Assembly: GCF_015706575.1 (NCBI RefSeq)
Contig: NW_024037073.1
Span: 19,958,740-20,022,739, forward strand
From: Patiria miniata
Lineage: Eukaryota
Reading direction: 5' to 3'
DNA: 64,000 nt
Part shown: positions 1-64,000 of the stretch, one piece after another
How the letters are laid out: every line of letters starts with the position of its first letter
How positions within the stretch are numbered: the first letter of the stretch is position 1
The notes under the pieces: generated by a model
Database searches by the model: none
What the model was told of the DNA's origin: nothing
Seen by the model: the letters and a program-made list of their open reading frames with translations, nothing else
Made by a program: the position numbers and the translations under genes

Positions 1-650
1 CCCATTTCTGGAAAACAGGTTTAGAGGCATTTTTGGGTTAGGTTTATCTGTAGCAGAATGAAGAGAAACACTAAAGGGAATCATAGAAAAAAAATTGGGT
101 TGAAAGAGTTTTCACAGTTTGAGAAAAATGAGTTTTTTCACTGGTTTTTCTTAACTACACGAAAGCAATGGAAAGTCCACACTAGTCATGTGAAACAAGT
201 GTGTGTGTGTTTGTCGGGGTTTCTAGCCAGAATACCCTGGAAGGTTAGGGTTAGCACTTCATAACCCTTTAATTGAAACTGACCTGAAAGGTTTTTACAT
301 ATTGTTATGGATATTGACTTCCCACTGAAGTGCTTGGCAGGGGTCAGTAAATGTTTTCCTCCATCTACCGGCCCGTATGTTACTTCAGAAAGCAATGTGA
401 AATGACTCATTCTTGGGTTGCGCAATGTTCCATGCACAACTTGAATTACGCATTTCCGACAGTTTTCATGCATCAAAAATGACTTTGCAACAGTCAGTTT
501 GAAAGTCGTTGCATTTTACTTGCATTGTCCAATGTGCAAATGCAAATAGTCCAACTATTCTTTGTTAGAGCGAAGTTAGTCAAACTATGGTTAACTATAG
601 TTGGCACCCGAACTTGCTCTTATATGTGTTATTGATTTTCGACCTTGTAG

Positions 651-791
651 TTGGTGCGAGCTGTGGCCAGACACCACCAGGAGAAGCATGCCAAGGAGGT
701 GAAGGCAGAGAGGGAAGAGACACAGAAACTGAGAAGGATCGCAGCCAACATGGCTAAGGAGATCAAGACATTCTGGTCAAATATTGAAAAA
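651..791 (+). CDS. SRCAP/EP400-like: SRCAP/EP400(Domino)-like remodeller, exon (HSA domain part: LVRAVARHHQEKHAKEVKAEREETQKLRRIAANMAKEIKTFWSNIEK). The gene is 5'-partial in this window
   Basis: In-frame TAG at 648-650 is followed by an AG acceptor. The translation matches the SRCAP HSA region (RRIASTMAKDVRQFWSNVEK). Donor GTGAGT at 792. Phase 0. Confidence 0.85.
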
Positions 792-1517
792 GTGAGTGCA
801 GAGTCACAATGTTGACCATAATTATGTGACCCTCCAACACAAAACCAGTCACTTGAACCAATTTTTGAAAACTGGGATGTTGGGCTCATTGGAAAGGACA
901 TTGAATAAGCTTTCCAAATATGTATAGAGTATGGGAATTGGACAAAATTTGACAGAGTTATAGGTATGTTCAGTTCCGAATTTTCGGGCTTTGGAAAGAT
1001 TAGAACAAATTTATGTTGTTACAGTTTCCCACATGAACTCCTTAGGAAATTTGCAGATTAAATTCATTGAAAGTGAAATATGTGTATTTTTAAATATGGT
1101 AATTTTTGCCTGTACAATGTATTATAGGTTGAAAAATGTATTAAAGGCATTTTTAAATGCTTTAACCCTCCTATGGAAACCTGCATTCTGAGCCATGCTG
1201 TTTCTGGGGTCAATATTGGTCAAATCACCCATTGGTTTGTTAAAAGTAAGCCAGGGGGAGTGGAAGGAAATTTTGACCATTTGTGACCAGGAGGGTTAAT
1301 CCCTGTTGGTTCCATGAACGCCACACACAGTTGACCCCCTAATCCCACATACCTTAGGTACATGTTAGAGTGTGTTGTTACCTGTCATATCCAAGAATGG
1401 GTTTATTGACTTTAGGGTGGCACGGATTTGTAGGATTTGTTGCTAAAGTAGTTCATGGTAGTTTAACTGGTAGTTTAAGAGTCTGGTTCCCTGACTGTTT
1501 CTTTTATGGGTACGCAG

Positions 1518-1722
1518 GTAGTGCAATACAAGCAGCAGAGCCGGCTGGAGGAGCGGCGCAGGAAAGCCATGGACATGCAGCTGGACTACATCGTGGGCCA
1601 GACTGAGAAGTACTCGTCGTGGCTAACGGAGGGACTCAACCTCAACGCTGCTGGCTCCTCAGCCCAGGGCTCGGTGGCTTCCAGTCCGAGATCAGACCCA
1701 GGGTTATTAGCCACAGGGGAAG
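1518..1722 (+). CDS. SRCAP/EP400-like: exon: HSA domain continuation (VVQYKQQSRLEERRRKAMDMQLDYIVGQTEKYSSWL...)
   Basis: ORF 1506-1832 frame. Acceptor tacgcag|G, donor G|GTGAGT. Near-identical to the SRCAP segment VVQFKQQSRLEEKRKKALDLHLDFIVGQTEKYS. Confidence 0.9.
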
Positions 1723-2422
1723 GTGAGTTTCAAAAGTTTGGTTTGTCAGCATTTCCTGATGTTAAATATCCACTGCAATTTCTCCAAGTCATTTCTAGGT
1801 CATTTCTACTGAGTCATTTCTACGTTATCTAAATCATTTCTACATCCCAGAATTTCTGCACAGTTATCGAATATTACACCCTTCTAGTTTGTTGTCAAAA
1901 TCATGCTTTTTAAGCACCACTTTGATACGATGATCTCACTGGGCACACATGTTCACAATGTGATTGCAAACTCAGGTAAAGATGGGACGGCACTCCAATA
2001 TTAATACACTTGTACAAGTTATCTGTTCTATTTCGCTGTGCGTGACAATGAGTGCAATGGATAGAATGCCCTTTATTGAATGAAACGCCTAGAAGATAAC
2101 CGGTGCATTAGCTTTAAAGGCATGTAGGATCATTTGCATTTATCCCAAAAATAACCTACCGGGTTATTACCAAAAACCTACTTGGATTAAAGATCATTCT
2201 GGTATTAATAAACTCCCTGCGAAATTATTCTTTCTGGTTTGCTGTTATTTAGAAGAAATCAAGAAATGTGTTTTTCCAACGATCAGTCAATTGACTGATG
2301 TTTTTGAAATAAGAGTGCTATCCACGAGATGTGTTTATAGATGAAAAGGTTGTGCATGCATTTTCACTGTTTTCTTGAAAAGCCAAGACTTACAAATGTC
2401 TGAAACCTATCTTGTCTCTCAG

Positions 2423-2718
2423 ATGTAGACTTCCAGCCCGACGGGGACGACACCGACGATGAGGAGACCATCGACGTGGAAGAGCGGGAGGCGGAGCATG
2501 ACCAGGACGCCCACCAGAAGGAGCTGGAACTCCTACAGAAGGACAGCGAGGTGCCCCTGGAGGACCTGATAGGCTCCCTGCCGTCTGAGATCCTTGAAGG
2601 GAAGGGCGAGCAGGGGGTGGAGGCAGGCGCTGCGGAGACTGGTGAGGAGGTGAAGGTTGATGTGACGGTCGGGGAGGAGGATAGGAAGGATGAAGAAGAG
2701 GCGGGATTGAGTGAAGTG
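2423..2718 (+). CDS. SRCAP/EP400-like: exon: acidic region (DVDFQPDGDDTDDEETIDVEE...)
   Basis: Acceptor ctctcag. The phase-1 join gives GAT. Matches SRCAP DGDFQPQEDEEEDDEETIEVEE. Donor GTGAGT at 2719 was chosen because it keeps phase 0 into the next exon. The alternative donor at 2642 breaks the frame. Confidence 0.75.
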
Positions 2719-2755
2719 GTGAGTGGATGGACTGCTACACAAGTTGTAAACTCGG

Positions 2756-3200
2756 GTTAACCCTAACCCCCAGGCCCTTTTGCTAGGATGCGACCTCGGT
2801 TCTTCAAAATCGTCCAGCTGCCTCCTTGTAAAAATTGGATACAGCTTCAATCCTTCAAAATCTTCGGTCGTTTCTTGAATTTGTTCATTGGAGGGGTGAC
2901 CACTGCCTCAATCCTACAAAATCCTCCAACAATCACTGTTAATACAATGATGCAGTGCAGATGATTTTCAGAAGCAGTGCGGATGATTTTCAGAAGCAGT
3001 GCGGATGAATTTAAGAATAATCTGGACCTAAGTGTATGCACGGCAAAGCATAAACACCCTAAGACCTTGACACAGTGCATCCTCCAAAATAAACTGACAC
3101 ATTTTGCCATACAGCCTCAATCCTTCAAAATCCTCCATTATTAAGCAAAGAGGATTTTTGAGGATTTCAGGAGGATTTTTTTCCGGATCGAAGGGATTCA
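2756..3200. mobile_element. MITE-like element, family A (TIR GTTAACCCTAACC…GGTTAGGGTTAAC; internal CCTCAATCCTCCAAAATCCTCC motifs)
   Basis: About 430-bp unit recurring at 8105-8527, 18140-18450, 18906-19134 and 25700-26010 with the same termini. Confidence 0.6.
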
Positions 3201-3459
3201 TTCCCCGCAAAAGCTGCTTCCATGGCACGTAGGTCCTCAAGAAAATAATAGGACACAAGTTTGTGAAATTAGTAAAAACTGACAAGATTGAAAAAAAAAA
3301 CCCAATTACAAAATCAAATTCCCGAACCAAATGTATAAGTATACTACAGCTCATTACACATTTTCCTAATGTGGAATAATATGTTAAGTCAAGGTGCCAG
3401 AGCCAGAAATAGTTGTCAGCGTTATTTGATTTTGTTTGGTACTTTTTATTTGTGTCTAG

Positions 3460-3544
3460 ACCAAAGAAGCAGAGGAAAGTCCTGACAAGGTAGCCAAAGC
3501 TGATGAAGAGTTTGTGCCTTCAACAGACGATGAAGATGAAGAAA
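3460..3544 (+). CDS. SRCAP/EP400-like: exon: acidic linker (TKEAEESPDKVAKADEEFVPSTDDEDEE)
   Basis: Only open frame between acceptor tgtctag| and donor A|GTAAGC. The phase fits both neighbouring exons. Confidence 0.7.
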
Positions 3545-3659
3545 GTAAGCATGATTCAAAACCGTCCCCAATGTTGATAAAATCTGGCTAGTCTCCGTCC
3601 CACAGTCAATATCGATAATGTACCTCCTAACCAATCTCAAGTTGAAATAACGTCATCAT

Positions 3660-3960
3660 TTAACCATGAGTTATTCTTTTTAATTGTGAATCCCCTTCAA
3701 CGCCCATGGTAATAGCTGTCCATCTTTCACCATGGTTTATTTTTTCGAGGGGAAGAGCATCATTACCTCATAAAACCCATGGGGTAGCTACCTCCTATCC
3801 CCATGGCTCCTGTCGGGGTACACAATTAATTCTTAGGTGTGGTATTAACATTTGTATGAAATCACAAAAAGACCCTCCCGCAATCATTTGAAATCCACCT
3901 TGAACCTTCTAGGGTGTCAAGTTTTGACCAGGCCCTACCTTTCTTAATATAGCAATCCTC
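3660..3960 (+). mobile_element. about 300-bp interspersed repeat, family B (SINE-like); second copy at 6908-7215
   Basis: Two roughly 85-90% identical copies in introns 4 and 7 (ACCATGAGTTATTCTTTTTAA…CCATGGCTCCTGTCGGGGTA…). Confidence 0.6.
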
Positions 3961-4710
3961 AGAACGGGAAACAAGGAATGTCTCCTGAAACTTTCATAAA
4001 ATAAAATGATTTTGTTGAAAGTATAATTGGATTAAAAATAAAAAAGGGTTTCATGGTAGGAATTTAAATAGATTTGGTTAACAAAATAAAAAATATTGTG
4101 ACAACCACCAACATTTTATAAAGTGTGTAAAATGTCACTTGGTCTCTGGTACAAGATTCTAAACTTGAACTAAAAAAATATTCAGACTGAACTCTAGTGC
4201 ATGCTGAGAGTATCTTTTTGAAATGATTCCAAGTTTGGACGTTACTTATAGGGTTGAAGCTTAAAGATCCGTTCGTTCCCCGTGCTTTTTTCATCCAGAA
4301 AAATTGATATTTATTTTTTCTACATTGCTGTTTTTCTGGCAATACAAAAGTTAGTCTCTTTTGAATGAGACATTGAACGAAAAACTCAGCTTCGCTTAGT
4401 TGTTCCATTTACATTTCCAATTTTTTACTACCAGACAATACTTTTTCTTCTTGTGGGTCAGTTAGTTCCCGCACCACAATCAGTATCGATAATGGACGGA
4501 CCGGGAGCCAGTCTGCTCACAAAATGGATCTGTTTGTGCCCAAAACAAAAAGGTTTGCAGACATCCAAAACAGGAAAAAAAGGAAAGTTTTGGGTTGGAA
4601 TAAAACATACAAGTTAAAAATTAATAAATAGAAAAACATCAAATTTGTTGAAGAGCAAGGGGAAGGCAATTCGAAACCTTGAATGTATTGAATTTTATTC
4701 ACCTCCCCAG

Positions 4711-4923
4711 TGCCAGATGACGAAGAGACGCTGGAGGAACAGGAGGCAGCCGAGGGCACCATGGACCACACAGCCGAGGTTGCTGAGCTGGAGGCGGAGG
4801 GAGAGATGACCATGGAGGAACTGCTTAAGAAGTACAGCGGGGCGTATGATGAAGACTTTGAGATGCCTGTATCCGAGGAGGAGGAAGAAGATGATGAAGA
4901 GGAAGAAGAGGAGGAAACAGAAG
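4711..4923 (+). CDS. SRCAP/EP400-like: exon: acidic region (MPDDEETLEEQEAAEG...ELLKKYSGAYDEDFE...)
   Basis: Matches SRCAP EEQLEGEVDHAMELSELAREGELSMEELLQQYAGAY. Acceptor ccccag|, donor G|GTAGGT. Confidence 0.85.
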
Positions 4924-5480
4924 GTAGGTCACATGTGACGACATTTGTATTTTGTGAACATACTTCAGTTGTAAGTGTCTGGTATGCAGAATTTTATAGC
5001 AGAAGGTTAAAGGGTGTGGCACAATTTTTTCTTTGTTGCCGTCAACAAATTAAATTAAAATTTTGGTGAAGTAAGTGGATTAAAAGTCAATTTTAAACTT
5101 TTTAAACCACAAATTGCAACCAAAAAATTTCAAATGTTTTGTTTTGAAGTATTTTCACTGGAATCTTCCTGTAGCAACATTTTGAAAGAGAAGTCCATCA
5201 TCAAAGCTGTAATTTTTAAGTGAATTACGTTATGGCAGACATTTTTTTAAAGATAGTGCATTTAGAAAAACTTTAAGTGAGTTTATTTCTAGGGAATATG
5301 CAGCACTGCAAAGTACCTTTTGTTAACTGCTTACCAACTTCTACAGTTGCATGAATCCGCAAGAATTCTGAAGGCAAAATTAACAAGAGCTCATGATGGC
5401 AGTTGCATCAGTGTAGAAGAAAAATTGAGAAGAATTTTGGTAGAGTTACAAGTGTCAATATGTCTTTCATCTACATCTAG

Positions 5481-5704
5481 AAGAAGAAGATGAAGACTCG
5501 GCAACCGATGAGGAAGCTGAATTAACAGACGTCGGGATGGAGTACCTCATCAATCCAGACAAAGAGAATGAGGCTCCAACAGCCTCCACCGCAAAAGCCT
5601 CCGGAGGGCAGTCACAGGACGGAGGACCCAACAAAGAGATCACGGACATAGCGGCAGCAGCGCAGAGCCTGCAGCCAACAGGCTACACGCTGTCCACTAC
5701 GCAG
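5481..5704 (+). CDS. SRCAP/EP400-like: exon: pre-ATPase region (…GMEYLINPDKE…KEITDIAAAAQSLQPTGYTLSTTQ)
   Basis: Strong match to SRCAP FGVEYLL…KKEITDIAAAAESLQPKGYTLATTQ. Donor CAG|GTCAGT. Confidence 0.9.
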
Positions 5705-6551
5705 GTCAGTAAAAGAGTCATTAAAATGGATGGTTCCATATCTGTTATTAAGCCCTGCCCAGCTCTGGTTTGTGTACGTTTCCCCCAGTGCTTGAGACTC
5801 AGTTTAATCAAGATGTCGTCAATGCGAAGGTGCCGTTGAATCCTGAAACCCTAATCCTCCCAAATTCCTTCAAAAATCCTCCATGAGGTTGCGGAGGGTA
5901 AATCCCAGCTAGTTTTACTTCACATGCGACTTGAGAAAGTGCCATTGGTTTAACGCACAGTGGTTGATTGAGAGGATTCATGAAGGTTCCCATTAAAAAA
6001 AAAAAGGTGAAAACTATTGGGTTCGCCCTTGGAGACTAGTATGTTCACATTCTTGTCATTAACTCTCCCTCTCTTGATGGCAATTTCAACAAGGCCAGCC
6101 CAGCAGTCAAAATAAATCAAGTGACTGTTTTTAACAATTGAGAGCTCCCTGACTACGTAGAGCAGGATTGGCTATGGCTAGCTGTGATTGTTATGAAACC
6201 TGATACAGCTATGCTTTGACTGTAGGTGACTGATAAGCCAGCTGTGCCTACTAGTCACCTGCTTTTGTCTGTTGATGGAATACGACTAGTCACAGTGCCT
6301 ACAAGAAATATGATCTGAGTGTTGGTGACTAGCGTGTGTAAAAGGCATGGCAGGGGAACAGGATTGAAATTTTTAACTGTCTGTGACTGATCAAACAAAA
6401 GGAGGGTTAAGATGCACTAATAAACAGGAGGTTGTGGAGTTGGTCTCCTCCAAGCTAGTATGTAAATGAACACAACTTTAGTTAATTATGAAAAGCATCA
6501 GTCATCAACCAAGTTGTTTACCCTTGATTTTCTATGTGTTTTTTTTTTAAG

Positions 6552-6729
6552 GTCAAGACCCCCGTGCCGTTCCTCCTCCGCCACAAGCTGCGCGAGTACC
6601 AGCACATCGGTCTGGACTGGCTGGTCACCATGAACGACAAGAGACTGAACGGCATCCTGGCTGACGAGATGGGTCTAGGCAAGACCATCCAGACCATTGC
6701 CCTGCTGGCTCACCTGGCATGTGAAACGG
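6552..6729 (+). CDS. SRCAP/EP400-like: exon: SNF2 ATPase N-lobe, motif I ([60 protein letters not shown])
   Basis: Walker A GLGKT motif. Almost identical to SRCAP. Confidence 0.95.
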
Positions 6730-6907
6730 GTAAGCAGTCCTGACAACACTAAATGCAGGCTTCAAGTATTACTACTTTTTCCTATTTTTTTTTAACTTGC
6801 TCCTACTTTTCCTCCTATTTTTGTTGAAATTCCTACTTTTTCCCACTTTTTGTCCCACAAATCCGAAAAATGAAATCTCATTGAATATTTTTCATAACAG
6901 TGTTTGA

Positions 6908-7215
6908 AATTTCACCATGAGTTATTCTTTTTAAGTGTGAATCCCCTTCAACGCCCATGGTACAAGCTGTCCATCTTTCACCATGGTTTATTTTTTTGAG
7001 GGGAAGAACAACACTACCTCATAAAACCCATGAGATAGCTACCTCCTATCCTATGGCTCCTGTCGGGGTAGACAACTAATTCGAAGGATTAAAGTTTTGT
7101 CGAATGGTAGTGTAATTTGTTCAGAATCACAAAGAAAGAACCTCTTGTAATCGTTTTAAATCAACCTTGTACCTTTTAGGGTGTCGAGCACAGTGTTCAA
7201 TAATATTGATCAGGC
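6908..7215 (+). mobile_element. family B repeat copy
   Basis: See 3660-3960. Confidence 0.6.
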
Positions 7216-7415
7216 CCCACCTTCCTTAAATTCTCCAAACCCACAGATGTGTATTTTTGGCAGGGTCTGGGTAAGGGATTATTTGATGATGTACCATACA
7301 GCCCAGCCTCCATTTTTATTTCAAGCTCCACGACCATTTTTTTCCCAAGTGAAAAGATTTTCTCTCAACGTTGGATCATTCAACGATTATCTAATGTTTA
7401 TCTTCCCCCATACAG

Positions 7416-7552
7416 GTAATTGGGGTCCACACCTGATCGTGGTACCAACCAGCGTCATGCTGAACTGGGAGATGGAGTTCAAGAAGTGGTGTCCAGGCTT
7501 CAAGATCCTGACCTACTTTGGCAATCAGAAGGAACGCAAGCTGAAAAGACAG
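7416..7552 (+). CDS. SRCAP/EP400-like: exon: ATPase (NWGPHLIVVPTSVMLNWEMEFKKWCPGFKILTYFGNQKERKLKRQ)
   Basis: ORF 7181-7576 frame. Acceptor tacag|GT completes GGT. Matches the SRCAP segment. Confidence 0.95.
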
Positions 7553-7644
7553 GTATTCTTCATTTCAATTTTCTAGTCAGATAATTTTGTTGGGGGATTC
7601 ATACTTAGGTTAAGTGAATTAAAAATCACCATTCCTTCAAAATT

Positions 7645-7852
7645 CAAACAAGTTGTACTGGAGTGTGGTTTTTCATGCTTACAGTGTATTGTAGGTATTT
7701 TTGCTATCGAGGATCGCGCACTCTTTGCTTGTACCTGTAGCGTAATGGTGCTATCCACCTCGAAGATCAAAGCCATCTTCTGGCAACTGAATGCCTCGCC
7801 TGCCCTTTCCATGGCAGGGGAAATTAGATTAGCCAGATACATGTGTTATATG
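7645..7852. repeat. about 205-bp repeat, family C; near-identical copy at 11495-11703
   Basis: About 96% identity between the two intronic copies. The ORFs 7573-7842(-) and 11490-11684(-) are only its translation. Confidence 0.7.
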
Positions 7853-8104
7853 TGAGTGCAAAATGCTAACTTTAATACTAATCAATGTAACTGCGTAAGA
7901 TTACTTAGGGTTAGTTCATTCTTAGCGTGAATGCAAACACAAAATTGAATTTGTGATGTTACGGCAAGCTTTTGCACTGCAAATTTGTATAAGTTGAACA
8001 GATGTCAGCTGTGATGTTCAATTTGGCTGAGTGCTCACATTCCTATTAAGCATAAACAGGCTTCAGGCATTCACACTAAAGTTGTATTCCTCTCATACAA
8101 GCCT

Positions 8105-8527
8105 TTTAACTCTAACTCCTTAGGCCTTCTTACTAGGATGCAACCTCAATCCTGCAAAATGCTCCAACCGCCTCCATGTAAACATTGGATACAGCCTCGA
8201 TCATCCAAAATATTCTGTTATTTCTTGAAGTGGTCCTTGGAGAGCTGATCACTGCCTCAATCCTGCAAAATCCTCCAGCAATCACTGTCAATATGTTGAG
8301 GCAGAGCCAGTGACACCCTGGAGCAGTGGGGAGGATTTCAAGTCTAATCTAGGCCTAAATTTATGCATGGCTGAGCATGAACATCACTAGGTCAGGCCTA
8401 AGACCTTGACACAGTGCATCCTGCAAAATCAGCCACATAGTTTTGCCATACGGCCTCAATCAATCCTTTGACATCCTCCACCTATGTAAGGAGGATTTTG
8501 GAGGATTTGGGAAGGTTAGGATTAAAC
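8105..8527. mobile_element. MITE family A copy
   Basis: Same unit as 2756-3200. Confidence 0.6.
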
Positions 8528-8641
8528 ATTAACGCTCAGACTGTTCTGTTATGGCTGTGGTTACAGTTTTTTGCATTTGGCTTTCTGATTCTTTACATTG
8601 CATTCACCAACCTTGACCCGTTGCACCTCTTTCTCTTCCAG

Positions 8642-8784
8642 GGTTGGACCAAGAGCAATGCCTTCCATGTCTGCATCACCTCCTACAAGTTGGTCATTCA
8701 GGACCACCAGTCCTTCAGGAGGAAAAAGTGGAAGTACCTGGTGCTGGACGAAGCCCAGAACATCAAGAACTTCAAGTCACAGAG
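8642..8784 (+). CDS. SRCAP/EP400-like: exon: ATPase motif II DEAQ (GWTKSNAFHVCITSYKLVIQDHQSFRRKKWKYLVLDEAQNIKNFKSQR)
   Basis: LDEAQNIKN box. Donor AG|GTAGGA, ending in phase 2. Confidence 0.95.
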
Positions 8785-9074
8785 GTAGGAAAACGGAAAA
8801 AACCTGAGCGATCACTCATATACAAAAATCACAGCATTGATATTAGTTTTAGTTTTGAGAACTCTGTTTAAGGATTCCGTGTATGAACAAGAGAGGGCCA
8901 AATAGTGTCCAATGGAAGGACACCCGCACTTTCTGTTCTTTGATTTTTACAATCGATGTATGCCACGGGAGGCAGAAATACAGGTTCCCAATCCATAATT
9001 GGTCATGACTGTGGCGGTGGGAACCAGTCTAAAGAGGCGGGAGTTGTGTTGAATAATCGGTTTACGCGCGAGCA

Positions 9075-9520
9075 GTGACTTGGTGGGTTTCATCCACAGA
9101 GTTGTCAAGTCCATGACAAGTTGGTCACAACTTCAATCACAAGTTGGTAACTTTTGAAATCGCAACTAATGTTTTAAGTAGTAGCACTTGAATAATGACT
9201 GAAAATTCAGAATGTCGTAGTCACAGTTCAATTGAAAAGCTTACTACCTCAAGATTAGATGATTTGTGTTGACAGTCGAGTCCATCACAAGTCTGGTACA
9301 AGTAAATCACAAGTCCAGTCACAAGTCCAATCACAAGAAACAGTGGATGAACAATAACAAAGGAATGCCTTTGTCAGAGTTCATTTGAATAGCTTGTGAC
9401 TTGAATTGGGACTTGTGATGGACTTGTGATGGACTTGTGATGGGCTTGTGATGGGCTTGTGATGGGCTTGCGTTGGGCTTGTGATGGGCTTGCAGGTACT
9501 TGTGATGGACTCGACTACAT
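9075..9520. mobile_element. MITE-like family D, with arms built of (CCATCACAAGTC)n / (GACTTGTGATGG)n 12-mers around the core ACAGTGGATGAACAATAACAAAGGAATGCCTTTG
   Basis: Related copies at 20745-21065, 24355-24625 and 58685-58835. Confidence 0.55.
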
Positions 9521-9619
9521 TCCTGTTATCAATAAACATGTCATTGACGTGATGAGGTTTTTAAGACTAGTCCATAGCGCAGGGAAATCACTGATTTCAA
9601 ATTCTTCCTCGGTTCCCAG

Positions 9620-9839
9620 GTGGCAAACCCTACTCAACTTCAACAGCCAGCGTCGTCTCCTCCTGACCGGTACCCCGCTGCAGAACAACCTGATGGAGCT
9701 GTGGTCCCTGATGCACTTCCTGATGCCTCACGTCTTTGCCTCGCATCGGGAGTTCAGGGAGTGGTTCTCCAACCCGCTGAGTGGGATGATTGAAGGCACG
9801 CAGGAGTACAACGAGGGGCTGATCAGGAGATTACATAAG
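9620..9839 (+). CDS. SRCAP/EP400-like: exon: ATPase motif III (WQTLLNFNSQRRLLLTGTPLQNNLMELWSLMHFLMPHVFASHREFREWFSNPLSGMIEGTQEYNEGLIRRLHK)
   Basis: Near-identical to SRCAP. Acceptor ccag|G completes AGG. Donor AAG|GTAGAC. Confidence 0.95.
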
Positions 9840-10764
9840 GTAGACGTGCACACTGGGATTTTCATAAACTTGGCTGTGTCTGAAACAGCAATTAAAAGCT
9901 ACAGCTGTGTCTATTGTCAGTATGCGCCCGCATAATTGTAATTTCCAAAAACCCAGACAACTGACTTTGTACCAGGCTCATGTGTATGCCAAACATTAGG
10001 TCAAAATTGAGGTGCATATGCATTTCAGGGACCCGGTTGGGGGAGGAGCTTTAGATGAAAGAGTGAGACCTGTGCGTGAGTGTTGTGCGAGCTCAGTAAA
10101 GGCTTTGTTGTTGAGGCCACTAAATACGTTGATATCAAGTTTCAGCTTTTGTAAGAATTCCAAGTGCTTTTACCACATTGTTGAGGCTGTTTGTGCAATT
10201 TAGGTCGTAAAATTGAGTTGATACCTTCTTTCAGCTTGTGGTAGAATTTCAAATATTGACCACATTGTTTATGGGCACATAGTGACCCATGGGTGGTGAC
10301 AACATGAATTACAAGGTTTTACTGAGGACACATTAATGCACATTTAGTTTGGTGCATATACAATGTATAGTTTATTCTGACATTCTCCAATCTTGGTATT
10401 GAACACACTGTTTCAAGCCCAAACTCTATATTTTTAATATTACAAAAAATTTCAAAGTGTCTCTTTAGATCAGAAAATTTGAAAAACAAAAAAAAAATCA
10501 GATAACTTCTAGTGATACCATTCCCCCCCCCCCCCCCCCCCATTTGTTGATGCTCTCAACAACATAGATTGTGTTAATTATGTACAGAGAACTCTTGTCA
10601 CTGGCTCAAGCCCTTGCTTCGGGGTACTTTTTGATGAAAGACTAGGACATATTTGTCACAGATTTTAAAACTGAGTAAATATGTTTTTTACTAACCCAAG
10701 TCCTGCCAAATATGTTTTTAATTGTTCATCACAGGCTTCTTGATTCTTTCCCTCTTGTGTGTAG

Positions 10765-10901
10765 GTCTTAAGACCGTTCCTTCTTCGCCGTCTGAAGATT
10801 GAGGTAGAGCGGCAACTTCCTCAGAAGTACGAGCATCTGGTGAGATGTCGTCTGTCAAGGAGACAACGGTTTCTCTACGACGACTTCATGTCACAATCCA
10901 A
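10765..10901 (+). CDS. SRCAP/EP400-like: exon: ATPase ([46 protein letters not shown])
   Basis: Matches [47 protein letters not shown]. Donor AA|GTATGT. Confidence 0.9.
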
Positions 10902-11297
10902 GTATGTACATTTCACAGTATGTTCCATCAATGCCATACTTAATCCCTCACAGCAGTGAACACTGTGCCGGCAAAACTTTTCATATGTGTTAAACTGCAG
11001 ACAATTTCCTGCCCATTTGCTGGTATAATGGTGTTCCCTAACGTGGCGCACTTCAAAGTTCTGACTTTCGTCATGCAGTGTCGCCAAAATCCTTTGTTGA
11101 CAAACTTCAAATTCATTCAGTTAAATACTGGTGCTTTTACATTAATAATGCTTGCTGTTGAGCCTTTGTGAACAATTTCAGTGTCATGAAATTTAATCCG
11201 AAATTAAAAAATGGTGGCGTCTGGAAATCTGGCACAAAATTGGCCGAGTGTTCCCTAACTTGGAGCACTTGAATAAATCTTAGAAAATCCCAAGTTA

Positions 11298-11440
11298 CAG
11301 GCATGCAATTTTTCCTCAGATCGGCTGATTTCCTTGGTTTTTACTTCTCATGAATGCCATTATCAATTGAAAAATGCTGTACAAAGTCATGTGTGGTTTG
11401 GAGTTTACTCGTGTTTTCTAAATTCCAAGTTGCATGCCTG
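11298..11440. mobile_element. MITE family E (TIR CAGGCATGCAA…TTGCATGCCTG); second copy at 51500-51640
   Basis: Terminal inverted repeats and shared internal sequence. Confidence 0.6.
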
Positions 11441-11494
11441 AAGTTAACATTTACGAATTTCGTTAAAATTGAAAAATTTTGATAAAGCATTAAG

Positions 11495-11703
11495 TCGTGC
11501 TGGAGTGTGGTTTTTCATGCTTACAGTGCATAGTGGGTATTTTTGCTACCGAGGATCGCGCACTCTTTGCTTGTACCTGTAGCGTAATGGTGCTATCCAC
11601 CTCGAAGATCAAAGCCATCTTCTGGCAACTGAATGCCTCGCCTGCCCTTTCCATGGCAGGGGAAAATAGATTAGCCAGATACATGTGTTATATGCGAGTG
11701 CGG
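11495..11703. repeat. family C copy
   Basis: See 7645-7852. Confidence 0.7.
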
Positions 11704-12168
11704 ATACATGTGTTATATTATCTCTACTGGTATACCCAACTACAAGTTTGTCAGAAAATTAGTTTCTGATTTTTGGACGCATTATAAAAGGGTTCATATA
11801 AAAAAAATAGAATTTCTCTGGAACCTTTGTAGCGGGAAAGTGAAATCAAGATTTATAAACGAGAATGTTTTGTGCTTGATGAAATTTCACTTTCTGTGAA
11901 ATTTAAGGTAAAAAGTTTGCTCTAGCAAGCCCTGGAGGCGAAAAATGAGAGTGTGCCATGTTAGGGGTCGCGCCACGTTGGGGTACATCAACAATATTTT
12001 TGTGGGGAGTACAGTAAATTCTCCAAATGTGTTTGAATGTCTCTCCCAGTGGTCTCCCTTAACTCTCCCTTTGTTACCGTTGAGGGGGTACTTGTGCAAG
12101 TACCCCCTGAGATTCAATAGACTAGCAACATTTTGTTCACATTGGGCGTTGACTTTTTTCGCCTCCAG

Positions 12169-12355
12169 AACCAGAGAGACGCTCTCCTCTGGCCACTTCA
12201 TGAGCGTCATCAACGTCCTGATGCAGCTGCGCAAGGTGTGTAACCACCCAGATCTGTTTGAGCTACGTCCCATCCAGTCTCCCTTCCAGATGGAAGGTAT
12301 CCAATACTACGCAGCCTCGCTGATCACCAAGGTTCTGGAGCATGATCCGTTCAAG
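12169..12355 (+). CDS. SRCAP/EP400-like: exon: ATPase (TRETLSSGHFMSVINVLMQLRKVCNHPDLFELRPIQSPF...)
   Basis: Matches SRCAP TKETLATGHFMSVINILMQLRKVCNHPNLFDPRPV. Acceptor ctccag|A. Donor AAG|GTGAGA. Confidence 0.9.
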
Positions 12356-12886
12356 GTGAGAGATCGAGAGATCAATACGTTGAATTTTGTGTAGGGAGTT
12401 GTAGATGGCGTTGTGTGGCGTACTCGTGAGAGCCAGTGAGAGAAATCACATGCTCATTCAGGTTTCTGCCTGTGTATGAGGTTTTAGTACATGTGACAAT
12501 TTTACATTAGAAGGGCCACAAAAATTGTATCATCTTTGTATCCACAGCATTGTTTAAATTGTGGAAATAGTACTCGATGTACTTCAATAAACAATCTTTT
12601 ATGCGGTAGAACCCTGCCATAGACCAAGTGACAAAAGTTGCATGTTGCCAGAGTCATGATGCCTGCATCATGTTGCCTGCATCATGTTGCCTGCATCCAT
12701 TATGAAAAAGCAACCAAAATTACTTAACACTATGCAAACGATGGGTACATTACACAGATAGCCAGATTAAATTTTAGTGGCGTATTTTCAGTGACAAGCT
12801 ATTGAATTGCATCTTGCTGCTGTTAGCAAAGTACAAAGTAACAAATGTTTTGTTTGGTTTTTTCCTCTTGATTGACTACTCTACAG

Positions 12887-13289
12887 CACGTCAGTCTGAA
12901 CAGCCTCAACCTGTGCGTAGCCAGCCTGGAGCTCTTCCTGCCGGCCTACGCAGCCCACCGCATCAAACAGCTGCAGACTCCACGCCCCTTAATCGAGGAG
13001 ATCGACTCCGCCCCTGAGCCGCCGCCCCGCCCGCAGCCCATGAAGATCAAGCCGGGGAAACTGTTCCCACCCCCAATGAGCCAAGCCCCCAAGGAGCCGA
13101 AGCCTGCCGTAGCAAGTGCCACATCGTCGGTGTCTGCTACAGTGCCAGGCAGGGCTTCACCGGTCGTGGTGGCTTCGCAGGGTCTGGCCGCAGCCACTGG
13201 GGGGCGGGCTTCGCCCAGCGTGAGCCACGTGCTAGTGAGGTCGTCCACGGGTGTTCAGTTGCTGAGGCAGACGGGCTCAACCCAGCAAG
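12887..13289 (+). CDS. SRCAP/EP400-like: exon: start of the long insertion between ATPase lobes (…APEPPPRPQPMKIKPGKLFPPP…)
   Basis: ORF 12872-13345. Matches SRCAP APDPPPRPKPVKMKVNRM. Donor G|GTATTT. Confidence 0.8.
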
Positions 13290-13710
13290 GTATTTTACTC
13301 ACGTTAACCCTAACCCTCCACGGATTTTACAAGAAACCTGCTTGAGTGAACAACATACAACAGTTGTGAGAATGAGTGGTCTGACTAGTGTTCTCAACTA
13401 CCCAATCAAACAAGATCCTACAGACATTTACTCATGTTGTATCTTGGTGTGTCGGGCAGGCTTAGCATAAAGTGTTTCTGGAAAAGAAACCCAAGGGTTC
13501 CACAACAGTACACAGGCAACAAATTCCAATTCTGTGAAGTCTTACGTTTTTAATACTCTGGGACCTACACTCGATTAGTTTACAAGTGGCTTGAAGTCCT
13601 GATAATGTTTCAGACGAAGAGTGTGCTATTCCACACATTATCTTCTTGGAAGACATCCCATTAAGTTTGAGTTATTACAGATTAATTTTCAGACGCTCCT
13701 TTACCAACAG

Positions 13711-13922
13711 GTCTGGTCCTAGATGGAAGGAGCTCCCCTAGCGTTTCCCTGGCTCTGACTACCACCACCACGTCCTCCACGGGTGTACCCTCGCTCACCC
13801 TGGTCTCGCACCCCTCGGTGCCAAGCAGCACCCCCTTACAGCAGCTGCCGGGGTACACAGGGGTAGTGATCTCCTCGGCAGGCTCGCCGGCAGGCCAGCA
13901 GCGGTTCTATCTCCAGCAGCAG
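13711..13922 (+). CDS. SRCAP/EP400-like: exon: S/T/P-rich insertion (GLVLDGRSSPSVSLALTTTTTSSTGVPSLT…QQRFYLQQQ)
   Basis: Open frame with the correct phase (1 in, 0 out). Acceptor ccaacag|GT. Donor CAG|GTGAGC. Low-complexity sequence like the SRCAP insertion. Confidence 0.7.
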
Positions 13923-14478
13923 GTGAGCTGAGTTGAGCGAAAAAACAAGAGTGATCGGGGACCAATTTCATGGGGAATCCTGAACGGTTAACAGAACACA
14001 AAGGAGTTTTAGTTAACCTTATTGTATTTTGACTGTAGAAATTTGCATGGAAAATATTTTTCTAAATAGAGAAATAAAGTTAATTGGTCAAAATTCCATG
14101 CTCTGTGTGTTCAATCTCTGCTTATTTATGCCTAGCGTGTAAAATTGCTAAGCAGTGTTTTCAGCTTAGTAGCCTTATGAAACAGGGCCCCTAGACAAGA
14201 GCAGTCTCCCTGGCTGGAGATGGTACTGCTGTGGGGGATTTCCCTGTATCACATACAGTATGCTAAGCCATTTATACAAGGACATGCCGCACTTCAAAGC
14301 AAAGGGCTCAGATGCAGCAATGAATTTTTCATTCTATTAATAATGCCTTTCTTCGTTTTTACAAAAACCAGAGATCTCAACGTAGATCTTTTTTTTTTTA
14401 ATGTGAATGGCTTCCAAAGAAACTGAACTTTATTAAGCACATGAACCCTGACTTGCCACTTCTTTTCTGTCATTTCAG

Positions 14479-14605
14479 ACGTCTGGTGCTGGACGGGGTC
14501 AGTTTATCACCACGCAACCCATCACAGTCCAGCTACAAGGTGCATCAGGGGGACCAGGAACAACCATCAGGTTACCGGCGGGACAAATCAGACAGATGTC
14601 ACAGA
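14479..14605 (+). CDS. SRCAP/EP400-like: exon: insertion (TSGAGRGQFITTQPITVQLQGASGGPGTTIRLPAGQIRQMSQ)
   Basis: Acceptor catttcag|. Donor A|GTAAGT. Phases are consistent. Resembles SRCAP KPLTFQIQGNKLTLTGAQVRQL. Confidence 0.7.
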
Positions 14606-15312
14606 GTAAGTTTATGTTTCTGGAATTCAGATTAACCCTACTGCTATTTAAGCAGTCACAGACAGTCAAAATTCACTTCCACTGCCCCTGCCATCCTTTT
14701 TACAAAGGCTAGTCACCAGCAGTCAGATCATATATCAAGCAAGCACTGTGTCTAGTCAAACTGGGTCAACAGACAAAGCAGGCAAGTTGTGGTCACAGCT
14801 GCTTTATCACTCACCCAGAGTCAAAGCATAGCTGTATCAAGTTACTTAAACAGTCCAAGGCAGTCAATCCTGCTTTATGTGTGCTTTATGTGAGCTGGGC
14901 ATTCTTAAGGGTTGAAAACAGGCACTTGATTAATTTTGACTGCACGGACAACTTGGCACAGAATGTATGTTGACATAGGAGTGTTAAAGTATTTGAATAA
15001 CGGAAATGCTTCACTTTTTCTGTACGGTATTTATTTATGCATAGAAGTGTTGATACATTTGTTGAACTGATTAAACTGTGCGCACTCAATGTTTGAGAAG
15101 TAACTGTTGTATCTTTATACACTGTAAATTATTCCACTGTAAATTATTCCATATCACAAACAGTCTTCAGAAATGTGTAAAGTGCCTTTTAATTTCCCAG
15201 TATTTTTCTCAGATTTTGCTCAAAAAACATTTTGGTTTTCCCATGATACAACTGGTATTCCTTATTGTCGAATGACGTTGAACATGGATTGCGTTCATTT
15301 TTTTTTGTCCAG

Positions 15313-15987
15313 GTGGTATAGTCCAAATTGTTCAGACACCAAGCGGCCACCAAGTATTGAGACCTGCCGTGAGACTATCATCACCTTCCACCTCACAGCA
15401 ACAACAGCAGCAGCAGAACCAGTCACGCGCCAGCCCGGTCCCCATCCAGATGACCCTACAGGCCACCTCCCCGCAGATCCCCCGCAGCATCCTCCAGCAA
15501 GGGGCGGTGTCCGGGAACCAGACCACCACCCTGGCACAGAGCCAGGCGCAGACTGTCATACAGGCCCTGGCGCAGGCGGTGACGCAGGCGTCGCCGTCAT
15601 CGTCCACGGGCGTGGTCATGTCCAGCCAGTCGCAGCAGCTTCAGTCAGTACTCGCGCAGTTCCAGCGGCAGCAGTTGGAGCAACGTCAGCTGCAGCAACA
15701 AAAACTGCAAGTCGCGGCTTCCCAAGCCGCAACTACGACGTCCGCCTCAGTCACATCGTCCCAGGCTTTCACCACCACTTCGAAAACGGTTTCTAAACCG
15801 ATTGCCTCCGTTGCGCCCATGGTTAATGTGACGGTCAATCTGACCAATGCGGTTAAAACTGTGGTGACCTCCGCACTTTCAAGTCTCCCGAAACGACCGG
15901 AAACGCCCACTAAATTAAAAGACTCCTCAGAGACGCCGGGCACCAAGAAACTTGAGGTGAAGGAAGGGATTGCCAAGACGACAACAG
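15313..15987 (+). CDS. SRCAP/EP400-like: exon: Q/S/T-rich insertion (…SSPSTSQQQQQQQNQSRASPVPIQMTLQATSPQ…)
   Basis: ORF 15357-16040 frame. Acceptor ttgtccag|GT. Donor G|GTACGT. Confidence 0.75.
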
Positions 15988-16665
15988 GTACGTCAGTGGA
16001 ATATTTCTTCTCCACGGTATTTTTTTTTTATTTCATGTGAAAAACGAAATCCAGCAATCTCTAGAGGAATTTGCAACTGGTTTATTATTCTAATCTTTGA
16101 AATGATTAGAATAATCATTCATCGACAGTTTCACACACTAGGTTGTTTTATCATCTGCCTTGGCCAAAAACCACAACTTAATGTACTGTGTTTTGTGCCA
16201 TACATGCTTTGCATTGCTCACAGCTTGTGCATGGTGTTTGGTGATTTCTTTCTTTGATTGGTTATGTGCTGTGTATCCTCTGCATCCATCACATTCGAGG
16301 TGGTAGTTTTTCGTGCTGGACAAAACATCTTGATTTGGTACCTGTGTTTTTTTTTTTATCCTTTTTTTTTTTCAACGATTTCAGCTTCTCTAGAACACCC
16401 TCCTGCAGTGACAGGACCTCTTTTTTTTTTTTTTTTTTTGGATTCCCAGTAACACATTGGTGTCTTGTGTTACATGAATATTTTCAATTTCCTACACAAG
16501 TATTGAGTCCACTTTCATTGCTGTCCCCCCCCCCCCCCTGAAAAAAAGTGAACATGTTGGATTTTCTTCTTCCTCATAAAAGTGCTCCGTTCTTCCTCAT
16601 CGAATTAACGCAACATTCTGTACTCAAAACGTTTTGACTTATTCCCCCTTCTGTTCACCATTCAG

Positions 16666-16884
16666 CAATGCCCACTGCCGCCGTGACCTCACCACCGCCC
16701 CTCATAGCCATCCGTCCCCACCACGCCCCCAATCAGGTCCCACCCACTCCTCGGGGGATAGGGGGTAGTATCCCTAGTAGTGTGGGGGAGACCAAGCCCA
16801 CCCCGGCCCCCCTCATGCAGCCGGTCCTAAAAATTCGGCCCCTGAGCAGTGTTAGCATAGCCAAGGCTACGGGAAGTCCCAAAG
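16666..16884 (+). CDS. SRCAP/EP400-like: exon: P-rich insertion (AMPTAAVTSPPPLIAIRPHHAPNQVPPTPRG…)
   Basis: ORF 16668-17018 frame. Acceptor caccattcag|. Donor G|GTAGAT. Phases fit. Confidence 0.7.
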
Positions 16885-18139
16885 GTAGATTGTATTCCAG
16901 AAACGGAAATTTTTTTGGCATTCATCTTTCGAAACATTCTCATTTTGTTTTCCTTTTCATTAACTTATTGCGTAAGAAGTTTCTACTAACACCCTTGTGT
17001 TGTATCGAAGAAGGTTGAGGGTACAGCAAATTACTATATTCCGTAGGGTTTCTTTTCTACTCATTACTTGTGCAAATTAATCCAAAGCCACCGTTTTCAA
17101 GTTGCACCTTCAAGTATTGTGTTTGTGTTTTTACGATGTTGGAAGTTATTGCGCTTTATGAGGTTAAAAAATGATTTGAACATGAATAATTTGCATGGAG
17201 ACATTTGTCAATTTTAATAAACGTTCCCAGTGAGATCGAGAGTTCTCTGGGACTCACATTCTTCAGAAAATGGACCTTATTGGTTTTTTAGCTGTGGGAT
17301 AGCAGCACAACAAATCATCATTTCTCTCCGTTAGTTAGTAACAAACGTTGACATTGTCTATTGCTCCAACATATTTTGACCGATTTCAACCAAACTTTGT
17401 CTGAAGTATCAGTAGCCCAGACCCAACATGTCACATGACCAAACTGTTGTCTTAGGGTCAATGGGGTCAAAAACTGGGTTTTTTGGTTGTCCAAATCTAG
17501 ATGTGGATGCAACTTTCTGAGAGTGTCTATTTTCATGTGTGCCTTGGCAGTTTTCCCTTGTTTATCAATATTTTGTCACAAATTAAGAAGATTGTCTTGT
17601 ACTAACTTTCCAAACTGACACTATTAATTGAATTAACCCTCCCACCCTGGCTGGCAAATTCAGCTACGTCATCACAGCAAGATCAATGTTTTAACAATGA
17701 AGAAGTACCTTGTTAATTTGAAATAGCCATGCTATAAATGGAGGTGATTGATACGATAGCTGTACCAACCAGTTACCTCTTTTGTCTGTTGATAGAATTT
17801 GACTAGTCGAGAGTGTTAACATGAATGTGATCTGAGAGGAAGTGGAAATTTTTGACCGACAGATCAAACAATAGGTGTTGCCTTGAAAACCAGAAGTTAA
17901 TTACATTTTGCTTGCACTCGTGACTAACCATTGCACTTTTCTGTTGCTTTTTTTTTTTGGTGAACTAAAAAGCTTTGCAAGAATCAGGAAGTGTACATTT
18001 ATTGCATGTATGATGCATGTCACACATGTACATTATTTCATTGTTCAGTGTTGGTTAATTGGCCCAGTATTATGATCAACCAGTCAGGAGACGATTCCTA
18101 TTTAGATTAATGCATGTGCTTCGTTTTATATTTGAATAA

Positions 18140-18450
18140 GAAACAGCCTCAGTCCTCCAAAATCGTCCATTATTTCTTGAATATGTTTAGTGGAGGGGTG
18201 ACCACTGCCTCAATCCTTCAAAACCCTCCAATAATCAATGTAATACATTCAGGAGGTGCGGATGATATCCAGAAGCAGTGTGGATGTTTTGTCCAGTGTA
18301 AATTAAGCGTGACTAACGTAAATAATGCAGGGCACAGCATAAGGCCTTCTACATAATCAACTGACACTTTTTTGGCATGCAGCCTCAATCCTCCAAAATC
18401 CTCCACAACCGCCTGGTTGATTTTGGTTGATTGAGCAGGGTTAGGTTTAA
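18140..18450. mobile_element. MITE family A copy (5'-truncated)
   Basis: Shares the internal and 3' sequence of family A. Confidence 0.5.
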
Positions 18451-18619
18451 GCATCTGTTCACTTGCAATATCGCAATTAACATACAAGACTAAAATAGAA
18501 ACTTTGACATTAAAATGTTGCACATGCACCTTATACGTTGTATTTTTGAAAGCACCGACTTAACAAGTGCTGTTTGCAAATGTCACAAGAAATTATTTTT
18601 TTAAAATTTTCTTCCCTAG

Positions 18620-18714
18620 TTTCAGTAACAACGTCAGGGAGCCGACCGGCGGTGACCGCAACACCTCAACGCAGCCACAAAAGCAAGCATAATAAAGACT
18701 CGCCTTTCTTCTTG
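18620..18714 (+). CDS. SRCAP/EP400-like: exon: insertion (VSVTTSGSRPAVTATPQRSHKSKHNKDSPFFL)
   Basis: Acceptor ttccctag|. Donor TTG|GTAAGT. SPFFL resembles SRCAP PRSPFYL. Confidence 0.7.
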
Positions 18715-18905
18715 GTAAGTGTAAAGTAATAGTACACACTTTCCTTGTTCCAATTAACCCTACTAGTGGGTAATCAATATTCAGAGCAATATGTAAAACA
18801 CTTAAAAACCTGCAGTTCACTGTGTCCCACAGAGCCACTGCACAGAAAGAAAAACAGCACTGAAGAGCAGTGAAGGGTGACCAAGCCTGCCTGCTTGCTC
18901 TGAGC

Positions 18906-19134
18906 TTAACCCTAACCCCTAGGCCCTTGTTGCTTACAACCATCCTCAATCCTCCAATATTTTGCAACTCCGCCTAAATTTTTCAAAATTGTCAGACAGT
19001 CCTGCCTCAAAATGCATTCATCCTCAATCCTTGAAAATCCTCATGTGCTTCAATCACCATTCATCCTCAATCCTCTAGCATCCTCCAAAACCGCCAGTAG
19101 GATTTTGGAGGAGTGAGGTGGGTTAGGGTTAACA
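18906..19134. mobile_element. MITE family A copy (internally deleted)
   Basis: Both TIRs present (gcttaaccctaacccc … gggttagggttaac). Confidence 0.55.
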
Positions 19135-20185
19135 ACACAAAAGAATTGTGCAGGGATTTGAAGTGTTTATCCATACTCCACAGACAATTACCACAAAGGA
19201 ATTTGAAGTGTGGGTGCTAACTTTATTAGGCAAAAGTGGTTTTGCAACACATGAAGGGTTGTGAAGTGCAGAAGACTAGGAGGGTTAATGAACTCATGAA
19301 ACCTTGACTTGCTTTTAGGCAGTGCTTGTCTGCCTGCTGTAACGTACCATGCTTGTCTATATCATCATTCTGGCCATGCACATTCCATTTTGGCTTGTCA
19401 GTCGGCAGCCAATGCCAACCTTGACAATTCTTTAGCTTGGCCTAGATCAAATCTCCTTGGCATCGAGCTGTGAGGGTCTCACCCTGTACCCTCACGGTCC
19501 CCGAGCCTCGGGGACATTCTTAAAACCTTAGAAACTTGACGAAGTCTGAGGAAACCCAGCTGATAGTGCAATGCTGCAAAAACTGGAGCTTTATAGCTGT
19601 GGTGTCACAGAGAATCAGGTCATTTTGTTTCAAAATCATATTTCTCAATATTTCTCCTGTTGTGCTGGGTTTCACAGACTTGTTCACAAAATTGGGTTTT
19701 ATTGTGGGATCCGAGTCATCTGCAGACATCCAAATATTACAAAACAACTGCTTGAACGGTTTTCTGAGAAACATTCCTGAACTCGTAATCATTCTAAATC
19801 CAACAGTAAACCAATGTCTTGTTCTTTGAACTGTTAAGATTACAATGTAAAGGAATGGTAATTGGGATCTTTCTTTCTCATTTGTGCAAATCCTTCAAAA
19901 CCTTGTTTTGGATTTTGTGGGATCTGGGAGTGCAAGGTTTTTTTGAGATTTTCAAAGATTTGTTCTTCTACTCTTGGAAGTTAGCCACAGATTCAAATCT
20001 GAACTATTTTCAGCATGCAACAGGAATTCCTGTTTTTTGTTGCCCAAATTGCCACGTTTTTTTTTTTAAATTTATTTTGAGCCTGATTTTTTTTTGGGGG
20101 GGGGGGTTGATTTCACATCTTTTTGTCCTATTTTTTTTTCATTGAAATCCATTCTAATGCCTGTATTTCCCATTCTGATTGGTAG

Positions 20186-20502
20186 GAATCGATGCACAAG
20201 GCTGAGGTGGATGAGCGCAAAGCCACGCTAGCCAGGATAGCCGACCTGAACCAGCACCGCTGTGCGGCCAAGCCTGTCTACGGAAGCGACCTGCGCTCAG
20301 TGGTCTCCATCCTGAACAGCCCCAACCCAGCCGGGAAGGACCGGCCTTACGCCAGCTGCACGGGGATGTTCCATTGTCGGGAGGTGCACGGCCTGCCGTT
20401 CCCCCACGGGTATGAGGCCAGATTGTCGCAGACGGACACCCTCAGAAAAGTCATCCGAACGCCGGAGGACATACTGGTAGAGTTGAAGGAAATCATCAAG
20501 AG
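20186..20502 (+). CDS. SRCAP/EP400-like: exon: insertion, conserved block (ESMHKAEVDERKATLARIADLNQHRCAAKPVYGSDL…ILVELKEIIKR)
   Basis: ORF 20192-20539. Matches SRCAP …RLERIFQLSEAHGALAPVYGTEVL…QLSEIIERF. Confidence 0.85.
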
Positions 20503-20744
20503 GTTAGTTCTAAATAGAAAGTTCAGCAACCCCAATTAAAGTAATTTTATCCTTTTTTTTTTCCCCATCCGCTTTTTTTACATTTTTGAACCTAACTGCT
20601 CTGAGCGAGGAAAAAAAATGCAGTTTTTGCTGATGGCAATGATGACATTGAGATTTAATCAGACTAGAGTCTCTGAGTCTTGACCAAAGCACTGTAGAGC
20701 AAAATCTCATTTGTCTGAGCATGTTTTCCCCACAAGAAGCCTCC

Positions 20745-21065
20745 ACTACAATCAAGTCCTCGGTATTAAGTCACAAGTCATGACTTAGTCTTCTAGTCTT
20801 GAGTAATAACAAGCTTCTCAAATGAAATGTGACAAAAGTGTACCTCCGAGCCAGTTTTGTAGTTGAGTCAATCACAAGTCATCACAAGTCCATCACAAAT
20901 CCATCACAAGTCCATCACAAATCCATCACAGGTCCATCACATGACCATCACAGGTCAATCACAGGTCCATCACAGGTCCATCACAAGTCTCACAAGTCCA
21001 TCACATGTCCTCACAATTCACTACCAAGTTCATCACAATCCATTACAGCTTTTTCAAGTCGGTCA
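20745..21065. mobile_element. family D copy with an expanded 12-bp tandem array (20868-21060)
   Basis: The run (CATCACAAGTCC)n is visible. The ORFs 20829 and 20863 are its translation. Confidence 0.55.
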
Positions 21066-21334
21066 GAAGCTATTCAAATGAACTATATCAAAAACATTAA
21101 GTTTCTTTTGTTCATCTCCTGTTTCGTGTGACTGAACTTGTGAACTTGTAATTTAAAAGCCTTGACTTTCAGGGGTTCATTTGAATGTTGCAGAATCTTG
21201 TTGAATTGAGTATGGTAAGGGTTAAGTTTGACGAAACTTGTGACGAAATTGTAGTAGACCCTACTTGTTACCTAAGCTGTGATTTGACTCCAAATAGCTT
21301 CATGATTAGTAATATTCCTGTGGTCCATGTGCAG

Positions 21335-21537
21335 ATTTGTGATGGTAGTGCCCCTGGCCACGTCGCCACCCATCAGCATGCACACGTACCACCCAGCACC
21401 CTCGGCAGCCAATCAGCACAGGCTACTCCGTGAGACCCTCCGTCGAGAGTTGACGCCTACCACTGCCTGCCTGCACCCCATCCAGACTGGCATGAAATTC
21501 CAGTTCCCTGAGCTCCGGCTCATCCAGTATGATTGCG
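21335..21537 (+). CDS. SRCAP/EP400-like: exon: approach to ATPase C-lobe (RFVMVVPLATSPP…FQFPELRLIQYDCG)
   Basis: Matches SRCAP FIFVMPPVEAPPPS…TQFPDLRLIQYDCG. Confidence 0.9.
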
Positions 21538-22223
21538 GTAGGTTCAGATGCTCCAAGAATTACAGTCGAGTCTCGTTTATACAAACTCGTTCGGACCTAG
21601 CCAAATTGTTTGTTATATCAGAATTTTGTATTAAGAGGAACATCAGTCCCATTCATTGTGCACATAATGCACAGTCGGGACCAAAGCCTTATGTTTGTTA
21701 TAACCAGAATTTTGTATTAACAGAGTTTGTACTAACAAGAGTCGACTGTAGTTTGAAATTGTTGAAGTGCCTGACTTGACATTTTATAGGCTCGCTGAAA
21801 CATATTTGTAATCGTGTTAAAATTTGGAGATGAGAACATAAGTCCACCTGCTACGAGCTGATGTATCAGGGTATATTTCTTTTTCATTGGGGTAAAATCT
21901 GACATGACAGAAGGAGCCTTAGTTGCTTAAATCCTTCTTTAGTGGAATCTGGCAGAGGATTTGGCTTCAAATCATTTCACTATTGTAAGCACCATATGCT
22001 TTGAACCTTTTCATCCTTAGAGATTTAAATCCTCTGGCAATTACAGGATTTCGTACTTGATTTAAAAGTGCAGGTAACATGCTTTTCTTGTATACCTCAG
22101 ATTTCCTACAAAAAAATGTCACAGCCCCCTCACTTTTTAAATTTTTTTTTATTTTTTTTTTATTTTTTACAAAGTTCACTTTACAGCTGATACATATGAT
22201 AATCTGTAATTTGAATATGACAG

Positions 22224-22393
22224 GTAAGCTACAGGCATTAGACGTTCTGCTGCGTAAGCTGAAGGCTGGCGACCACCGAGTCCTGATCTTCACCCAGATG
22301 ACCCGCATGCTGGATGTCCTAGAGGCCTTCCTCAACTACCACGGCCACATCTACGTCCGACTGGACGGCACCACCAAGGTGGAGCAGAGACAG
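22224..22393 (+). CDS. SRCAP/EP400-like: exon: helicase C ([57 protein letters not shown])
   Basis: Near-identical to SRCAP. The acceptor is cag|GTAAGC (an AG immediately followed by a donor-like GTAAGC). Confidence 0.95.
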
Positions 22394-24124
22394 GTAAAAT
22401 ATGGGCTCCGTGAGCAAACAAGAGAGGGTGTTTTTTTTACAACTTTCAAGAGCCCAGTGGACAGGACTTGACACACTACGTGCACACACAGCCTTACATA
22501 TACTTACGGGAAGACCTTTGTTTCCCTTCTTTATTCTCATTTGTTCCGATTTGAAATCTCAAACTCCATAGCCATTCCCTTAAGGGGGTAGATTGATTTC
22601 TTAAGACTTCCTTATGGGGTCTATTGTTCTACTGTGTCTTCTACCCCATAAGGAACCCTGTAGATGTTCGTACTGGTTCGTGCGTGTATAGTACGAAGTA
22701 TGCAAGACTGATACTCTGAATATGGGCAAACCCTCGGTGTCTTACTGCATGCTTTAGATTTTGACGGCAGTGAGTTCAAATGTCTCTCCCAGTGGCTTCA
22801 ATTTCAATTTAGGTTTATTTGTAAATATTCTCATAAAAGCAGTTAAGAAATAAGTGACAAGTATAACGTTGCAATACAATAATTTCACTCCGCTTCGCGT
22901 CGTGGAATGGAACATTCCATGTGTCACCTCATGAATTCATTCTTACCATTGCACTCATAAACATTCATTATTTGGATAATATTCAAGTTGATTTGACATC
23001 AGGCAGCCACATGGTTCTGTGATGGGATGGGCATATCATTGCCCATCTGTACATGTCCTGTGGCTAGACAACAATCTCTCAGCTTCAAGGTCTGTTCTGG
23101 TGGCTCAATACAAATAATGCCATGCAGAATTCATGTCTGAGACACAGTGATGATTACTGGAACAGTAGGCGGCATGCGTGCAGCCTACTCGTGAGAGCAT
23201 TCTTGTGTACAGTCCTTCTGATTTGAGGCGTGCGATCACACCCCCACACCATTGCACACCTAAAAGCTTCCAGAGAAGTGTGAATAATTGCACGCCTGAA
23301 TTTCCCTGGACCACAGACCGCACACCTAGAAAAACACACACCTAGAAAAACACACACCTAGAAAAATCCAGGTGTGCCTTTTTCCACACGCCTGTGATTT
23401 TCAAATCAGAAGGACTGTGTGTAGGCTACGGTTTTGTGCACTCGGTTGTTTTGCTCATATTGCATGGAGTCATATGACTACTGTTCATCTGGATGTGCAC
23501 GAGGCCATAGTGTTTTAACATCAGCACAAGGTGCGCATTGACCCTTTCCTTACCATGGGCGACTTTAGTCGACCAGGAAACCACTCACACAACACCCACA
23601 ACACAGATTTATTCACTGCTTTTCAACAAGCTGGCATATTGGTATATATTGCTTCCCATACATCAACCAGTTGGTCATGTGGGAAAAAGGCTTTCCGTTT
23701 GATAACTAGGACCAGAAAAAAAAAAAAACATACTTGCCTTTTTATTGGTGGCCTTGCTTTTTACATCACATAAAAGAGTAAGGTTCAAGAAACAACTTTA
23801 CACACAACACTTTGATTTTAATCACTCCTTGGCAGTCTGGGTTGAAAAATAGCGAGTTTTCACGCAGTGATTCTGGGGAGAGCCAAGTCAATAAACAATG
23901 TGGTAAAGAAAGGATTAAAAAAAGCATTCAAGTGTCTGTCATTGTCACCAGTAGGGAGGTACTTGCGCACCGAGTACATAACCCTACCAAATCTGAATGG
24001 TCAGTGAGAAGTAAATCTGTGCACATTCCTTGGACTTGGAAAAAATTGGGCCGTAGAGCCCTATGCAAAGCAACATGTAGTGTTACAGACTTTATTTCTT
24101 TATATTTCCTTTTTCATCATCTAG

Positions 24125-24625
<501 letters not shown>

Positions 24626-25443
24626 TGAATTAACTCGAGACTGGATTATTTTGTCATAGACTTGTGTAAACAACGGTGTTGTTGTTGAAAGAGCCATATT
24701 GTACGGTTGGGTTGAAGAGATACTTACATCGGCAAGCTTTTGCTACTTAACCAGTTCGCGCCGGAGGCCTTGTACACGCGCAAAAATTGTGCGGTATCTG
24801 GAACGGATGACAGATAAACACACAGGAAGCGAGACCAAAAATATCTGTCAGCGACCCGCTCGCAGCGAGCGAGGCCGGAAATATGAGTGTGCTGCCCGAG
24901 GGTGATGGCTTCAACCCGCCTGGCCTGAGGTCGAGTGAAACGTAATCGCGTGCCTCGTTCCATTCTTGTCAAAATAATCCCGGCGGGAACTACTTACGTG
25001 AATGTAATCTTTATAAAGATATATTTAAGCGTTGATCACTGGGCCTTCCAGGGCTTAGCTCTGAATAGAGAAGTGACACTCCTGCTATGATGACATTGAG
25101 ATTGATATCAGACTAGAGTCTCTGAGCCTGTACGGGTGCTGCTGAGCAAAATCTCACATTTGTCTGAGCACTTCACTCCGCTGATTTCTTCTTTGTAGTC
25201 TTAAATGGAGACTAATTCTGGTGAGAAGAGCATTGCGCATGGTTAGAATAGTTTTGTAGTCCATGCTAAAGCAAAGCAAATTTCATGACGCCAAGAAGTG
25301 TATTTTACTGATCACGGTCCACAATTTATTGCCATGTTTTCTGGAAATTGTAACATATGCTTTATTGATAAGAGGTTTTTACCCTCAGAATTACGTAAAC
25401 ATTTTGTAATAGTAACCCTCGATTTTTTTGTCTGACATTTTAG

Positions 25444-25558
25444 ATTGATCAGTGAGATGACGGTGGAGGAGAACATCCTGAAGAAGGCCAATCAGAAGAG
25501 ACTGCTGGTGGATGTCTCCATCGAGGGAGGAAACTTCACCACAGCGTTCTTCAAAACG
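25444..25558 (+). CDS. SRCAP/EP400-like: exon: (R)LISEMTVEENILKKANQKRLLVDVSIEGGNFTTAFFKT
   Basis: Matches SRCAP LISERTVEENILKKANQKRMLGDMAIEGGNFTTAYFKQ. Confidence 0.95.
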
Positions 25559-25699
25559 GTTAGATTAACTTCTGAAAATCTTGCTGTACTAGTCATCATG
25601 TTTCAGTGCAGTAACACAGCATTACAAAATATAGAAGACTAAAAAGTCCTCTTTTATTTTAAACCTTGTTTGCTTGAACATTTTTTTCTCCAACATTAC

Positions 25700-26010
25700 C
25701 CTTTTAGCTAGGATGCAGCCTCAGTCCTGCAAAATCTTCAGATTGCCACCATGTAAAAATATGGATTTTGCCGCAATTCCTTGAAATCCTCCAACTCTCT
25801 TTTAAGTCATGAAGCAGTGCGGATGATACCCAGTATGATGTAGGTCTACATATATGTAAGGCTGAACATAAAACAATGCAAGGTACAACTTAAGACGTAT
25901 ACACCTTCCAAAATCAAGCGGCACTTCAAAGGCGTTCAACCTCAATCATTCAAAATCCTTTATTAAGGCCCGGTTGATTTTGGAGGAATCGAGGAGAGTT
26001 GGGGTGAAAA
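25700..26010. mobile_element. MITE family A copy
   Basis: Shared internal motifs. Confidence 0.5.
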
Positions 26011-26350
26011 TTATATTTGGACCATCCAGAAGTTTTTTCAAAGTTACTGTAAAACCTGAAGTTTACAGTTAAATATATAAACCTAACCTTATGACCTGTT
26101 TGGTGTTCCTGTGCTTGTTTATGCATTTCTACTTCCCATTAAACTTTAAGTGTCTTTTGGCCACCAGTTAGCAAACCACAGTTCTTCGAAATTTCTTTTT
26201 GTAACTATTCAAAACAGTCCTTTTCCCTTCTGGTGCCAAGCATTTCTGGCCCCGGAAGTGTAAGATGTTTAATGAGATTTTGCATTTGATATCTTCATGG
26301 TTGTGTCACTTTGCTATTCAAAGAAGTTTCCTTAATCTTTGTATTTCCAG

Positions 26351-26509
26351 AACACCATCAAGGACCTGTTTGACATGTCCAATCGGCGCAATGCCCAACC
26401 TGTCGCCATCGAGGATCTGGTCATCAACAGCAGACCTGAGCAGACACCGAGCAAGACGCAGCAGGCTGCCGAGGAGAAGGAAGCAATCACGCAGAATCAG
26501 TTGGAACAG
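26351..26509 (+). CDS. SRCAP/EP400-like: exon: NTIKDLFDMSNRRNAQPVAIEDL…QNQLEQ
   Basis: Matches SRCAP QTIRELFDM… Donor CAG|GTGAGA. Confidence 0.9.
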
Positions 26510-27023
26510 GTGAGACAAGGACCCAAGAAAATAACATTCAATCTTGAGACAATCAGTGGGCAATTCCAGTGTAACGTAACGTCAGTGACGGAACTTTTTA
26601 GAGCTCAGTGAATAAACTTGAAAATGTATTTTTTTCTTCTTCAAATTTCATGAATCCATTGTCTAGCAATGGTCAAATAGATTACAGACTAGGAGTTTCG
26701 GATCATTTCTCTGAATCATTAATTAGATATCATGGTTAATTGGCTCTGTCACGAACATTACTTTTGTTTACATAATGTTGGAATTGCCCTTGTCTAAAGG
26801 TACAGAACAAGCTTACTCAGATTGTTTTAATTTATAGAGCAGGTTCGCAGTGGCTTGGCAAGAAGTGGAACTGCTTCTTTCAATTCTCTTTTTTCGAGAC
26901 CAAAAAAAAAAACATAAAAACTTATCTTATTTCCCAATGAACAGGGTTTAATTGTGAACCCACTTGAGACAAAAAGCTCAAAAAAGTGCCAATAATCGTG
27001 ATTCTCCTGTCTCCTTTCCTCAG

Positions 27024-27197
27024 GCCCTGGCCAAGACGGAGGATGAGACGGACGTCAAGGCGACCTCCAAGGCCCTGGCTGAGCAGGATGCAGAGCTGGC
27101 GGAGTTTGATGAGACCATTCCCTACGAGGGGGAGGAGACTAAGGCCAAAGAGGAGGTGTCCAAGATCGAGATAGAGCTGGCCCAGCTGGATGACCAG
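27024..27197 (+). CDS. SRCAP/EP400-like: exon: acidic (ALAKTEDETDVKATSKALAEQDAELAEFDE…)
   Basis: Matches SRCAP ALCRAEDEEDIRAATQAKAEQVAELAEFNE. Confidence 0.9.
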
Positions 27198-27849
27198 GTA
27201 ACTTGCATGGAAGCACAGTTCATCAGATGTGCACCACCCAAAATCGATCATGTCATCTGACTGGTCAACTTCAGCATTTTTCTAATCTTGCTCAATGCAA
27301 CGAGGTGTAAGAAATTCTGTGGGACCTCCTATCGTTGAGAAGTCAACAGAAGCACCATAAACTCGGTTGTAACTCAGTGGAAGGTAGCTCCTTGAATAGT
27401 GTCAGCGCTGGATCTTTTGGCTTGCCCTTGATAGTTGACATGATCGATTTTGTCAGACTGAGCTGGTATAGCAACTGTGGGATATTGTTGGGTTGAGCAG
27501 ATTGAAACCAAATTTGATCTCTCTTTTGTTGCTGCTGTCTGAGCAGTCAAAGACAGTAACAAAAAAATCAATCCTCCTTCCCTGTCATACCTTTATACAC
27601 GACTAGCCAAATTTCATTAACAGATAACTGGTAGCTGGCATATCAATCTCCTACAGTCAAAGTTTTGCTGTTTCAAGTTACATAATAGTCACAGCCAGTC
27701 AATCCTGCGTTATGAAGGCAGGGAGAACTCGACTGTTTAAAACAGTCACTTGATTTATTTTTACTGTTGGGATCGCTGTGTTGAACTTGCAAGCCAAAGA
27801 GGTGAGGGTTTTAATGAATAACGTCTTCTCAATATCGCCTTAATCACAG

Positions 27850-27933
27850 CTGACCAACATCGAGAAGTATGCCATGAGGTACCTGGAGTCCAACATGGAA
27901 CCGGCACCAATGGACGATGTCCTGGAAGCAGAG
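27850..27933 (+). CDS. SRCAP/EP400-like: exon: LTNIEKYAMRYLESNMEPAPMDDVLEAE
   Basis: Matches SRCAP LTPIERYAMKFLEASLEEVS and EP400 LTPIEKYALNYLELF. Confidence 0.9.
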
Positions 27934-28739
27934 GTTAGTAACTGTAAGACCAATGCTTAGATCTGTCAAGCACCCAAATGCACTGATACTAATAAGAGTC
28001 TCCACTTGATTTTTGATCATGGTGTGCATTATTTAGCTATCTTTCTGTGTAAGGAACTTAAAAAAGCAGACCCTGTTCTCACATCATCTCAAAACGGTGA
28101 TATGCCGTATGAAAATTTATCAAAACAGGGGTGACCTTTGTCAATTTTTTCTTCCCGATTTCAGAATTTTTTCCACCTGATTTTAGGATTTTGAAATCAT
28201 CCCTTTTGAAATCTGAAATACCTTCTGTTTTACTGTAAAAGTGTTTTTACTTATAAAAGTTTATGTAAGACAAAAGAAATGGTTTATTTTAAGGGATGTC
28301 TTTAGGCAAACAGAAACATACACCATAGACCCTACATTGCTCCGGGGCCCTTGGCCATCCTCACACCCTCTGCTGATTATTCCATGGATTTTCATTTCCC
28401 CCCAATCTCACACCTGAACAAAAGATCTCACTCAGATAAGAGCTCATTCGTAGAAATACCTGTGGCGCTCTTGTGCCAAAAAAAAGGAATTATAATTCTT
28501 GTCTTTAGTGTCATATAATGTATGCAGGTTACAGTGCCGTGTTTTATCTTGAACACAGCATCGTGATGACATTTAGTTGAGGTCTCTGATCAATCAACGT
28601 GAAGAGACACTGACTACTTTCTGATTTGACTTGCTGTGAATTGGGTCCCAAAGCGCAAACTATTTGACGCCGACAAGGCTTGAAATGAAACTACGCTCTT
28701 TAACATTCATGGTTTGTGGTTTTTCAAATGTTTAATCAG

Positions 28740-31700
28740 GAGCAGATCCAGTTGGCAAAGAAGGAATGGGAACTGGAGCGTCTGCAGGCCCTGAAGGAGG
28801 AGGAGGAACGCAAGGCGGAACAAGAAGAGGACGAGATCTTCTTTACCTACTGTGATGAGGAAGCTAAAAATAAGGTGCATAAGAGTAGATCTAAGTCTAG
28901 GCAGACCCAGGGTGGTAGCTCGCGGGCCGGCAGCCAGAAAAGTAGTCGGGCAAGCAGCCGCTCAGGTAGCGCAGAGCGACCAAAGCGTAACCCTCCGGCT
29001 AGTACCGGACGCAGCACGCGGCGCAATCCAAAACCAGATCCCGCGGCAGACGATTCGGGTCCGAGGTCACCTGTAACGAGATCAGGTGCCACCAAGTCCC
29101 CGCCCCCTCCCACAACTGCAGTCCTCTCACCAAGATCCCCCTTGGCCCGGTTAGCTCCAACCAAACCATCTGCCAAGAAAACAGGGTCTGCAAAATCACC
29201 TCCTGAGAAGACGGACACTGCCAAGTCCAAGCAGAAGTCAAAAGGACAGAAGTCCAGTATGCCTAAAGAGCCAGAGAGTAAGCAGAGCTCAGAATCAGCA
29301 GTAAGGCAGCTTGGAGAAGAAACGTCACGCAGCTGTAGTTCACCCATGGATCTATCTGTCGGTGGTCCTAATGCCACAGTGTCAGCAACAACACCAATGG
29401 ACTTGTCCATGAGCCCTAGAAAAGACAACAAGCAACAGGAGGTCATGGTCAAACACACACCAACAAGTGTTACCAGTGAGCCATCAAGCAACCCCACTGT
29501 GACTACATCCCCACCTAATAGCTTCAATGTCCAGCCGCTAAACCTATCTCCTCGATCCAAGCAGCCCCAACACCCAACGAATTCTGACTTGCCTCCTATG
29601 CCTGGCTTGGTATCCAGCTTGACAGGTAGTGGTAGTCCTCCTCCACCCAATCCAAATCTCCCCTCCATTCCTCTACTGCTTCCAAGGCATCCGCTGTCAT
29701 CTCATTACTCGTCTACTCCTACCGTGCTGACAGAGACTCCCTCAATCCGGGCCTCTAATCCCAACAGCCATCCTAGTTCAACTTCATCTAGTCTAGAGTC
29801 TATTCTCCAACGAAATCTGAATGTGGTTGTTTCGTCAGCAACTGGTGTACAGTCACTAACCGCTGCCCAGCTTCTTTCGCTGGGCATGTCCCGACCAAAC
29901 TTGAGCCCCCTGCAGCTTGTGCAGCCTGATACTCCCGGGATTCCACCACGGTTTGGTTTGCCCACTCAATCTCAGATGCTCCGCAATCCTCCACCTTTAC
30001 AGCCAATGCCGCATCAACAACATCTTCGTCCACAAGCACAGCATGCTACATTGCTTCAGCAGCAATATCGGCTACAAGTTCAACAGCAACAGTCGCAGGT
30101 GGCAGCTGCATCCTCACATCAGATGTCATCATCACCCCAGCCACAGCCACAGTCCCAATCACAAATGCCAGTCTTGGCACGCCTCCAGATGCTCACTCAA
30201 CCCAGAATGGCTTCTCCGTCTCAGACCCCTACTCTCCGTCTTTCTCTGTCAAGACCACAGCTGCAAATGGCCCAGAGGCAGTTGCTAGCACACCAGCAGA
30301 TTCTAGGGGCAGCCCGTCTACGTTCATCATCCATCATGCAATCTCAGCCAAGGCAACAGGGTCAGCCAATTTTGGCTCGTCTAGAAGTCTTGCCAGTAAG
30401 GCAACCTCAGTTACAGAGCAGAGGCAGCTCTGAGCTCCTGACCGGTTTACAGTTAGCTGATTCAAGGACAGCAGTGGCTCGACAAAAGGTACCACTGCAG
30501 CGAATGCCACACCCTGTTCGGATACAGGCTCCAGTGATAAATCCCCAGATTTTGTTACAGTTGCAGTCCCAATCCCAGACCAAGTTGCAGTCCCAGACCC
30601 AGCCACAGTCCAGGCCACAAACCATAGCACAAGCTTTAGCCCAGACTCTGGCCCCACAGAATTTCCCGGCTCCAACACACCTGCCATCTACATCTCAAGG
30701 CCCGTCTCAGACACCAGTTTCGATTTCTGTTGTCCCCGTGTCTCACCAGCACACGGCCCAGCCCCAGCACCAGCCCCAGACAGCAGTACAAACCACTCAG
30801 GATGCCCCTGTCAATATGCCAACACCCAGTCAGCACCAAAGCACCACTAACGGTGTCAAACAGTTGCTCACGCTGACAGTTCCAGATGCAACTGTACCTC
30901 GTGGTGCCCCAGTTGAAAAGCTGGCACCTACCCTCACCAAAGCATCACCCCAGGCAGCACAAGGTTCATTAATAAGCACACAATCAGACAGGGAAACATT
31001 AACAAATGCACCAGCTCAACAGTCTCCAAGTACAGTGTCTAAGGTTGCAACTGATTCCCAAAGGACAAGTGTGTCAGAAACGCTTCCAAATCTATCGGAC
31101 ATCCAGATTTCAACCCATGCAGAAGCGGCCAGTTCTGCCTTGAGTCCACCCCAACTTACTCCTCAGCCTCGTGTAGATGCATCACAGTCGGGTGAATCAC
31201 AGATCCAGTCACTATCCCAATCTTGGACTGAATCAGAGTCAGTGTCGCAGATGTCACCACCCTCCCTTGCAGTGTCAGGGCAGATTGCTTCTGTCGCCCG
31301 AGCAGACTCTTGTCCACAATCCTCAAATCAGACTCTTCCTATTCACCAGGAATCGTGTACCCTGATGAAGCAAGTGGACGCTGCCACATCATTGGATTCA
31401 GAACAGATACTTACAGCTGCTTTGTCTCAATTGAAACAAAAGGAGGAAGGTGCGAGTGATAACACACCAAAAGAAAGTGCAATTCCTCAAATTTCATTTC
31501 CTGACCTGAGTACCTCCCCATCTCAACTCTCAACACCTGCCAATCAGTCCAAACCAACTCCCCTGTCCTTCCCCCAGAGGATATCCCCACACCCGACACA
31601 CTCGCCCCCTTCTACACAATCCTCTCCGAATTCTCAGTCCCCGCCTCTGCCAAAATCACCAGCCCTGTCTTGCTCCCCAGAGCCGCTTGACCTCTCACCG

Positions 31701-32693
31701 CAGCACCATAAAGTCAGTCCTCTGAAGGAGGCAGTGAGACGTTCATCACAACATGACTCCACATCCAGGTCTGGTACAGCTCGTAACACCGAGAGGTGCA
31801 TATTTGACCTTTCCCTCTCGAGTTCAAGTGCCCGTCCTGATGCAGTGCATTCATCAAGCAGCCAACCAGAGCAAAAGGATGGGCGTATTTCACTCCCCAA
31901 GCAAGATACAAATCAAGTGGAAGCTCACCTTACCTCAAGAATGCATCTGAACGCAGAGTCTGTACAGAATTCCACGACGGCAAAATCACCCGAGCCTGAT
32001 GGCAGAGAGGAAAGCCACGAGCAGCGGAACATATTCCAAGTGCTCTCCTCCTTAATGAGATCACCCCCACCTGCCTCCCCAGCTCTGCCGCTTTCACCAT
32101 CGGAGGTCGTCTCGCCTTCTTCGGCTTCTCCAGTCCCCGTGCCATTTGATCTGACCATTCCTAAATCTCCCCAGCCGTCCAAAACAATAGCGGCCCAGCA
32201 ACACAAAAATTACCAGTCCGAATTAGATAACGTTGCTGCAGCAAACTCTGATGGCTTGTCTCAGTCATCGACCTCTGTTAGAAATTTTGCGCAAGGCGCA
32301 TCTAATGACACATCCTCCCCCAATGCGGCCACCGAAGCGCCGTCGTCACCGGAGCTAGCCAAGGCTGCCTTGGCTAAGAAACTGGCCAAGATCCAGCTGT
32401 CCAGCGTGGACGACGGTAGGGAAAGCACAGGGCCCCGGACCCGAGCGATGAGCGGCGCTGAATTGGCAGATAAGCTCATCCAGACGCGATCGCGTAGCCG
32501 GCACCATTCAGCCAGCCCTGCGCTAACCCACAGGGACTTGAAAGGTTTGTCCAGGGCTAGCTCAAGGAGCAGCTCTGCCACCAACTCAAGGGATGTCTCA
32601 CCCGCGAGGGGTGGGACGCCAACGGCCACAGATAAAAATGTAGTGGTGAAACGGGGGAGGGGGCGCCCTAGAAAGTACCCAGAGCGCAGTTGA
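28740..32693 (+). CDS. SRCAP/EP400-like: SRCAP-type long terminal exon: EQIQLAKKEWELERLQALKEEEERK…, then about 1250 aa of S/P/Q-rich low complexity, ending in an AT-hook (KRGRGRPRKYPERS) and a stop. The first 135 nt (28740-28874) are also the upstream part of the EP400-type isoform, via the internal donor AAG|GTGCAT
   Basis: Uninterrupted 1325-codon ORF (28716-32693). Acceptor tgtttaatcag|. The start resembles EP400 WEFWNLKTLQEREARLRLEQEEAELLTYT. The GRP-core AT-hook at the C-terminus is typical of SRCAP. Confidence 0.85.
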   Translation, partial: EQIQLAKKEWELERLQALKEEEERKAEQEEDEIFFTYCDEEAKNKVHKSRSKSRQTQGGSSRAGSQKSSRASSRSGSAERPKRNPPASTGRSTRRNPKPDPAADDSGPRSPVTRSGATKSPPPPTTAVLSPRSPLARLAPTKPSAKKTGSAKSPPEKTDTAKSKQKSKGQKSSMPKEPESKQSSESAVRQLGEETSRSCSSPMDLSVGGPNATVSATTPMDLSMSPRKDNKQQEVMVKHTPTSVTSEPSSNPTVTTSPPNSFNVQPLNLSPRSKQPQHPTNSDLPPMPGLVSSLTGSGSPPPPNPNLPSIPLLLPRHPLSSHYSSTPTVLTETPSIRASNPNSHPSSTSSSLESILQRNLNVVVSSATGVQSLTAAQLLSLGMSRPNLSPLQLVQPDTPGIPPRFGLPTQSQMLRNPPPLQPMPHQQHLRPQAQHATLLQQQYRLQVQQQQSQVAAASSHQMSSSPQPQPQSQSQMPVLARLQMLTQPRMASPSQTPTLRLSLSRPQLQMAQRQLLAHQQILGAARLRSSSIMQSQPRQQGQPILARLEVLPVRQPQLQSRGSSELLTGLQLADSRTAVARQKVPLQRMPHPVRIQAPVINPQILLQLQSQSQTKLQSQTQPQSRPQTIAQALAQTLAPQNFPAPTHLPSTSQGPSQTPVSISVVPVSHQHTAQPQHQPQTAVQTTQDAPVNMPTPSQHQSTTNGVKQLLTLTVPDATVPRGAPVEKLAPTLTKASPQAAQGSLISTQSDRETLTNAPAQQSPSTVSKVATDSQRTSVSETLPNLSDIQISTHAEAASSALSPPQLTPQPRVDASQSGESQIQSLSQSWTESESVSQMSPPSLAVSGQIASVARADSCPQSSNQTLPIHQESCTLMKQVDAATSLDSEQILTAALSQLKQKEEGASDNTPKESAIPQISFPDLSTSPSQLSTPANQSKPTPLSFPQRISPHPTHSPPSTQSSPNSQSPPLPKSPALSCSPEPLDLSPQHHKVSPLKEAVRRSSQHDSTSRSGTARNTERCIFDLSLSSSSARPDAVHSSSSQPEQKDGRISLPKQDTNQVEAHLTSRMHLNAESVQNSTTAKSPEPDGREESHEQRNIFQVLSSLMRSPPPASPALPLSPSEVVSPSSASPVPVPFDLTIPKSPQPSKTIAAQQHKNYQSELDNVAAANSDGLSQSSTSVRNFAQGASNDTSSPNAATEAPSSPELAKAALAKKLAKIQLSSVDDGRESTGPRTRAMSGAELADKLIQTRSRSRHHSASPALTHRDLKGLSRASSRSSSATNSRDVSPARGGTPTATDKNVVVKRGRGRPRKYPERS

Positions 32694-33810
32694 CAAACAC
32701 TGAGGTAACAACCAATGCAGTTCATTTAAGTTAATTTGTAAAAGACACGGCGATGGTTATGTGCAAGAAACTAGTTTTACTCACTGACCAAAGATGTGTG
32801 TATTTAAAGATTTCTTGGTAGGAAAAGTTCTGAGATGTGTCGCAGCAGAGCTGATAAAATCGTTACTTGCAAGGAACGCACTCAAAGCTTTAGTTCCTGC
32901 AGATGTTTAATTTATATTTCAGTGCTTTTGATGTACTTTAAGGGCTGTTTAGTTTCTCTTGATGTCTGGTTATTACCCATAAGAGGCATCATCGATAGGA
33001 ACAATACGATGTTGTGATAGATTGCCAAATAATAGCCAGGTATTATTTGATATGACATACCGATATCACATTCTTAGTGCTTTGTACTTTTTTTTCAGAG
33101 TACCTCTTAAATTCCTTTTTACACTGTGCCATTTGAAAATTTGCAAATCTGTGGTCCCTTTTCTATGACACACAACCTGGAGAAGAATTGTGAATTTTTG
33201 TATTTATTTTGTATTGTATTTATCAATTCTCTTGAAACCAAGTGTAAGTGGTATACTAATTGAACCACGTGACTTCCCCCCCCCCCCCAAAAAAAACCCC
33301 TCAAACCGTATCAACTTTTGTAACTTGACAAGCACAGATAGATTCTGTTTTTATTGTTCCCCGGTTTTCAAATTTGTTGTTTTGCCTTGATTTGAAATGT
33401 TGCTCATCAGTACATTTAGATTAAGTTACACTCACACGTGGTTTACCAAAGCACGGTCAATTTTTTGGAAAGTGAAGCAGGCCAGTTAAGTAAAAATTGG
33501 AAAGTTTTTTTTTTTAAAGACCAGCCTTCATCACAAGTCAAGCATAGCTGCCGCTTTTGGGGTCATTCTCTGTTTGTGTGTGTTCGGTAAAGTAAGAATC
33601 GATGTTAATAATTTGCCGACAAGTGAAAAGAAAATGACCAAGTTAAATTAATTCCTAGAATTTTAAGCTAAAGTCATCAGTTGGGATGGGGCTTGATTTC
33701 TAGGGCACCATTAGATTTATTGAGCAAGATTAATTTGTTATTTCGCAGAATGTGTTTCCCTGTATTTTTGTATTGATAAGCAAGAAAAGATGATGTTGAA
33801 GAATGGGATC

Positions 33811-33816
33811 AATAAA
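33811..33816 (+). promoter_or_regulatory. candidate poly(A) signal AATAAA for the SRCAP-type isoform (about 1.1 kb 3' of the stop at 32693)
   Basis: First canonical AATAAA downstream of the stop codon in an AT-rich UTR-like region. Weak. Confidence 0.3.
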
Positions 33817-34759
33817 TGAAAGATTTATGTTCGAGAAAAGAAAAAGAAAAGTTTCTGTCTTTACTTCCTTTGGTTTTATGCTCTGAGTTTGGCCAGGCTA
33901 AGTAAGAAAAAAAATAAAATCAAGAAAAACGTGAGAACAAAACAGAAAAAAGATGAATCGGAACAAAACCAAAAATTATGTACAAAGATCGTTTGATACA
34001 GTTGCCAAGCATACTTCACAGATGCCGCCCACAAAAAAAATGTACCCTGGCCCAAAATTATGCTATCTCTCTCCAAATTGGTGACAAACAGTGCACTTTT
34101 GGCAGGTTCACAGATGCCAAACCCAACCATTCTGCAAATTGTTTGATATTTTGTGGCCAAAATTTGAAGAAGAAAATTATTGTTTGCCTGTGCCATTCTG
34201 AGCAACCATTAGAAACCATTGGAGGTAGAGATGAGCTTTTGGGCCAGGGAAGGGTGCTCACTAGGGGAACACTTGAAACGCGTACAGATATGCCATAATT
34301 CGTGCCAACCTGAACATTCATAGAGGAATTCTAAAATTTTCTACTCTGGAAAAAGGAGTTCAAAATTGAACAGAGTAAGGCATGGTTCATACCTGACAAG
34401 GAAAGCCAAGCGATCTTCAGTAGAGGAGAATACGAAATTAAACAGGCGGTTATTTGAGGTTTTATCAAGGTTTTACGATGATTTACGGGGAACCTTGGGG
34501 TTAAACCGCGGGGTTAATTTTGCATTTTCTCCCATATTTTAACAATGTTCTCTTCGTTGTGATGCTCGCTGTTGCCTCAACACATTTGCTTCACTCTTTT
34601 CATGTCAAGTATGAACCAAAACTAAATCATCAGGAATATTTTTACTGAACGTTGCTTGGATGAAAATATCAAGAATTAGGACCTGATAAATTGGCAAAGT
34701 CAGAATTAGGAAAATCTGTAAACGGGCATTTTCGAAAGGACAGTATCAGTACAGTACAA

Positions 34760-35465
34760 GGTGAGGGAAAAACAAAGAAGACCCAAATGGCAGGACCATT
34801 TCCTTAATAAAGTTCTGCATGTCGCACTTTCAAAATCTAGGATATAAAAGCCCAATTAATAAGCTTTCTTTTAGTACAAAATTCATTCAAATCACCCATG
34901 TACTTCTCAAGCTACGGAATTTTGAACACAACCACAGTTTTATAGTTCTGTCCACAGATCACAAAAAAAGGTATTTTCTTTCAGCAAAATGAAAACAATT
35001 TACATGTGCCCTATGTGAATTGTTTTCGTTTTGCCGAAAGAACGTACCTTTTTTGGTGATCTGTGGACAGAACTTTGAAATGGTGGTTGTGTTTAAAACT
35101 CCGTAACTAGAAATGTGTTTGTGATTTGAATGATTCTTGTACTAAAAAGAAAGATTATTAATCCCAACTCCCCAGCCTAATTTACTAGGAACCATACCCA
35201 TTCTGGCAAATTCAAACACCAACATGGGAAATAATACACACACACTTTTGGACTTAGTTTCTGGAGGTATGCCAACCCCAGAGTAAAAGACCATCAGTTT
35301 AGGAGTACTGTACCTATCCCAACAGATTTAAACAAAACCTGCTGTTTAACTTTGATGGGTTGAGTTCGGTTAGGGTTAATTGGGCTTTCATATCCTAGAT
35401 ATTGATAGTGCTACATGCAGAACTTCACTCAAAAATTGGTCCTGCCATTTGGGTTTCATTGTTTT
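34760..35465. repeat. about 700-bp foldback / long inverted repeat (centre near 35010)
   Basis: 34780-34860 is the reverse complement of 35375-35455. 34855-34925 is the reverse complement of 35100-35165. 34925-35010 is the reverse complement of 35010-35100. Confidence 0.65.
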
Positions 35466-35574
35466 TCTACTCACCCTGTATGTATAACTTAAACCAAAAA
35501 CAATTGGGCCACTAAAACATAGTTTGGTACAGCGGTCATTCTTCATAGCGATTTTAGGCTGTAAATGAATATTA

Positions 35575-36060
35575 CATAAAATTGGGGATGTTGGTTATGG
35601 GCTCCCTGCCCGAACAAGAAGGGGCACTTTTTGACCACTTTCGAGAGTCTCGTGGACGGGACACTACGTGCGCATAGTGGTTCGCATGCGTGTGGTGCGA
35701 AGTACGCGTGACTAATTTTTTTCTAAGTAAGTTTTGAATTTTTGCATGGTGGTTGTGTAAATTAGTGAAGGTTTTCGGTAACACCATGTGGAATAATCTC
35801 TTTCGAGAAGATGTCACCCACAGGAACCAACCGGTTCTTTTCAGAGCCACACATCTTCCCAAAAGAGATTTCCACATGGTGTTACCGCTAACCTTCACTA
35901 GTTAATTTTATTTGCTTTATACACAATGCCAAAGCGTTTTTGCATGAGCATCAGGCGTCAGTGGTAATGCGTTGGAATGTCTCCCAGTGGTCTTCCCCAA
36001 CTCTCCCTTTCTTACCAATGAGGGGGTACTTGTGCCGGAGCCCATAGCAGAATGTTTGGC
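35575..36060. repeat. dispersed repeat family F (motif TGTCTCTCCCAGTGGTCTCCC…GAGGGGGTACTTGTGC; internal hairpin 35740-35900). Other copies or fragments at 11885-12180, 22425-22810, 42070-42350 and 50495-50640
   Basis: Shared 20-60-nt blocks among the five loci. Confidence 0.5.
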
Positions 36061-37220
36061 ATATCGGTGTTTGTCATAGGGACGTTCTACTTTAACACTT
36101 TCAGTAAAAGTACAATTTTCGAGTCAAGAGCACTAAACAGAGTGTGCACAGTCAGAGAAAATATCCACTCCCAAAATCTAAGAATTACATTTGAAACACA
36201 CACATTTCAAGAGCTTTCCAGTGAAATAGGGGGAAAAAAACCTGTATGGGTGCATAGAATTTTTTTTGCAGAGATTAGAAAAAGAGCTGTGATGTGAATT
36301 CGGAGAAACAGAACCACATTTCCTAAATATTTAAGTTGGTATCCTTTTGAGAAAGATGAAGAGTGGGCATATGATTTTGCTAACTTACCTCAAAACCAAA
36401 CTTTGTAGTTAATGTAGTCTCATTTATATAGAAATTTGGTAAATACTTTGAATCATGAAATCTGAAAATTAACATGGAAGTTCTGCAAGAAAACATAAAT
36501 TATTCCAAGGTTCAAACATTGTTCAGTTAACTCATCCGGGTACATGTACTTTAAACTTGAGTGTCCTTTCAAGGTCAGTTTTAAACCCCCAGCACTGCTC
36601 AGAGGTAACTGTGTGGAAAAAAAAATATCATTTTGGGGCGAGCACTCTTAGGTGTACTTGTAACCAGTGATTGTGACATCGCTACTGACAAAATGGGGTA
36701 CGTTTAAGAAGGAACCTGAAGGGGTGTAGCTACGTAGTGAAATGTGGGTCATTCTATACATTCAGGGTCCAAATTGTGACCTCCTTCCTGTCCCTTTTAC
36801 CTTGGTACTTTGTAATCTACCTTTCAAGTATCATTAAGAATTACTTCAAATGATGTACTTGTTGGGTAGGTGGTTTGTTATTCATAATCACTCTTGGAGG
36901 GCGACTGCATTAAGGAGTGCATCAGAATTATAAAATCATAAATGTCAGATGTAACAGGGACAGGGACAACAAGTGGACCCCAAATTGATAGAATGCCCAC
37001 ATGCGCAATGCAACACAACACCATGCAATACAACGTCAACAAACTCTCAGATATAATCATGTTGAATCTAAGGGCTAGAAGAAGGAGGAAAAGCTATGCA
37101 TGTTCATTGTTTATTCCTTGGAAGATTGAGTGATGTTCCAAGACGGATGAACCTGAGAGTTGACGTGCATAATCTCGTACTCAAATTATTGTGGATGCCT
37201 TGTTTGTTTTCTCCCTGTAG

Positions 37221-37253
37221 GTGTACATTTCCAACAAAGATGACATCATGCCG
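37221..37253 (+). CDS. SRCAP/EP400-like: EP400/Domino-A-type isoform micro-exon (VYISNKDDIMP)
   Basis: Strong acceptor ttttctccctgtag| and donor CCG|GTAAGT. 33 nt, phase 0/0. Resembles EP400 YVYEDVDGQTEVMP, which directly precedes the LWTPPTPP motif. Confidence 0.6.
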
Positions 37254-38050
37254 GTAAGTTGTAGACGAGTGTTTTTACCATCTGTGATTTTTGCTTGAAA
37301 ACAAGGAAACCAGCCGAATTACTACATGTAGTTCATGTTTTTATTTTGGAGGGGGGTGGGCCTCGGCCTAAAAAAAAAGAAGAAGTTTAATTCACGTACA
37401 GTGAAGTGTTGAGCGCCAACATTTGACATAGTTTTTATAAAAGAAGATTAAACATCTTGTGAGTATCGCCCTGAAATGGAAATGAACTCATGTATTGGTC
37501 CATGTCCTAAGCAGTACCGCAAAAAGTCAACTTTAAGTCCATTCAGTTCAAAACTTGACAAAAATAGGCTGAATATCTCGAGTAAATTCATGGGTTGAAA
37601 TTTTTTTTTTTTAACCTAACTTCCTACTTACTTTTACCAAGTAAAGGACAATGTCCACCAATATCCATCACTCACTCTGCTTCACATACATGACATAATG
37701 AAATCCACCACTAAAGTGCTGGTGGATTTTGATGGAATGGCTTGCAGTACTGGATGCTAGGCAAAGTTCATCAAATTCACCCAGCACTGCTTCAGGCCTC
37801 CTGGCCAAAGTCCATCATACTCCATCACATTTTAGTCAAACCATGCCAACTGGACCATGTCCCCCAAAATCCACCTAAAATGGGGGTGATGGGGTTGGTA
37901 AGGTAAGGATTAATGTACAAAAAAAAGTGTGAAGTCTTAAGCATAATTTGAAAGTACAGAACATATTCTCAGCCAAACGTCTATTACATGTATGCATCAA
38001 CCCTTGAGGGCCCCAAATCTCATGCCACCACCTACTTTCTATTTTTCAAG

Positions 38051-38201
38051 ATCTGGGCTCCGCCCACCCCACCCCAGGATGAAAATGACGTCTACGTGGA
38101 CCTCTCAGCCAGCCTCATGTATGACACCTCCATCATGATGGAGTCCAAACTGCCTCCCGTCTACGTCAAGAAAGAACACAAGAAGACCAAAGTGGAACAA
38201 G
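38051..38201 (+). CDS. SRCAP/EP400-like: EP400-type exon (IWAPPTPPQDENDVYVDLSASLMYDTSIMMESKLPPVYVKKEHKKTKVEQ)
   Basis: Matches EP400 LWTPPTPPQDDSDIYLDSVMCLMYEATPIPEAKLPPVYVRKERKRHK. Acceptor ttttcaag|. Donor G|GTATTG. Confidence 0.85.
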
Positions 38202-39070
38202 GTATTGCTACCACTTTTCAGTAAATACTTGCTTCAAAAGTAGAGGTTGAGGGAAGGTGCTTTGAAATGGGAAAGTTTCACCAAAAGGGAGGACAGGGAA
38301 AAGTATTGGTTTTACCTGAATGCACACTCCAAATAGACATTTGTTTTTTTCTCAGAAATGTAACTGTGGCACTCTTAAAATTAGGGATAGGAGGCTCTTC
38401 TGATGTTGAACATGTAACAAATTTATTCTCTGTAATCTTGAAGTTAGAAATAAACTGTGTCACTTTGGTCTTCGGCAAGATTACCACTGTCAAAAAAAGT
38501 TTTTATAAAATGGCAACAATTAATTTGAATTTAAATTGTGTTTTGTGAAATGTGAATTGAGTGTAAATGAGTTAAAACCAAAAATAATGGGTGTGTCTTT
38601 TTATAACCGACACTACATTTTTTTTAATGAGAGTCGCCCATCATAAGGCCCATAAGCGCCACTCAACCTGAGGGCTACACAAAGAAGGGATTGAAAAGGA
38701 AATCTAAGGGAAAAAAAGGAAAATGCTTCAAGTAGAGCAATCAGTACATATTAATTTTTTTTTTAAGTATTCAGGACTGTCAGGGATTTGATGAATAAAG
38801 GTCACATCTCGGAGCACAGACTTTCTTCACATTGACCAAAAAATTAATAGAGTTGGGCCCCTGTTGCATCATGAGTCACTTATCCAAGTAAATTTGTCAG
38901 GATTTTTCCTGATTTCAAGATTTTAAGAAAATCCGTTTTGAACAGTGGAATTTGTGAGATGTTAACCGTAAACATCTCTTTACCTATAAAAGTCTCTTTA
39001 GAACAACAGAAATGGGTATTTCACAGCTACCTTGAGACAAATACAAGCATGTACCATTTTTATTCGCCAG

Positions 39071-39336
39071 GTATCCGCAAGATCAAGCCCCACACCAAGT
39101 CAGGCGAGGTGCCGCACCACACGGCGCACATCATGACCCCACCCCAGTCCCTCTTCAACCGCCCCTCGGCGGCCCTCCTGCGCATGCGACGCGAGGCCAA
39201 GCAGCAGAAGCTACGCGCCATGGCCGGCAAGCCCGTGGTCAAGCCGTTGCCCATAGTGCACCGGACTACCTCCACGGACATGCAGACGGCCGATCGGCAC
39301 GAGTGGCTGATCAACGAGGATTGGGCATTGCTGCAG
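39071..39336 (+). CDS. SRCAP/EP400-like: EP400-type exon leading into the SANT domain (…SLFNRPSAALLRMRREAKQQK…DRHEWLINEDWALLQ)
   Basis: Matches EP400 RSLFDRATPGLLKIRREGKEQKK…NPEWLISEDWALLQ. Donor CAG|GTATGC. Confidence 0.9.
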
Positions 39337-39947
39337 GTATGCTAATCATTCTATAAATTTAGAGTCCCTGTTACATCAGACATTTATGATTTTAGAATTT
39401 TGATGATCTCCTTGATACAGTCATCCTCCATGAGTGATAATGAATAGCGAACTACCTACCCACCAAGTAAATAATCCAGGAAGTCATTCTTAATGATACC
39501 TTTGAAAAGTTAGCGATTTTGCCCCTCCACTTTTAGCCAATCTATTTAAACCAAGCAAAGGTCAATTATTTGACCTTTGAGTCAAAGGTCCAACCGAAAC
39601 ACCCCCACACCCTCCCACCCCCACCCCCACCCCCACCCAATCCCCCAACCCAAACCCAAACCCCACCCCACCCCCAGCTTTCAAGGCTGTTCCGTCCCTG
39701 CTGGAAACAGTTCGAACCAATCAAATATTACTTTGCATAGTATTTGTGTCCCTTGATAGTTTCAGTGCAAATGATGTGTCATGGGTTTATGGAACACTTG
39801 CGAGGGAATTCAGGACGATTCTTTTCAAAGATACTAATTGAGTCCATTTTAATTTCCTATATGCATACACTTTGCAGGTCACACATTTCAGAATGCAAAT
39901 TAGTTTTTTTCTAAGTATTTTGTCCCCGTTTAATCCTCCTCCCTCAG

Positions 39948-40175
39948 GCTGTACAAGCTCTTCAGGAGCTCCCCCTCACCCTCCAGGCCGTCGTACCGGG
40001 CCACGTCATCAACTGGGACCTGGTTAGTGACATTGTCAACGGCACCAGTCGCATCTACCGCTCCCCCAAGCAGTGCCGCCACCGCTACGAGAACGTCATC
40101 ATACCACGGGAGGAGGGCAAGATACTCTATGACACCAACCCCAAGAAACAGAAGAAATCCAAGGGCATATACAGG
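39948..40175 (+). CDS. SRCAP/EP400-like: EP400-type SANT/Myb exon (AVQALQELPLTLQAVVPGHVINWDLVSDIVNGTSRIYRSPKQCRHRYENVIIPREEGK…)
   Basis: Matches EP400 AVKQLLELPLNLTIVSPAHTPNWDLVSDVVNSCSRIYRSSKQCRNRYENVIIPREEGK. Confidence 0.92.
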
Positions 40176-41125
40176 GTAAGGCTTGACTCCGTGATTCAAA
40201 CTCTCTGCCCCTCTCAGTAAGGCAAGATACTCTATGACACCTACCCCAAGAAACAGAAGAAATCTAAGGGCATACACAGGGTAAGGCTTGACTTCATGTT
40301 CCACACCATGAACCTTCTTGTTCCAGCTAATATTTTTTACACAGAATTTGATAACTCTGAAAGTATTTTTTTAAAAACCAGTGCCAGCTGTGAATGGAAA
40401 TTAATACTGCAGTTTATTTTGGACACTTGTTACTTGTTAGTAATAAGCCTCTTTACTGATGACGTCACACTTTGTTCACGTGTGTGCTTTCCTATGGTGC
40501 TCAGTGGACCTTGGGCCCCCACTGGCTCCATAGGAAAGTGCACATGTAAACAAAGTGTGACGTCATCAGCACAGAGGCTTATTGCTACTATGGACACCTT
40601 GCAAAAGTACGCCCCGCACAAGTTTTACAGAGAGATAGTTACAAATGACCTAACCGCATGCTGTAGTAGGTGCAGGGCTCGTATGTAGACACTGTGGGTT
40701 AATGATCATTCAGAATAGATTAATAATATACAAATATTGAGTGGCTCAGATTGGAATGGGAGGAATATTATCGCAAGGTAAATTCTAGACTTTAGCTGAG
40801 TGAAGTGGAAAAGTCCAGATTTTACCGAGTGATAATATTCCTCCCATTTCCCAATTTAAAGCCACTTGTTTTATATAACTGACATGTAGATGCTTGTCAT
40901 TTGATTTACAGTTAAAATGAACTTCTATTGCAATACAAAATTGGTGGAAAATGTATTTCTCTCTTTCAAACCACCCCTTCACAGAATGTTTGAACCCTAC
41001 TCTGTAGCTACTGGCTCTTGGGAACAATATGCGTTCAACAAGCACACCAGCATGCATTTACACACAAATACCACATTTTTATATTCTAAATCTTCAAACT
41101 CAGTCTCTTGAATTTCACTCCTTAG

Positions 41126-41265
41126 CAGACCAAGAACAACCGTCCCATGAAGACCAGCCAGCTACACACCCAGGACGGCAACGCCTCCCACACCATGTTC
41201 TACTCCAACAAGTTTGACCTGATGAAGACGGTGATCGGCAAGAGACAGCCCTACCTCAAACAGGT
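41126..41265 (+). CDS. SRCAP/EP400-like: EP400-type exon (QTKNNRPMKTSQLHTQDGNASHTMFYSNKFDLMKTVIGKRQPYLKQ + GT)
   Basis: Matches EP400 KNNRPLRTSQIYAQDENATHTQLYTSHFDLMKMTAGKR. Donor GT|GTAAGT was chosen so that the next exon is in frame (phase 2). Confidence 0.85.
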
Positions 41266-41916
41266 GTAAGTAGCCAACTGAACTCAAGAAAGAAACCACC
41301 CTCAAAACAAGGTTTTTTTCCTGTCTTATGAATTGTTTGATTGATTCACTTATATATACTGGATATGAACAAGCTTTGACCAGTTTTGGTTTGGAACCCT
41401 TGGACATGCGCAGAACCTCCCTTTGTAACAAATTTGCAATGAAATCCTTTAACTCAAGCAAATTCAATGAGTGGTTTGTCAAATCTAAAAGCACCCATAC
41501 TATGAATCTCCGGTCCAAACGAACACTTCATGTTCCATCTTGTAAAACAACCCGTTTTTATAATAGCCCAGTCCCATATCTCAACAGACTTGTTAATAGC
41601 GCACTCAGTTCACTCCCACCAGCCCAATGAAATTACCGGTTCTTTTTAGCATAGTACATGTATTGTTTTTCTGTGCAATTTTTGATATGTATACTATATT
41701 TTTTTGTACTTACAATTTTCCTTTGTTTTTACCGTTTACTCTTTGTGATTTCAACCTCATCTAATTTTTATTGAAATTTGTATGTAAACTGACTTGTAAT
41801 TCAGCCTGTGGGCTGCTATAAGCAGTGTTTTAATAAACCACAAATAATAATAATAACTGCACTTGTGCTGGGCTCAACGCTTACACCACTGATCCATTTC
41901 CACGTTGTTCTCGCAG

Positions 41917-42049
41917 CCTCAACAATCCCCTGCTGAAGAACCCCAAGCACAGCGCTGTACTGAACGACTTTGGTATCAGCTATGAGAAGCCCATGGTACC
42001 CATCCAGGTGGCCACCAAGAGAGCTGAGAGAATTGCACGGGAAAAGAAG
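41917..42049 (+). CDS. SRCAP/EP400-like: EP400-type exon ((V)LNNPLLKNPKHSAVLNDFGISYEKPMVPIQVATKRAERIAREKK)
   Basis: Matches EP400 MNPFQKNPKHASVLAESGINYDKPLPPIQVASLRAERIAKEKK. Confidence 0.9.
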
Positions 42050-43385
42050 GTACGCATCGCCAGTGGAAATATCAGGAGAGGAAAATTATGGGCTCCCTGC
42101 GCAAAAAAAGAGAGGGCGCTCTCTGACCAATTTTGAAAACTCCAGTGGGGAGACACACCACGTGCGCGTACTGGTCCGCATGCGTATGGCTCAAAAGTAT
42201 GCATGACCAATTCTATTCTGAATGCAAGCAAAGCCATAGCGATCTTGCGTGAGTGTCAGGTGTCATTGTTTGAATGTCTCTCCCAGTGGTCTCCCCCAAC
42301 CCTCCCTTTTTCTTGTTGAGGGGGTTTTTGTGCAAGAAGCCCATGCCACACTGTAATAATTTCACAAGTACATTGAAAAATACACATTGACAAGTGACAT
42401 TTTGTTTAGTAGTACGCCTGTGTGGCTTGCCCTTCTTCATACAAGAACAAATACATCAGCGGAAGTTCAATTGAGCAGTTTTCATTTTACCAGCGCAACT
42501 GGCGTGACCATTTTTCTCTTATTGCATTTTGTTTGGCATTGTCCTGTATTGTTTGAGCCACATGACAAATGTGTGCAAGAATCTTTGCTGAACATTTTGT
42601 TTAATGTCGCATTGTGTGTTCAATACCGCTCACATCACCTCATCATAAAGGGTGTGCATTTACGGGAACTACAGGAACTGGGTATCCGATTGAAGAAAAC
42701 ACGGGTACACGTTAAAGAAACCCAACCCCACAAGTCAAATCTGGGAATTTGCTGTTCAGATTGTTTATAAAGGCCCATGCAATAATACTACTACATGTAC
42801 ATCTGTGCAGCTAGGCGAAGTACATCAAATCACCCAGTGAGCATTTTTGTTTTACGGTGTAAACTGCAACTTTCGCTTGCATCATAAATGTGTAATATAT
42901 TGTGTTTTCATTGTTGAAAATTTCCCACCAATGACATTCAAACTTTTCTTTGTCATTGTCTGAGAAGTTACTAAGTAATATGTAAAGTTTGTTATGTGTA
43001 CTCAATTCCATAATCTGGAACCTGTTCCTGACATCAACGTTCGGGGTACCCGAATCCCCGATGCCGATGCACAGCCCTACCTCATCACCCCTTCACTGTT
43101 GGAATCCTTCAGTCTCCTGACAACGGGCAGATAATAATGTCCGAAACGTTGAGTTTCGTCCCCCGGTTCTTTTCAGAACCTCACAAAAGAGATTTTGACA
43201 CATAGTGCAACCGTAAACCTTTATATTATCACCTCATTTCAATGCATACTTTGCTGTATTGAGGTCATGCAAAGTCATCAGACCTTGGAGCAAAAATATT
43301 GAGAAAAAAAGCAAACCAGAACAGTTAAAGGTTTTGAAGCCTAATGTGACCTGCTTTTGCAATTGTTTCATGTCCATGCTTACAG

Positions 43386-43511
43386 GCAGCACAGGAGCAA
43401 CAGCAGCGACAGCGGATCCAAGATGCTCAGGCCAAGCAGCAGCAGGCTGTAGCAGCTGCAGCAGCAGCAGTAGCTCCACCAGTCACTACTGCCACTACAG
43501 CTACAGTCATG
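43386..43511 (+). CDS. SRCAP/EP400-like: EP400-type A/Q-rich exon (AAQEQQQRQRIQDAQAKQQQAVAAAAAAVAPPVTTATTATVM)
   Basis: Acceptor gcttacag|. Donor ATG|GTACAG. Phase 0/0. Analogous to EP400 ALADQQKAQQ…. Confidence 0.75.
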
Positions 43512-44069
43512 GTACAGTTACCCTTTGACCTTTAACCCTTCACCCTTAACCTTTCACCCTTAACCCTAGCCATTGCATAAAATTTGGCAGTGCACAGTTT
43601 CTCAACACACAGACATGATGGCATGCACATTTTTTGTGTTCTCAACTTCTATTGTGATTGCTAGCCTTGAGATTGCACTGTCTTTACGTTTGGATTTAAA
43701 TCAAAAAAACAAAAGTACTCTTTTTGGCTGTGGAACTTTGTTCAATTTGGGTCGTCTTTCGTCAGGCTGGTACGTTCCCTGTCATTCGTTGTTTGCAGGG
43801 CAAGATATCCCATCAAACCAGTGCAGAAATCTTAGTGTTTCACTATACATTTTTTCATTCACCAGCGTCAGGCTTCTCTTTGCATTCATCCCACTGATTT
43901 CCTCATTGTCACAACCCTACCCAAGGGTGCTGGTTGTGGCTGGTCTCTGATGAAATGTTGTCTAGGAAATACAAAGCACTGGGGGGGGGGGGGGGGGAAC
44001 ACATTGCCGACCAAGAAACCCTTGCTCATTGGTGCCCAACTCATCCCATTGCCATTTCACATTCCACAG

Positions 44070-44273
44070 CAGCCGGGTACCATCAATCGCACGGCGCTGG
44101 GCACCACGGCCATCCGCGTGACCGGCGGCAGCGCCAACAGCATTGTGGTCAATACACCCGGCGTGGTGACGGCCATTCCGGGCAACTCCTTCGCAAACAT
44201 CAACAAGCGCATGACCCAGCAGCAGGTGGGAACCATGGCGACCATCTCGGGGGCCACGCCCGTCATGGCTACT
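44070..44273 (+). CDS. SRCAP/EP400-like: EP400-type exon (QPGTINRTALGTTAIRVTGGSANSIVVNTPGVVTAIPGNSFANINKRMTQQQ…PVMAT)
   Basis: ORF 43950-44327 frame. Acceptor ttccacag|. Donor ACT|GTAAGT. Resembles EP400 NVIVNTIAGVPAATFQSINKRL. Confidence 0.8.
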
Positions 44274-45039
44274 GTAAGTGTGTATGTGTGGGTTTGTTTA
44301 TGGTGTAAATCGAGGACACGCATGTGAAACATCCTTGAGTAATTGAGGACAAGAGTCAAAACGAGGATGTCCTTGTTTAGAAAACGTGTACAAAACCAAT
44401 GGGAGCTGTTGCAAAAAATTAGAGTATAAACAAAAGATCGATGGTAAAACAGGTAGGGTAGGACAAAAATTTGCAGAAAAGCCTTTAAAAAGTTCACAAC
44501 ATGCTCCTTTTTCTAAAAAAAACACCCAAAGTCTTTCATGCCTTTATCATCACACCATGCCCATTCACAACATTGCTTTTTGGGTTGTAAAATTCCCACG
44601 TTATTTTTATAATAAATATAGTGGATCTGTGTTGTATGCTCACTTTAGCCCTAACGTCCTAACGGCTCTTTCGGGGTCAAGGACCAAATACCACAGAATA
44701 CTACATGTGTTGTGCACACTTGTTTGGAAAGAAATGCATACTACAGGTTTCTACTCGGTAGTATTTTGTAGCTTTAGGTGAGGTTAGGGTTAGTACTTGT
44801 AAGTCCTAAAAGGTTTCATCTGAAAGTGCACAAACCCTAGGTATTTCCCAGGCGGGTTTTTGAGGATTTTGTGCAGTATTGAGGAAAGTACTGGCAAGTC
44901 ACTGAAAGTTACAAAACCAAATGAAAGTGGCATAAGTTTTCTGCATGTCAGAGGATTTGAGATGAGTTGGGAAGGTTACTAGCAAGGTTACTAGCAAGGC
45001 TACTAGCAAGGTTAAGGTTACTAGCAAGGTTACTAGCAA

Positions 45040-45450
45040 GGTTAAGGTTACTAGCAAGGGTACTAGTAAGGTTACAGTGGAGCACTGTGGTCCAGTGGTT
45101 ATGGTGTTCCACTCATGTGCCGTGGTACATGGATTCGAACCCTGACGGGGAAAACTGTGCTTGTGTTTGTGGCAGGGCCAAGTTTCACTTGTGGTTTTTA
45201 ATGTATCGTTAGTTTTTTAGTATAGGAGTAGCCCCCTGAATAAATCTAGCCTTTTTAATAAAAAGGCTAGATTTATTCAGGGGGGCTACTCCTATTTTAC
45301 ACTAACAATACATTAAAAACCACAAGTGAAAGTTGGCCCTGCCACATGTTCTTGGGCAAGAAACTTTACTACAATTCGAGCGATTCACAATGCAGTGCGC
45401 CACCAAGAGTTTGCCATGGAGAGTCAACTTTTCAAGTTTACGGTCAACAA
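45040..45450. mobile_element. two tRNA-derived SINE-like copies arranged head-to-head around a 68-bp near-perfect palindrome (45225-45292)
   Basis: A-box-like CAGTGGTTATGG and B-box-like GGATTCGAACC in the + copy. The shared segment GGCAGGGCCAA(G/C)TTTCACTTGTGGTTTTTAATGTAT is inverted. A further fragment of the same element lies at 45630-45720. Confidence 0.55.
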
Positions 45451-45960
45451 AATATGGCCCATTTGAATGAGTGTCAGTAGACACTTGAGCTAATTTGTTA
45501 TAGATAGGGGCGTAGCGTTCAGCCGCCTTACCAAAAATCACCATATTGATACGAAGAAAAGAAAAGAAAAGGGCAAACAGATACTCGAATCATACGCTTA
45601 CGAAACTACTGACCTGTGTCCTGCGCTGCGAATTTGTCGACCATCTCCCACAATGCACTGGGAAGAATGAACTCTCCATGGCAAACTTTTGGTGGCGCTC
45701 TGCATTGTGAATCGCCCGAATTGCCTCTCTCCAGCCAGGAGTATAAATGGGTACCTGTGAAGGTAGTGACTACATTGCGCTGATCTCAAGCTGCTGCAGA
45801 TCAATGGTCTCATGGCCTGATGAACAGGGGTAATAATTGGGAAGCTGTTTGATACCTTTGGTTTAAAGCGCTATAAAAGCACCACATTATTATTATTATT
45901 TTTATAAAAAATGTTATGGGAGTTGAAGATCTATGACATTTCCTTTTTCTTCTGAACAAG

Positions 45961-46159
45961 GTTGCAAGTCCCCTGGGGCAGGTAGTCCGTGCCCAGGCCG
46001 TCCGCACCACCATCGCCCACGTCTCCCTGCCTAGCTCGGCAGGCATCATCACAAGCCAGGTCCGTGCACCAGTCACATCAGGCACGCAGGTGGTCATCAC
46101 CTCTGCAGGGTCTGTCAGCCAGGCTAGATCAACGCCCACCGCCACTGCTACAATGACAG
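45961..46159 (+). CDS. SRCAP/EP400-like: EP400-type exon (VASPLGQVVRAQAVRTTIAHVSLPSSAGIITSQVRAPVTSGTQVVITSAGSVSQARSTPTATATMT)
   Basis: Open frame with the required phases. Acceptor ttcttctgaacaag|. An alternative in-frame acceptor exists 21 nt downstream. Donor G|GTAGGC. Confidence 0.6.
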
Positions 46160-47224
46160 GTAGGCACTTGGCGATTCTTTACCGAGGCTGATTTCAAAAA
46201 AAAATTTCTCGTCTTGTAACGCATCTTAACTTATAAAGCGTCCGCTCTAAGACTGATGGTTCAGGGAGTAACAGATTTAGCAAAACACATAGAAAAACTC
46301 ATCATAAATACAGATGAACTAAGTAAGATAACATGACCAAAAAAATCCATTTTAAAATTTTTTAATGAGTTTAGTTGCATTCAGAAGGAAGTAAGGACAC
46401 GGTTAACACAGTTCGGTCAAATTGATCCTAGTATCAGTTATTATTTAAAAGTAGAGTAAATCATTTGCAGCTATCCCAAAAAGTAACTGACGAATTATTG
46501 TTGATATGTACACCTGGTTTAAAGATAGTAATGGTACTAAACTCCCTGTGAAATTATTTCACAGCATGCTGGCATTTCACAGCATGCAGCTTTCTGCCAT
46601 GCTGTCATTTTGAAGAAAACACTAAAAGAAGGCCATTTCTAAAGATGAGTCTAAAGACGCATATTTGGAAATTTCCGGTAGTAGTTCGTTTTTATATTCG
46701 GCAAAGACGTGAATGGGTGCCCACCAGCTTTGACACAACGCACACGCGCGCATGGTTGATACAATTCGTCGGTTCAGTGTGAGACATAGCATAGCTGCAA
46801 TTGGCTGAATAAGAACGTGTCCCAGACGCTGATTTCGGGCACAATTCAAAACATGGCTCCGCAACTTTTGCATTGAAATCGAGATCCTAGAATATTGTTG
46901 TATTGGAATATTCAGCATTCACTGAGCTAAAATAAAACATCATCAGGTAAGTTGTTAAGCACCCTTCTGTAGATGTTGAGCACTGTTGTTGCTTCTTACG
47001 AACAAAAAGGAAAAAAGGCAAATGATATACTCTACCTTTAAGGTACCCATCTGAAAATGGGCGTTATCGTTTTTGTATGAAATCAACCTGTGGTCTGTGA
47101 ATGGGCGTCACAGAGATTTGTGATAAAACAAATCTGTGTTTTCTCTGTCTTTTTGCATTTTGGGATATATGTTTACACATTCAAATAATTCTGGAAAAAA
47201 AAAATTGTATATAAGGCCCAAAAA

Positions 47225-47590
47225 AAAAAGTTTCCGGTTTCTGGTATGGAGCTTGTCCAAAAAGTGGTGCGGCGACGCGGCTTTTTTTTTTTTTTACCCG
47301 ACTTTTTTGCTTCAAATGTCGGCTGATGACTGCAAATGGTGCCCGACTAAACTTAGTGAAAATATATGGGAGTCCAGAGAGGCCACATAAAGCTTATTCT
47401 CGATCATAACCCCATATAAAAACACGTTAAAATTGTGCAGCAGCAGGATTCCAGTCAAACCAGTGAGTTTGGCGGTTTTGAGACATCATCTTTCATTGAA
47501 AAAAAAACTTTTTCATTTTGCCGACGCGCATGGCTACGGCGACGCGCGCGCATACCAGAAACCGGAGACTTTTTTTTTTTGGCTTAAACA
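47225..47590. mobile_element. MITE-like element with TIR TTTCCGGTTTCTGGTATG…CATACCAGAAACCGGAG and internal GGCGACGCG palindromes
   Basis: Inverted termini are visible. Contains T15 and A10 runs. Confidence 0.45.
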
Positions 47591-47627
47591 TTGTCAAATA
47601 TTGTACTTTTGTGTTGACTACTAGCAG

Positions 47628-47719
47628 CTAAGGTAGCCCAGTTCAGCCTGATAAAACAGCAAGCCATAAAACAGCAACTGATGCAGCAGGCTCAAGCACA
47701 GCAGCAGGCACAAATCAAG
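47628..47719 (+). CDS. SRCAP/EP400-like: EP400-type exon ((A)KVAQFSLIKQQAIKQQLMQQAQAQQQAQIK)
   Basis: Acceptor tactagcag|. Donor AAG|GTCAGT. Enters in phase 1. Confidence 0.65.
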
Positions 47720-49121
47720 GTCAGTAGAAACAAATAATATAATTGAAGGGAAAAAAGCCCCCCCCCCCCCCCCCCCCCCCACATTTTGTTACCTCCGCCA
47801 ATGAGGTTATGTTTTCACCGGTGTTGGTTCAGGTTGGTTGGTTTGACTGTGAATAGGATAACGCAAAAAGTTGAGGGCAGAGTTTCATGAAAATTTGTGT
47901 AGGGGTGGTCCTTGGTACAAGTGCGGACCCATTCGATTTTGGACGTAATCCTGATGCAGGTTTTTTTTAAAGGATTCTTCACCATTTTGTATGTGCAAAT
48001 ATGCCATAGGCCATGAAACTTGGGCACCCCTCCCCCCCCCAAAAAAAACTAATGGACCCGACCATTGCTGGGCCATATACTGTGCACACAGTGCAAGTGA
48101 CAGGCGGTGTGTGTTAAAGTCATTATGCCAGCCTTCTGGTCCCTCTAGAGACTTCTCGGCTAGCAAGCCCTGTTTTATGACCCTAATTTTAAACAGTGAC
48201 CCTATGGAAATGGCACAATTCTGCTATATGCACTTGATTATTCTGTATTCAATTTCAACAAGTGAACAATTAATATTAATATTAATACTGAGTGTTTCTG
48301 CCCTTTGATTTCAGAACATGATTGAGCATTTTAAAAGATCCTCATGTTGGATGTACTAACAATATGGTTGGGTTGTTTAGCCTTGGCGGAGATTGCGCTC
48401 TCTGAGTGCTTTCTAGTTTAAATCTCTTATCAGTCCGTCCTCATTTGCCGTATCTTCTGCAAAAAGCAGTAGGACCCTTAAAGGGTTCATGAAATGAAAT
48501 CTACACTGGCGCATATTTGTAGAAAATTTCTATTCGTCTGAAACGTATAAAACTATGAGACATCCTTTTCTGGAACAAATTTCCAAAGAGCACTTTTTTT
48601 TTTAATTTAAAATGTTTCATTATTTTCCTTACAACCGAGGGCGCTGTTTCTGTGGAACACACTTCACATTGTAAACCTTAACTGCAAACCATTTCACCAA
48701 ATGACCAAACGGCACTCCATACCTTAAATTATGCCTGGATACTTCTGAAGCACTTTTCTAAATGTTTTTGTAATGGCAACACTATGAATAAACTGCCCCA
48801 TTTGAACGATCCGAAAACACTCTTTTAGCTGGTATATGGTTGATGTATTGGTGGCAAATAATAGAGGCAGAAAATATAAATCTATAGACAAGAAATTCAG
48901 ATGCAGCCTAAGAGTCGTCTGGTTTTTAGCTGCCGACAGCAGCTCGACAAGTTGTGTCTCTCCGTTAATTAGTAACAAACATTCAATGAAAGGCAATAAT
49001 CCGGGAGACAATACCCTCATGCCTGCTCCGCGTACACATTCCACACAAAGTGCAACACAGATTCATTGGGAGTCCACGGCTTCTGAGATCATATGGAGCT
49101 TGTTCTCTTTGATACCAACAG

Positions 49122-49313
49122 CGACTGCAGCAAGCCCAAGCCCAAGCCAAGGTGGCCCAGGCCCAGGCGGAGGCCCAGGCCCAAGCTGTGCAGAAACAGC
49201 TCCAGTCCGGCCAGAAACCACCCACCAGCAACGTGACGGTCAGCCAGGTGGCTGCGACGACGTCCTCCCTGGCCCAGCCTCAGCTGACCCAGGCTGGCCA
49301 GGCCAGGGCACAG
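49122..49313 (+). CDS. SRCAP/EP400-like: EP400-type exon (RLQQAQAQAKVAQAQAEAQAQAVQKQLQSGQKPPTSNVTVSQVAATTSSLAQPQLTQAGQARAQ)
   Basis: ORF 49152-49364 frame extended upstream to the acceptor ccaacag|. Donor CAG|GTCAGT. Confidence 0.65.
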
Positions 49314-49835
49314 GTCAGTTGTAGTAGTAGTAGTAGCTCGTTCCTGATTCAGACATACAAATAGAGACATCTTGTGTCTTTTGTGACAGATTTTTTGGCA
49401 CATCAATGCGCACATGTTTTCATGACCGCGATAGCGAATCGCAAAGGGAACTTGAAATTGCGAAGGGAACTTGTTAAAACAACTATGGTTTCTTTTCGAA
49501 AATAGCGAATATAAGTAGGCAAAAACAAAGAAATACAAGCATTTTTGACATAAAAAGGTTGTTGATAGGCATTTCGTGAAAGCAGAAAACACAACAGGAT
49601 TTTTTTGCTTTATTATTTTGAATTTTTTTCTTAGTATTTATTTGTAACTTGCTGATAAATATGTAAAGGTTAGGGCCATAAAAATAGGGTAGGTCAGGAA
49701 CCGGAAGCAGAACTTTTTTTTTTTTGGCCTTGTATAAATTTAGATTCCCAATCAAATTGTCAAAATGTCAGACTCTCAATTTTATTTTGACTTAAAATTG
49801 TATGTGACTCCTTAAAAAAAATTGTCTTCCCTTAG

Positions 49836-50267
49836 ATGCAGTTGGCAGGCAAGACCGTTACCCGGGCCATCAAGAACGAGGAACTGACGGCCATCCTGAG
49901 GCGTCAGCAACAACTCCTGGCCAGCCAGAGCCAAAAGAGCCAAAAGACCACCACCACGGCCATCACCACCCTGCCCCTCACCACGGTGGCCGGACTCAAG
50001 GGTATCACCCTCAGCGGGCTGACAGTCAGCACTGCTGCAGCAACGGCGGGAGCACCCAAGGGTCTCACCCAGGCCCAGGCGCAGGCCCAGGCCCAGGGGG
50101 CCGGGGGAGCTCAACAACAGCAGCAGCAGCAACAAGCTCAGCAGCAGCAAGGCAACATCCCCATGAAGCCCCCGACTCTCCCTGGCATGGTGGCCAGGCC
50201 CAAGATCAACTTCACCCAGATACAGCAGATGCAGAAGGGTCAGCACCAGACCAAGCAGCAACAACTG
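49836..50267 (+). CDS. SRCAP/EP400-like: EP400-type exon (MQLAGKTVTRAIKNEELTAILRRQQQLLASQ… with a polyQ/AQ run)
   Basis: ORF 49836-50381. Acceptor tcccttag|. Donor CTG|GTGGGT. Confidence 0.75.
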
Positions 50268-50385
50268 GTGGGTGGCTTTCGCCTCGTTATGTGTATGGGC
50301 AGGGGCTGGGGATTGTCATGTCAAGTCAGTCATGTTCAATATTTGGTTTTACCCAAATACTGTAGTGTCCCGAGTGATTGAGAGA

Positions 50386-50472
50386 AAAATCACTCGGGTG
50401 GGACTCGAACCCACGACCTGCTTTCTAGTGCAGAAGTCTTACCGCTCAACTACCGAGCTTGCCGGGTCGGCT
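50386..50472 (-). mobile_element. tRNA-like element / tRNA-derived SINE head
   Basis: On the minus strand: T-arm GTGGG-TTCGAGT-CCCAC, acceptor 3' strand CCGAGTG, a discriminator, then a TTTTT pol III terminator, with a 10-bp hairpin (CCCGAGTGAT…ATCACTCGGG) immediately 3'. The D and anticodon arms do not fold canonically. Confidence 0.4.
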
Positions 50473-50683
50473 GACTCCAGATTTATGAACGGAAATGTTT
50501 AGAGCCTGACGAAATTTTACTTACTGTGAAATTCAAGGTAAAACTTTGCTCTAGCAAGCTACTAGAGGCGAAAAATCAAAGTGTGCCACGTTAGCGGCCG
50601 CGCCACGTTAGGGTACATCGACAAGACTACAGCAACATGGCAGTTCTAACAACAAGTGTTTGTTTGTTTTGCCCTTACCCCAG

Positions 50684-50854
50684 CTGACAATCAAAACCCA
50701 GCAACTGTTGGCTCAACAGCAGAAGATGCAGACAGGCAACACCGTAGTCAGCCAGACCCAGCAGCAAGGAGCCTCGGGGACCATCAGCCAAGCCCAGATC
50801 AGGATCAGCTCCCCGTCGGTATCAGTCGCCGTCACTGGCTCGCTGGCTAGTCAG
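50684..50854 (+). CDS. SRCAP/EP400-like: EP400-type exon (LTIKTQQLLAQQQKMQTGNTVVSQTQQQGASGTISQAQIRISSPSVSVAVTGSLASQ)
   Basis: ORF 50660-50890 frame. Acceptor ccttaccccag|. Donor CAG|GTATGG. Confidence 0.75.
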
Positions 50855-50884
50855 GTATGGACTGTGGATCTCGTCCACTTGTGT

Positions 50885-51330
50885 TACTGACAGGTGCAGC
50901 AGGGTTCCCGACCACTCTGGAAATAAGGAGAAGCCTTGAAAATGAGTTTCCAGTCAGGAAAACTCAGCAAATTTGGAAAACCACCAAAAAACTGGGGAAA
51001 ACTCAGGGAATTTGATAGTGACCCAGAAGGAAAAGGTGTTCGCCAGTTGGGTGTGTGTGCGTCTTGGGCGGTGTGTTCAAGCTGTGTCCATTGACCAACT
51101 CGGAATATAGCTATAAGGGGAGAAGGGAGGCCATCGCTTGTCAACAAGTTGCCTGTGTGCTATCAGTATCTTAGTTGCTTTGCTGCAACCGCCTCTTGAT
51201 TTTCCAGCAACCGTGTTAAAGCAAAAATATTTCTCATGGAATTTTGAAAATTTCTCAGGGAAATATCAGTGAAAAACCTGATATCATGTTTTTATAAAGT
51301 GCTGGGAACCCTGAACAGGGCCTCATTTCT
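50885..51330. mobile_element. MITE-like element with TIR CAGGGTTCCC…GGGAACCCTG
   Basis: Terminal inverted repeat seen at both ends. Lies in the D13-D14 intron. Confidence 0.4.
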
Positions 51331-51499
51331 CTTAGAGCTGCTAAGTAGATAGTACGAGTGTTAATTGTAAATTTTACAGAAGTTTACGGTCATTTAACCC
51401 TAACCTCACCTAAAGCTACAAAATACTGTAGTAACCTGTAATATGCATTTCTGCCAATACAAGTGTGAGCAACACATGTAGTATTCTGTTTTTTCAATT

Positions 51500-51640
51500 C
51501 AGGCATGCAACTTTTCCTCGGATCAGCTGATTTCCTCTTTTTTTTACTTCCCATGTGTGCCATTGAAAATAGAAAAAAACTACAAAGTCTGGGGAAAATT
51601 TGAATTTCCTCTTTTTTTGTGATTTCCCAGTTGCATGCCT
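51500..51640. mobile_element. MITE family E copy
   Basis: See 11298-11440. Confidence 0.6.
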
Positions 51641-52018
51641 GTCAATTACTGCCCCCAATTAACCAAATTTAGTTAGTTCACATTTTGTTGCAATCAGTTA
51701 CACATCCATGAACGGGTGCAAGCCAGCTAGTCAGGTTCCCAGACCTGACAATGCCCCGACGACTATAAATTGCTCCATTTCGTCTGGAGTGGCCAGGGAA
51801 CCAGACCACAAGAAGAGCACTTTTTCCCTGTTTTTTTTCCAGCGTATATGAACACAAACATTTCAACAGTTCACGGTAACAATATCTGCTATAAAATACT
51901 AACCTCAAAATCCGTCCCATTTCTGAAAATTACAGCAACAGCAAATGTTGTATATTACCTTTAAATATTAAATCAGCGATTCTTCAAAGATGTACCAAAA
52001 TGTCTATTTATGACACAG

Positions 52019-52165
52019 GTTGTGCAGACAACAAGCAGCCAGCGGCAACGTCTCTCACAGCAGGTCAGCACGTTGACCCCGCAGCAACTACAGCAGGTCA
52101 GAGTTCAAAGGGTCACGACCTCCCAGGCTCAGGGCAGCCCTGCGGTAGTGCAGCGAGTAGGCCAG
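52019..52165 (+). CDS. SRCAP/EP400-like: EP400-type exon (VVQTTSSQRQRLSQQVSTLTPQQLQQVRVQRVTTSQAQGSPAVVQRVGQ)
   Basis: ORF 52010-52213 frame. Acceptor gacacag|. Donor CAG|GTGAGG. Confidence 0.75.
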
Positions 52166-53310
52166 GTGAGGATTAGAAGTGTTAATGTTAACATGATGTT
52201 GAATGTCATTTAGGAACTGCACTTTCACATTAAAATGGGCCATACCCCCAAAAAGCATGTGCTACAATCCCGGCCAAAATGGTTGGGACACTTCCTGAGC
52301 CTGCCACGGTCACTCGCTCCCCTGCTCCCCCGGTCAATGTTGTTCTCTCCAGCTGATGGAGCACACACCGCGCAATGAGAGACATCATTGAACGGGGGCT
52401 GGGGGGTTGGGGGCCCAGCGAGATTTGGCCAGGATTGTAGATGGAACAACAAGCGTCTTGATTTTGCTGTTGTTTATTATTTGTAGGATATATATATACA
52501 GGATTTGTTGCTGTGATGTTGGGATTTGTGTCTCCCTGCAAGATATTTTTCTGCAATTGCTACCCTCTTGAAAGGGCCCTATGAGGCCAAATTTCACTTA
52601 GAATATTAAAAACAGATGTCTAAATCTGTGGGTTTTCCTTGCAGCTTTACATAATTTTTTTTCAAGTTGACTCAAAGGTACATTATGGCCTGTAATACGC
52701 CCAATTGGGCTACAAAAAGTGTTTTAAACGAATTGACATTAAATAGAAATAGCATTTAAAATAAGAATATAAACGTCCACACAACCATCTTTTGACAATG
52801 AATTTAGGGGGTTACAATTTTGTCCCTGAAAAAAAGCGATATATGCTAGTTGTGAATCCAGCTGCACAGTGATTCGCACCCTGCGGATGTGTTAGAAACA
52901 TCATTTGTGTATTGGTGCTGTGTGTATTATGTGCCACACACACACAACGTGTATGCTCATTGAATAGACACGACTTGAAATACAAATGGGTATGCCACAC
53001 AATGTCTGTCGCGTCCGATGTAAACAACCAGGATTTTTTCTTTTCTTGGGAATGGTAATACATTCGGTTGGTTTCTTTTCAACCAGACCATTGAAATAGT
53101 ATAAGAAAACAATCCAAAATAAGAAATTTTGGGGGATTTCAGGCTGTGATGCCCCGTTAACAGTGTCTGTAACTGCTGACAAAAGTAATCCACAGTTGTC
53201 ATTAAATTGATGCTGAAAAAGAGATGAAAAAGAGCGGAATTTTGTTTCTGAGGTGTTGTGCTCGAACAACATTTCTATATCAGTGGGATGTTTTATATTA
53301 CTTTCTACAG

Positions 53311-54447
53311 GTCCAGCAGTTGGGCACAGTTCGACAGCAGCTGCAGCAGCAAGTCAAGCAATCAGGGACAGGAGCTGGGGCCACGCTGTCCATCCAACAG
53401 GCCGGCAAACCGGTCACTATCATCCCGACGGTCTCAGGCAACTCGCTGCTGACCGTGGCAAAAACTATGGGTGGCCTGCCCCAAACCCTACCCATGACTG
53501 CCTCCACGAAACAGATCCTGACACAACTGATGGCAGGTGGAGGGACGCAGAACATGGCACAGCTGGCCCGGGTGATCTCCCAGGCGCAAGCCCTGGCGCA
53601 GAAGGGATCACAGAGCAGCGGCTTACAGCCTCAACAGACGGTGACTGTGCAGAGCGTTCCAGGCACTCAGCCGTCCAGGGGACAGGGCCAGGCGAGCACT
53701 AGTGGAGCGGCATCAGTTCAGGTTGCCAGCTCGAGTCAGGTGACGGCGTCCATACAACCCCAGGGGACCATACAGTCAGGATCGCCGGTGCAGGTCACCC
53801 TGAGTGCCCAAACGACCAAAGCGCTGTCACTGTCACCGGCGGAACGGCAGGCTGCGCTGAAATCGGCAGCACACCGCCTGGTGCAGCAGGCCCAGACACC
53901 GCAGGCTCAGATAAAGCAGACGGGAACGGTCCAGGCGCGGCTGCAAGCAACAGCTGCCGCGCATCAGCAACTGCAACAGCAGCAGCAGCAGCAGAAGCTG
54001 CAAGTCCAGCAGCAACTTCAGAAAGCGCAGGCCCAACAACAGCAGCAGCAGCAGCAACAGCAGCAACAACAACAGCAACAAGCACTTCAGAGCCTGACGT
54101 CTCAGTCCCAGACCCCAACCCAGGCCAAACTTGAGCCACAGATTGAAGCCAAGCCACAGTCGCAGTCTGTACCACAGCCCCAGCCGCAGCCCCAAGCTAC
54201 TCCACCAGTTAGGGAACAAGCCCCAGTAGTGGTAAAAACCGAGTCACCAACTGTTGCCCTGCCCACAGCCACAGCCACAGCCACAGCCGTCAAAAAACCT
54301 GATACGCATCCACCTGCCTCATCACCTGAGCCTCAACAGCAAGCAGCACAGTCTAAACAACAGCAGCCACCCACCACGGCAGCACCAGTCAGGGCCTCTC
54401 CATATGCAATGAGATTACGCAAACCTTCCAATCCATCAAAGGAGTAA
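53311..54447 (+). CDS. SRCAP/EP400-like: EP400-type terminal exon: Q-rich, uninterrupted run of about 20 Q, ends …RASPYAMRLRKPSNPSKE then a stop
   Basis: ORF 53224-54447 (407 aa). Acceptor ctttctacag|. PolyQ as in the EP400 / Domino-A C-terminus. Confidence 0.8.
   Translation, partial: VQQLGTVRQQLQQQVKQSGTGAGATLSIQQAGKPVTIIPTVSGNSLLTVAKTMGGLPQTLPMTASTKQILTQLMAGGGTQNMAQLARVISQAQALAQKGSQSSGLQPQQTVTVQSVPGTQPSRGQGQASTSGAASVQVASSSQVTASIQPQGTIQSGSPVQVTLSAQTTKALSLSPAERQAALKSAAHRLVQQAQTPQAQIKQTGTVQARLQATAAAHQQLQQQQQQQKLQVQQQLQKAQAQQQQQQQQQQQQQQQQALQSLTSQSQTPTQAKLEPQIEAKPQSQSVPQPQPQPQATPPVREQAPVVVKTESPTVALPTATATATAVKKPDTHPPASSPEPQQQAAQSKQQQPPTTAAPVRASPYAMRLRKPSNPSKE
54030..54085 (+). repeat. mixed CAG/CAA array encoding the polyQ run in the EP400-type terminal exon
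   Basis: CAACAACAGCAGCAGCAGCAGCAACAGCAGCAACAACAACAGCAACAA. Confidence 0.9.
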
Positions 54448-54880
54448 ATGTGACAGTATAGTGGGTGGTGCAAAAAGAAGGAAACCCATTTTTGACAGCA
54501 ATTTCACCTACTCGTTGAGCATATTTCGAAAATTCAATTTAATGGTATTAACATGTTGATCTTTAAGCATAAGTGACGAAAAAAAATGATTGCAAATGCA
54601 CATTTTGTCTCTGAGATATGGTAGTTAAAAAATTTCATGTGCTACACCTGTTTGTCCATGGACGGCTTTATTCTATCAGCTTGACTGAGCTCCCGAGCTT
54701 GATTTGAAGACAAGAAACACTGCACTAGACTTACACGTGGACAACAGTGATTTTGGTGACTTGTATTCAAATTAACATAATAACACTATTCTTGCAAGTT
54801 TTTTTAAAGATTTTTTTAACTCTGTATGGTTGGAGAGCTGTACCTCACTACAAAATACAAAAACATTTCAAATAAAATTC

Positions 54881-54886
54881 CTGTCA
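54881..54886 (+). promoter_or_regulatory. candidate poly(A) signal AATAAA for the EP400-type isoform
   Basis: About 435 nt after the stop at 54447. It immediately precedes the tandem-repeat block. Confidence 0.4.
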
Positions 54887-54974
54887 AAAGTGGGTTTCCT
54901 TCTTTTAGCACCACCCTGTAGTGTTCACATGTAACCACAACCTTTACAAGAACAACTGTCAATGTTCATTTACC

Positions 54975-55360
54975 TGTGTAAAGAAACCAAAATATGTGTA
55001 AAGAAACCCTAAAACATGTGTAAAGAAACCCTAAAAAACATGTGTAAAGAAACCCTAAAACATGTGTAAAGAAACCCTAAAACATGTGTAAAGAAACCAA
55101 AACATGTGTAAAGAAACCCTAAAACATGTGTAAAGAAACCAAAACATGTGTAAAGAAACCCTAAAACATGTGTAAAGAAACCAAAACATGTGTAAAGAAA
55201 CCCTAAAACATGTGTAAAGAAACCAAAACATGTGTAAAGAAACCAAAACATGTGTAAAGAAACCCTAAAACATGTGTAAAGAAACCCTAAAACATGTGTA
55301 AAGAAACCAAAACATGTGTAAAGAAACCCTAAAACATGTGTAAAGAAACCCTAAAACATG
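54975..55360. repeat. tandem repeat with about 20-22-bp unit CATGTGTAAAGAAACC(CTAAAA), about 17 copies
   Basis: Directly visible. The ORFs 55009-55251(-) and 55055-55246(-) are artefacts of it. Confidence 0.9.
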
Positions 55361-58300
55361 GAGGGAACAGTTAATATGCAGCCACATTCTGAACCCTTAA
55401 AGCAATAGCAGTCAATAATCGGATCTTACCAGTACACTTGCATGTAAAGATGGTGACTGGTTCACGTCCGTCATTATCCAACATCTCAACCCAGTCCCCA
55501 ATGACAACAAAAAGGCAGGGATCAGTCCCAATTTCACGGCACTGCTAAGCTCACAATTTTCTTCTAACAGAGCTTGCATCTATTTCACAAAGCAAAGACG
55601 TTGAGCAGTAATCACAGCAAAAGACCTGCTGATCTCAAAGGAAAACAGTTGCTTAAATTAGTGATGTAACAATAAGAATCCCCATGCGTTTGCAACCGTT
55701 AGCACATCCACGCTGTGAAATAGTGCTTAAAAGGTTAACACAATTTTCTGTTATAAATAACACAATTTTGGCCCAAGAGCGTATCTGCTTGCAGTGAATC
55801 TGAAAACCTTTCACATGGTGGAAATGTCAAGTTTTAGGAAATTGCCTTTAAATGTTGTGTTTCTACATTCACTATCGAAGTGATTACGTGTGATCTGCCA
55901 AAACTGGTCGTTGGCACAGCAAAGCCAATGCAAACACGACCACAACTCACTACGAACTTATGTATTTTTGGAGAATATTTATGTTTTTTTTTTTTAGAAA
56001 ATTGGGAACAAATCTACAGGTGTGACTTTTATTTGTATGATTACAGTCCGTAGCGAAACAGTTGACCATCGTGAGGTAGCATTTGTTGTCAAATTTTTCG
56101 AACGATTTACTCTGCTTGGAATACACGTGCAGTACCAGTGACTCGATGACTGGATCCGTTGCCATGTGTGTGGCATGACCCGTCGCTAGGATAAGTCCAG
56201 TGACTTCGCTTGCTATTACGTAACACTTCAATAGTGAATTACAGCCATTAAAAAGTGTTATCTTTTTCAACTGGTAACTTTTATGGGGAGGTTGTTATTA
56301 AAAAAAAATAAAAGTGGAATCGGTTTCGAAATGATTTCGGTCCCAGCCCTCATGAGAAACAAACAACTTGCAAGAGAAACATTTCTACATAAGTGGGTTT
56401 TTTTTTATTATCCTTTCACATTATGTCTTTAAAGTATCCATGTTAAAAAAAATTAATCATGAGACCTCTTGCACTTTGAACCTCAGTACCTCAACCTCAA
56501 AGCCTGAACCTCGGCGAGGTTCTGAGGTTAAAATGAAGCCACAAAATCACATCATACCTCAAAGTGCCGTGAGCAGACTTTATGACATGGATTTTGATTG
56601 CAAAGAAATACAATTCTCACCTCGTCTGGAAAAACCAAGTGGGAATGTCTGAGGTTCACAATTTCGCACAAGAAAAAGACAGAACAAAAAACGGTTACAA
56701 TTCCACACAGGACTTTACTTGTGTGTGTAATTCATTGCAAAACTTGCTGACTTAAGTAACTGTGAGCAGGTTGATGACTGAAGCTTTTGGCTTGCAAGTT
56801 GCCACCAAGACAACATGATAATTTGATTGAGCAACCGTTTTGCTTAATTAATTGCCCTCTAAATCTCTTGATTGCACGTGATGAATGTTTTCTATTCTTT
56901 TCTTTTCTTGGGATGTTGTTCACTGGTGTTTTTTTTTACGTCCTTTCTTTAGTTAGATGATTTGTGTCGCGTGGCAGACTAATTTTGTTTTCTAAATTAT
57001 TTGGGTATTAAAGTTGAGTGTTTGCTTTTAAATTGTGTTAGGGATTTACAGGGAATAACATTTATGCAGACAGAAAACGTGTTGCCAAAAGTAGTGATTG
57101 AATTGTTTCTGGAAATGAATTGCTTGACATATGTTGCATTACCTCACCGTATAATGAAAAAGAGGATTATGTATTTATTCATAAACCAATGATGATAGCA
57201 TTTTTCCTAAATGAGAAGGGAAGAATGTAAAATAAAATGAGCATTAACTTGTGGTTGAACCCGGAGGTATTGAGATAAACATCGAGTTTCTGCCTGTTAA
57301 ATTTTGCATTTTCTCATATGAATCGAATACATTTGCTCAAGCCTCAAATAATATGTTGAATTGGTTATAATATCACCAATATTGACGAATGGTTTGCCAG
57401 GCTGAGCCATATAGACCTTTCACGTTGCAGGTGCCACAGAGGGTGTTCTTTGTAATTTTTAATTTATAAAAATGGATGCACAAAAGGTTTACTCGCGCCT
57501 ATCGTAGCGATGCAAACCATGGCCTTGTGACTCTGCCTTAACGTCTATCGGTCTATGGTTTGAGTATAACATTGAGGATAGACTGATTGCATTAGCAGAC
57601 ATCTTTGGGGTGTGTTTTGTTACGTTAATTTATTAAAGGTAGAGTATATCATTCGTCATTTGTGGATTTTTTCTATTTCAACCGTCAAAAGTGTTCAAAA
57701 TCTAAAGATGGTTGCTTAACGAATGTGATGAAGTTTTAGCTCAGTGAATGCTGTGTATTCCGAGAAAACAATATTCTAGGATCTCGATTTTCAATTCAAA
57801 AGTTGCCAAGTCATGTTTTGAATCACATCTAAAGTCAGCGTCCAGGAGGCATTCTCATTCAGCCAATTGCAGCTCCGCTGAATTAAAAACAACCTACTAA
57901 CTGAAATTTCCAAAAATGCATCTTTGGACGTCTTTGGAAATGACCACATTTGATTGTTTTCTACAAAATGACAGCATGCCAAAGTGAATAATTTTTACAG
58001 AGAGTTTACTGGTTTAGTGTCATTACTATCTTTAAACCGAGTATGATTTTCAACAATAATTTTGTCAGTTACTTTGGTGGATAGCTGCAAATGATATACT
58101 CTACCTTTAACCATAAATGCATCAGAGGTCTACTCATGGGTATCCCCATTGAACAAATAAGCACACTTCTCAAAGGTGGCTGTGGTGCTGTTAAATTTGT
58201 TTCCTCGAAGTTCTTTCAACTATTCATCAGTGTATTGTCCAAATCTTTTGCTTTTACATTGGGCTTCACTGCAGAGGTTTTTTTTTCCCTTTAAGTTTAG

Positions 58301-58684
58301 GCACCTCTAAACTTCAGTATTAGAGGCGGGTCCAGAATGTCAGAGGGAAGGGGATGCAATATAGGTGGACAGGGGAGGTTGGGGGGATTGGACTCAACCT
58401 GTGGAAGTAGTATAGTGGAATCTTGATAAATCAAACCTCAAGGGAACAGGTTCAAAATGTGACTTCAGCAGAGTTTTGAGTTAAGCAGGGTTGTATATCA
58501 TCGTTATACTACTGAAGGGAATGGATTCTTTATTTGACTAAACAGCTGTTTTGAGTTATCAGATTTCACTGTAAACGTCACATGTGGTTAATGATGTACT
58601 TGGCTGACTTAAATTTGCAAGGTTTGCCATGTAGTGACTATATATACTTGTATATTTAGGTTTGAAATAAGTTCTGTTGTCATT

Positions 58685-58835
58685 GAACATGTAGTTGAGT
58701 CCATCACAAGTCCAGGCACAAGTAACAGTGGATGAACGATAACAAAGAAATGCCCTTTGTCAAAGCTCATGTGAATAGCTTGTGAGTTATATTGGGACTG
58801 GAGGACTTGTGATGGACTTGCAGGGACTTGACTAA
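58685..58835. mobile_element. family D copy
   Basis: Shared core and GACTTGTGATGG arms. Confidence 0.5.
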
Positions 58836-59394
58836 ATCACTGATTTGAACCATGGGAATGGAGGCACGGATGTGGTTCAAGTCGTTACCCTGCCTGCCTG
58901 ACACAACATTTTTGCATTCATACAGGGATTCAGACAAACATACCACTTACAGCAAGCGCTGTTGAGCCCATGTAACCTGTTTTAGGAAGTCTTAAAATGG
59001 AGGGAACCCCCCCCCCCCCAGCCTGCCCTGTCTCCACCCCCTTAAATTATCTACAGCATGTACATCTTGTAAAAAATGTATTTAACATAAAGGGAGTGGG
59101 TCTGTAGAAAGGAGTGGATTAGTTTCACATCGGTCCCATCAGTCTTAGAGTTAATGCATTACGTATCTTCTTTGTATCATAAACTCTGTAGGTATGTAAA
59201 GACTGCAAAAATATGCATTTAAATAAAAGTAATATTCCTCAAAGTACTTGTTTTCTCAATAAATTCTTTCTAATCACGATGTGCTGTGTTATCCAGTCCT
59301 GTTTTTTGTTGGTCCCAGAGGGCCAGCCTAGTGTTCTCTTTGCACCTGTTGACTGACTCCCCCCCCCCCCCCCGACCCCCTGAGGCTGGCTGGC

Positions 59395-59860
59395 TGGCTC
59401 TCAGTGGCTTGCTGGCTGGCTCCCCCTGACTGAGTGACAATGACTGACTGACACTTACTGACTGACACTCACTCACTGACTGACACTGACACTCCCTGAC
59501 TGACACTGACCCTCCCTGACTCTGACACTCCCTGACTGACACTGACACTCACTGACTGACACTGACACTCACTGACTGACATTGACACTGACTGACTGCC
59601 TCCCCCTCACTGATTGACACTGACACTCCCCGACTGACATTGACACTCACTGACTGACACTGACACTCACTGACTGACACTCACTGACTGACACTCCCTC
59701 CCCGACACTGACACTCACTGACTGACATTGACACTCCCTGACTGACACTGACACTCACTGACTGACACTGACTAATACTGACACTCACTGACTGACTGAC
59801 ACTGACACTCACTGACTAACACTGACACTCACTGACTGACACTGACTGACAATCGGGGGG
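59395..59860. repeat. minisatellite (CTGACTGACACTGACACTCA)n flanked by C-runs
   Basis: Directly visible. Confidence 0.9.
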
Positions 59861-59989
59861 TTATGTAGAACATGTACACTGACGGTGACTGACAAACTGA
59901 CTCGCTCCCCGACTCACTTGCGCCTTGGCAAGGGTTTTGGCTGCGGAAGAGTGCCGGGCAGTGCTATGTATAGGATAACTCCATAATGG

Positions 59990-62900
59990 GCTAAATCTAG
60001 CCCATATTGTGTAAACCAGATGCATGAAAAGACTTCCGGTGAATTTCGACGAAAAATTAAGGTAAAATCGCTCCAAAATTAAGACAAAAATTCACCGAAA
60101 ATGGGTGATTTTTGCCCAAATTTTCAAAATTCTGCTTGTTAGAGTATTGATTGATTTTTCAAGAAAGATGTCTCAAGGGCCCTAAAACGCATTCCAAATC
60201 GATTGCTGGACAGATGTGCTATTAAAGGGGAAATTCTGTCAAAAAAATAAGATAAAAAAGTATGTACCGCTAGAGGCGACCACCAATAGTCGCCCCCAGA
60301 GGTACGTACCGCTAGAGGCGACCATCAATAGTCGCCCCCAGAGGTACGTACCGCCAGAGGCGACCATCAATAGTCGCCCCTAGAGGTACGTACCGCTACA
60401 GGCGACCATCAATAGTCGCCCCTAGAAGTACTTACCGCTAGAGGCGACCATTTCTGCCTTGTTTTGACAAAAGTCAATTTTTGGCCTTTTTTACTAAAAA
60501 TATAAGGCAAACCCCTTGATTTTTTTTCAATTTTGGCCAAAAAATGAAATTGCTTGAAAGTTGCTAGAAAGATGTCTCAGAGAGAAAACGGCAGATGTAG
60601 TTGCTGATGCCACTAGTTTCGTTTTTGTGCAGTAAGTCCCATGAGACTGATTGGTCACGAAAAGAAGACAAAATATACAGAAGATTTAAACGAAATATTG
60701 TTTTTCTCTCCCTAAACAGCGTCTTGTGTCGCAACACGTAGCAAACTTGGCGATGGCCTAAAGTGGCAGTCCAAACAGAACATTTGCCTCACTTTTGCAC
60801 AGGAACGATAGTCCACGTCTACACGCTATCTCCAAAATCAATTTGAGCATTGAATTGAATTTCGGCCAGATGATTGGTCACGAAAAGAAGACAAAAAAGA
60901 CAGAAGATTGAAACGAAATATTGTTTTTCTCTCCCTAAACAGTGTCTTGTGTCGCAACACGTAGCAAACTTGGCGATGGCCTAAAGTGGCAGTTCAAACA
61001 GAACATTTGCCTCACTTTTGCACAGGAACGATAGTCCACGTCTACACGCTATCTCCAAAATCAATTGGAGCATTGAATTGAATTTCGGCCAGATGATTGG
61101 TCACGAAACGAAGACAAAATAGACAGAAGATTTAAACGAAATATTGTTTTTCTCTCCCTAAACAGTGTCTTTTGTCGCAACACGTAGTAAAACTTGGCGA
61201 CGGCCTGCAGTGGCAGTCCAAACAGAACATTTGCCTCACCTTTGCACAGGAACGATAGTCCGTCACGACATGCTATCTCACAAATTAATTCGAGCATTGA
61301 ATTGAATTTTGGTCAGATGATTGGTCACGAAAAGAAGACAAAATTGACTGAAGATTTAAACGAAATATTGTTTTTCTCTCCCTCAACAGTGTCTTGTGTC
61401 GCAACACGTAGCAAAACTTGGCGATGGCCTGCAGTGGCAGTCCAAACAGAACATTTGCCTCACTTTTGCACAGGAACGATAGTCCACGACGACATGCTCT
61501 CTCAAAAATTAATTCGAGCATTGAATTGAATTTTGGCCAGATGATTGGTCACGAAAAGAAGACAAAATTGACAGAAGATTTAAACGAAATATTGTTTTTC
61601 TCTCCCTTAACAGTGTCTTGTGTCGCGACACGTAGCAACACTTGAAGATGGGCTGCAGTGGCAGTCCAAACAGAACATTTGCCTCACTTTTGCACAGGAA
61701 CGATAGTCCGTCACGACATGCTATCTAACAAATTAATTCAAGCATTGAATTGAATTTTGGTCAGATGATTGGTCACGAAAAGAAGACAAAATTGACAGAA
61801 GATTTAAACGAAATATTGTTTTTCTCTTCCTCAACAGTGTCTTGTGTCGCGACACGTAACAACACTTAAAGATGGGCTGCAGTGGCAGTCCAAACAGAAC
61901 AATTGCTTCACTTTTGCACAGGAACGATAGCCCACGTCTACACGCTAACTCAAAAACTAATTGGAGCATTGAATTGAATTTTGGTCAGATGATTGGTCAC
62001 GAAAGGAAGACAAAATAGACAGAAGATTTAAACGAAATATTGTTTTTCTCTCCCTAAACAGTGTCTTATGTCGCGACAGAACGCATTCCAAATCGATTGC
62101 TGGACAGACGTGCTATTAAAGGAGAAATTTCGACGAAAAATTAAGGTAAAATCTCCCCAAAATTCAGACGAGTATTCTCCAAAAATAGATGATTTTTGCT
62201 CAAATCTTCAAAATTCTGCATGTTCGATTATTTATTGAGGTTCCTCTTGCTTGCAGGGGAATTTGACAAAAGTCGATTTTTGGTCTTTTTTGACTAAAAA
62301 TGTAAGGCTATCCCCTTGATTTTTTTTCAATTTTGGCCAAAAAATGAACTTGCTTGAAAGTTGCTAGAAAGATGTCTCAAGAACCCTAGAACGCATTCCA
62401 AATGGATTGCTGTACAGATGTGCTATTAAAGGGGAAATTCTGTCGAAAAAAAATAAGATAAAAAGTATGTACCGCTAGAGGCGACCATCAATAGTCGCCC
62501 CTAGAGGTAGGCACCGCTAGAGGCGACCATCAATAGTCGCCCCCAGAGGTACGTATCGCTAGAGGCGACCATCGATAGTCGCCCCTAGAAGTACGTACCG
62601 CTAGAGGCGACCATCAATAGTCGCCCCCAGAGGTACGTACCGCTAGAGGCGACCATCAACAGTCGCCCCTAGAAGTACGTACCGCCAGAGGCGACCATCA
62701 ATAGTCGCCCCCAGAGGTACGTACCGCTAGCGTCGACCGTCAATCGTCGCCCCTAGAGGTACGTACCGCTGGAGGCGACCATCAATAGTCGCCCCTAGAG
62801 GTAGCTACCACTAGAGGCGACCATCAATAGTCGCCCCTAGAGGTACGTAAAGATGAAATTCCGTGGAAAAATTAAGATAAAATCGCCCAAAAAATTACCT

Positions 62901-64000
62901 TTTTCTCCAAAAATTGACGATCTTTGCCAAAATATTCAAAATTATGTGTGTTAAAGTATTGATTGATATTCCTCTTGCTTGCAGAGGAATTTCTGCCTTG
63001 TTTTGACAATAGTCAATTTTGTGCCTTTTTTGACTAAAAATGTAAGGCTAACCCCTTGAGTTTTTTTCAATTTTGGCCAAAAAATGAAATTGCTTGAAAA
63101 TTGCTAGAAAGATGTCTCAAGGGCCCTAGAACGCATTCCAAATCGATTGCTGGACAGATGTGCTAATAAAGGAGAAATTTCGACGAAAAATTAAGGTAAA
63201 ATCGCTCCAAAATTAGGACAAATCTTCTCCAAAAATGGATGATTTTTGCTCAATTCTTAAAAATTCTGCATGTTCGATTATTTATTTAGGTTCCTCTTGC
63301 TTGTGGAGGAATTTCTGCCTTGTTTTGACAAAAGTCAATTTTTGGCCTTTTTTACTAAAAATGTAAGGCTAACCCCTTGATTTTTTTTCAATTTTGGCCA
63401 AAAAATGAAATTGCTTGAAATTTGCTAGAAACATGTCTCAAGGGCCCTAGAACGCATTCCAAATCGATTGCTGGACAGATGTGCTAATAAAGGAGAAATT
63501 TCGACGAAAAATTAAGGTAAAATCGCTCCAAAATTAGGACAAATCTTCTCCAAAAATGGATGATTTTTGCTCAATTCTTAAAAATTCTGCATGTTCGATT
63601 ATTTATTTAGGTTCCTCTTGCTTGTGGAGGAATTTCTGCCTTGTTTTGACAAAAGTCAATTTGTGGCCTTTTTTACTAAAAATGTAAGGCTAACCCCTTG
63701 ATTTTTTTTCAATTTTGGCCAAAAAATGAAATTGCTTGAAATTTGCTAGAAACATGTCTCAAGGGCCCTAGAACGCATTCCAAATCGATTGCTGGACAGA
63801 TGTGCTATTAAAGGAGAAATTTCGACGAAAAATTAAGGTAAAATCGCTCCAAAATTAGGACAAATCTTCTCCAAAAATGGATGATTTTGCCCAAATTCTC
63901 AAAAGTCTGCATGTAAGTGCGTTGATTGATGTTCCTATTGCTTGCACAGGAATTTGACAAAAGTCAATTTTTAGTCTTTTTTGACTAAAAATGTAAGGCT
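59990..64000. repeat. nested satellite block: about 330-bp units (GAACGCATTCCAAATCGATTGCTGGACAGATGTGCTA…), with 33-bp arrays (GTACCGCTAGAGGCGACCATCAATAGTCGCCCCTAGAG at 60263-60450 and 62470-62850) and an array of about 6.5 copies of an approximately 224-bp unit (60640-62085)
   Basis: Unit periodicities read directly from the sequence. The ORFs at 61061, 61285 and 61733 (-) are repeat artefacts. Confidence 0.9.

Follow-up and report, generated by a model that had tools for sequence, protein, structure and literature searches.

A probable Domino-type remodeller gene with two candidate C-terminal ends in the echinoderm Patiria miniata

Does a single locus of Patiria miniata encode both an SRCAP-type and an EP400-type remodeller, or do two neighbouring genes lie side by side? 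The window analysed here is a stretch of 64,000 nucleotides, and all positions below refer to it. In our assessment (probability roughly 0.85), it holds most of one Domino (SWR1-family) remodeller gene having two candidate C-terminal ends, with the HSA and ATPase regions common to both. The first ~600 codons of the gene fall upstream of the window. Both reading frames, the splice signals, and the homology and conservation of both ends were read directly from the sequence, and from these we infer that both mRNAs are produced in P. miniata. The coding sequence of each isoform is in frame with one terminal stop, and every intron is GT-AG. The original prediction had considered such an arrangement informative if the organism were an invertebrate; the source is an echinoderm, an invertebrate deuterostome, and is thus of the kind it had in mind. 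Among echinoderms, its sequence falls where a sea star or a brittle star would be expected.

Shared exons and the split ATPase

The exons preceding the point of divergence are as follows.

651-809, plus strand: shared exon, C-terminal part of HSA (LVRAVARHHQEKHAKEVKAEREETQKLRRIAANMAKEIKTFWSNIEK); AG/GT borders, tblastn
1518-1722, plus strand: shared exon, HSA end and post-HSA region; exon chain, tblastn (79% identity to urchin)
2423-5704, plus strand: acidic region, four shared exons (2423-2718, 3460-3544, 4711-4923, 5481-5704); in-frame AG..GT chain
6552-12355, plus strand: ATPase lobe 1, six shared exons (6552-6729, 7416-7552, 8642-8784, 9620-9839, 10765-10901, 12169-12355); Pfam, tblastn
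12887-18714, plus strand: long insertion splitting the ATPase, six shared exons (12887-13289, 13711-13922, 14479-14605, 15313-15987, 16666-16884, 18626-18714); in-frame chain
20186-25558, plus strand: pre-lobe-2 region and ATPase lobe 2, five shared exons (20186-20502, 21335-21537, 22224-22393, 24125-24321, 25444-25558); Pfam, curated borders
26351-27933, plus strand: post-ATPase region, three shared exons (26351-26509, 27024-27197, 27850-27933, with LTNIEKYAMRYLE); exon chain

The predicted sharing of N-terminal HSA and split-ATPase exons is borne out by Pfam SNF2-rel_dom (lobe 1, E 3.8e-88), Helicase_C (lobe 2, E 9.4e-26) and the visible end of HSA. Exon 651-809 matches S. purpuratus residues 615-667 and crinoid residues 554-606 by tblastn; its Pfam HSA score of 19.3 bits (profile positions 40-70 of 71) lies under the cut-off of 23 because the window start cuts the domain. 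In the acidic region, the exons starting at 2423, 4711 and 5481 have tblastn support and 3460-3544 comes from the chain only, as do the last three insertion exons, which are of low complexity; the first three have tblastn support. Lobe 1, with 67-93% tblastn identity to urchin, scores 464.7 bits to human SRCAP 606-831 versus 240 bits to EP400, and lobe 2 scores 344.8 bits to SRCAP 2031-2212 versus 202 bits. Across the ATPase common to both products, the residues are 87% identical to human SRCAP, compared with 54% for EP400. The post-ATPase exons align to human EP400 and SRCAP alike. A tblastn search with echinoderm proteins found no further ATPase-like coding in 28.9-37.9 kb.

The composite exon and its internal donor

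28740-28874, plus strand: 5' part of the composite exon, 45 codons, common to both products; acceptor and donor read
28864-28894, plus strand: internal 5' splice site AAG/GTGCAT (border 28874/28875) in a 31-nt identical block; nucleotide alignment to L001
28875-32693, plus strand: read-through coding part, 1272 codons and stop; stop-free ORF, ortholog in L001
32649-32681, plus strand: C-terminal AT-hook KRGRGRPRKYP; Pfam AT_hook 17.5 bits against a gathering score of 17.4 bits
32694-33899, plus strand: predicted 3' UTR of the read-through mRNA, AATAAA at 33811-33816 in conserved block 33750-33899; AATAAA scan, blastn to L001

The plus strand is open for 1329 codons (28704-32690), a run that the base composition would give by chance with an expectation of ~1e-34. 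The acceptor ...tttaatcag/GAG sets the exon start at 28740 and, with the TGA at 32691-32693, gives a length of 3954 nt. The ORF, acceptor and Pfam AT_hook thus reproduce the predicted 3954-nt exon that runs to a stop at 32693 and ends in an AT-hook. Its read-through part is S/P/Q-rich, confined to the SRCAP/DOM-B-type product, and closes with ...VVVKRGRGRPRKYPERS before the stop.

No Pfam family and no PDB protein matched 28875-32693. This, together with its low-complexity composition, would suit an explanation in which only the tail-type mRNA is functional and the 3.8 kb of open frame count as intron sequence or as an unproductive intron retention. We find that explanation scarcely credible given the length of the open frame and its conservation. 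In L001, the orthologous contig of a related species, a 1365-codon ORF has only 46% amino acid identity to that of the big exon and yet keeps the acceptor, the 31-nt donor block and a terminal AT-hook (KRGRGRPRKHP) followed by the stop, with an AATAAA-containing block ~1.05 kb further on. The block at 33750-33899 matches L001 with 73% blastn identity over 172 nt and lies ~1.0-1.1 kb past the stop in both, with GGGAT[C/G]AATAAA and the downstream TGCTCTGAGTT.GGCCAGGCT kept. Read-through proteins are also modelled in Lytechinus, Holothuria and amphioxus.

As to the SRCAP-like nature of the read-through end, the original prediction stood in part: the ATPase is SRCAP-like, SANT is missing and an AT-hook is present, but no sequence similarity was detectable between the read-through part and the human SRCAP C-terminus. 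An SRCAP-type role would consequently be assigned by analogy, from just the absent SANT, the S/P/Q-rich composition and one AT-hook.

Within this exon, the 5' part has 87% amino acid identity to L001 and its EP400 alignment reaches the donor. The donor is in phase 0 and weak (PWM 1.5 versus a median of 4.15, 8th weakest of 40), as expected of a regulated site. In the comparison with L001, the 15-codon window from 28860 has the highest nucleotide identity of the whole exon (0.92 versus a median of 0.54), and its third positions reach 0.85 versus 0.40; as judged from this pair, synonymous-site conservation in the big exon is at its peak over the donor.

A distal donor might instead join the exon to the tail and yield a third, giant product with both the S/P-rich region and SANT/polyQ. 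One candidate is 32645 (GTAGTG/gtgaaa, phase 0): the first unconstrained exon chain took 28740-32645 and then spurious micro-exons to 37221, in phase, and in one oyster model (P0088, Saccostrea echinata) ~540 residues of read-through, AT-hook included, precede a splice to VFLSDVDQEKMPLWAPPTPP. Such a product is highly improbable here, since donor 32645 is not kept in L001 (...KAKRGRGRP there), the conserved AT-hook would be lost, and no echinoderm model contains it.

The tail exons and the junction

The main reading has donor 28874 joined to the following exons.

37221-37253, plus strand: tail exon 1, 33-nt phase-0 mini-exon VYISNKDDIMP, acceptor ctccctgtag/GTG; borders read
38051-38201, plus strand: tail exon 2, IWAPPTPPQD at 38051-38080; tblastn to EP400/Domino fragments and echinoderm proteins, EP400 alignment
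39071-39336, plus strand: tail exon 3, PPQSLFNRPSAALLRMRRE... and SANT start (39298-39336); tblastn, EP400 alignment
39948-40175, plus strand: tail exon 4, remaining SANT (39948-40121) and ILYDTNPKKQKKSKGIYR; tblastn, EP400 alignment
41129-41265, plus strand: tail exon 5, TKNNRPMKTSQLHTQDGNASH...; tblastn, EP400 alignment
41917-42049, plus strand: tail exon 6, NPKHSAVL (41939-41962) and RAERIAREKK; tblastn, EP400 alignment
43386-43511, plus strand: tail exon 7, Q/A-rich, weak donor ATG/gtacag; tblastn, splice sites
44070-44273, plus strand: tail exon 8; exon chain, tblastn
45961-46159, plus strand: tail exon 9, donor 46159 (phase 1) preferred to 46089; donor score, homology
47625-47719, plus strand: tail exon 10, NAGNAG acceptor (47625 or 47628); splice sites, frame check
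49122-49313, plus strand: tail exon 11, Q/A-rich; exon chain, tblastn
49836-50267, plus strand: tail exon 12, Q8 at 50112-50135; exon chain, tblastn
50684-50854, plus strand: tail exon 13; exon chain, tblastn matches weak and non-collinear
52019-52165, plus strand: tail exon 14; exon chain, tblastn matches weak and not clearly collinear
53311-54447, plus strand: tail exon 15 (terminal), Q7 at 53974-53994, Q16 at 54034-54081; tblastn E 1e-24
54871-54876, plus strand: AATAAA, 424 nt past the tail-type stop; AATAAA scan

All 15 predicted exons could be rebuilt in frame with the donor and with AG..GT borders, ending in a stop at 54445-54447. In tblastn, twelve match Domino proteins of sea urchin or crinoid in collinear order, two of them weakly under relaxed settings (43386-43511, E 2e-3; 47625-47719, E 0.2, to urchin LGQFSQLALMKIKQQ); 37221-37253, 50684-50854 and 52019-52165 gave no clearly collinear match to these proteins. 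The borders of 43386-43511, 47625-47719, 50684-50854 and 52019-52165 come from weak homology and splice scores only. Tail exon 7 is collinear with urchin and cucumber tails up to ...TATVM. For tail exon 9, donor 46159 was chosen because it scores 5.4 versus 1.4 and homology extends to ~46150; its frame fits the next exon. The conserved end of tail exon 15, SPYAMRLRKPSNPSKE, has counterparts in urchin (...SPYAMRLRKPSQSSKD) and crinoid (...RPYAMRTRTSSKH).

The EP400 hallmarks that had been predicted for these exons are present: the LWTPPTPPQD-like motif reads IWAPPTPPQD, and NPKHSAVL and the polyQ tail were found. The SANT domain was also found, although its identity to human EP400 had been underestimated at 60-70% and measures 76% over 71 residues; in isolation it scores 23.5 bits with Pfam Myb_DNA-bind_6 (cut-off 22.9). 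The segment ILYDTNPKKQKKSKGIYR is kept among invertebrates and missing in human EP400. Poly(A) sites had been expected near 33.8 and 54.9 kb, and AATAAA occurs at 33811 and 54871.

If there were two adjacent genes instead, an SRCAP-like gene would finish with the poly(A) site at 33.8 kb, and a PPTPPQD-SANT-polyQ gene, Eaf1-like and without HSA or ATPase, would have its own promoter. RefSeq annotates Lytechinus pictus in this manner, with 'helicase SRCAP-like' (XP_063967591) and 'E1A-binding protein p400-like' (XP_063967599), the tail exons starting 8.9 kb past the former on the same strand. XP_063967599 begins MPIWAPPTPPQDD, at the mini-exon Met, and the Met of ..(I/V)MP(I/L/M)W is kept across animals. 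However, tail exon 1 is preceded by a good acceptor and by no in-frame start, and a start at the Met leaves unexplained why the first nine codons, VYISNKDDI, are conserved and EP400-aligned (the exon aligns with EP400 YVYEDVDGQTEVMP, and proteins of urchin, cucumber and crinoid likewise have the peptide right after their junction). The exon chain and tblastn found neither coding signal nor homology in 32.7-37.2 kb, and the internal donor covers the most conserved synonymous sites of the exon.

EP400 homology also crosses the junction without a break on its way from the shared exons into the tail: the spliced product aligns to human EP400 2039-2491 as a single HMMER domain (E 1e-101) spanning 28874 to 37221, while the alignment of the read-through product goes no further than the residue that precedes the donor. 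Echinoderm RefSeq proteins have two continuations at one residue, ...NQ/VYISQKEEIMPIWAPPTPP and ...NK/VHKNSKN. ATPase and tail are modelled in one chain in S. purpuratus, L. variegatus, A. japonicus and two crinoids, and in many mollusc, arthropod, nemertean and coral models. We thus regard two separate genes as very unlikely; an extra internal promoter may exist alongside the joined form. The predicted single locus giving an EP400-type product by splicing agrees with the HMMER alignment and with L. variegatus X1-X3 being isoforms of one gene. A Domino-like locus with one product lacking SANT and one of EP400/DOM-A type is supported at the level of sequence.

The predicted choice between alternative 5' splice sites is correct as to the internal donor and would be better described as its use or non-use, coupled to intronic polyadenylation. 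Conservation of the donor, AT-hook and AATAAA block leads us to infer splicing versus intronic polyadenylation at a composite terminal exon, 28740-32693, where the fate of the transcript would be set. With the weak donor unused, translation would continue for 1272 S/P/Q-rich, presumably disordered codons to the AT-hook, and the mRNA would be cleaved at the conserved AATAAA near 33.8 kb (site ~33.83 kb). This DOM-B/SRCAP-type product would presumably serve as scaffold for an SWR1-like complex that exchanges H2A.Z. With the donor used, an 8.3-kb intron would be removed together with the read-through coding part and its poly(A) site; the 15 tail exons would then contribute the PPTPPQD-SANT-NPKH module and a tail of 900 residues, 22% of them glutamine. 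The resulting DOM-A/EP400-type product would presumably scaffold an acetyltransferase complex of TIP60/NuA4-like type. These roles are suggested by Drosophila DOM-A/DOM-B and human SRCAP and EP400.

Comparison with known systems

The DOM-A and DOM-B isoforms of Drosophila domino were reportedly described by Ruhf in 2001. Like the window locus, domino is one SWR1-type gene whose isoforms have HSA and the split ATPase in common, DOM-A having SANT and a Q-rich tail and DOM-B another C-terminus without a recognisable domain. The host here is a deuterostome rather than an arthropod, and its read-through tail has a conserved AT-hook at the end. Expression and complex composition, which were shown in the fly, are predicted here. 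DOM-A has been linked to EP400/NuA4 and DOM-B to SRCAP/SWR1 (Boerner & Becker 2016, bioRxiv 10.1101/052746; Scacchetti et al. 2020, PMC7239659), so the two-tailed Domino idea is not new, and this locus type is annotated in urchins. The new element is a junction common to the models of echinoderms, amphioxus and oyster, which argues that the two-tailed design is ancestral.

Annotated sea urchin loci have, as far as gene models tell, the same layout as the window locus. In L. variegatus, XP_041456346.1 (helicase SRCAP-like X1) and XP_041456347.1/XP_041456348.1 (helicase domino-like X2/X3) diverge at the same junction residue as in the window. Shared exons are followed by a 3.8-kb read-through terminal exon (X1; contig L003, 42616-46431), a gap of ~8 kb, and PPTPPQD/SANT/polyQ exons (X2/X3; from L003 54745) within one gene range. 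This is a computational annotation from another echinoderm class, with ~71% identity to the window over conserved columns. Urchin and window read-through tails can hardly be aligned, and RKIGRPRIR, the AT-hook-like motif of the urchin, has an internal position whereas the window motif is terminal.

Human SRCAP (PDB 6igm_H) has ATPase lobes 87% identical to those of the window and, like the read-through product, a long low-complexity C-terminal region and no SANT. It has AT-hooks of its own. Unlike the window locus, it is a separate gene without EP400-type tail exons. Human EP400 (PDB 8qr1_A / 8xvg_H) aligns with the window tail over the post-ATPase, PPTPPQD, SANT and NPKH regions (E 1e-101) and likewise has a Q-rich tail, but it lacks the ILYDTNPKKQKKSKGIYR insert of tail exon 4, and its ATPase (54% identical) has a long branch and falls outside the animal Domino/SRCAP sequences as a whole. 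In fungi, the window ATPase has its counterpart in yeast Swr1 (324 and 277.7 bits), and yeast Eaf1 carries HSA and SANT (PMC7239659), which resemble those of the tail-type product. Swr1 and Eaf1 are separate genes of unrelated length, whereas in the window one gene would provide both scaffolds.

Gene model and the shared ATPase

The exon chain of the locus was built from codon log-odds and generic splice-site matrices and was then corrected by hand using homology. In this correction exon 45961-46089 was dropped for 45961-46159, and the acceptor at 47633 was dropped for exon 47625-47719. The chain leads to two coding sequences with a common upstream part. Product A (SRCAP/DOM-B-like) reads through the composite exon 28740-32693 and product B (EP400/DOM-A-like) is spliced from within that exon to a set of tail exons. 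Every intron is of GT-AG type and each coding sequence has a single terminal stop.

Exons of the two products. Shared exons are those of the exon chain.
651-809, 1518-1722, 2423-2718, 3460-3544, 4711-4923, 5481-5704, forward strand: shared exons, first group
6552-6729, 7416-7552, 8642-8784, 9620-9839, 10765-10901, 12169-12355, forward strand: shared exons, second group
12887-13289, 13711-13922, 14479-14605, 15313-15987, 16666-16884, 18626-18714, forward strand: shared exons, third group
20186-20502, 21335-21537, 22224-22393, 24125-24321, 25444-25558, forward strand: shared exons, fourth group
26351-26509, 27024-27197, 27850-27933, forward strand: shared exons, fifth group
28740-32693, forward strand: own exon of product A
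28740-28874, forward strand: piece of the composite exon used in product B
37221-37253, 38051-38201, 39071-39336, 39948-40175, 41129-41265, forward strand: tail exons 1-5 of product B
41917-42049, 43386-43511, 44070-44273, 45961-46159, 47625-47719, forward strand: tail exons 6-10 of product B
49122-49313, 49836-50267, 50684-50854, 52019-52165, 53311-54447, forward strand: tail exons 11-15 of product B

According to tblastn against urchin and crinoid Domino, the window begins near residue 615 of a roughly 3500-residue protein, and the N-terminus therefore lies upstream of the window. Only the C-terminal half of the HSA domain is present (Pfam HSA, 19.3 bits against a cut-off of 23, profile positions 40-70 of 71). 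It is encoded by exons 651-809 and 1518-1722 and aligns by tblastn to HSA in the Domino proteins of urchin and crinoid, which at full length carry PF07529. The family PF15790 (EP400_N) is recorded in mollusc and nemertean homologues and not in echinoderm ones.

The shared part contains SNF2-rel_dom (E 3.8e-88) and Helicase_C (E 9.4e-26) in Pfam, and the ATPase is split as in the SWR1/INO80 type, with about 800 residues between the lobes encoded at 12.9-20.5 kb. Human SRCAP aligns to lobes 1 and 2 with 464.7 and 344.8 bits, compared to 240 and 202 bits for human EP400, and the PDB ranking for the lobes has SRCAP first and Swr1 second, followed by INO80 and EP400. At 87% identity to SRCAP versus 54% to EP400, the window ATPase does not match the divergent EP400 type. 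Since all animal Domino sequences are equally close to the SRCAP ATPase, this closeness does not separate SRCAP from Domino. In a tree of the ATPase, EP400 forms a long branch to which all animal Domino/SRCAP sequences are external (200/200 bootstraps). The animal lobes are mutually 86-89% identical and give no resolution among themselves, and the tree is uninformative on co-orthology.

Two introns of the ATPase region hold copies of one interspersed repeat (7577-7852 and 11494-11766), the conceptual peptides of which are nearly identical: VVLECGFSCLQCIVGIFA.EDRALFACTCSVMVL... The intron between exons 20186-20502 and 21335-21537 contains 17 copies of the 11-nt microsatellite AGTCCATCACA (20866-21047).

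The composite exon and its two continuations

A stop-free stretch of 1329 codons occupies 28704-32690 on the forward strand; its chance expectation, given base composition, is about 1e-34. With the acceptor tttaatcag/GAG (here and below a slash marks a splice junction) the exon begins at 28740, and with a TGA at 32691-32693 its length comes to 3954 nt, as the original prediction had it. The C-terminal AT-hook claimed for it also narrowly passes the Pfam cut-off: KRGRGRPRKYP at 32649-32681 scores 17.5 bits against 17.4, and it is conserved in the contig of a related species (L001). Product A ends in ...VVVKRGRGRPRKYPERS.

Apart from this hook, the read-through part (28875-32693; 1272 residues, 17% S, 12% P, 10% Q) matches no Pfam family, Myb/SANT included, and phmmer against PDB sequences, including full-length SRCAP (6igm_H), gave no match to SRCAP or any other solved protein. 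With product A, the alignment of human EP400 goes no further than the residue directly preceding the donor at 28874. Near the switch point SRCAP presumably has THRRSKKAK. Because the read-through part matches no SRCAP sequence, the term SRCAP-type for product A is an analogy, and its basis is the lack of SANT, the long low-complexity tail and the one AT-hook rather than tail homology.

Forty-five codons into the composite exon there is a phase-0 donor, AAG/GTGCAT at 28874/28875. The next in-phase acceptor, ctccctgtag/GTG at 37221, opens a 33-nt mini-exon (37221-37253). Fifteen downstream exons had been proposed to continue in phase with the internal donor, and the rebuilt chain returns the same number, in frame; tblastn gave no ATPase-like coding between 28.9 and 37.9 kb. 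The EP400 hallmarks predicted for these exons (PPTPPQD, SANT, NPKH and polyQ) are all in frame as well. A single HMMER domain (E 1e-101) aligns product B to residues 2039-2491 of human EP400 and spans the shared exons, the 28874^37221 junction, PPTPPQD, SANT and NPKH. The SANT domain is 76% identical to that of human EP400 over 71 residues; Myb_DNA-bind_6 scores 23.5 bits on the isolated domain (cut-off 22.9) and 20.2 bits, under the cut-off, in a longer query. The remaining 900 residues of product B are 22% glutamine with a Q16 run, and the C-terminus is conserved, with SPYAMRLRKPSNPSKE in product B, ...SPYAMRLRKPSQSSKD in urchin and ...RPYAMRTRTSSKH in crinoid. A homologue search with the tail only returned short fragments, the best being from an annelid at 47%; the lophotrochozoan affinity that this suggested was rejected, as the full-length query points to echinoderms.

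Several further features of the tail region were noted. The segment ILYDTNPKKQKKSKGIYR after SANT (exon 39948-40175) is kept in annelid, spider and echinoderm proteins and is missing in human EP400. A 105-nt tandem duplication at 89% identity (40111-40201 and 40216-40306) puts a copy of the 3' end of the same exon, together with its donor CAGG/GTAAGG, into the next intron. As read-through past the first donor meets a TAA, the second copy at 40216-40306 is probably inert. NAGNAG tandem acceptors (TAG/CAG/) are found at 47625/47628 and 41126/41129, and judging from their sequence the choice within each could add or remove one residue of the tail-type product. A scan of the window with Rfam gave no family other than a tRNA-like element (36.3 bits) at 50390-50459 on the minus strand, in the intron after exon 49836-50267. 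ARAGORN defined no anticodon for this element, a probable repeat of tRNA origin or a pseudogene. Downstream of the Domino gene, the region 54975-63914 holds tandem arrays, and no further gene came to notice there in an analysis aimed at the Domino gene.

Tandem arrays downstream of the gene. Positions are those of the window.
54975-55360: tandem array of 22/42-nt units
59429-59851: tandem array of ACTGAC-type units
60260-60451 and 62465-62849: tandem arrays of 42-nt units
60648-62078: satellite of 224 nt, 6.4 copies
62848-63914: tandem array of a 321-nt unit, 3.3 copies

Conservation of the switch in relatives

A homologue search with the read-through part gave a single match amid low-complexity words. 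This protein (P0185) comes from L001, a 6.5-kb genomic Logan contig (run SRR26532981), and represents the orthologous exon. The contig has the same acceptor, an exon of 1365 codons at 46% protein identity, the same internal donor and the terminal residues ...KRGRGRPRKHPVPS before the stop. Between the two exons the median nucleotide identity is 0.54, with 0.40 for third positions, and it peaks at 0.92 (third positions 0.85) in the 15-codon window from 28860 that spans the donor, where thirty-one consecutive bases (28864-28894) are identical. The internal donor is itself weak, with a score of 1.5 versus a median of 4.15. About 1.05 kb past the stop, the window and L001 share GGGAT[C/G]AATAAA, followed by a further conserved element.

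Conserved 3' block from the comparison with L001.
33750-33899, forward strand: conserved block with AATAAA at 33811

A second block of 24 identical bases, CGCAGCACGCGGCGCAATCCAAAA, lies at 29001-29024 in the read-through ORF, where it codes for RSTRRNPK; its surroundings have a third-position identity of 0.82 versus the median of 0.40. This block may be a regulator of splicing or polyadenylation, or a constrained basic motif.

With the full-length query, the best matches are echinoderm proteins named helicase domino, namely those of S. purpuratus (2516 bits), L. variegatus, A. japonicus and two crinoids, and they score well above those of molluscs and arthropods. Each echinoderm species among the best 120 matches contributes one locus, which, like the joined tail and ATPase described below, indirectly supports a single pre-duplication co-orthologue of SRCAP and EP400. 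Neighbour-joining on 1239 gap-free columns groups the window with sea cucumber and sea urchins, as their sister, and leaves the crinoids outside; sea stars and brittle stars are expected in this position. No protein of the same species turned up in the searched collections, and exact look-ups of the big ORF (with two alternative starts) and of the last-exon ORF in the protein collection were negative.

At the junction the spliced form of the window is ...CDEEAKNK/VYISNKDDIMPIWAPPTPPQDE, and the read-through form continues as /VHKSRSKSRQ. The corresponding sequences are ...SREDSENQ/VYISQKEEIMPIWAPPTPPQDD in S. purpuratus isoform X4, ...SREDSEN[KQ]/VHK[NS]SKNVKRKEK in the helicase SRCAP-like proteins of L. 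pictus and L. variegatus, and ...EREDATNK/VLNRRQTRSK in Holothuria, so the relatives show both continuations at one and the same residue. Together with the EP400 alignment across the junction, this supports the original prediction of one locus in which HSA and ATPase are common to two ends. The Logan sequences in the sea cucumber cluster were considered as junction-spanning transcripts and ruled out, being N-terminal genomic ORFs.

In L. variegatus, XP_041456346 is the SRCAP-like isoform X1, and XP_041456347 and XP_041456348 are the domino-like isoforms X2 and X3. At this locus (L003) X1 has a terminal exon of 3.8 kb (42616-46431), which X3 skips to resume at 54745, all within one gene range. 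The RefSeq annotation of L. pictus (L002, CM073227.1:17447503-17480881) has the same layout cut into two models, helicase SRCAP-like and E1A-binding protein p400-like. The latter lies 8.9 kb after the former on the same strand and starts at the mini-exon Met, MPIWAPPTPPQDD. Since L. variegatus has a single gene with isoforms X1-X3 for this arrangement, the split is probably an annotation artefact, and identifying one mis-split gene would be a by-product of this analysis.

Outside the echinoderms, an amphioxus model (Branchiostoma belcheri, P0170) reads through as ...KNQ/VHKSSKKRK. An oyster model (Saccostrea echinata, P0088) has ...YNQ/VKKKSKK..., with about 540 read-through residues, including the AT-hook KKGRGRPSILK, before /VFLSDVDQEKMPLWAPPTPP. 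Models from coral, nemertean, mollusc, arthropod and echinoderm (coral to amphioxus relatives) join an EP400-type tail to an SRCAP-like ATPase, and conservation of the tail-type junction, V[YF][IL]S...MP.W.PPTPP, extends from coral to human.

Proposed mechanism and comparison with known Domino genes

The two products had been ascribed to alternative 5' splice-site choice. The mechanism is better described as a splice site set against an intronic poly(A) site, with 28740-32693 as a composite terminal exon. When the weak donor is unused, the read-through ORF would be translated and the mRNA would end at the intronic poly(A) site. When it is used, an intron of 8346 nt would be removed with the read-through ORF and its poly(A) site, and the transcript would run on to the AATAAA at 54871. 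The sequence features and their conservation are directly observed. This competition and the expression of both forms are inferred, and for the expression the RefSeq isoforms of L. variegatus lend indirect support.

By analogy, the read-through product would be an SWR1/SRCAP-like H2A.Z exchanger and the spliced product a TIP60/NuA4-like scaffold; these functions are carried over from Drosophila DOM-B/DOM-A and human SRCAP/EP400 (PMC7239659; bioRxiv 10.1101/2024.07.30.605802). With functions so assigned, the locus would be a deuterostome example of the Domino design, in which one gene supplies scaffolds for H2A.Z-exchange and TIP60/NuA4-type acetyltransferase complexes. In addition, a weak internal 5' splice site whose synonymous sites are conserved is here set against a conserved intronic poly(A) site. 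Such a well-delimited regulatory element could reveal how the ratio of one complex to the other is set in cells.

The link of DOM-A with p400 and of DOM-B with SRCAP was proposed by Boerner & Becker 2016 (bioRxiv 10.1101/052746) and demonstrated biochemically by Scacchetti et al. 2020 (PMC7239659). Only for Drosophila is it known that the two isoforms nucleate distinct complexes, one for H2A.Z exchange and one with TIP60 acetyltransferase (PMC7239659). The isoforms of Drosophila dom part after residue 2008. Similar isoforms were noted in other insects and a spider (Scacchetti et al. 2020, PMC7239659), and splicing in flies versus paralogy in human was framed as different evolutionary routes, or convergence (PMC7239659). 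Our literature search, with the 2021 review by Scacchetti & Becker outside its scope, found no paper on deuterostome invertebrates. In practical terms the gain is modest, since flies had already established the concept and loci of this type are annotated in sea urchin RefSeq models.

We consider it somewhat probable (roughly 0.6) that the two-isoform design and its exact switch point are ancestral to bilaterians and were later split into vertebrate SRCAP and EP400. Read-through at the same residue in the amphioxus and oyster models, together with the fusion of tail and ATPase from coral to echinoderm, favours an ancestral two-isoform gene. As the switch residue is common to amphioxus and oyster models, vertebrates likely inherited such a gene. 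Judged by these sequences, the ancestral switch may have had a donor after N[KQ], with V-[HK]-K-x-SK and an AT-hook on read-through and V[YF][IL]S...MP.W.PPTPP when spliced. SRCAP and EP400 would then be isoforms made separate genes by duplication, each with one end, and the EP400 ATPase would have been freed from constraint afterwards. Such a history differs from the published view in which fly splicing and human paralogy are separate routes or convergent (PMC7239659). If true, this would be a clean case of isoform-to-paralogue subfunctionalisation. With respect to Drosophila, the ancestral reading opposes an invention of the two-isoform gene within arthropods, as the switch residue is found in echinoderms, the amphioxus model and the oyster model.

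Follow-up and report, generated by a model that had tools for sequence, protein, structure and literature searches.

In flies, a single gene gives rise both to DOM-B, an H2A.Z-exchanging remodeller of the SWR1 type, and to DOM-A, a scaffold of the NuA4/TIP60 acetyltransferase, and because one gene makes both proteins, the choice between them sets the balance of two chromatin activities. SRCAP carries a long low-complexity C-terminal region with AT-hooks. The classic example of a composite terminal exon, that is, of a switch by intronic polyadenylation, is the choice between the secreted and membrane mRNAs of immunoglobulin mu. The two products of Drosophila domino, a gene for one SWR1-type ATPase, share their N-terminus and ATPase and then diverge; the A tail is EP400-like, with a SANT domain and Gln-rich sequence, and the B tail is shorter or unstructured and equivalent to SRCAP (PMC7239659). 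Other insects and a spider share this A/B arrangement (PMC7239659).

The stretch of Patiria miniata DNA analysed here (64,000 nucleotides, hereafter the window) most probably holds a single Domino-type gene, in which an SRCAP-like ATPase of the SWR1 class is followed by two alternative 3' ends chosen at an internal 5' splice site at position 28875; we put the probability of this reading at about 85%. As in Drosophila domino, one SWR1-type ATPase is thus combined with alternative A and B tails, and the split point would correspond to Drosophila residue 2008. The window gene differs from its Drosophila counterpart in its B-type tail, which is much longer (1272 aa) and has an AT-hook-like end, and by pairwise identity the window's lineage lies outside the arthropod, mollusc/annelid and vertebrate groups. 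The parts of the locus that define the switch and the EP400-type (A) form are as follows.

28740 to 28874, + strand: shared exon segment of 45 codons (EQIQLAKKEWELERLQALKEEEERKAEQEEDEIFFTYCDEEAKNK), common to both predicted isoforms, with its acceptor at 28739/28740 and its frame set by homology.
28864 to 28894, + strand: block of 31 nt lying on the donor (CTAAAAATAAGGTGCATAAGAGTAGATCTAA), identical in the related locus L004; a candidate splice-regulatory element under synonymous constraint.
28872 to 28880, + strand: switch 5' splice site AAG/GTGCAT, with the GT at 28875-28876, the last exon base at 28874, and in phase 0.
28875 to 37220, + strand: EP400-type intron of 8.3 kb, derived from the junction analysis, which encloses the entire read-through tail with its stop and poly(A) site.
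37221 to 37253, + strand: micro-exon of 33 nt (VYISNKDDIMP), in phase 0 at both ends, with acceptor ttgtttgttttctccctgtag and donor CCG/GTAAGT (10.8 bits).
38051 to 38201, + strand: first large EP400-type exon, starting IWAPPTPPQDEND and containing IWAPPTPPQDENDVYVD and LPPVYVKKEHKKTKVEQ.
39104 to 39336, + strand: EP400-type exon containing PPQSLFNRPSAALLRMRRE and HEWLINEDWALLQ.
39948 to 40175, + strand: SANT/Myb-like exon (NWDLVSDIVNGTSRIYRSPKQCRHRYENVIIPREEGKILYDTNPKKQKKSKGIYR), identified by identity to homologues, with a sub-threshold Pfam Myb_DNA-bind_6 match.

The N-lobe of the ATPase, when assembled from window exons, scored 626 bits against human SRCAP (PDB 6igm_H), its best match, 470 bits against yeast Swr1 and 347 bits against EP400, the vertebrate EP400 ATPase being the diverged one (347 vs 626 bits); a motor of the SRCAP type and a tail of the EP400 type are therefore found in one gene. 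In line with this, the domino-like isoform X5 of Mytilus trossulus (XP_063395971.1) aligned colinearly with positions 651-42049 of the window, skipping 28887-38050, which supports a single gene with an ATPase of the SWR1/SRCAP class. In the protein collection searched, where the gene's own product was absent, the best match came from a marine metagenome, at 86% identity over one exon. The shared segment 28740-28874 shows 87% identity to L004 and about 60% to L005 and L008, and also aligns with human EP400 and with Mytilus X5. It forms the start of a giant composite terminal exon of about 5 kb, which begins at 28740 after tttaatcag and can act as a terminal exon while also containing an internal 5' splice site. 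An Rfam scan of the window returned only a tRNA-like element, unrelated to the isoform switch.

Within this exon the 135 nt from 28740 to 28874 make up 45 codons, and the donor is therefore in phase 0, its GT providing the first two bases of a Val codon, the 46th, in the read-through form. The only GT/AG joins that preserve both frame and homology run from 28874 to 37221 and from 37253 to 38051, and the peptide encoded across these joins aligns uninterruptedly with residues 2151-2294 of human EP400 (E = 4e-20; PDB 8qr1_A and others), colinear across both junctions. The A-type tail, SANT domain first and Gln-rich sequence after it, can thus be reached by in-frame splicing. The exon at 39948-40175 scores 20.8 bits against Pfam Myb_DNA-bind_6, under the cut-off of 22.9, and shares 50-70% identity with the SANT exons of EP400 and domino; Gln-rich exons extend from there to about 54.4 kb. 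A first-pass annotation of this DNA had proposed a phase-0 donor at 28875, a micro-exon with strong splice signals and a spliced product in the order of EP400, and all three are borne out: the coordinates are correct, the micro-exon combines a GTAAGT donor with a strong tract at its acceptor, and the product is colinear with human EP400 as well as with the RefSeq model of the Mytilus domino-like isoform.

The same arrangement recurs in other animals. Mytilus X5 and the Mytilus 'E1A-binding protein p400' (VDI33321.1) have the same junction, EDAFNQ/VFKSDVDQEKMT/MWTPPTPP, in the same order, and the C-termini are alike as well (SPYAMRTRNQPKHQ in Mytilus vs SPYAMRLRKPSNPSKE in the window), although the tail regions are only about 54% identical. 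Orthologues of the micro-exon, 36 nt long and ending in MP, are found in L009, L010, L007 and L011, and bird EP400 has one of 45 nt; the micro-exon is included in spliced L001 and in Mytilus X5. The insect-like locus L011 and the arthropod-like locus L007 are laid out like the window: in these two loci a GT stands in frame after NQ and opens into a read-through frame, and the micro-exon, here of 36 nt with MP at its end, leads into (M/I)WCPPTPP. By our own comparison, the epitope of a DOM-A-specific antibody (KEHKRSRTDAGYDGSRRPN) resembles LPPVYVKKE(H/N)K in the 38051 exon and in the insect-like protein P0023, its KEHKRSR stretch resembling LPPVYVKKEHKK in the window's 38051 exon. In bird EP400 (Menura, GCA_013396355.1) the donor lies at the homologous place (REDAYNK/GTAATT) and the micro-exon ends in IMP. 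The bird gene differs in having no read-through frame, since a stop follows after 4 codons and the intron is only 123 nt long, and vertebrate EP400 lacks the ILYDTNPKKQKKSKGIY segment that follows the SANT domain.

These junctions also bear on whether the window might hold two adjacent units, one an SRCAP-like gene ending at about 33.8 kb and the other a set of SANT and Gln-rich exons transcribed from a promoter of their own and encoding an Eaf1-like protein without an ATPase. A stand-alone HSA-SANT protein of this kind exists in yeast, namely Eaf1 (PMC7239659). In the window, however, an acceptor precedes both the micro-exon and the 38051 exon, neither of which has a start context, and the match of phase 0 at all three junctions would have to be coincidental. 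Moreover, it is exactly the junction between 28874 and the micro-exon that links helicase exons with the SANT tail in the RefSeq model from Mytilus and in the L001/L002 contigs, and in bird EP400 the shared exon lies only 123 nt upstream of the micro-exon. We consider two separate units very improbable, and return to the single gene with two 3' ends.

The other end of this gene is reached when the donor is not used. Its features are as follows.

28875 to 32693, + strand: read-through coding extension, 1272 codons by translation, followed by a TGA stop at 32691-32693.
32649 to 32681, + strand: AT-hook-like motif KRGRGRPRKYP, separated from the stop by 3 residues.
32694 to 33816, + strand: 3' UTR predicted for the read-through form, roughly 1.1 kb long, ending at AATAAA (33811-33816).
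33756 to 33899, + strand: candidate conserved poly(A)-site context, from blastn and alignment with L004.

The B-type tail accordingly has its own stop and is encoded in sequence that is removed from the A form. Its composition is basic and Ser-rich at first and Pro/Ser/Gln-rich thereafter. Against L004, pN is 0.38 and pS 0.73, and dN/dS falls to 0.05-0.25 in several blocks; the tail orthologue at that locus, P0010, matches with E = 1.5e-144 and retains conserved islands, the C-terminus and the stop. Judged from these substitution patterns, the read-through frame is coding and under purifying selection. Read-through frames of 195-1320 codons were found in five further species, among them at the mollusc-like genomic locus L005, and 30 of 41 cluster representatives align over at least 30 residues beyond the donor. 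The AT-hook-like motif and its spacing to the stop are retained in L004 (KRGRGRPRKHPVPS, then the stop). The element AATGGGAT(C/G)AATAAA is found in both the window and L004, similarly spaced from the stop, in a context that comprises a TGTA-rich stretch upstream (33756-33777), the AATAAA itself, a T/GT-rich stretch downstream (33851-33864) and a conserved block at 33878-33899.

We liken this tail to the C-terminus of SRCAP, since both are of low complexity and the tail here has a candidate AT-hook, while noting that the two tails show no detectable sequence similarity. A search of the giant-exon product against all PDB sequences, including full-length SRCAP, gave no match at E <= 1, so that the tail cannot be called homologous to that of SRCAP. 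Pfam searches of both tails yielded nothing above the cut-offs, with AT_hook and Myb/SANT as sub-threshold matches only; the single KRGRGRPRK motif scored 12.8 bits, under the AT_hook cut-off of 17.4. The label 'SRCAP-like' thus refers to position and composition, given the sub-threshold AT-hook and the lack of similarity to SRCAP.

The conservation of this tail weighs on a second explanation, namely a constitutive donor with 28875-37220 as an ordinary intron, whose long open frame would be an untranslated relic or an accident. Such a situation has a counterpart in bird EP400, which uses the homologous donor and meets a stop after 4 codons. Yet 1272 sense codons without a stop would arise by chance with a probability of 1e-33, read-through frames are open in six lineages, and the purifying selection on the frame, with C-terminus and stop kept in L004 despite saturated synonymous sites, would be hard to reconcile with a relic. 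The poly(A) signal is conserved too, and at L014 a spliced mRNA reads through the donor. We therefore regard a purely constitutive donor as extremely unlikely, and a donor used in one form and bypassed in the other as the better account.

How distinctive the donor itself is depends on how it is viewed. On an approximate 5' splice-site weight matrix, which serves for ranking only, AAG/GTGCAT scores about 5.5 bits compared with 12.6 for the consensus, with mismatches at +4 and +5, and ranks 12th among the gene's 16 donors. On the same approximate matrix, orthologous switch donors range from 3.7 to 8.0 bits, 5.7% of the GT dinucleotides in the window reach the score of the 28875 donor, and 17 further GTs in the giant exon either exceed it or fall no more than 0.5 bit below it. 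As a motif alone, the donor is statistically indistinguishable from other GTs in the exon. The first-pass annotation had called it weaker than consensus, in keeping with regulated choice. The first part stands, but four constitutive donors of this gene, defined by homology, score lower still on the approximate matrix, so that regulation cannot be deduced from weakness by itself.

As a conserved feature, by contrast with the motif, the donor is more than chance, judging from the orthologous loci. Conservation in relatives had been put forward as a check on it, and the GT proved to be retained, in phase 0 at the 46th codon of the exon in L004, L005/L006 and L008, with equivalent placement in L007 and L011 (arthropod-like), in L014 and in the bird EP400 locus L013; its codon is the same in all the orthologous loci retrieved, and all 11 read-through sequences inspected have Val there. 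No exact match in the 4-kb nucleotide alignment of the giant exon with L004 is longer than the 31 nt from 28864 to 28894, which straddle the donor and persist although synonymous sites are saturated (pS 0.73-0.85). These 31 nt may bind regulators. Folding of 90 nt of RNA around the donor in four species gave no stability beyond that of shuffled sequences (z +1.5 to -0.2). In the foldings an upstream CACCU or UACCU repeatedly formed 5 bp with the donor AGGUG, a pairing that was noted but found no support.

Since the donor does not stand out as a motif, we also considered the other phase-0 donor-like GTs of the giant exon as the switch, with 29300, 30098 or 30395 as the last exon base, in which case the EP400-type form would carry part of the tail. 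These sites score 5.0-6.4 bits, close to the 28875 donor, and 30098 retains its GT in L004. They were rejected because L004 does not conserve 29300 or 30395, because all spliced homologues switch sequence exactly after the equivalent of K45 (N-Q/V or N-K/V), and because EP400 has no insert at that point. A switch at one of them is highly improbable, and the divergence point is best placed at 28875.

Messages of both types can be recognised in other species. At L014 the helicase exons are spliced and CAG/GTTAAG is nevertheless read through, the frame ending 77 aa later, as in a read-through mRNA, and L001/L002 and Mytilus X5 run from the shared exon through the micro-exon into MW.PPTPP, as in EP400-type forms; the two types were seen across species but never together in one. 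Given two frame shifts in L001/L002, these contigs may represent a processed retrocopy instead of mRNA. The proposal that the internal donor is where the EP400-type and read-through forms diverge agrees with every comparative test run, covering splice sites, frame and the occurrence of both mRNA types elsewhere. Both paths are probably in use in Patiria miniata. The identity of the read-through form had been left unstated in the earlier annotation; it corresponds to a terminal exon of the Domino-B/SRCAP-like kind that carries a candidate poly(A) site of its own, and the choice would thus be one between splicing and polyadenylation, beyond the choice of a 5' splice site.

We propose that, where the GT at 28875 is left unused, the transcript would continue through 1272 codons to the AT-hook-like motif, the stop at 32691 and a poly(A) site at about 33811-33835, yielding a Domino-B/SRCAP-like protein. 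Where U1 engages the donor, splicing to 37221-37253 and then to 38051 would remove tail, stop and poly(A) site within the 8.3-kb intron, and the frame would continue through the SANT and Gln-rich exons to about 54.4 kb, giving a Domino-A/EP400-like protein. The ratio of isoforms would then be set by competition, probably kinetic, between recognition of a sub-optimal donor and cleavage at the poly(A) site. The anatomy of the locus is shown, and donor, micro-exon, read-through frame and poly(A) signal are all conserved. Immunoglobulin mu offers a mechanistic analogy without homology: there, a sub-optimal 5' splice site inside an exon precedes a stop and a poly(A) site that splicing deletes and at which unspliced transcripts are cleaved, and a similar competition, between a donor below consensus and a candidate poly(A) site, is what we propose here.

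A switch of this kind is already known from fly DOM-A/DOM-B and from other composite terminal exons, and the window gene is an added case. The related loci suggest that the A/B switch is ancient in animals. More tentatively, with the parts taken together falling a little short of even odds, the composite exon may already have been present in the last bilaterian ancestor, SRCAP and EP400 may represent its isoforms, partitioned after a duplication, and the 31 nt may be an ancient regulator site. If so, the ancestral exon would have combined a donor in frame after N(Q/K) with a B tail and a micro-exon whose last residues are MP; EP400 would have retained donor and micro-exon and lost the tail, SRCAP would have retained the tail, and the 31-nt block would bind a factor that sets the ratio of SWR1 to NuA4. 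Partitioning contrasts with the framing in terms of different or convergent routes in the Drosophila literature, and our literature search found no published statement that SRCAP and EP400 arose through isoform partitioning.

For annotation, the gene needs two 3' ends, as a single model would drop one of the two tails, either that of 1272 aa or the one with SANT and poly-Q. For the family, the window narrows the isoform choice to one nucleotide position within a defined architecture of donor, tail, poly(A) site and micro-exon, which is also found in arthropod-like and mollusc-like genomes besides the window's third lineage and of which bird EP400 retains only the splice half. The 31-nt block offers a concrete target in the search for regulators, and the origin of SRCAP and EP400 becomes testable as a partitioning of isoforms after duplication.

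We enumerated all GT/AG pairs preserving the frame and flanking peptides around the giant exon, whose boundary and donor on the + strand (~28.7-28.9 kb) read ...tttaatcag|GAGCAG...AAAAATAAG|GTGCATAAGAGT....

28740, + strand: start of the giant exon, acceptor ...tttaatcag|GAGCAG
28874 (last exon base), GT at 28875-28876, + strand: proposed switch donor
37221-37253, + strand: 33-nt micro-exon encoding VYISNKDDIMP, between ttgtttgttttctccctgtag and GTAAGT
38051, + strand: start of the next exon, beginning IWAPPTPPQDEND...

Since the segment shared by both predicted isoforms (28740-28874) spans 135 nt, or 45 whole codons, the donor is in phase 0. The 28874->37221 junction is the single solution, and for 37253->38051 the enumeration yields the solution without inserted residues; the first-pass annotation, which had joined a phase-0 donor at 28875 to a 33-nt micro-exon with strong splice signals, therefore had its coordinates and phases right.

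The window holds most of one large gene. With homology-defined exons joined, its ATPase N-lobe scores 626 bits against human SRCAP and 470 against yeast Swr1, but only 347 against human EP400. The peptide combining the shared exon, micro-exon and 38051 exon aligns unbroken with human EP400 residues 2151-2294 (E = 4e-20), bearing out the predicted EP400 order, and matched nothing other than human EP400 in the PDB sequence set. Furthermore, a Mytilus trossulus RefSeq model (XP_063395971.1, 'helicase domino-like isoform X5') is colinear with window positions 651-42049, its alignment leaping from 28886 to 38051 and omitting the read-through part. Together, the SRCAP-best ATPase, the EP400-colinear peptide and the colinear Mytilus model mark this as a Domino-type gene, in which a SRCAP-like motor would acquire an EP400-like SANT and poly-Q tail via splicing.

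Elsewhere in this gene, a 105-bp tandem duplication (89% identity; 40111-40201 / 40216-40306) comprises the SANT exon 3' end (…EEGKILYDTNPKKQKKSKGIY) and the donor AGG|GTAAGG; the second copy (40216-40306) is intronic and keeps the frame, but a stop separates the two. In the mollusc-like locus L010, a partial duplicate of the SANT exon start (9513-9593) lies ~570 bp before the real exon (10079-10303). Directly after a Gln-rich exon lies a tRNA-like element (50390-50459, - strand; Rfam tRNA 36 bits), given an undetermined two-base anticodon by ARAGORN, which is probably a SINE or pseudo-tRNA. Near-identical intronic pseudo-ORFs at 7577-7852, 11494-11766, ~12.0 kb and ~42.2 kb (VVLECGFSCLQCIVGIFA… and …ECLSQWSP(L/P)TLP…) probably represent repeats interspersed in this genome.

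From 28740 the frame runs on past the donor until the TGA at 32691-32693, giving 1317 codons in total and 1272 beyond the donor; given this base composition, a run of 1272 sense codons would arise by chance with a probability of ~1e-33. Protein P0010, the ortholog from the related locus L004 (E = 1.5e-144), shows identity islands along the entire length, the C-termini before the stop being KRGRGRPRKHPVPS in L004 and KRGRGRPRKYPERS in the window, and the two sequences differ with pN 0.38 and pS 0.73, several 60-codon blocks having dN/dS 0.05-0.25. Post-donor frames of 865 (L005), 235 (L008), ~195 (L007) and ~540 (L011) codons were found in other species, and 30 of 41 cluster representatives align over at least 30 residues past the donor. 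An AATAAA (33811-33816) lies ~1.1 kb beyond the stop, in a context, AATGGGAT(C/G)AATAAA, common to L004, together with three conserved blocks.

33756-33777, + strand: upstream TGTA-rich block
33851-33864, + strand: downstream T/GT-rich block
33878-33899, + strand: further downstream block

This layout is that of a putative poly(A) site. The read-through appears to be a real coding terminal exon. As the tail shows no sequence match to SRCAP and its AT-hook score is sub-threshold, its SRCAP likeness is architectural only. Fast-evolving B-type tails contain lineage-specific conserved motifs (L005, P0099, P0102, P0107, P0122; L007, L011), with WSNPNLVIRTRRA common to mollusc-like and SPRTRSRG.V.I.LWTLD to arthropod-like tails; the window and L004 tails contain GPRTRA.SGAELAD, which may be related to these.

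We ranked donors with a weight matrix for 5' splice sites whose frequencies are approximate and serve for ranking only. The switch donor, AAG|GTGCAT, reaches 5.5 bits where the consensus gives 12.6 and is thus weak, as the first-pass annotation had it, but not distinctively so: it ranks 12th of 16 homology-fixed donors in the gene, 5.7% of all window GTs reach its score, and 17 further GTs in the giant exon lie within 0.5 bit of it or above. Being weaker than consensus does not single the site out, since four constitutive donors score lower and many GTs equal it; the motif alone is not more than chance. Read from the sequence, its positions -2 to +3 and +6 are complementary to U1, and +4 and +5 are mismatched. 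Switch donors in other species are likewise non-consensus (3.7-8.0 bits); L011, for example, writes Val-Ser as GTC AGC, not GTA AGT.

Orthologous genomic loci, found via ORF fragments in public assemblies, revealed that the donor is conserved in related species. In L004, L005/L006 and L008 the same exon acceptor is followed by GTG after exactly 45 codons (AAG|GTGCAT twice, CAG|GTGAAG once), and compact arthropod-like loci carry CAG|GTTAAG (L007) and CAG|GTCAGC (L011) at the equivalent position. In addition, 1.84 billion cluster representatives were scanned, and each of the 11 read-through sequences inspected from them has Val, and hence GTN, at the donor position. Although synonymous sites are saturated between the window and L004 (pS 0.73-0.85), a 31-nt block (28864-28894) centred on the donor matches exactly, and no exact nucleotide match elsewhere in the 4-kb exon alignment is as long; of three further phase-0 donor-like GTs within the giant exon, two lack conservation in L004. 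The second-longest exact match with L004 in the giant exon (29010-29033, 24 nt) encodes RSTRRNPK, a possible nuclear localisation signal or other constrained element. RNA folding around the donor gave no significant structure. In the minimum-energy folds of three species (window 28843-28879 and its L004 and L008 equivalents), (C/U)ACCU, which comes from the Thr-Tyr codons of FFTY ~25 nt upstream and resembles the U1 5' end, pairs with AGGUG of the switch donor, with z-scores that are not significant.

L009 and L010 (VFLSDIDNEEMP), L007 (MWVSMDGLEEMP) and L011 (VWVSDNTMEQMP) carry orthologous 36-nt micro-exons that end in ...MP, with AG before and GTAAGT/GTAGGT after. Transcript support for each path comes from species other than the window's. 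Contigs L001/L002 (...DDAYNQ|VFLSDIDQEKMP|MW.PPTPP) and the Mytilus models (X5, ...EDAFNQ|VFKSDVDQEKMT|MWTPPTPP) are of the spliced type. L014, a 2.2-kb JGI contig without introns over the helicase-C exons, is nevertheless unspliced at CAG|GTTAAG and runs on into a basic tail of 77 residues, a stop and a 3' UTR; it is a read-through mRNA. L001/L002 (Logan SRR4183539/40) carry two frame shifts, at identical places in two independent run assemblies, one being a G absent in ATGTGG(G)CACC; an assembly artefact could explain them, as could an unproductive variant, or the contigs could stem from a processed retrocopy, which would still record a spliced mRNA. Donor conservation and the transcripts of other species together support the donor as the isoform switch point.

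In lyrebird EP400 (Menura novaehollandiae, GCA_013396355.1, L013 9621-10153), the shared exon ends ...REDAYNK|GTAATT (AAA|GTAATT) and is followed, after the intron, by a 45-nt micro-exon (EYVYEGPDGQTEIMP) and LWTPPTPP, placing donor and micro-exon at homologous places to those of the window. Unlike the window, it has no B-type tail, because a stop falls four codons into an intron of only 123 nt.

The giant exon has the anatomy of a composite terminal exon. With the donor unused, cleavage at the predicted poly(A) site ~4.9 kb downstream would yield a B-type, SRCAP-like protein; with the donor used, an 8.3-kb intron would remove the tail, stop and poly(A) site, and an A-type, EP400-like tail would be added. 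Since the poly(A) site would be transcribed ahead of the micro-exon acceptor, the outcome should depend on the efficiency of donor recognition. This competition between splicing and cleavage is an inference, and so is the involvement of regulators or of the conserved 31 nt.

Drosophila domino produces DOM-A and DOM-B, identical over 2008 residues before diverging by alternative splicing; DOM-A, with a SANT domain and Gln-rich tail, organises a NuA4/TIP60-type complex and DOM-B a SWR1-type H2A.V exchanger (PMC7239659; bioRxiv 052746). According to the same authors, other insects and a spider also have two C-termini; they treated gene duplication in vertebrates and splicing in flies as distinct ways of reaching one outcome (PMC7239659; bioRxiv 052746). 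The window probably holds a further case of this system, with nucleotide-level resolution. Its pairwise identity to arthropod, mollusc/annelid and vertebrate sequences is 49-56%, against 59-88% within those groups, which places its lineage outside all of them. Among the papers covered by a literature search, none described SRCAP and EP400 as partitioned isoforms. The switch would matter chiefly for what it implies about evolution and as a precisely bounded target for work on regulation.
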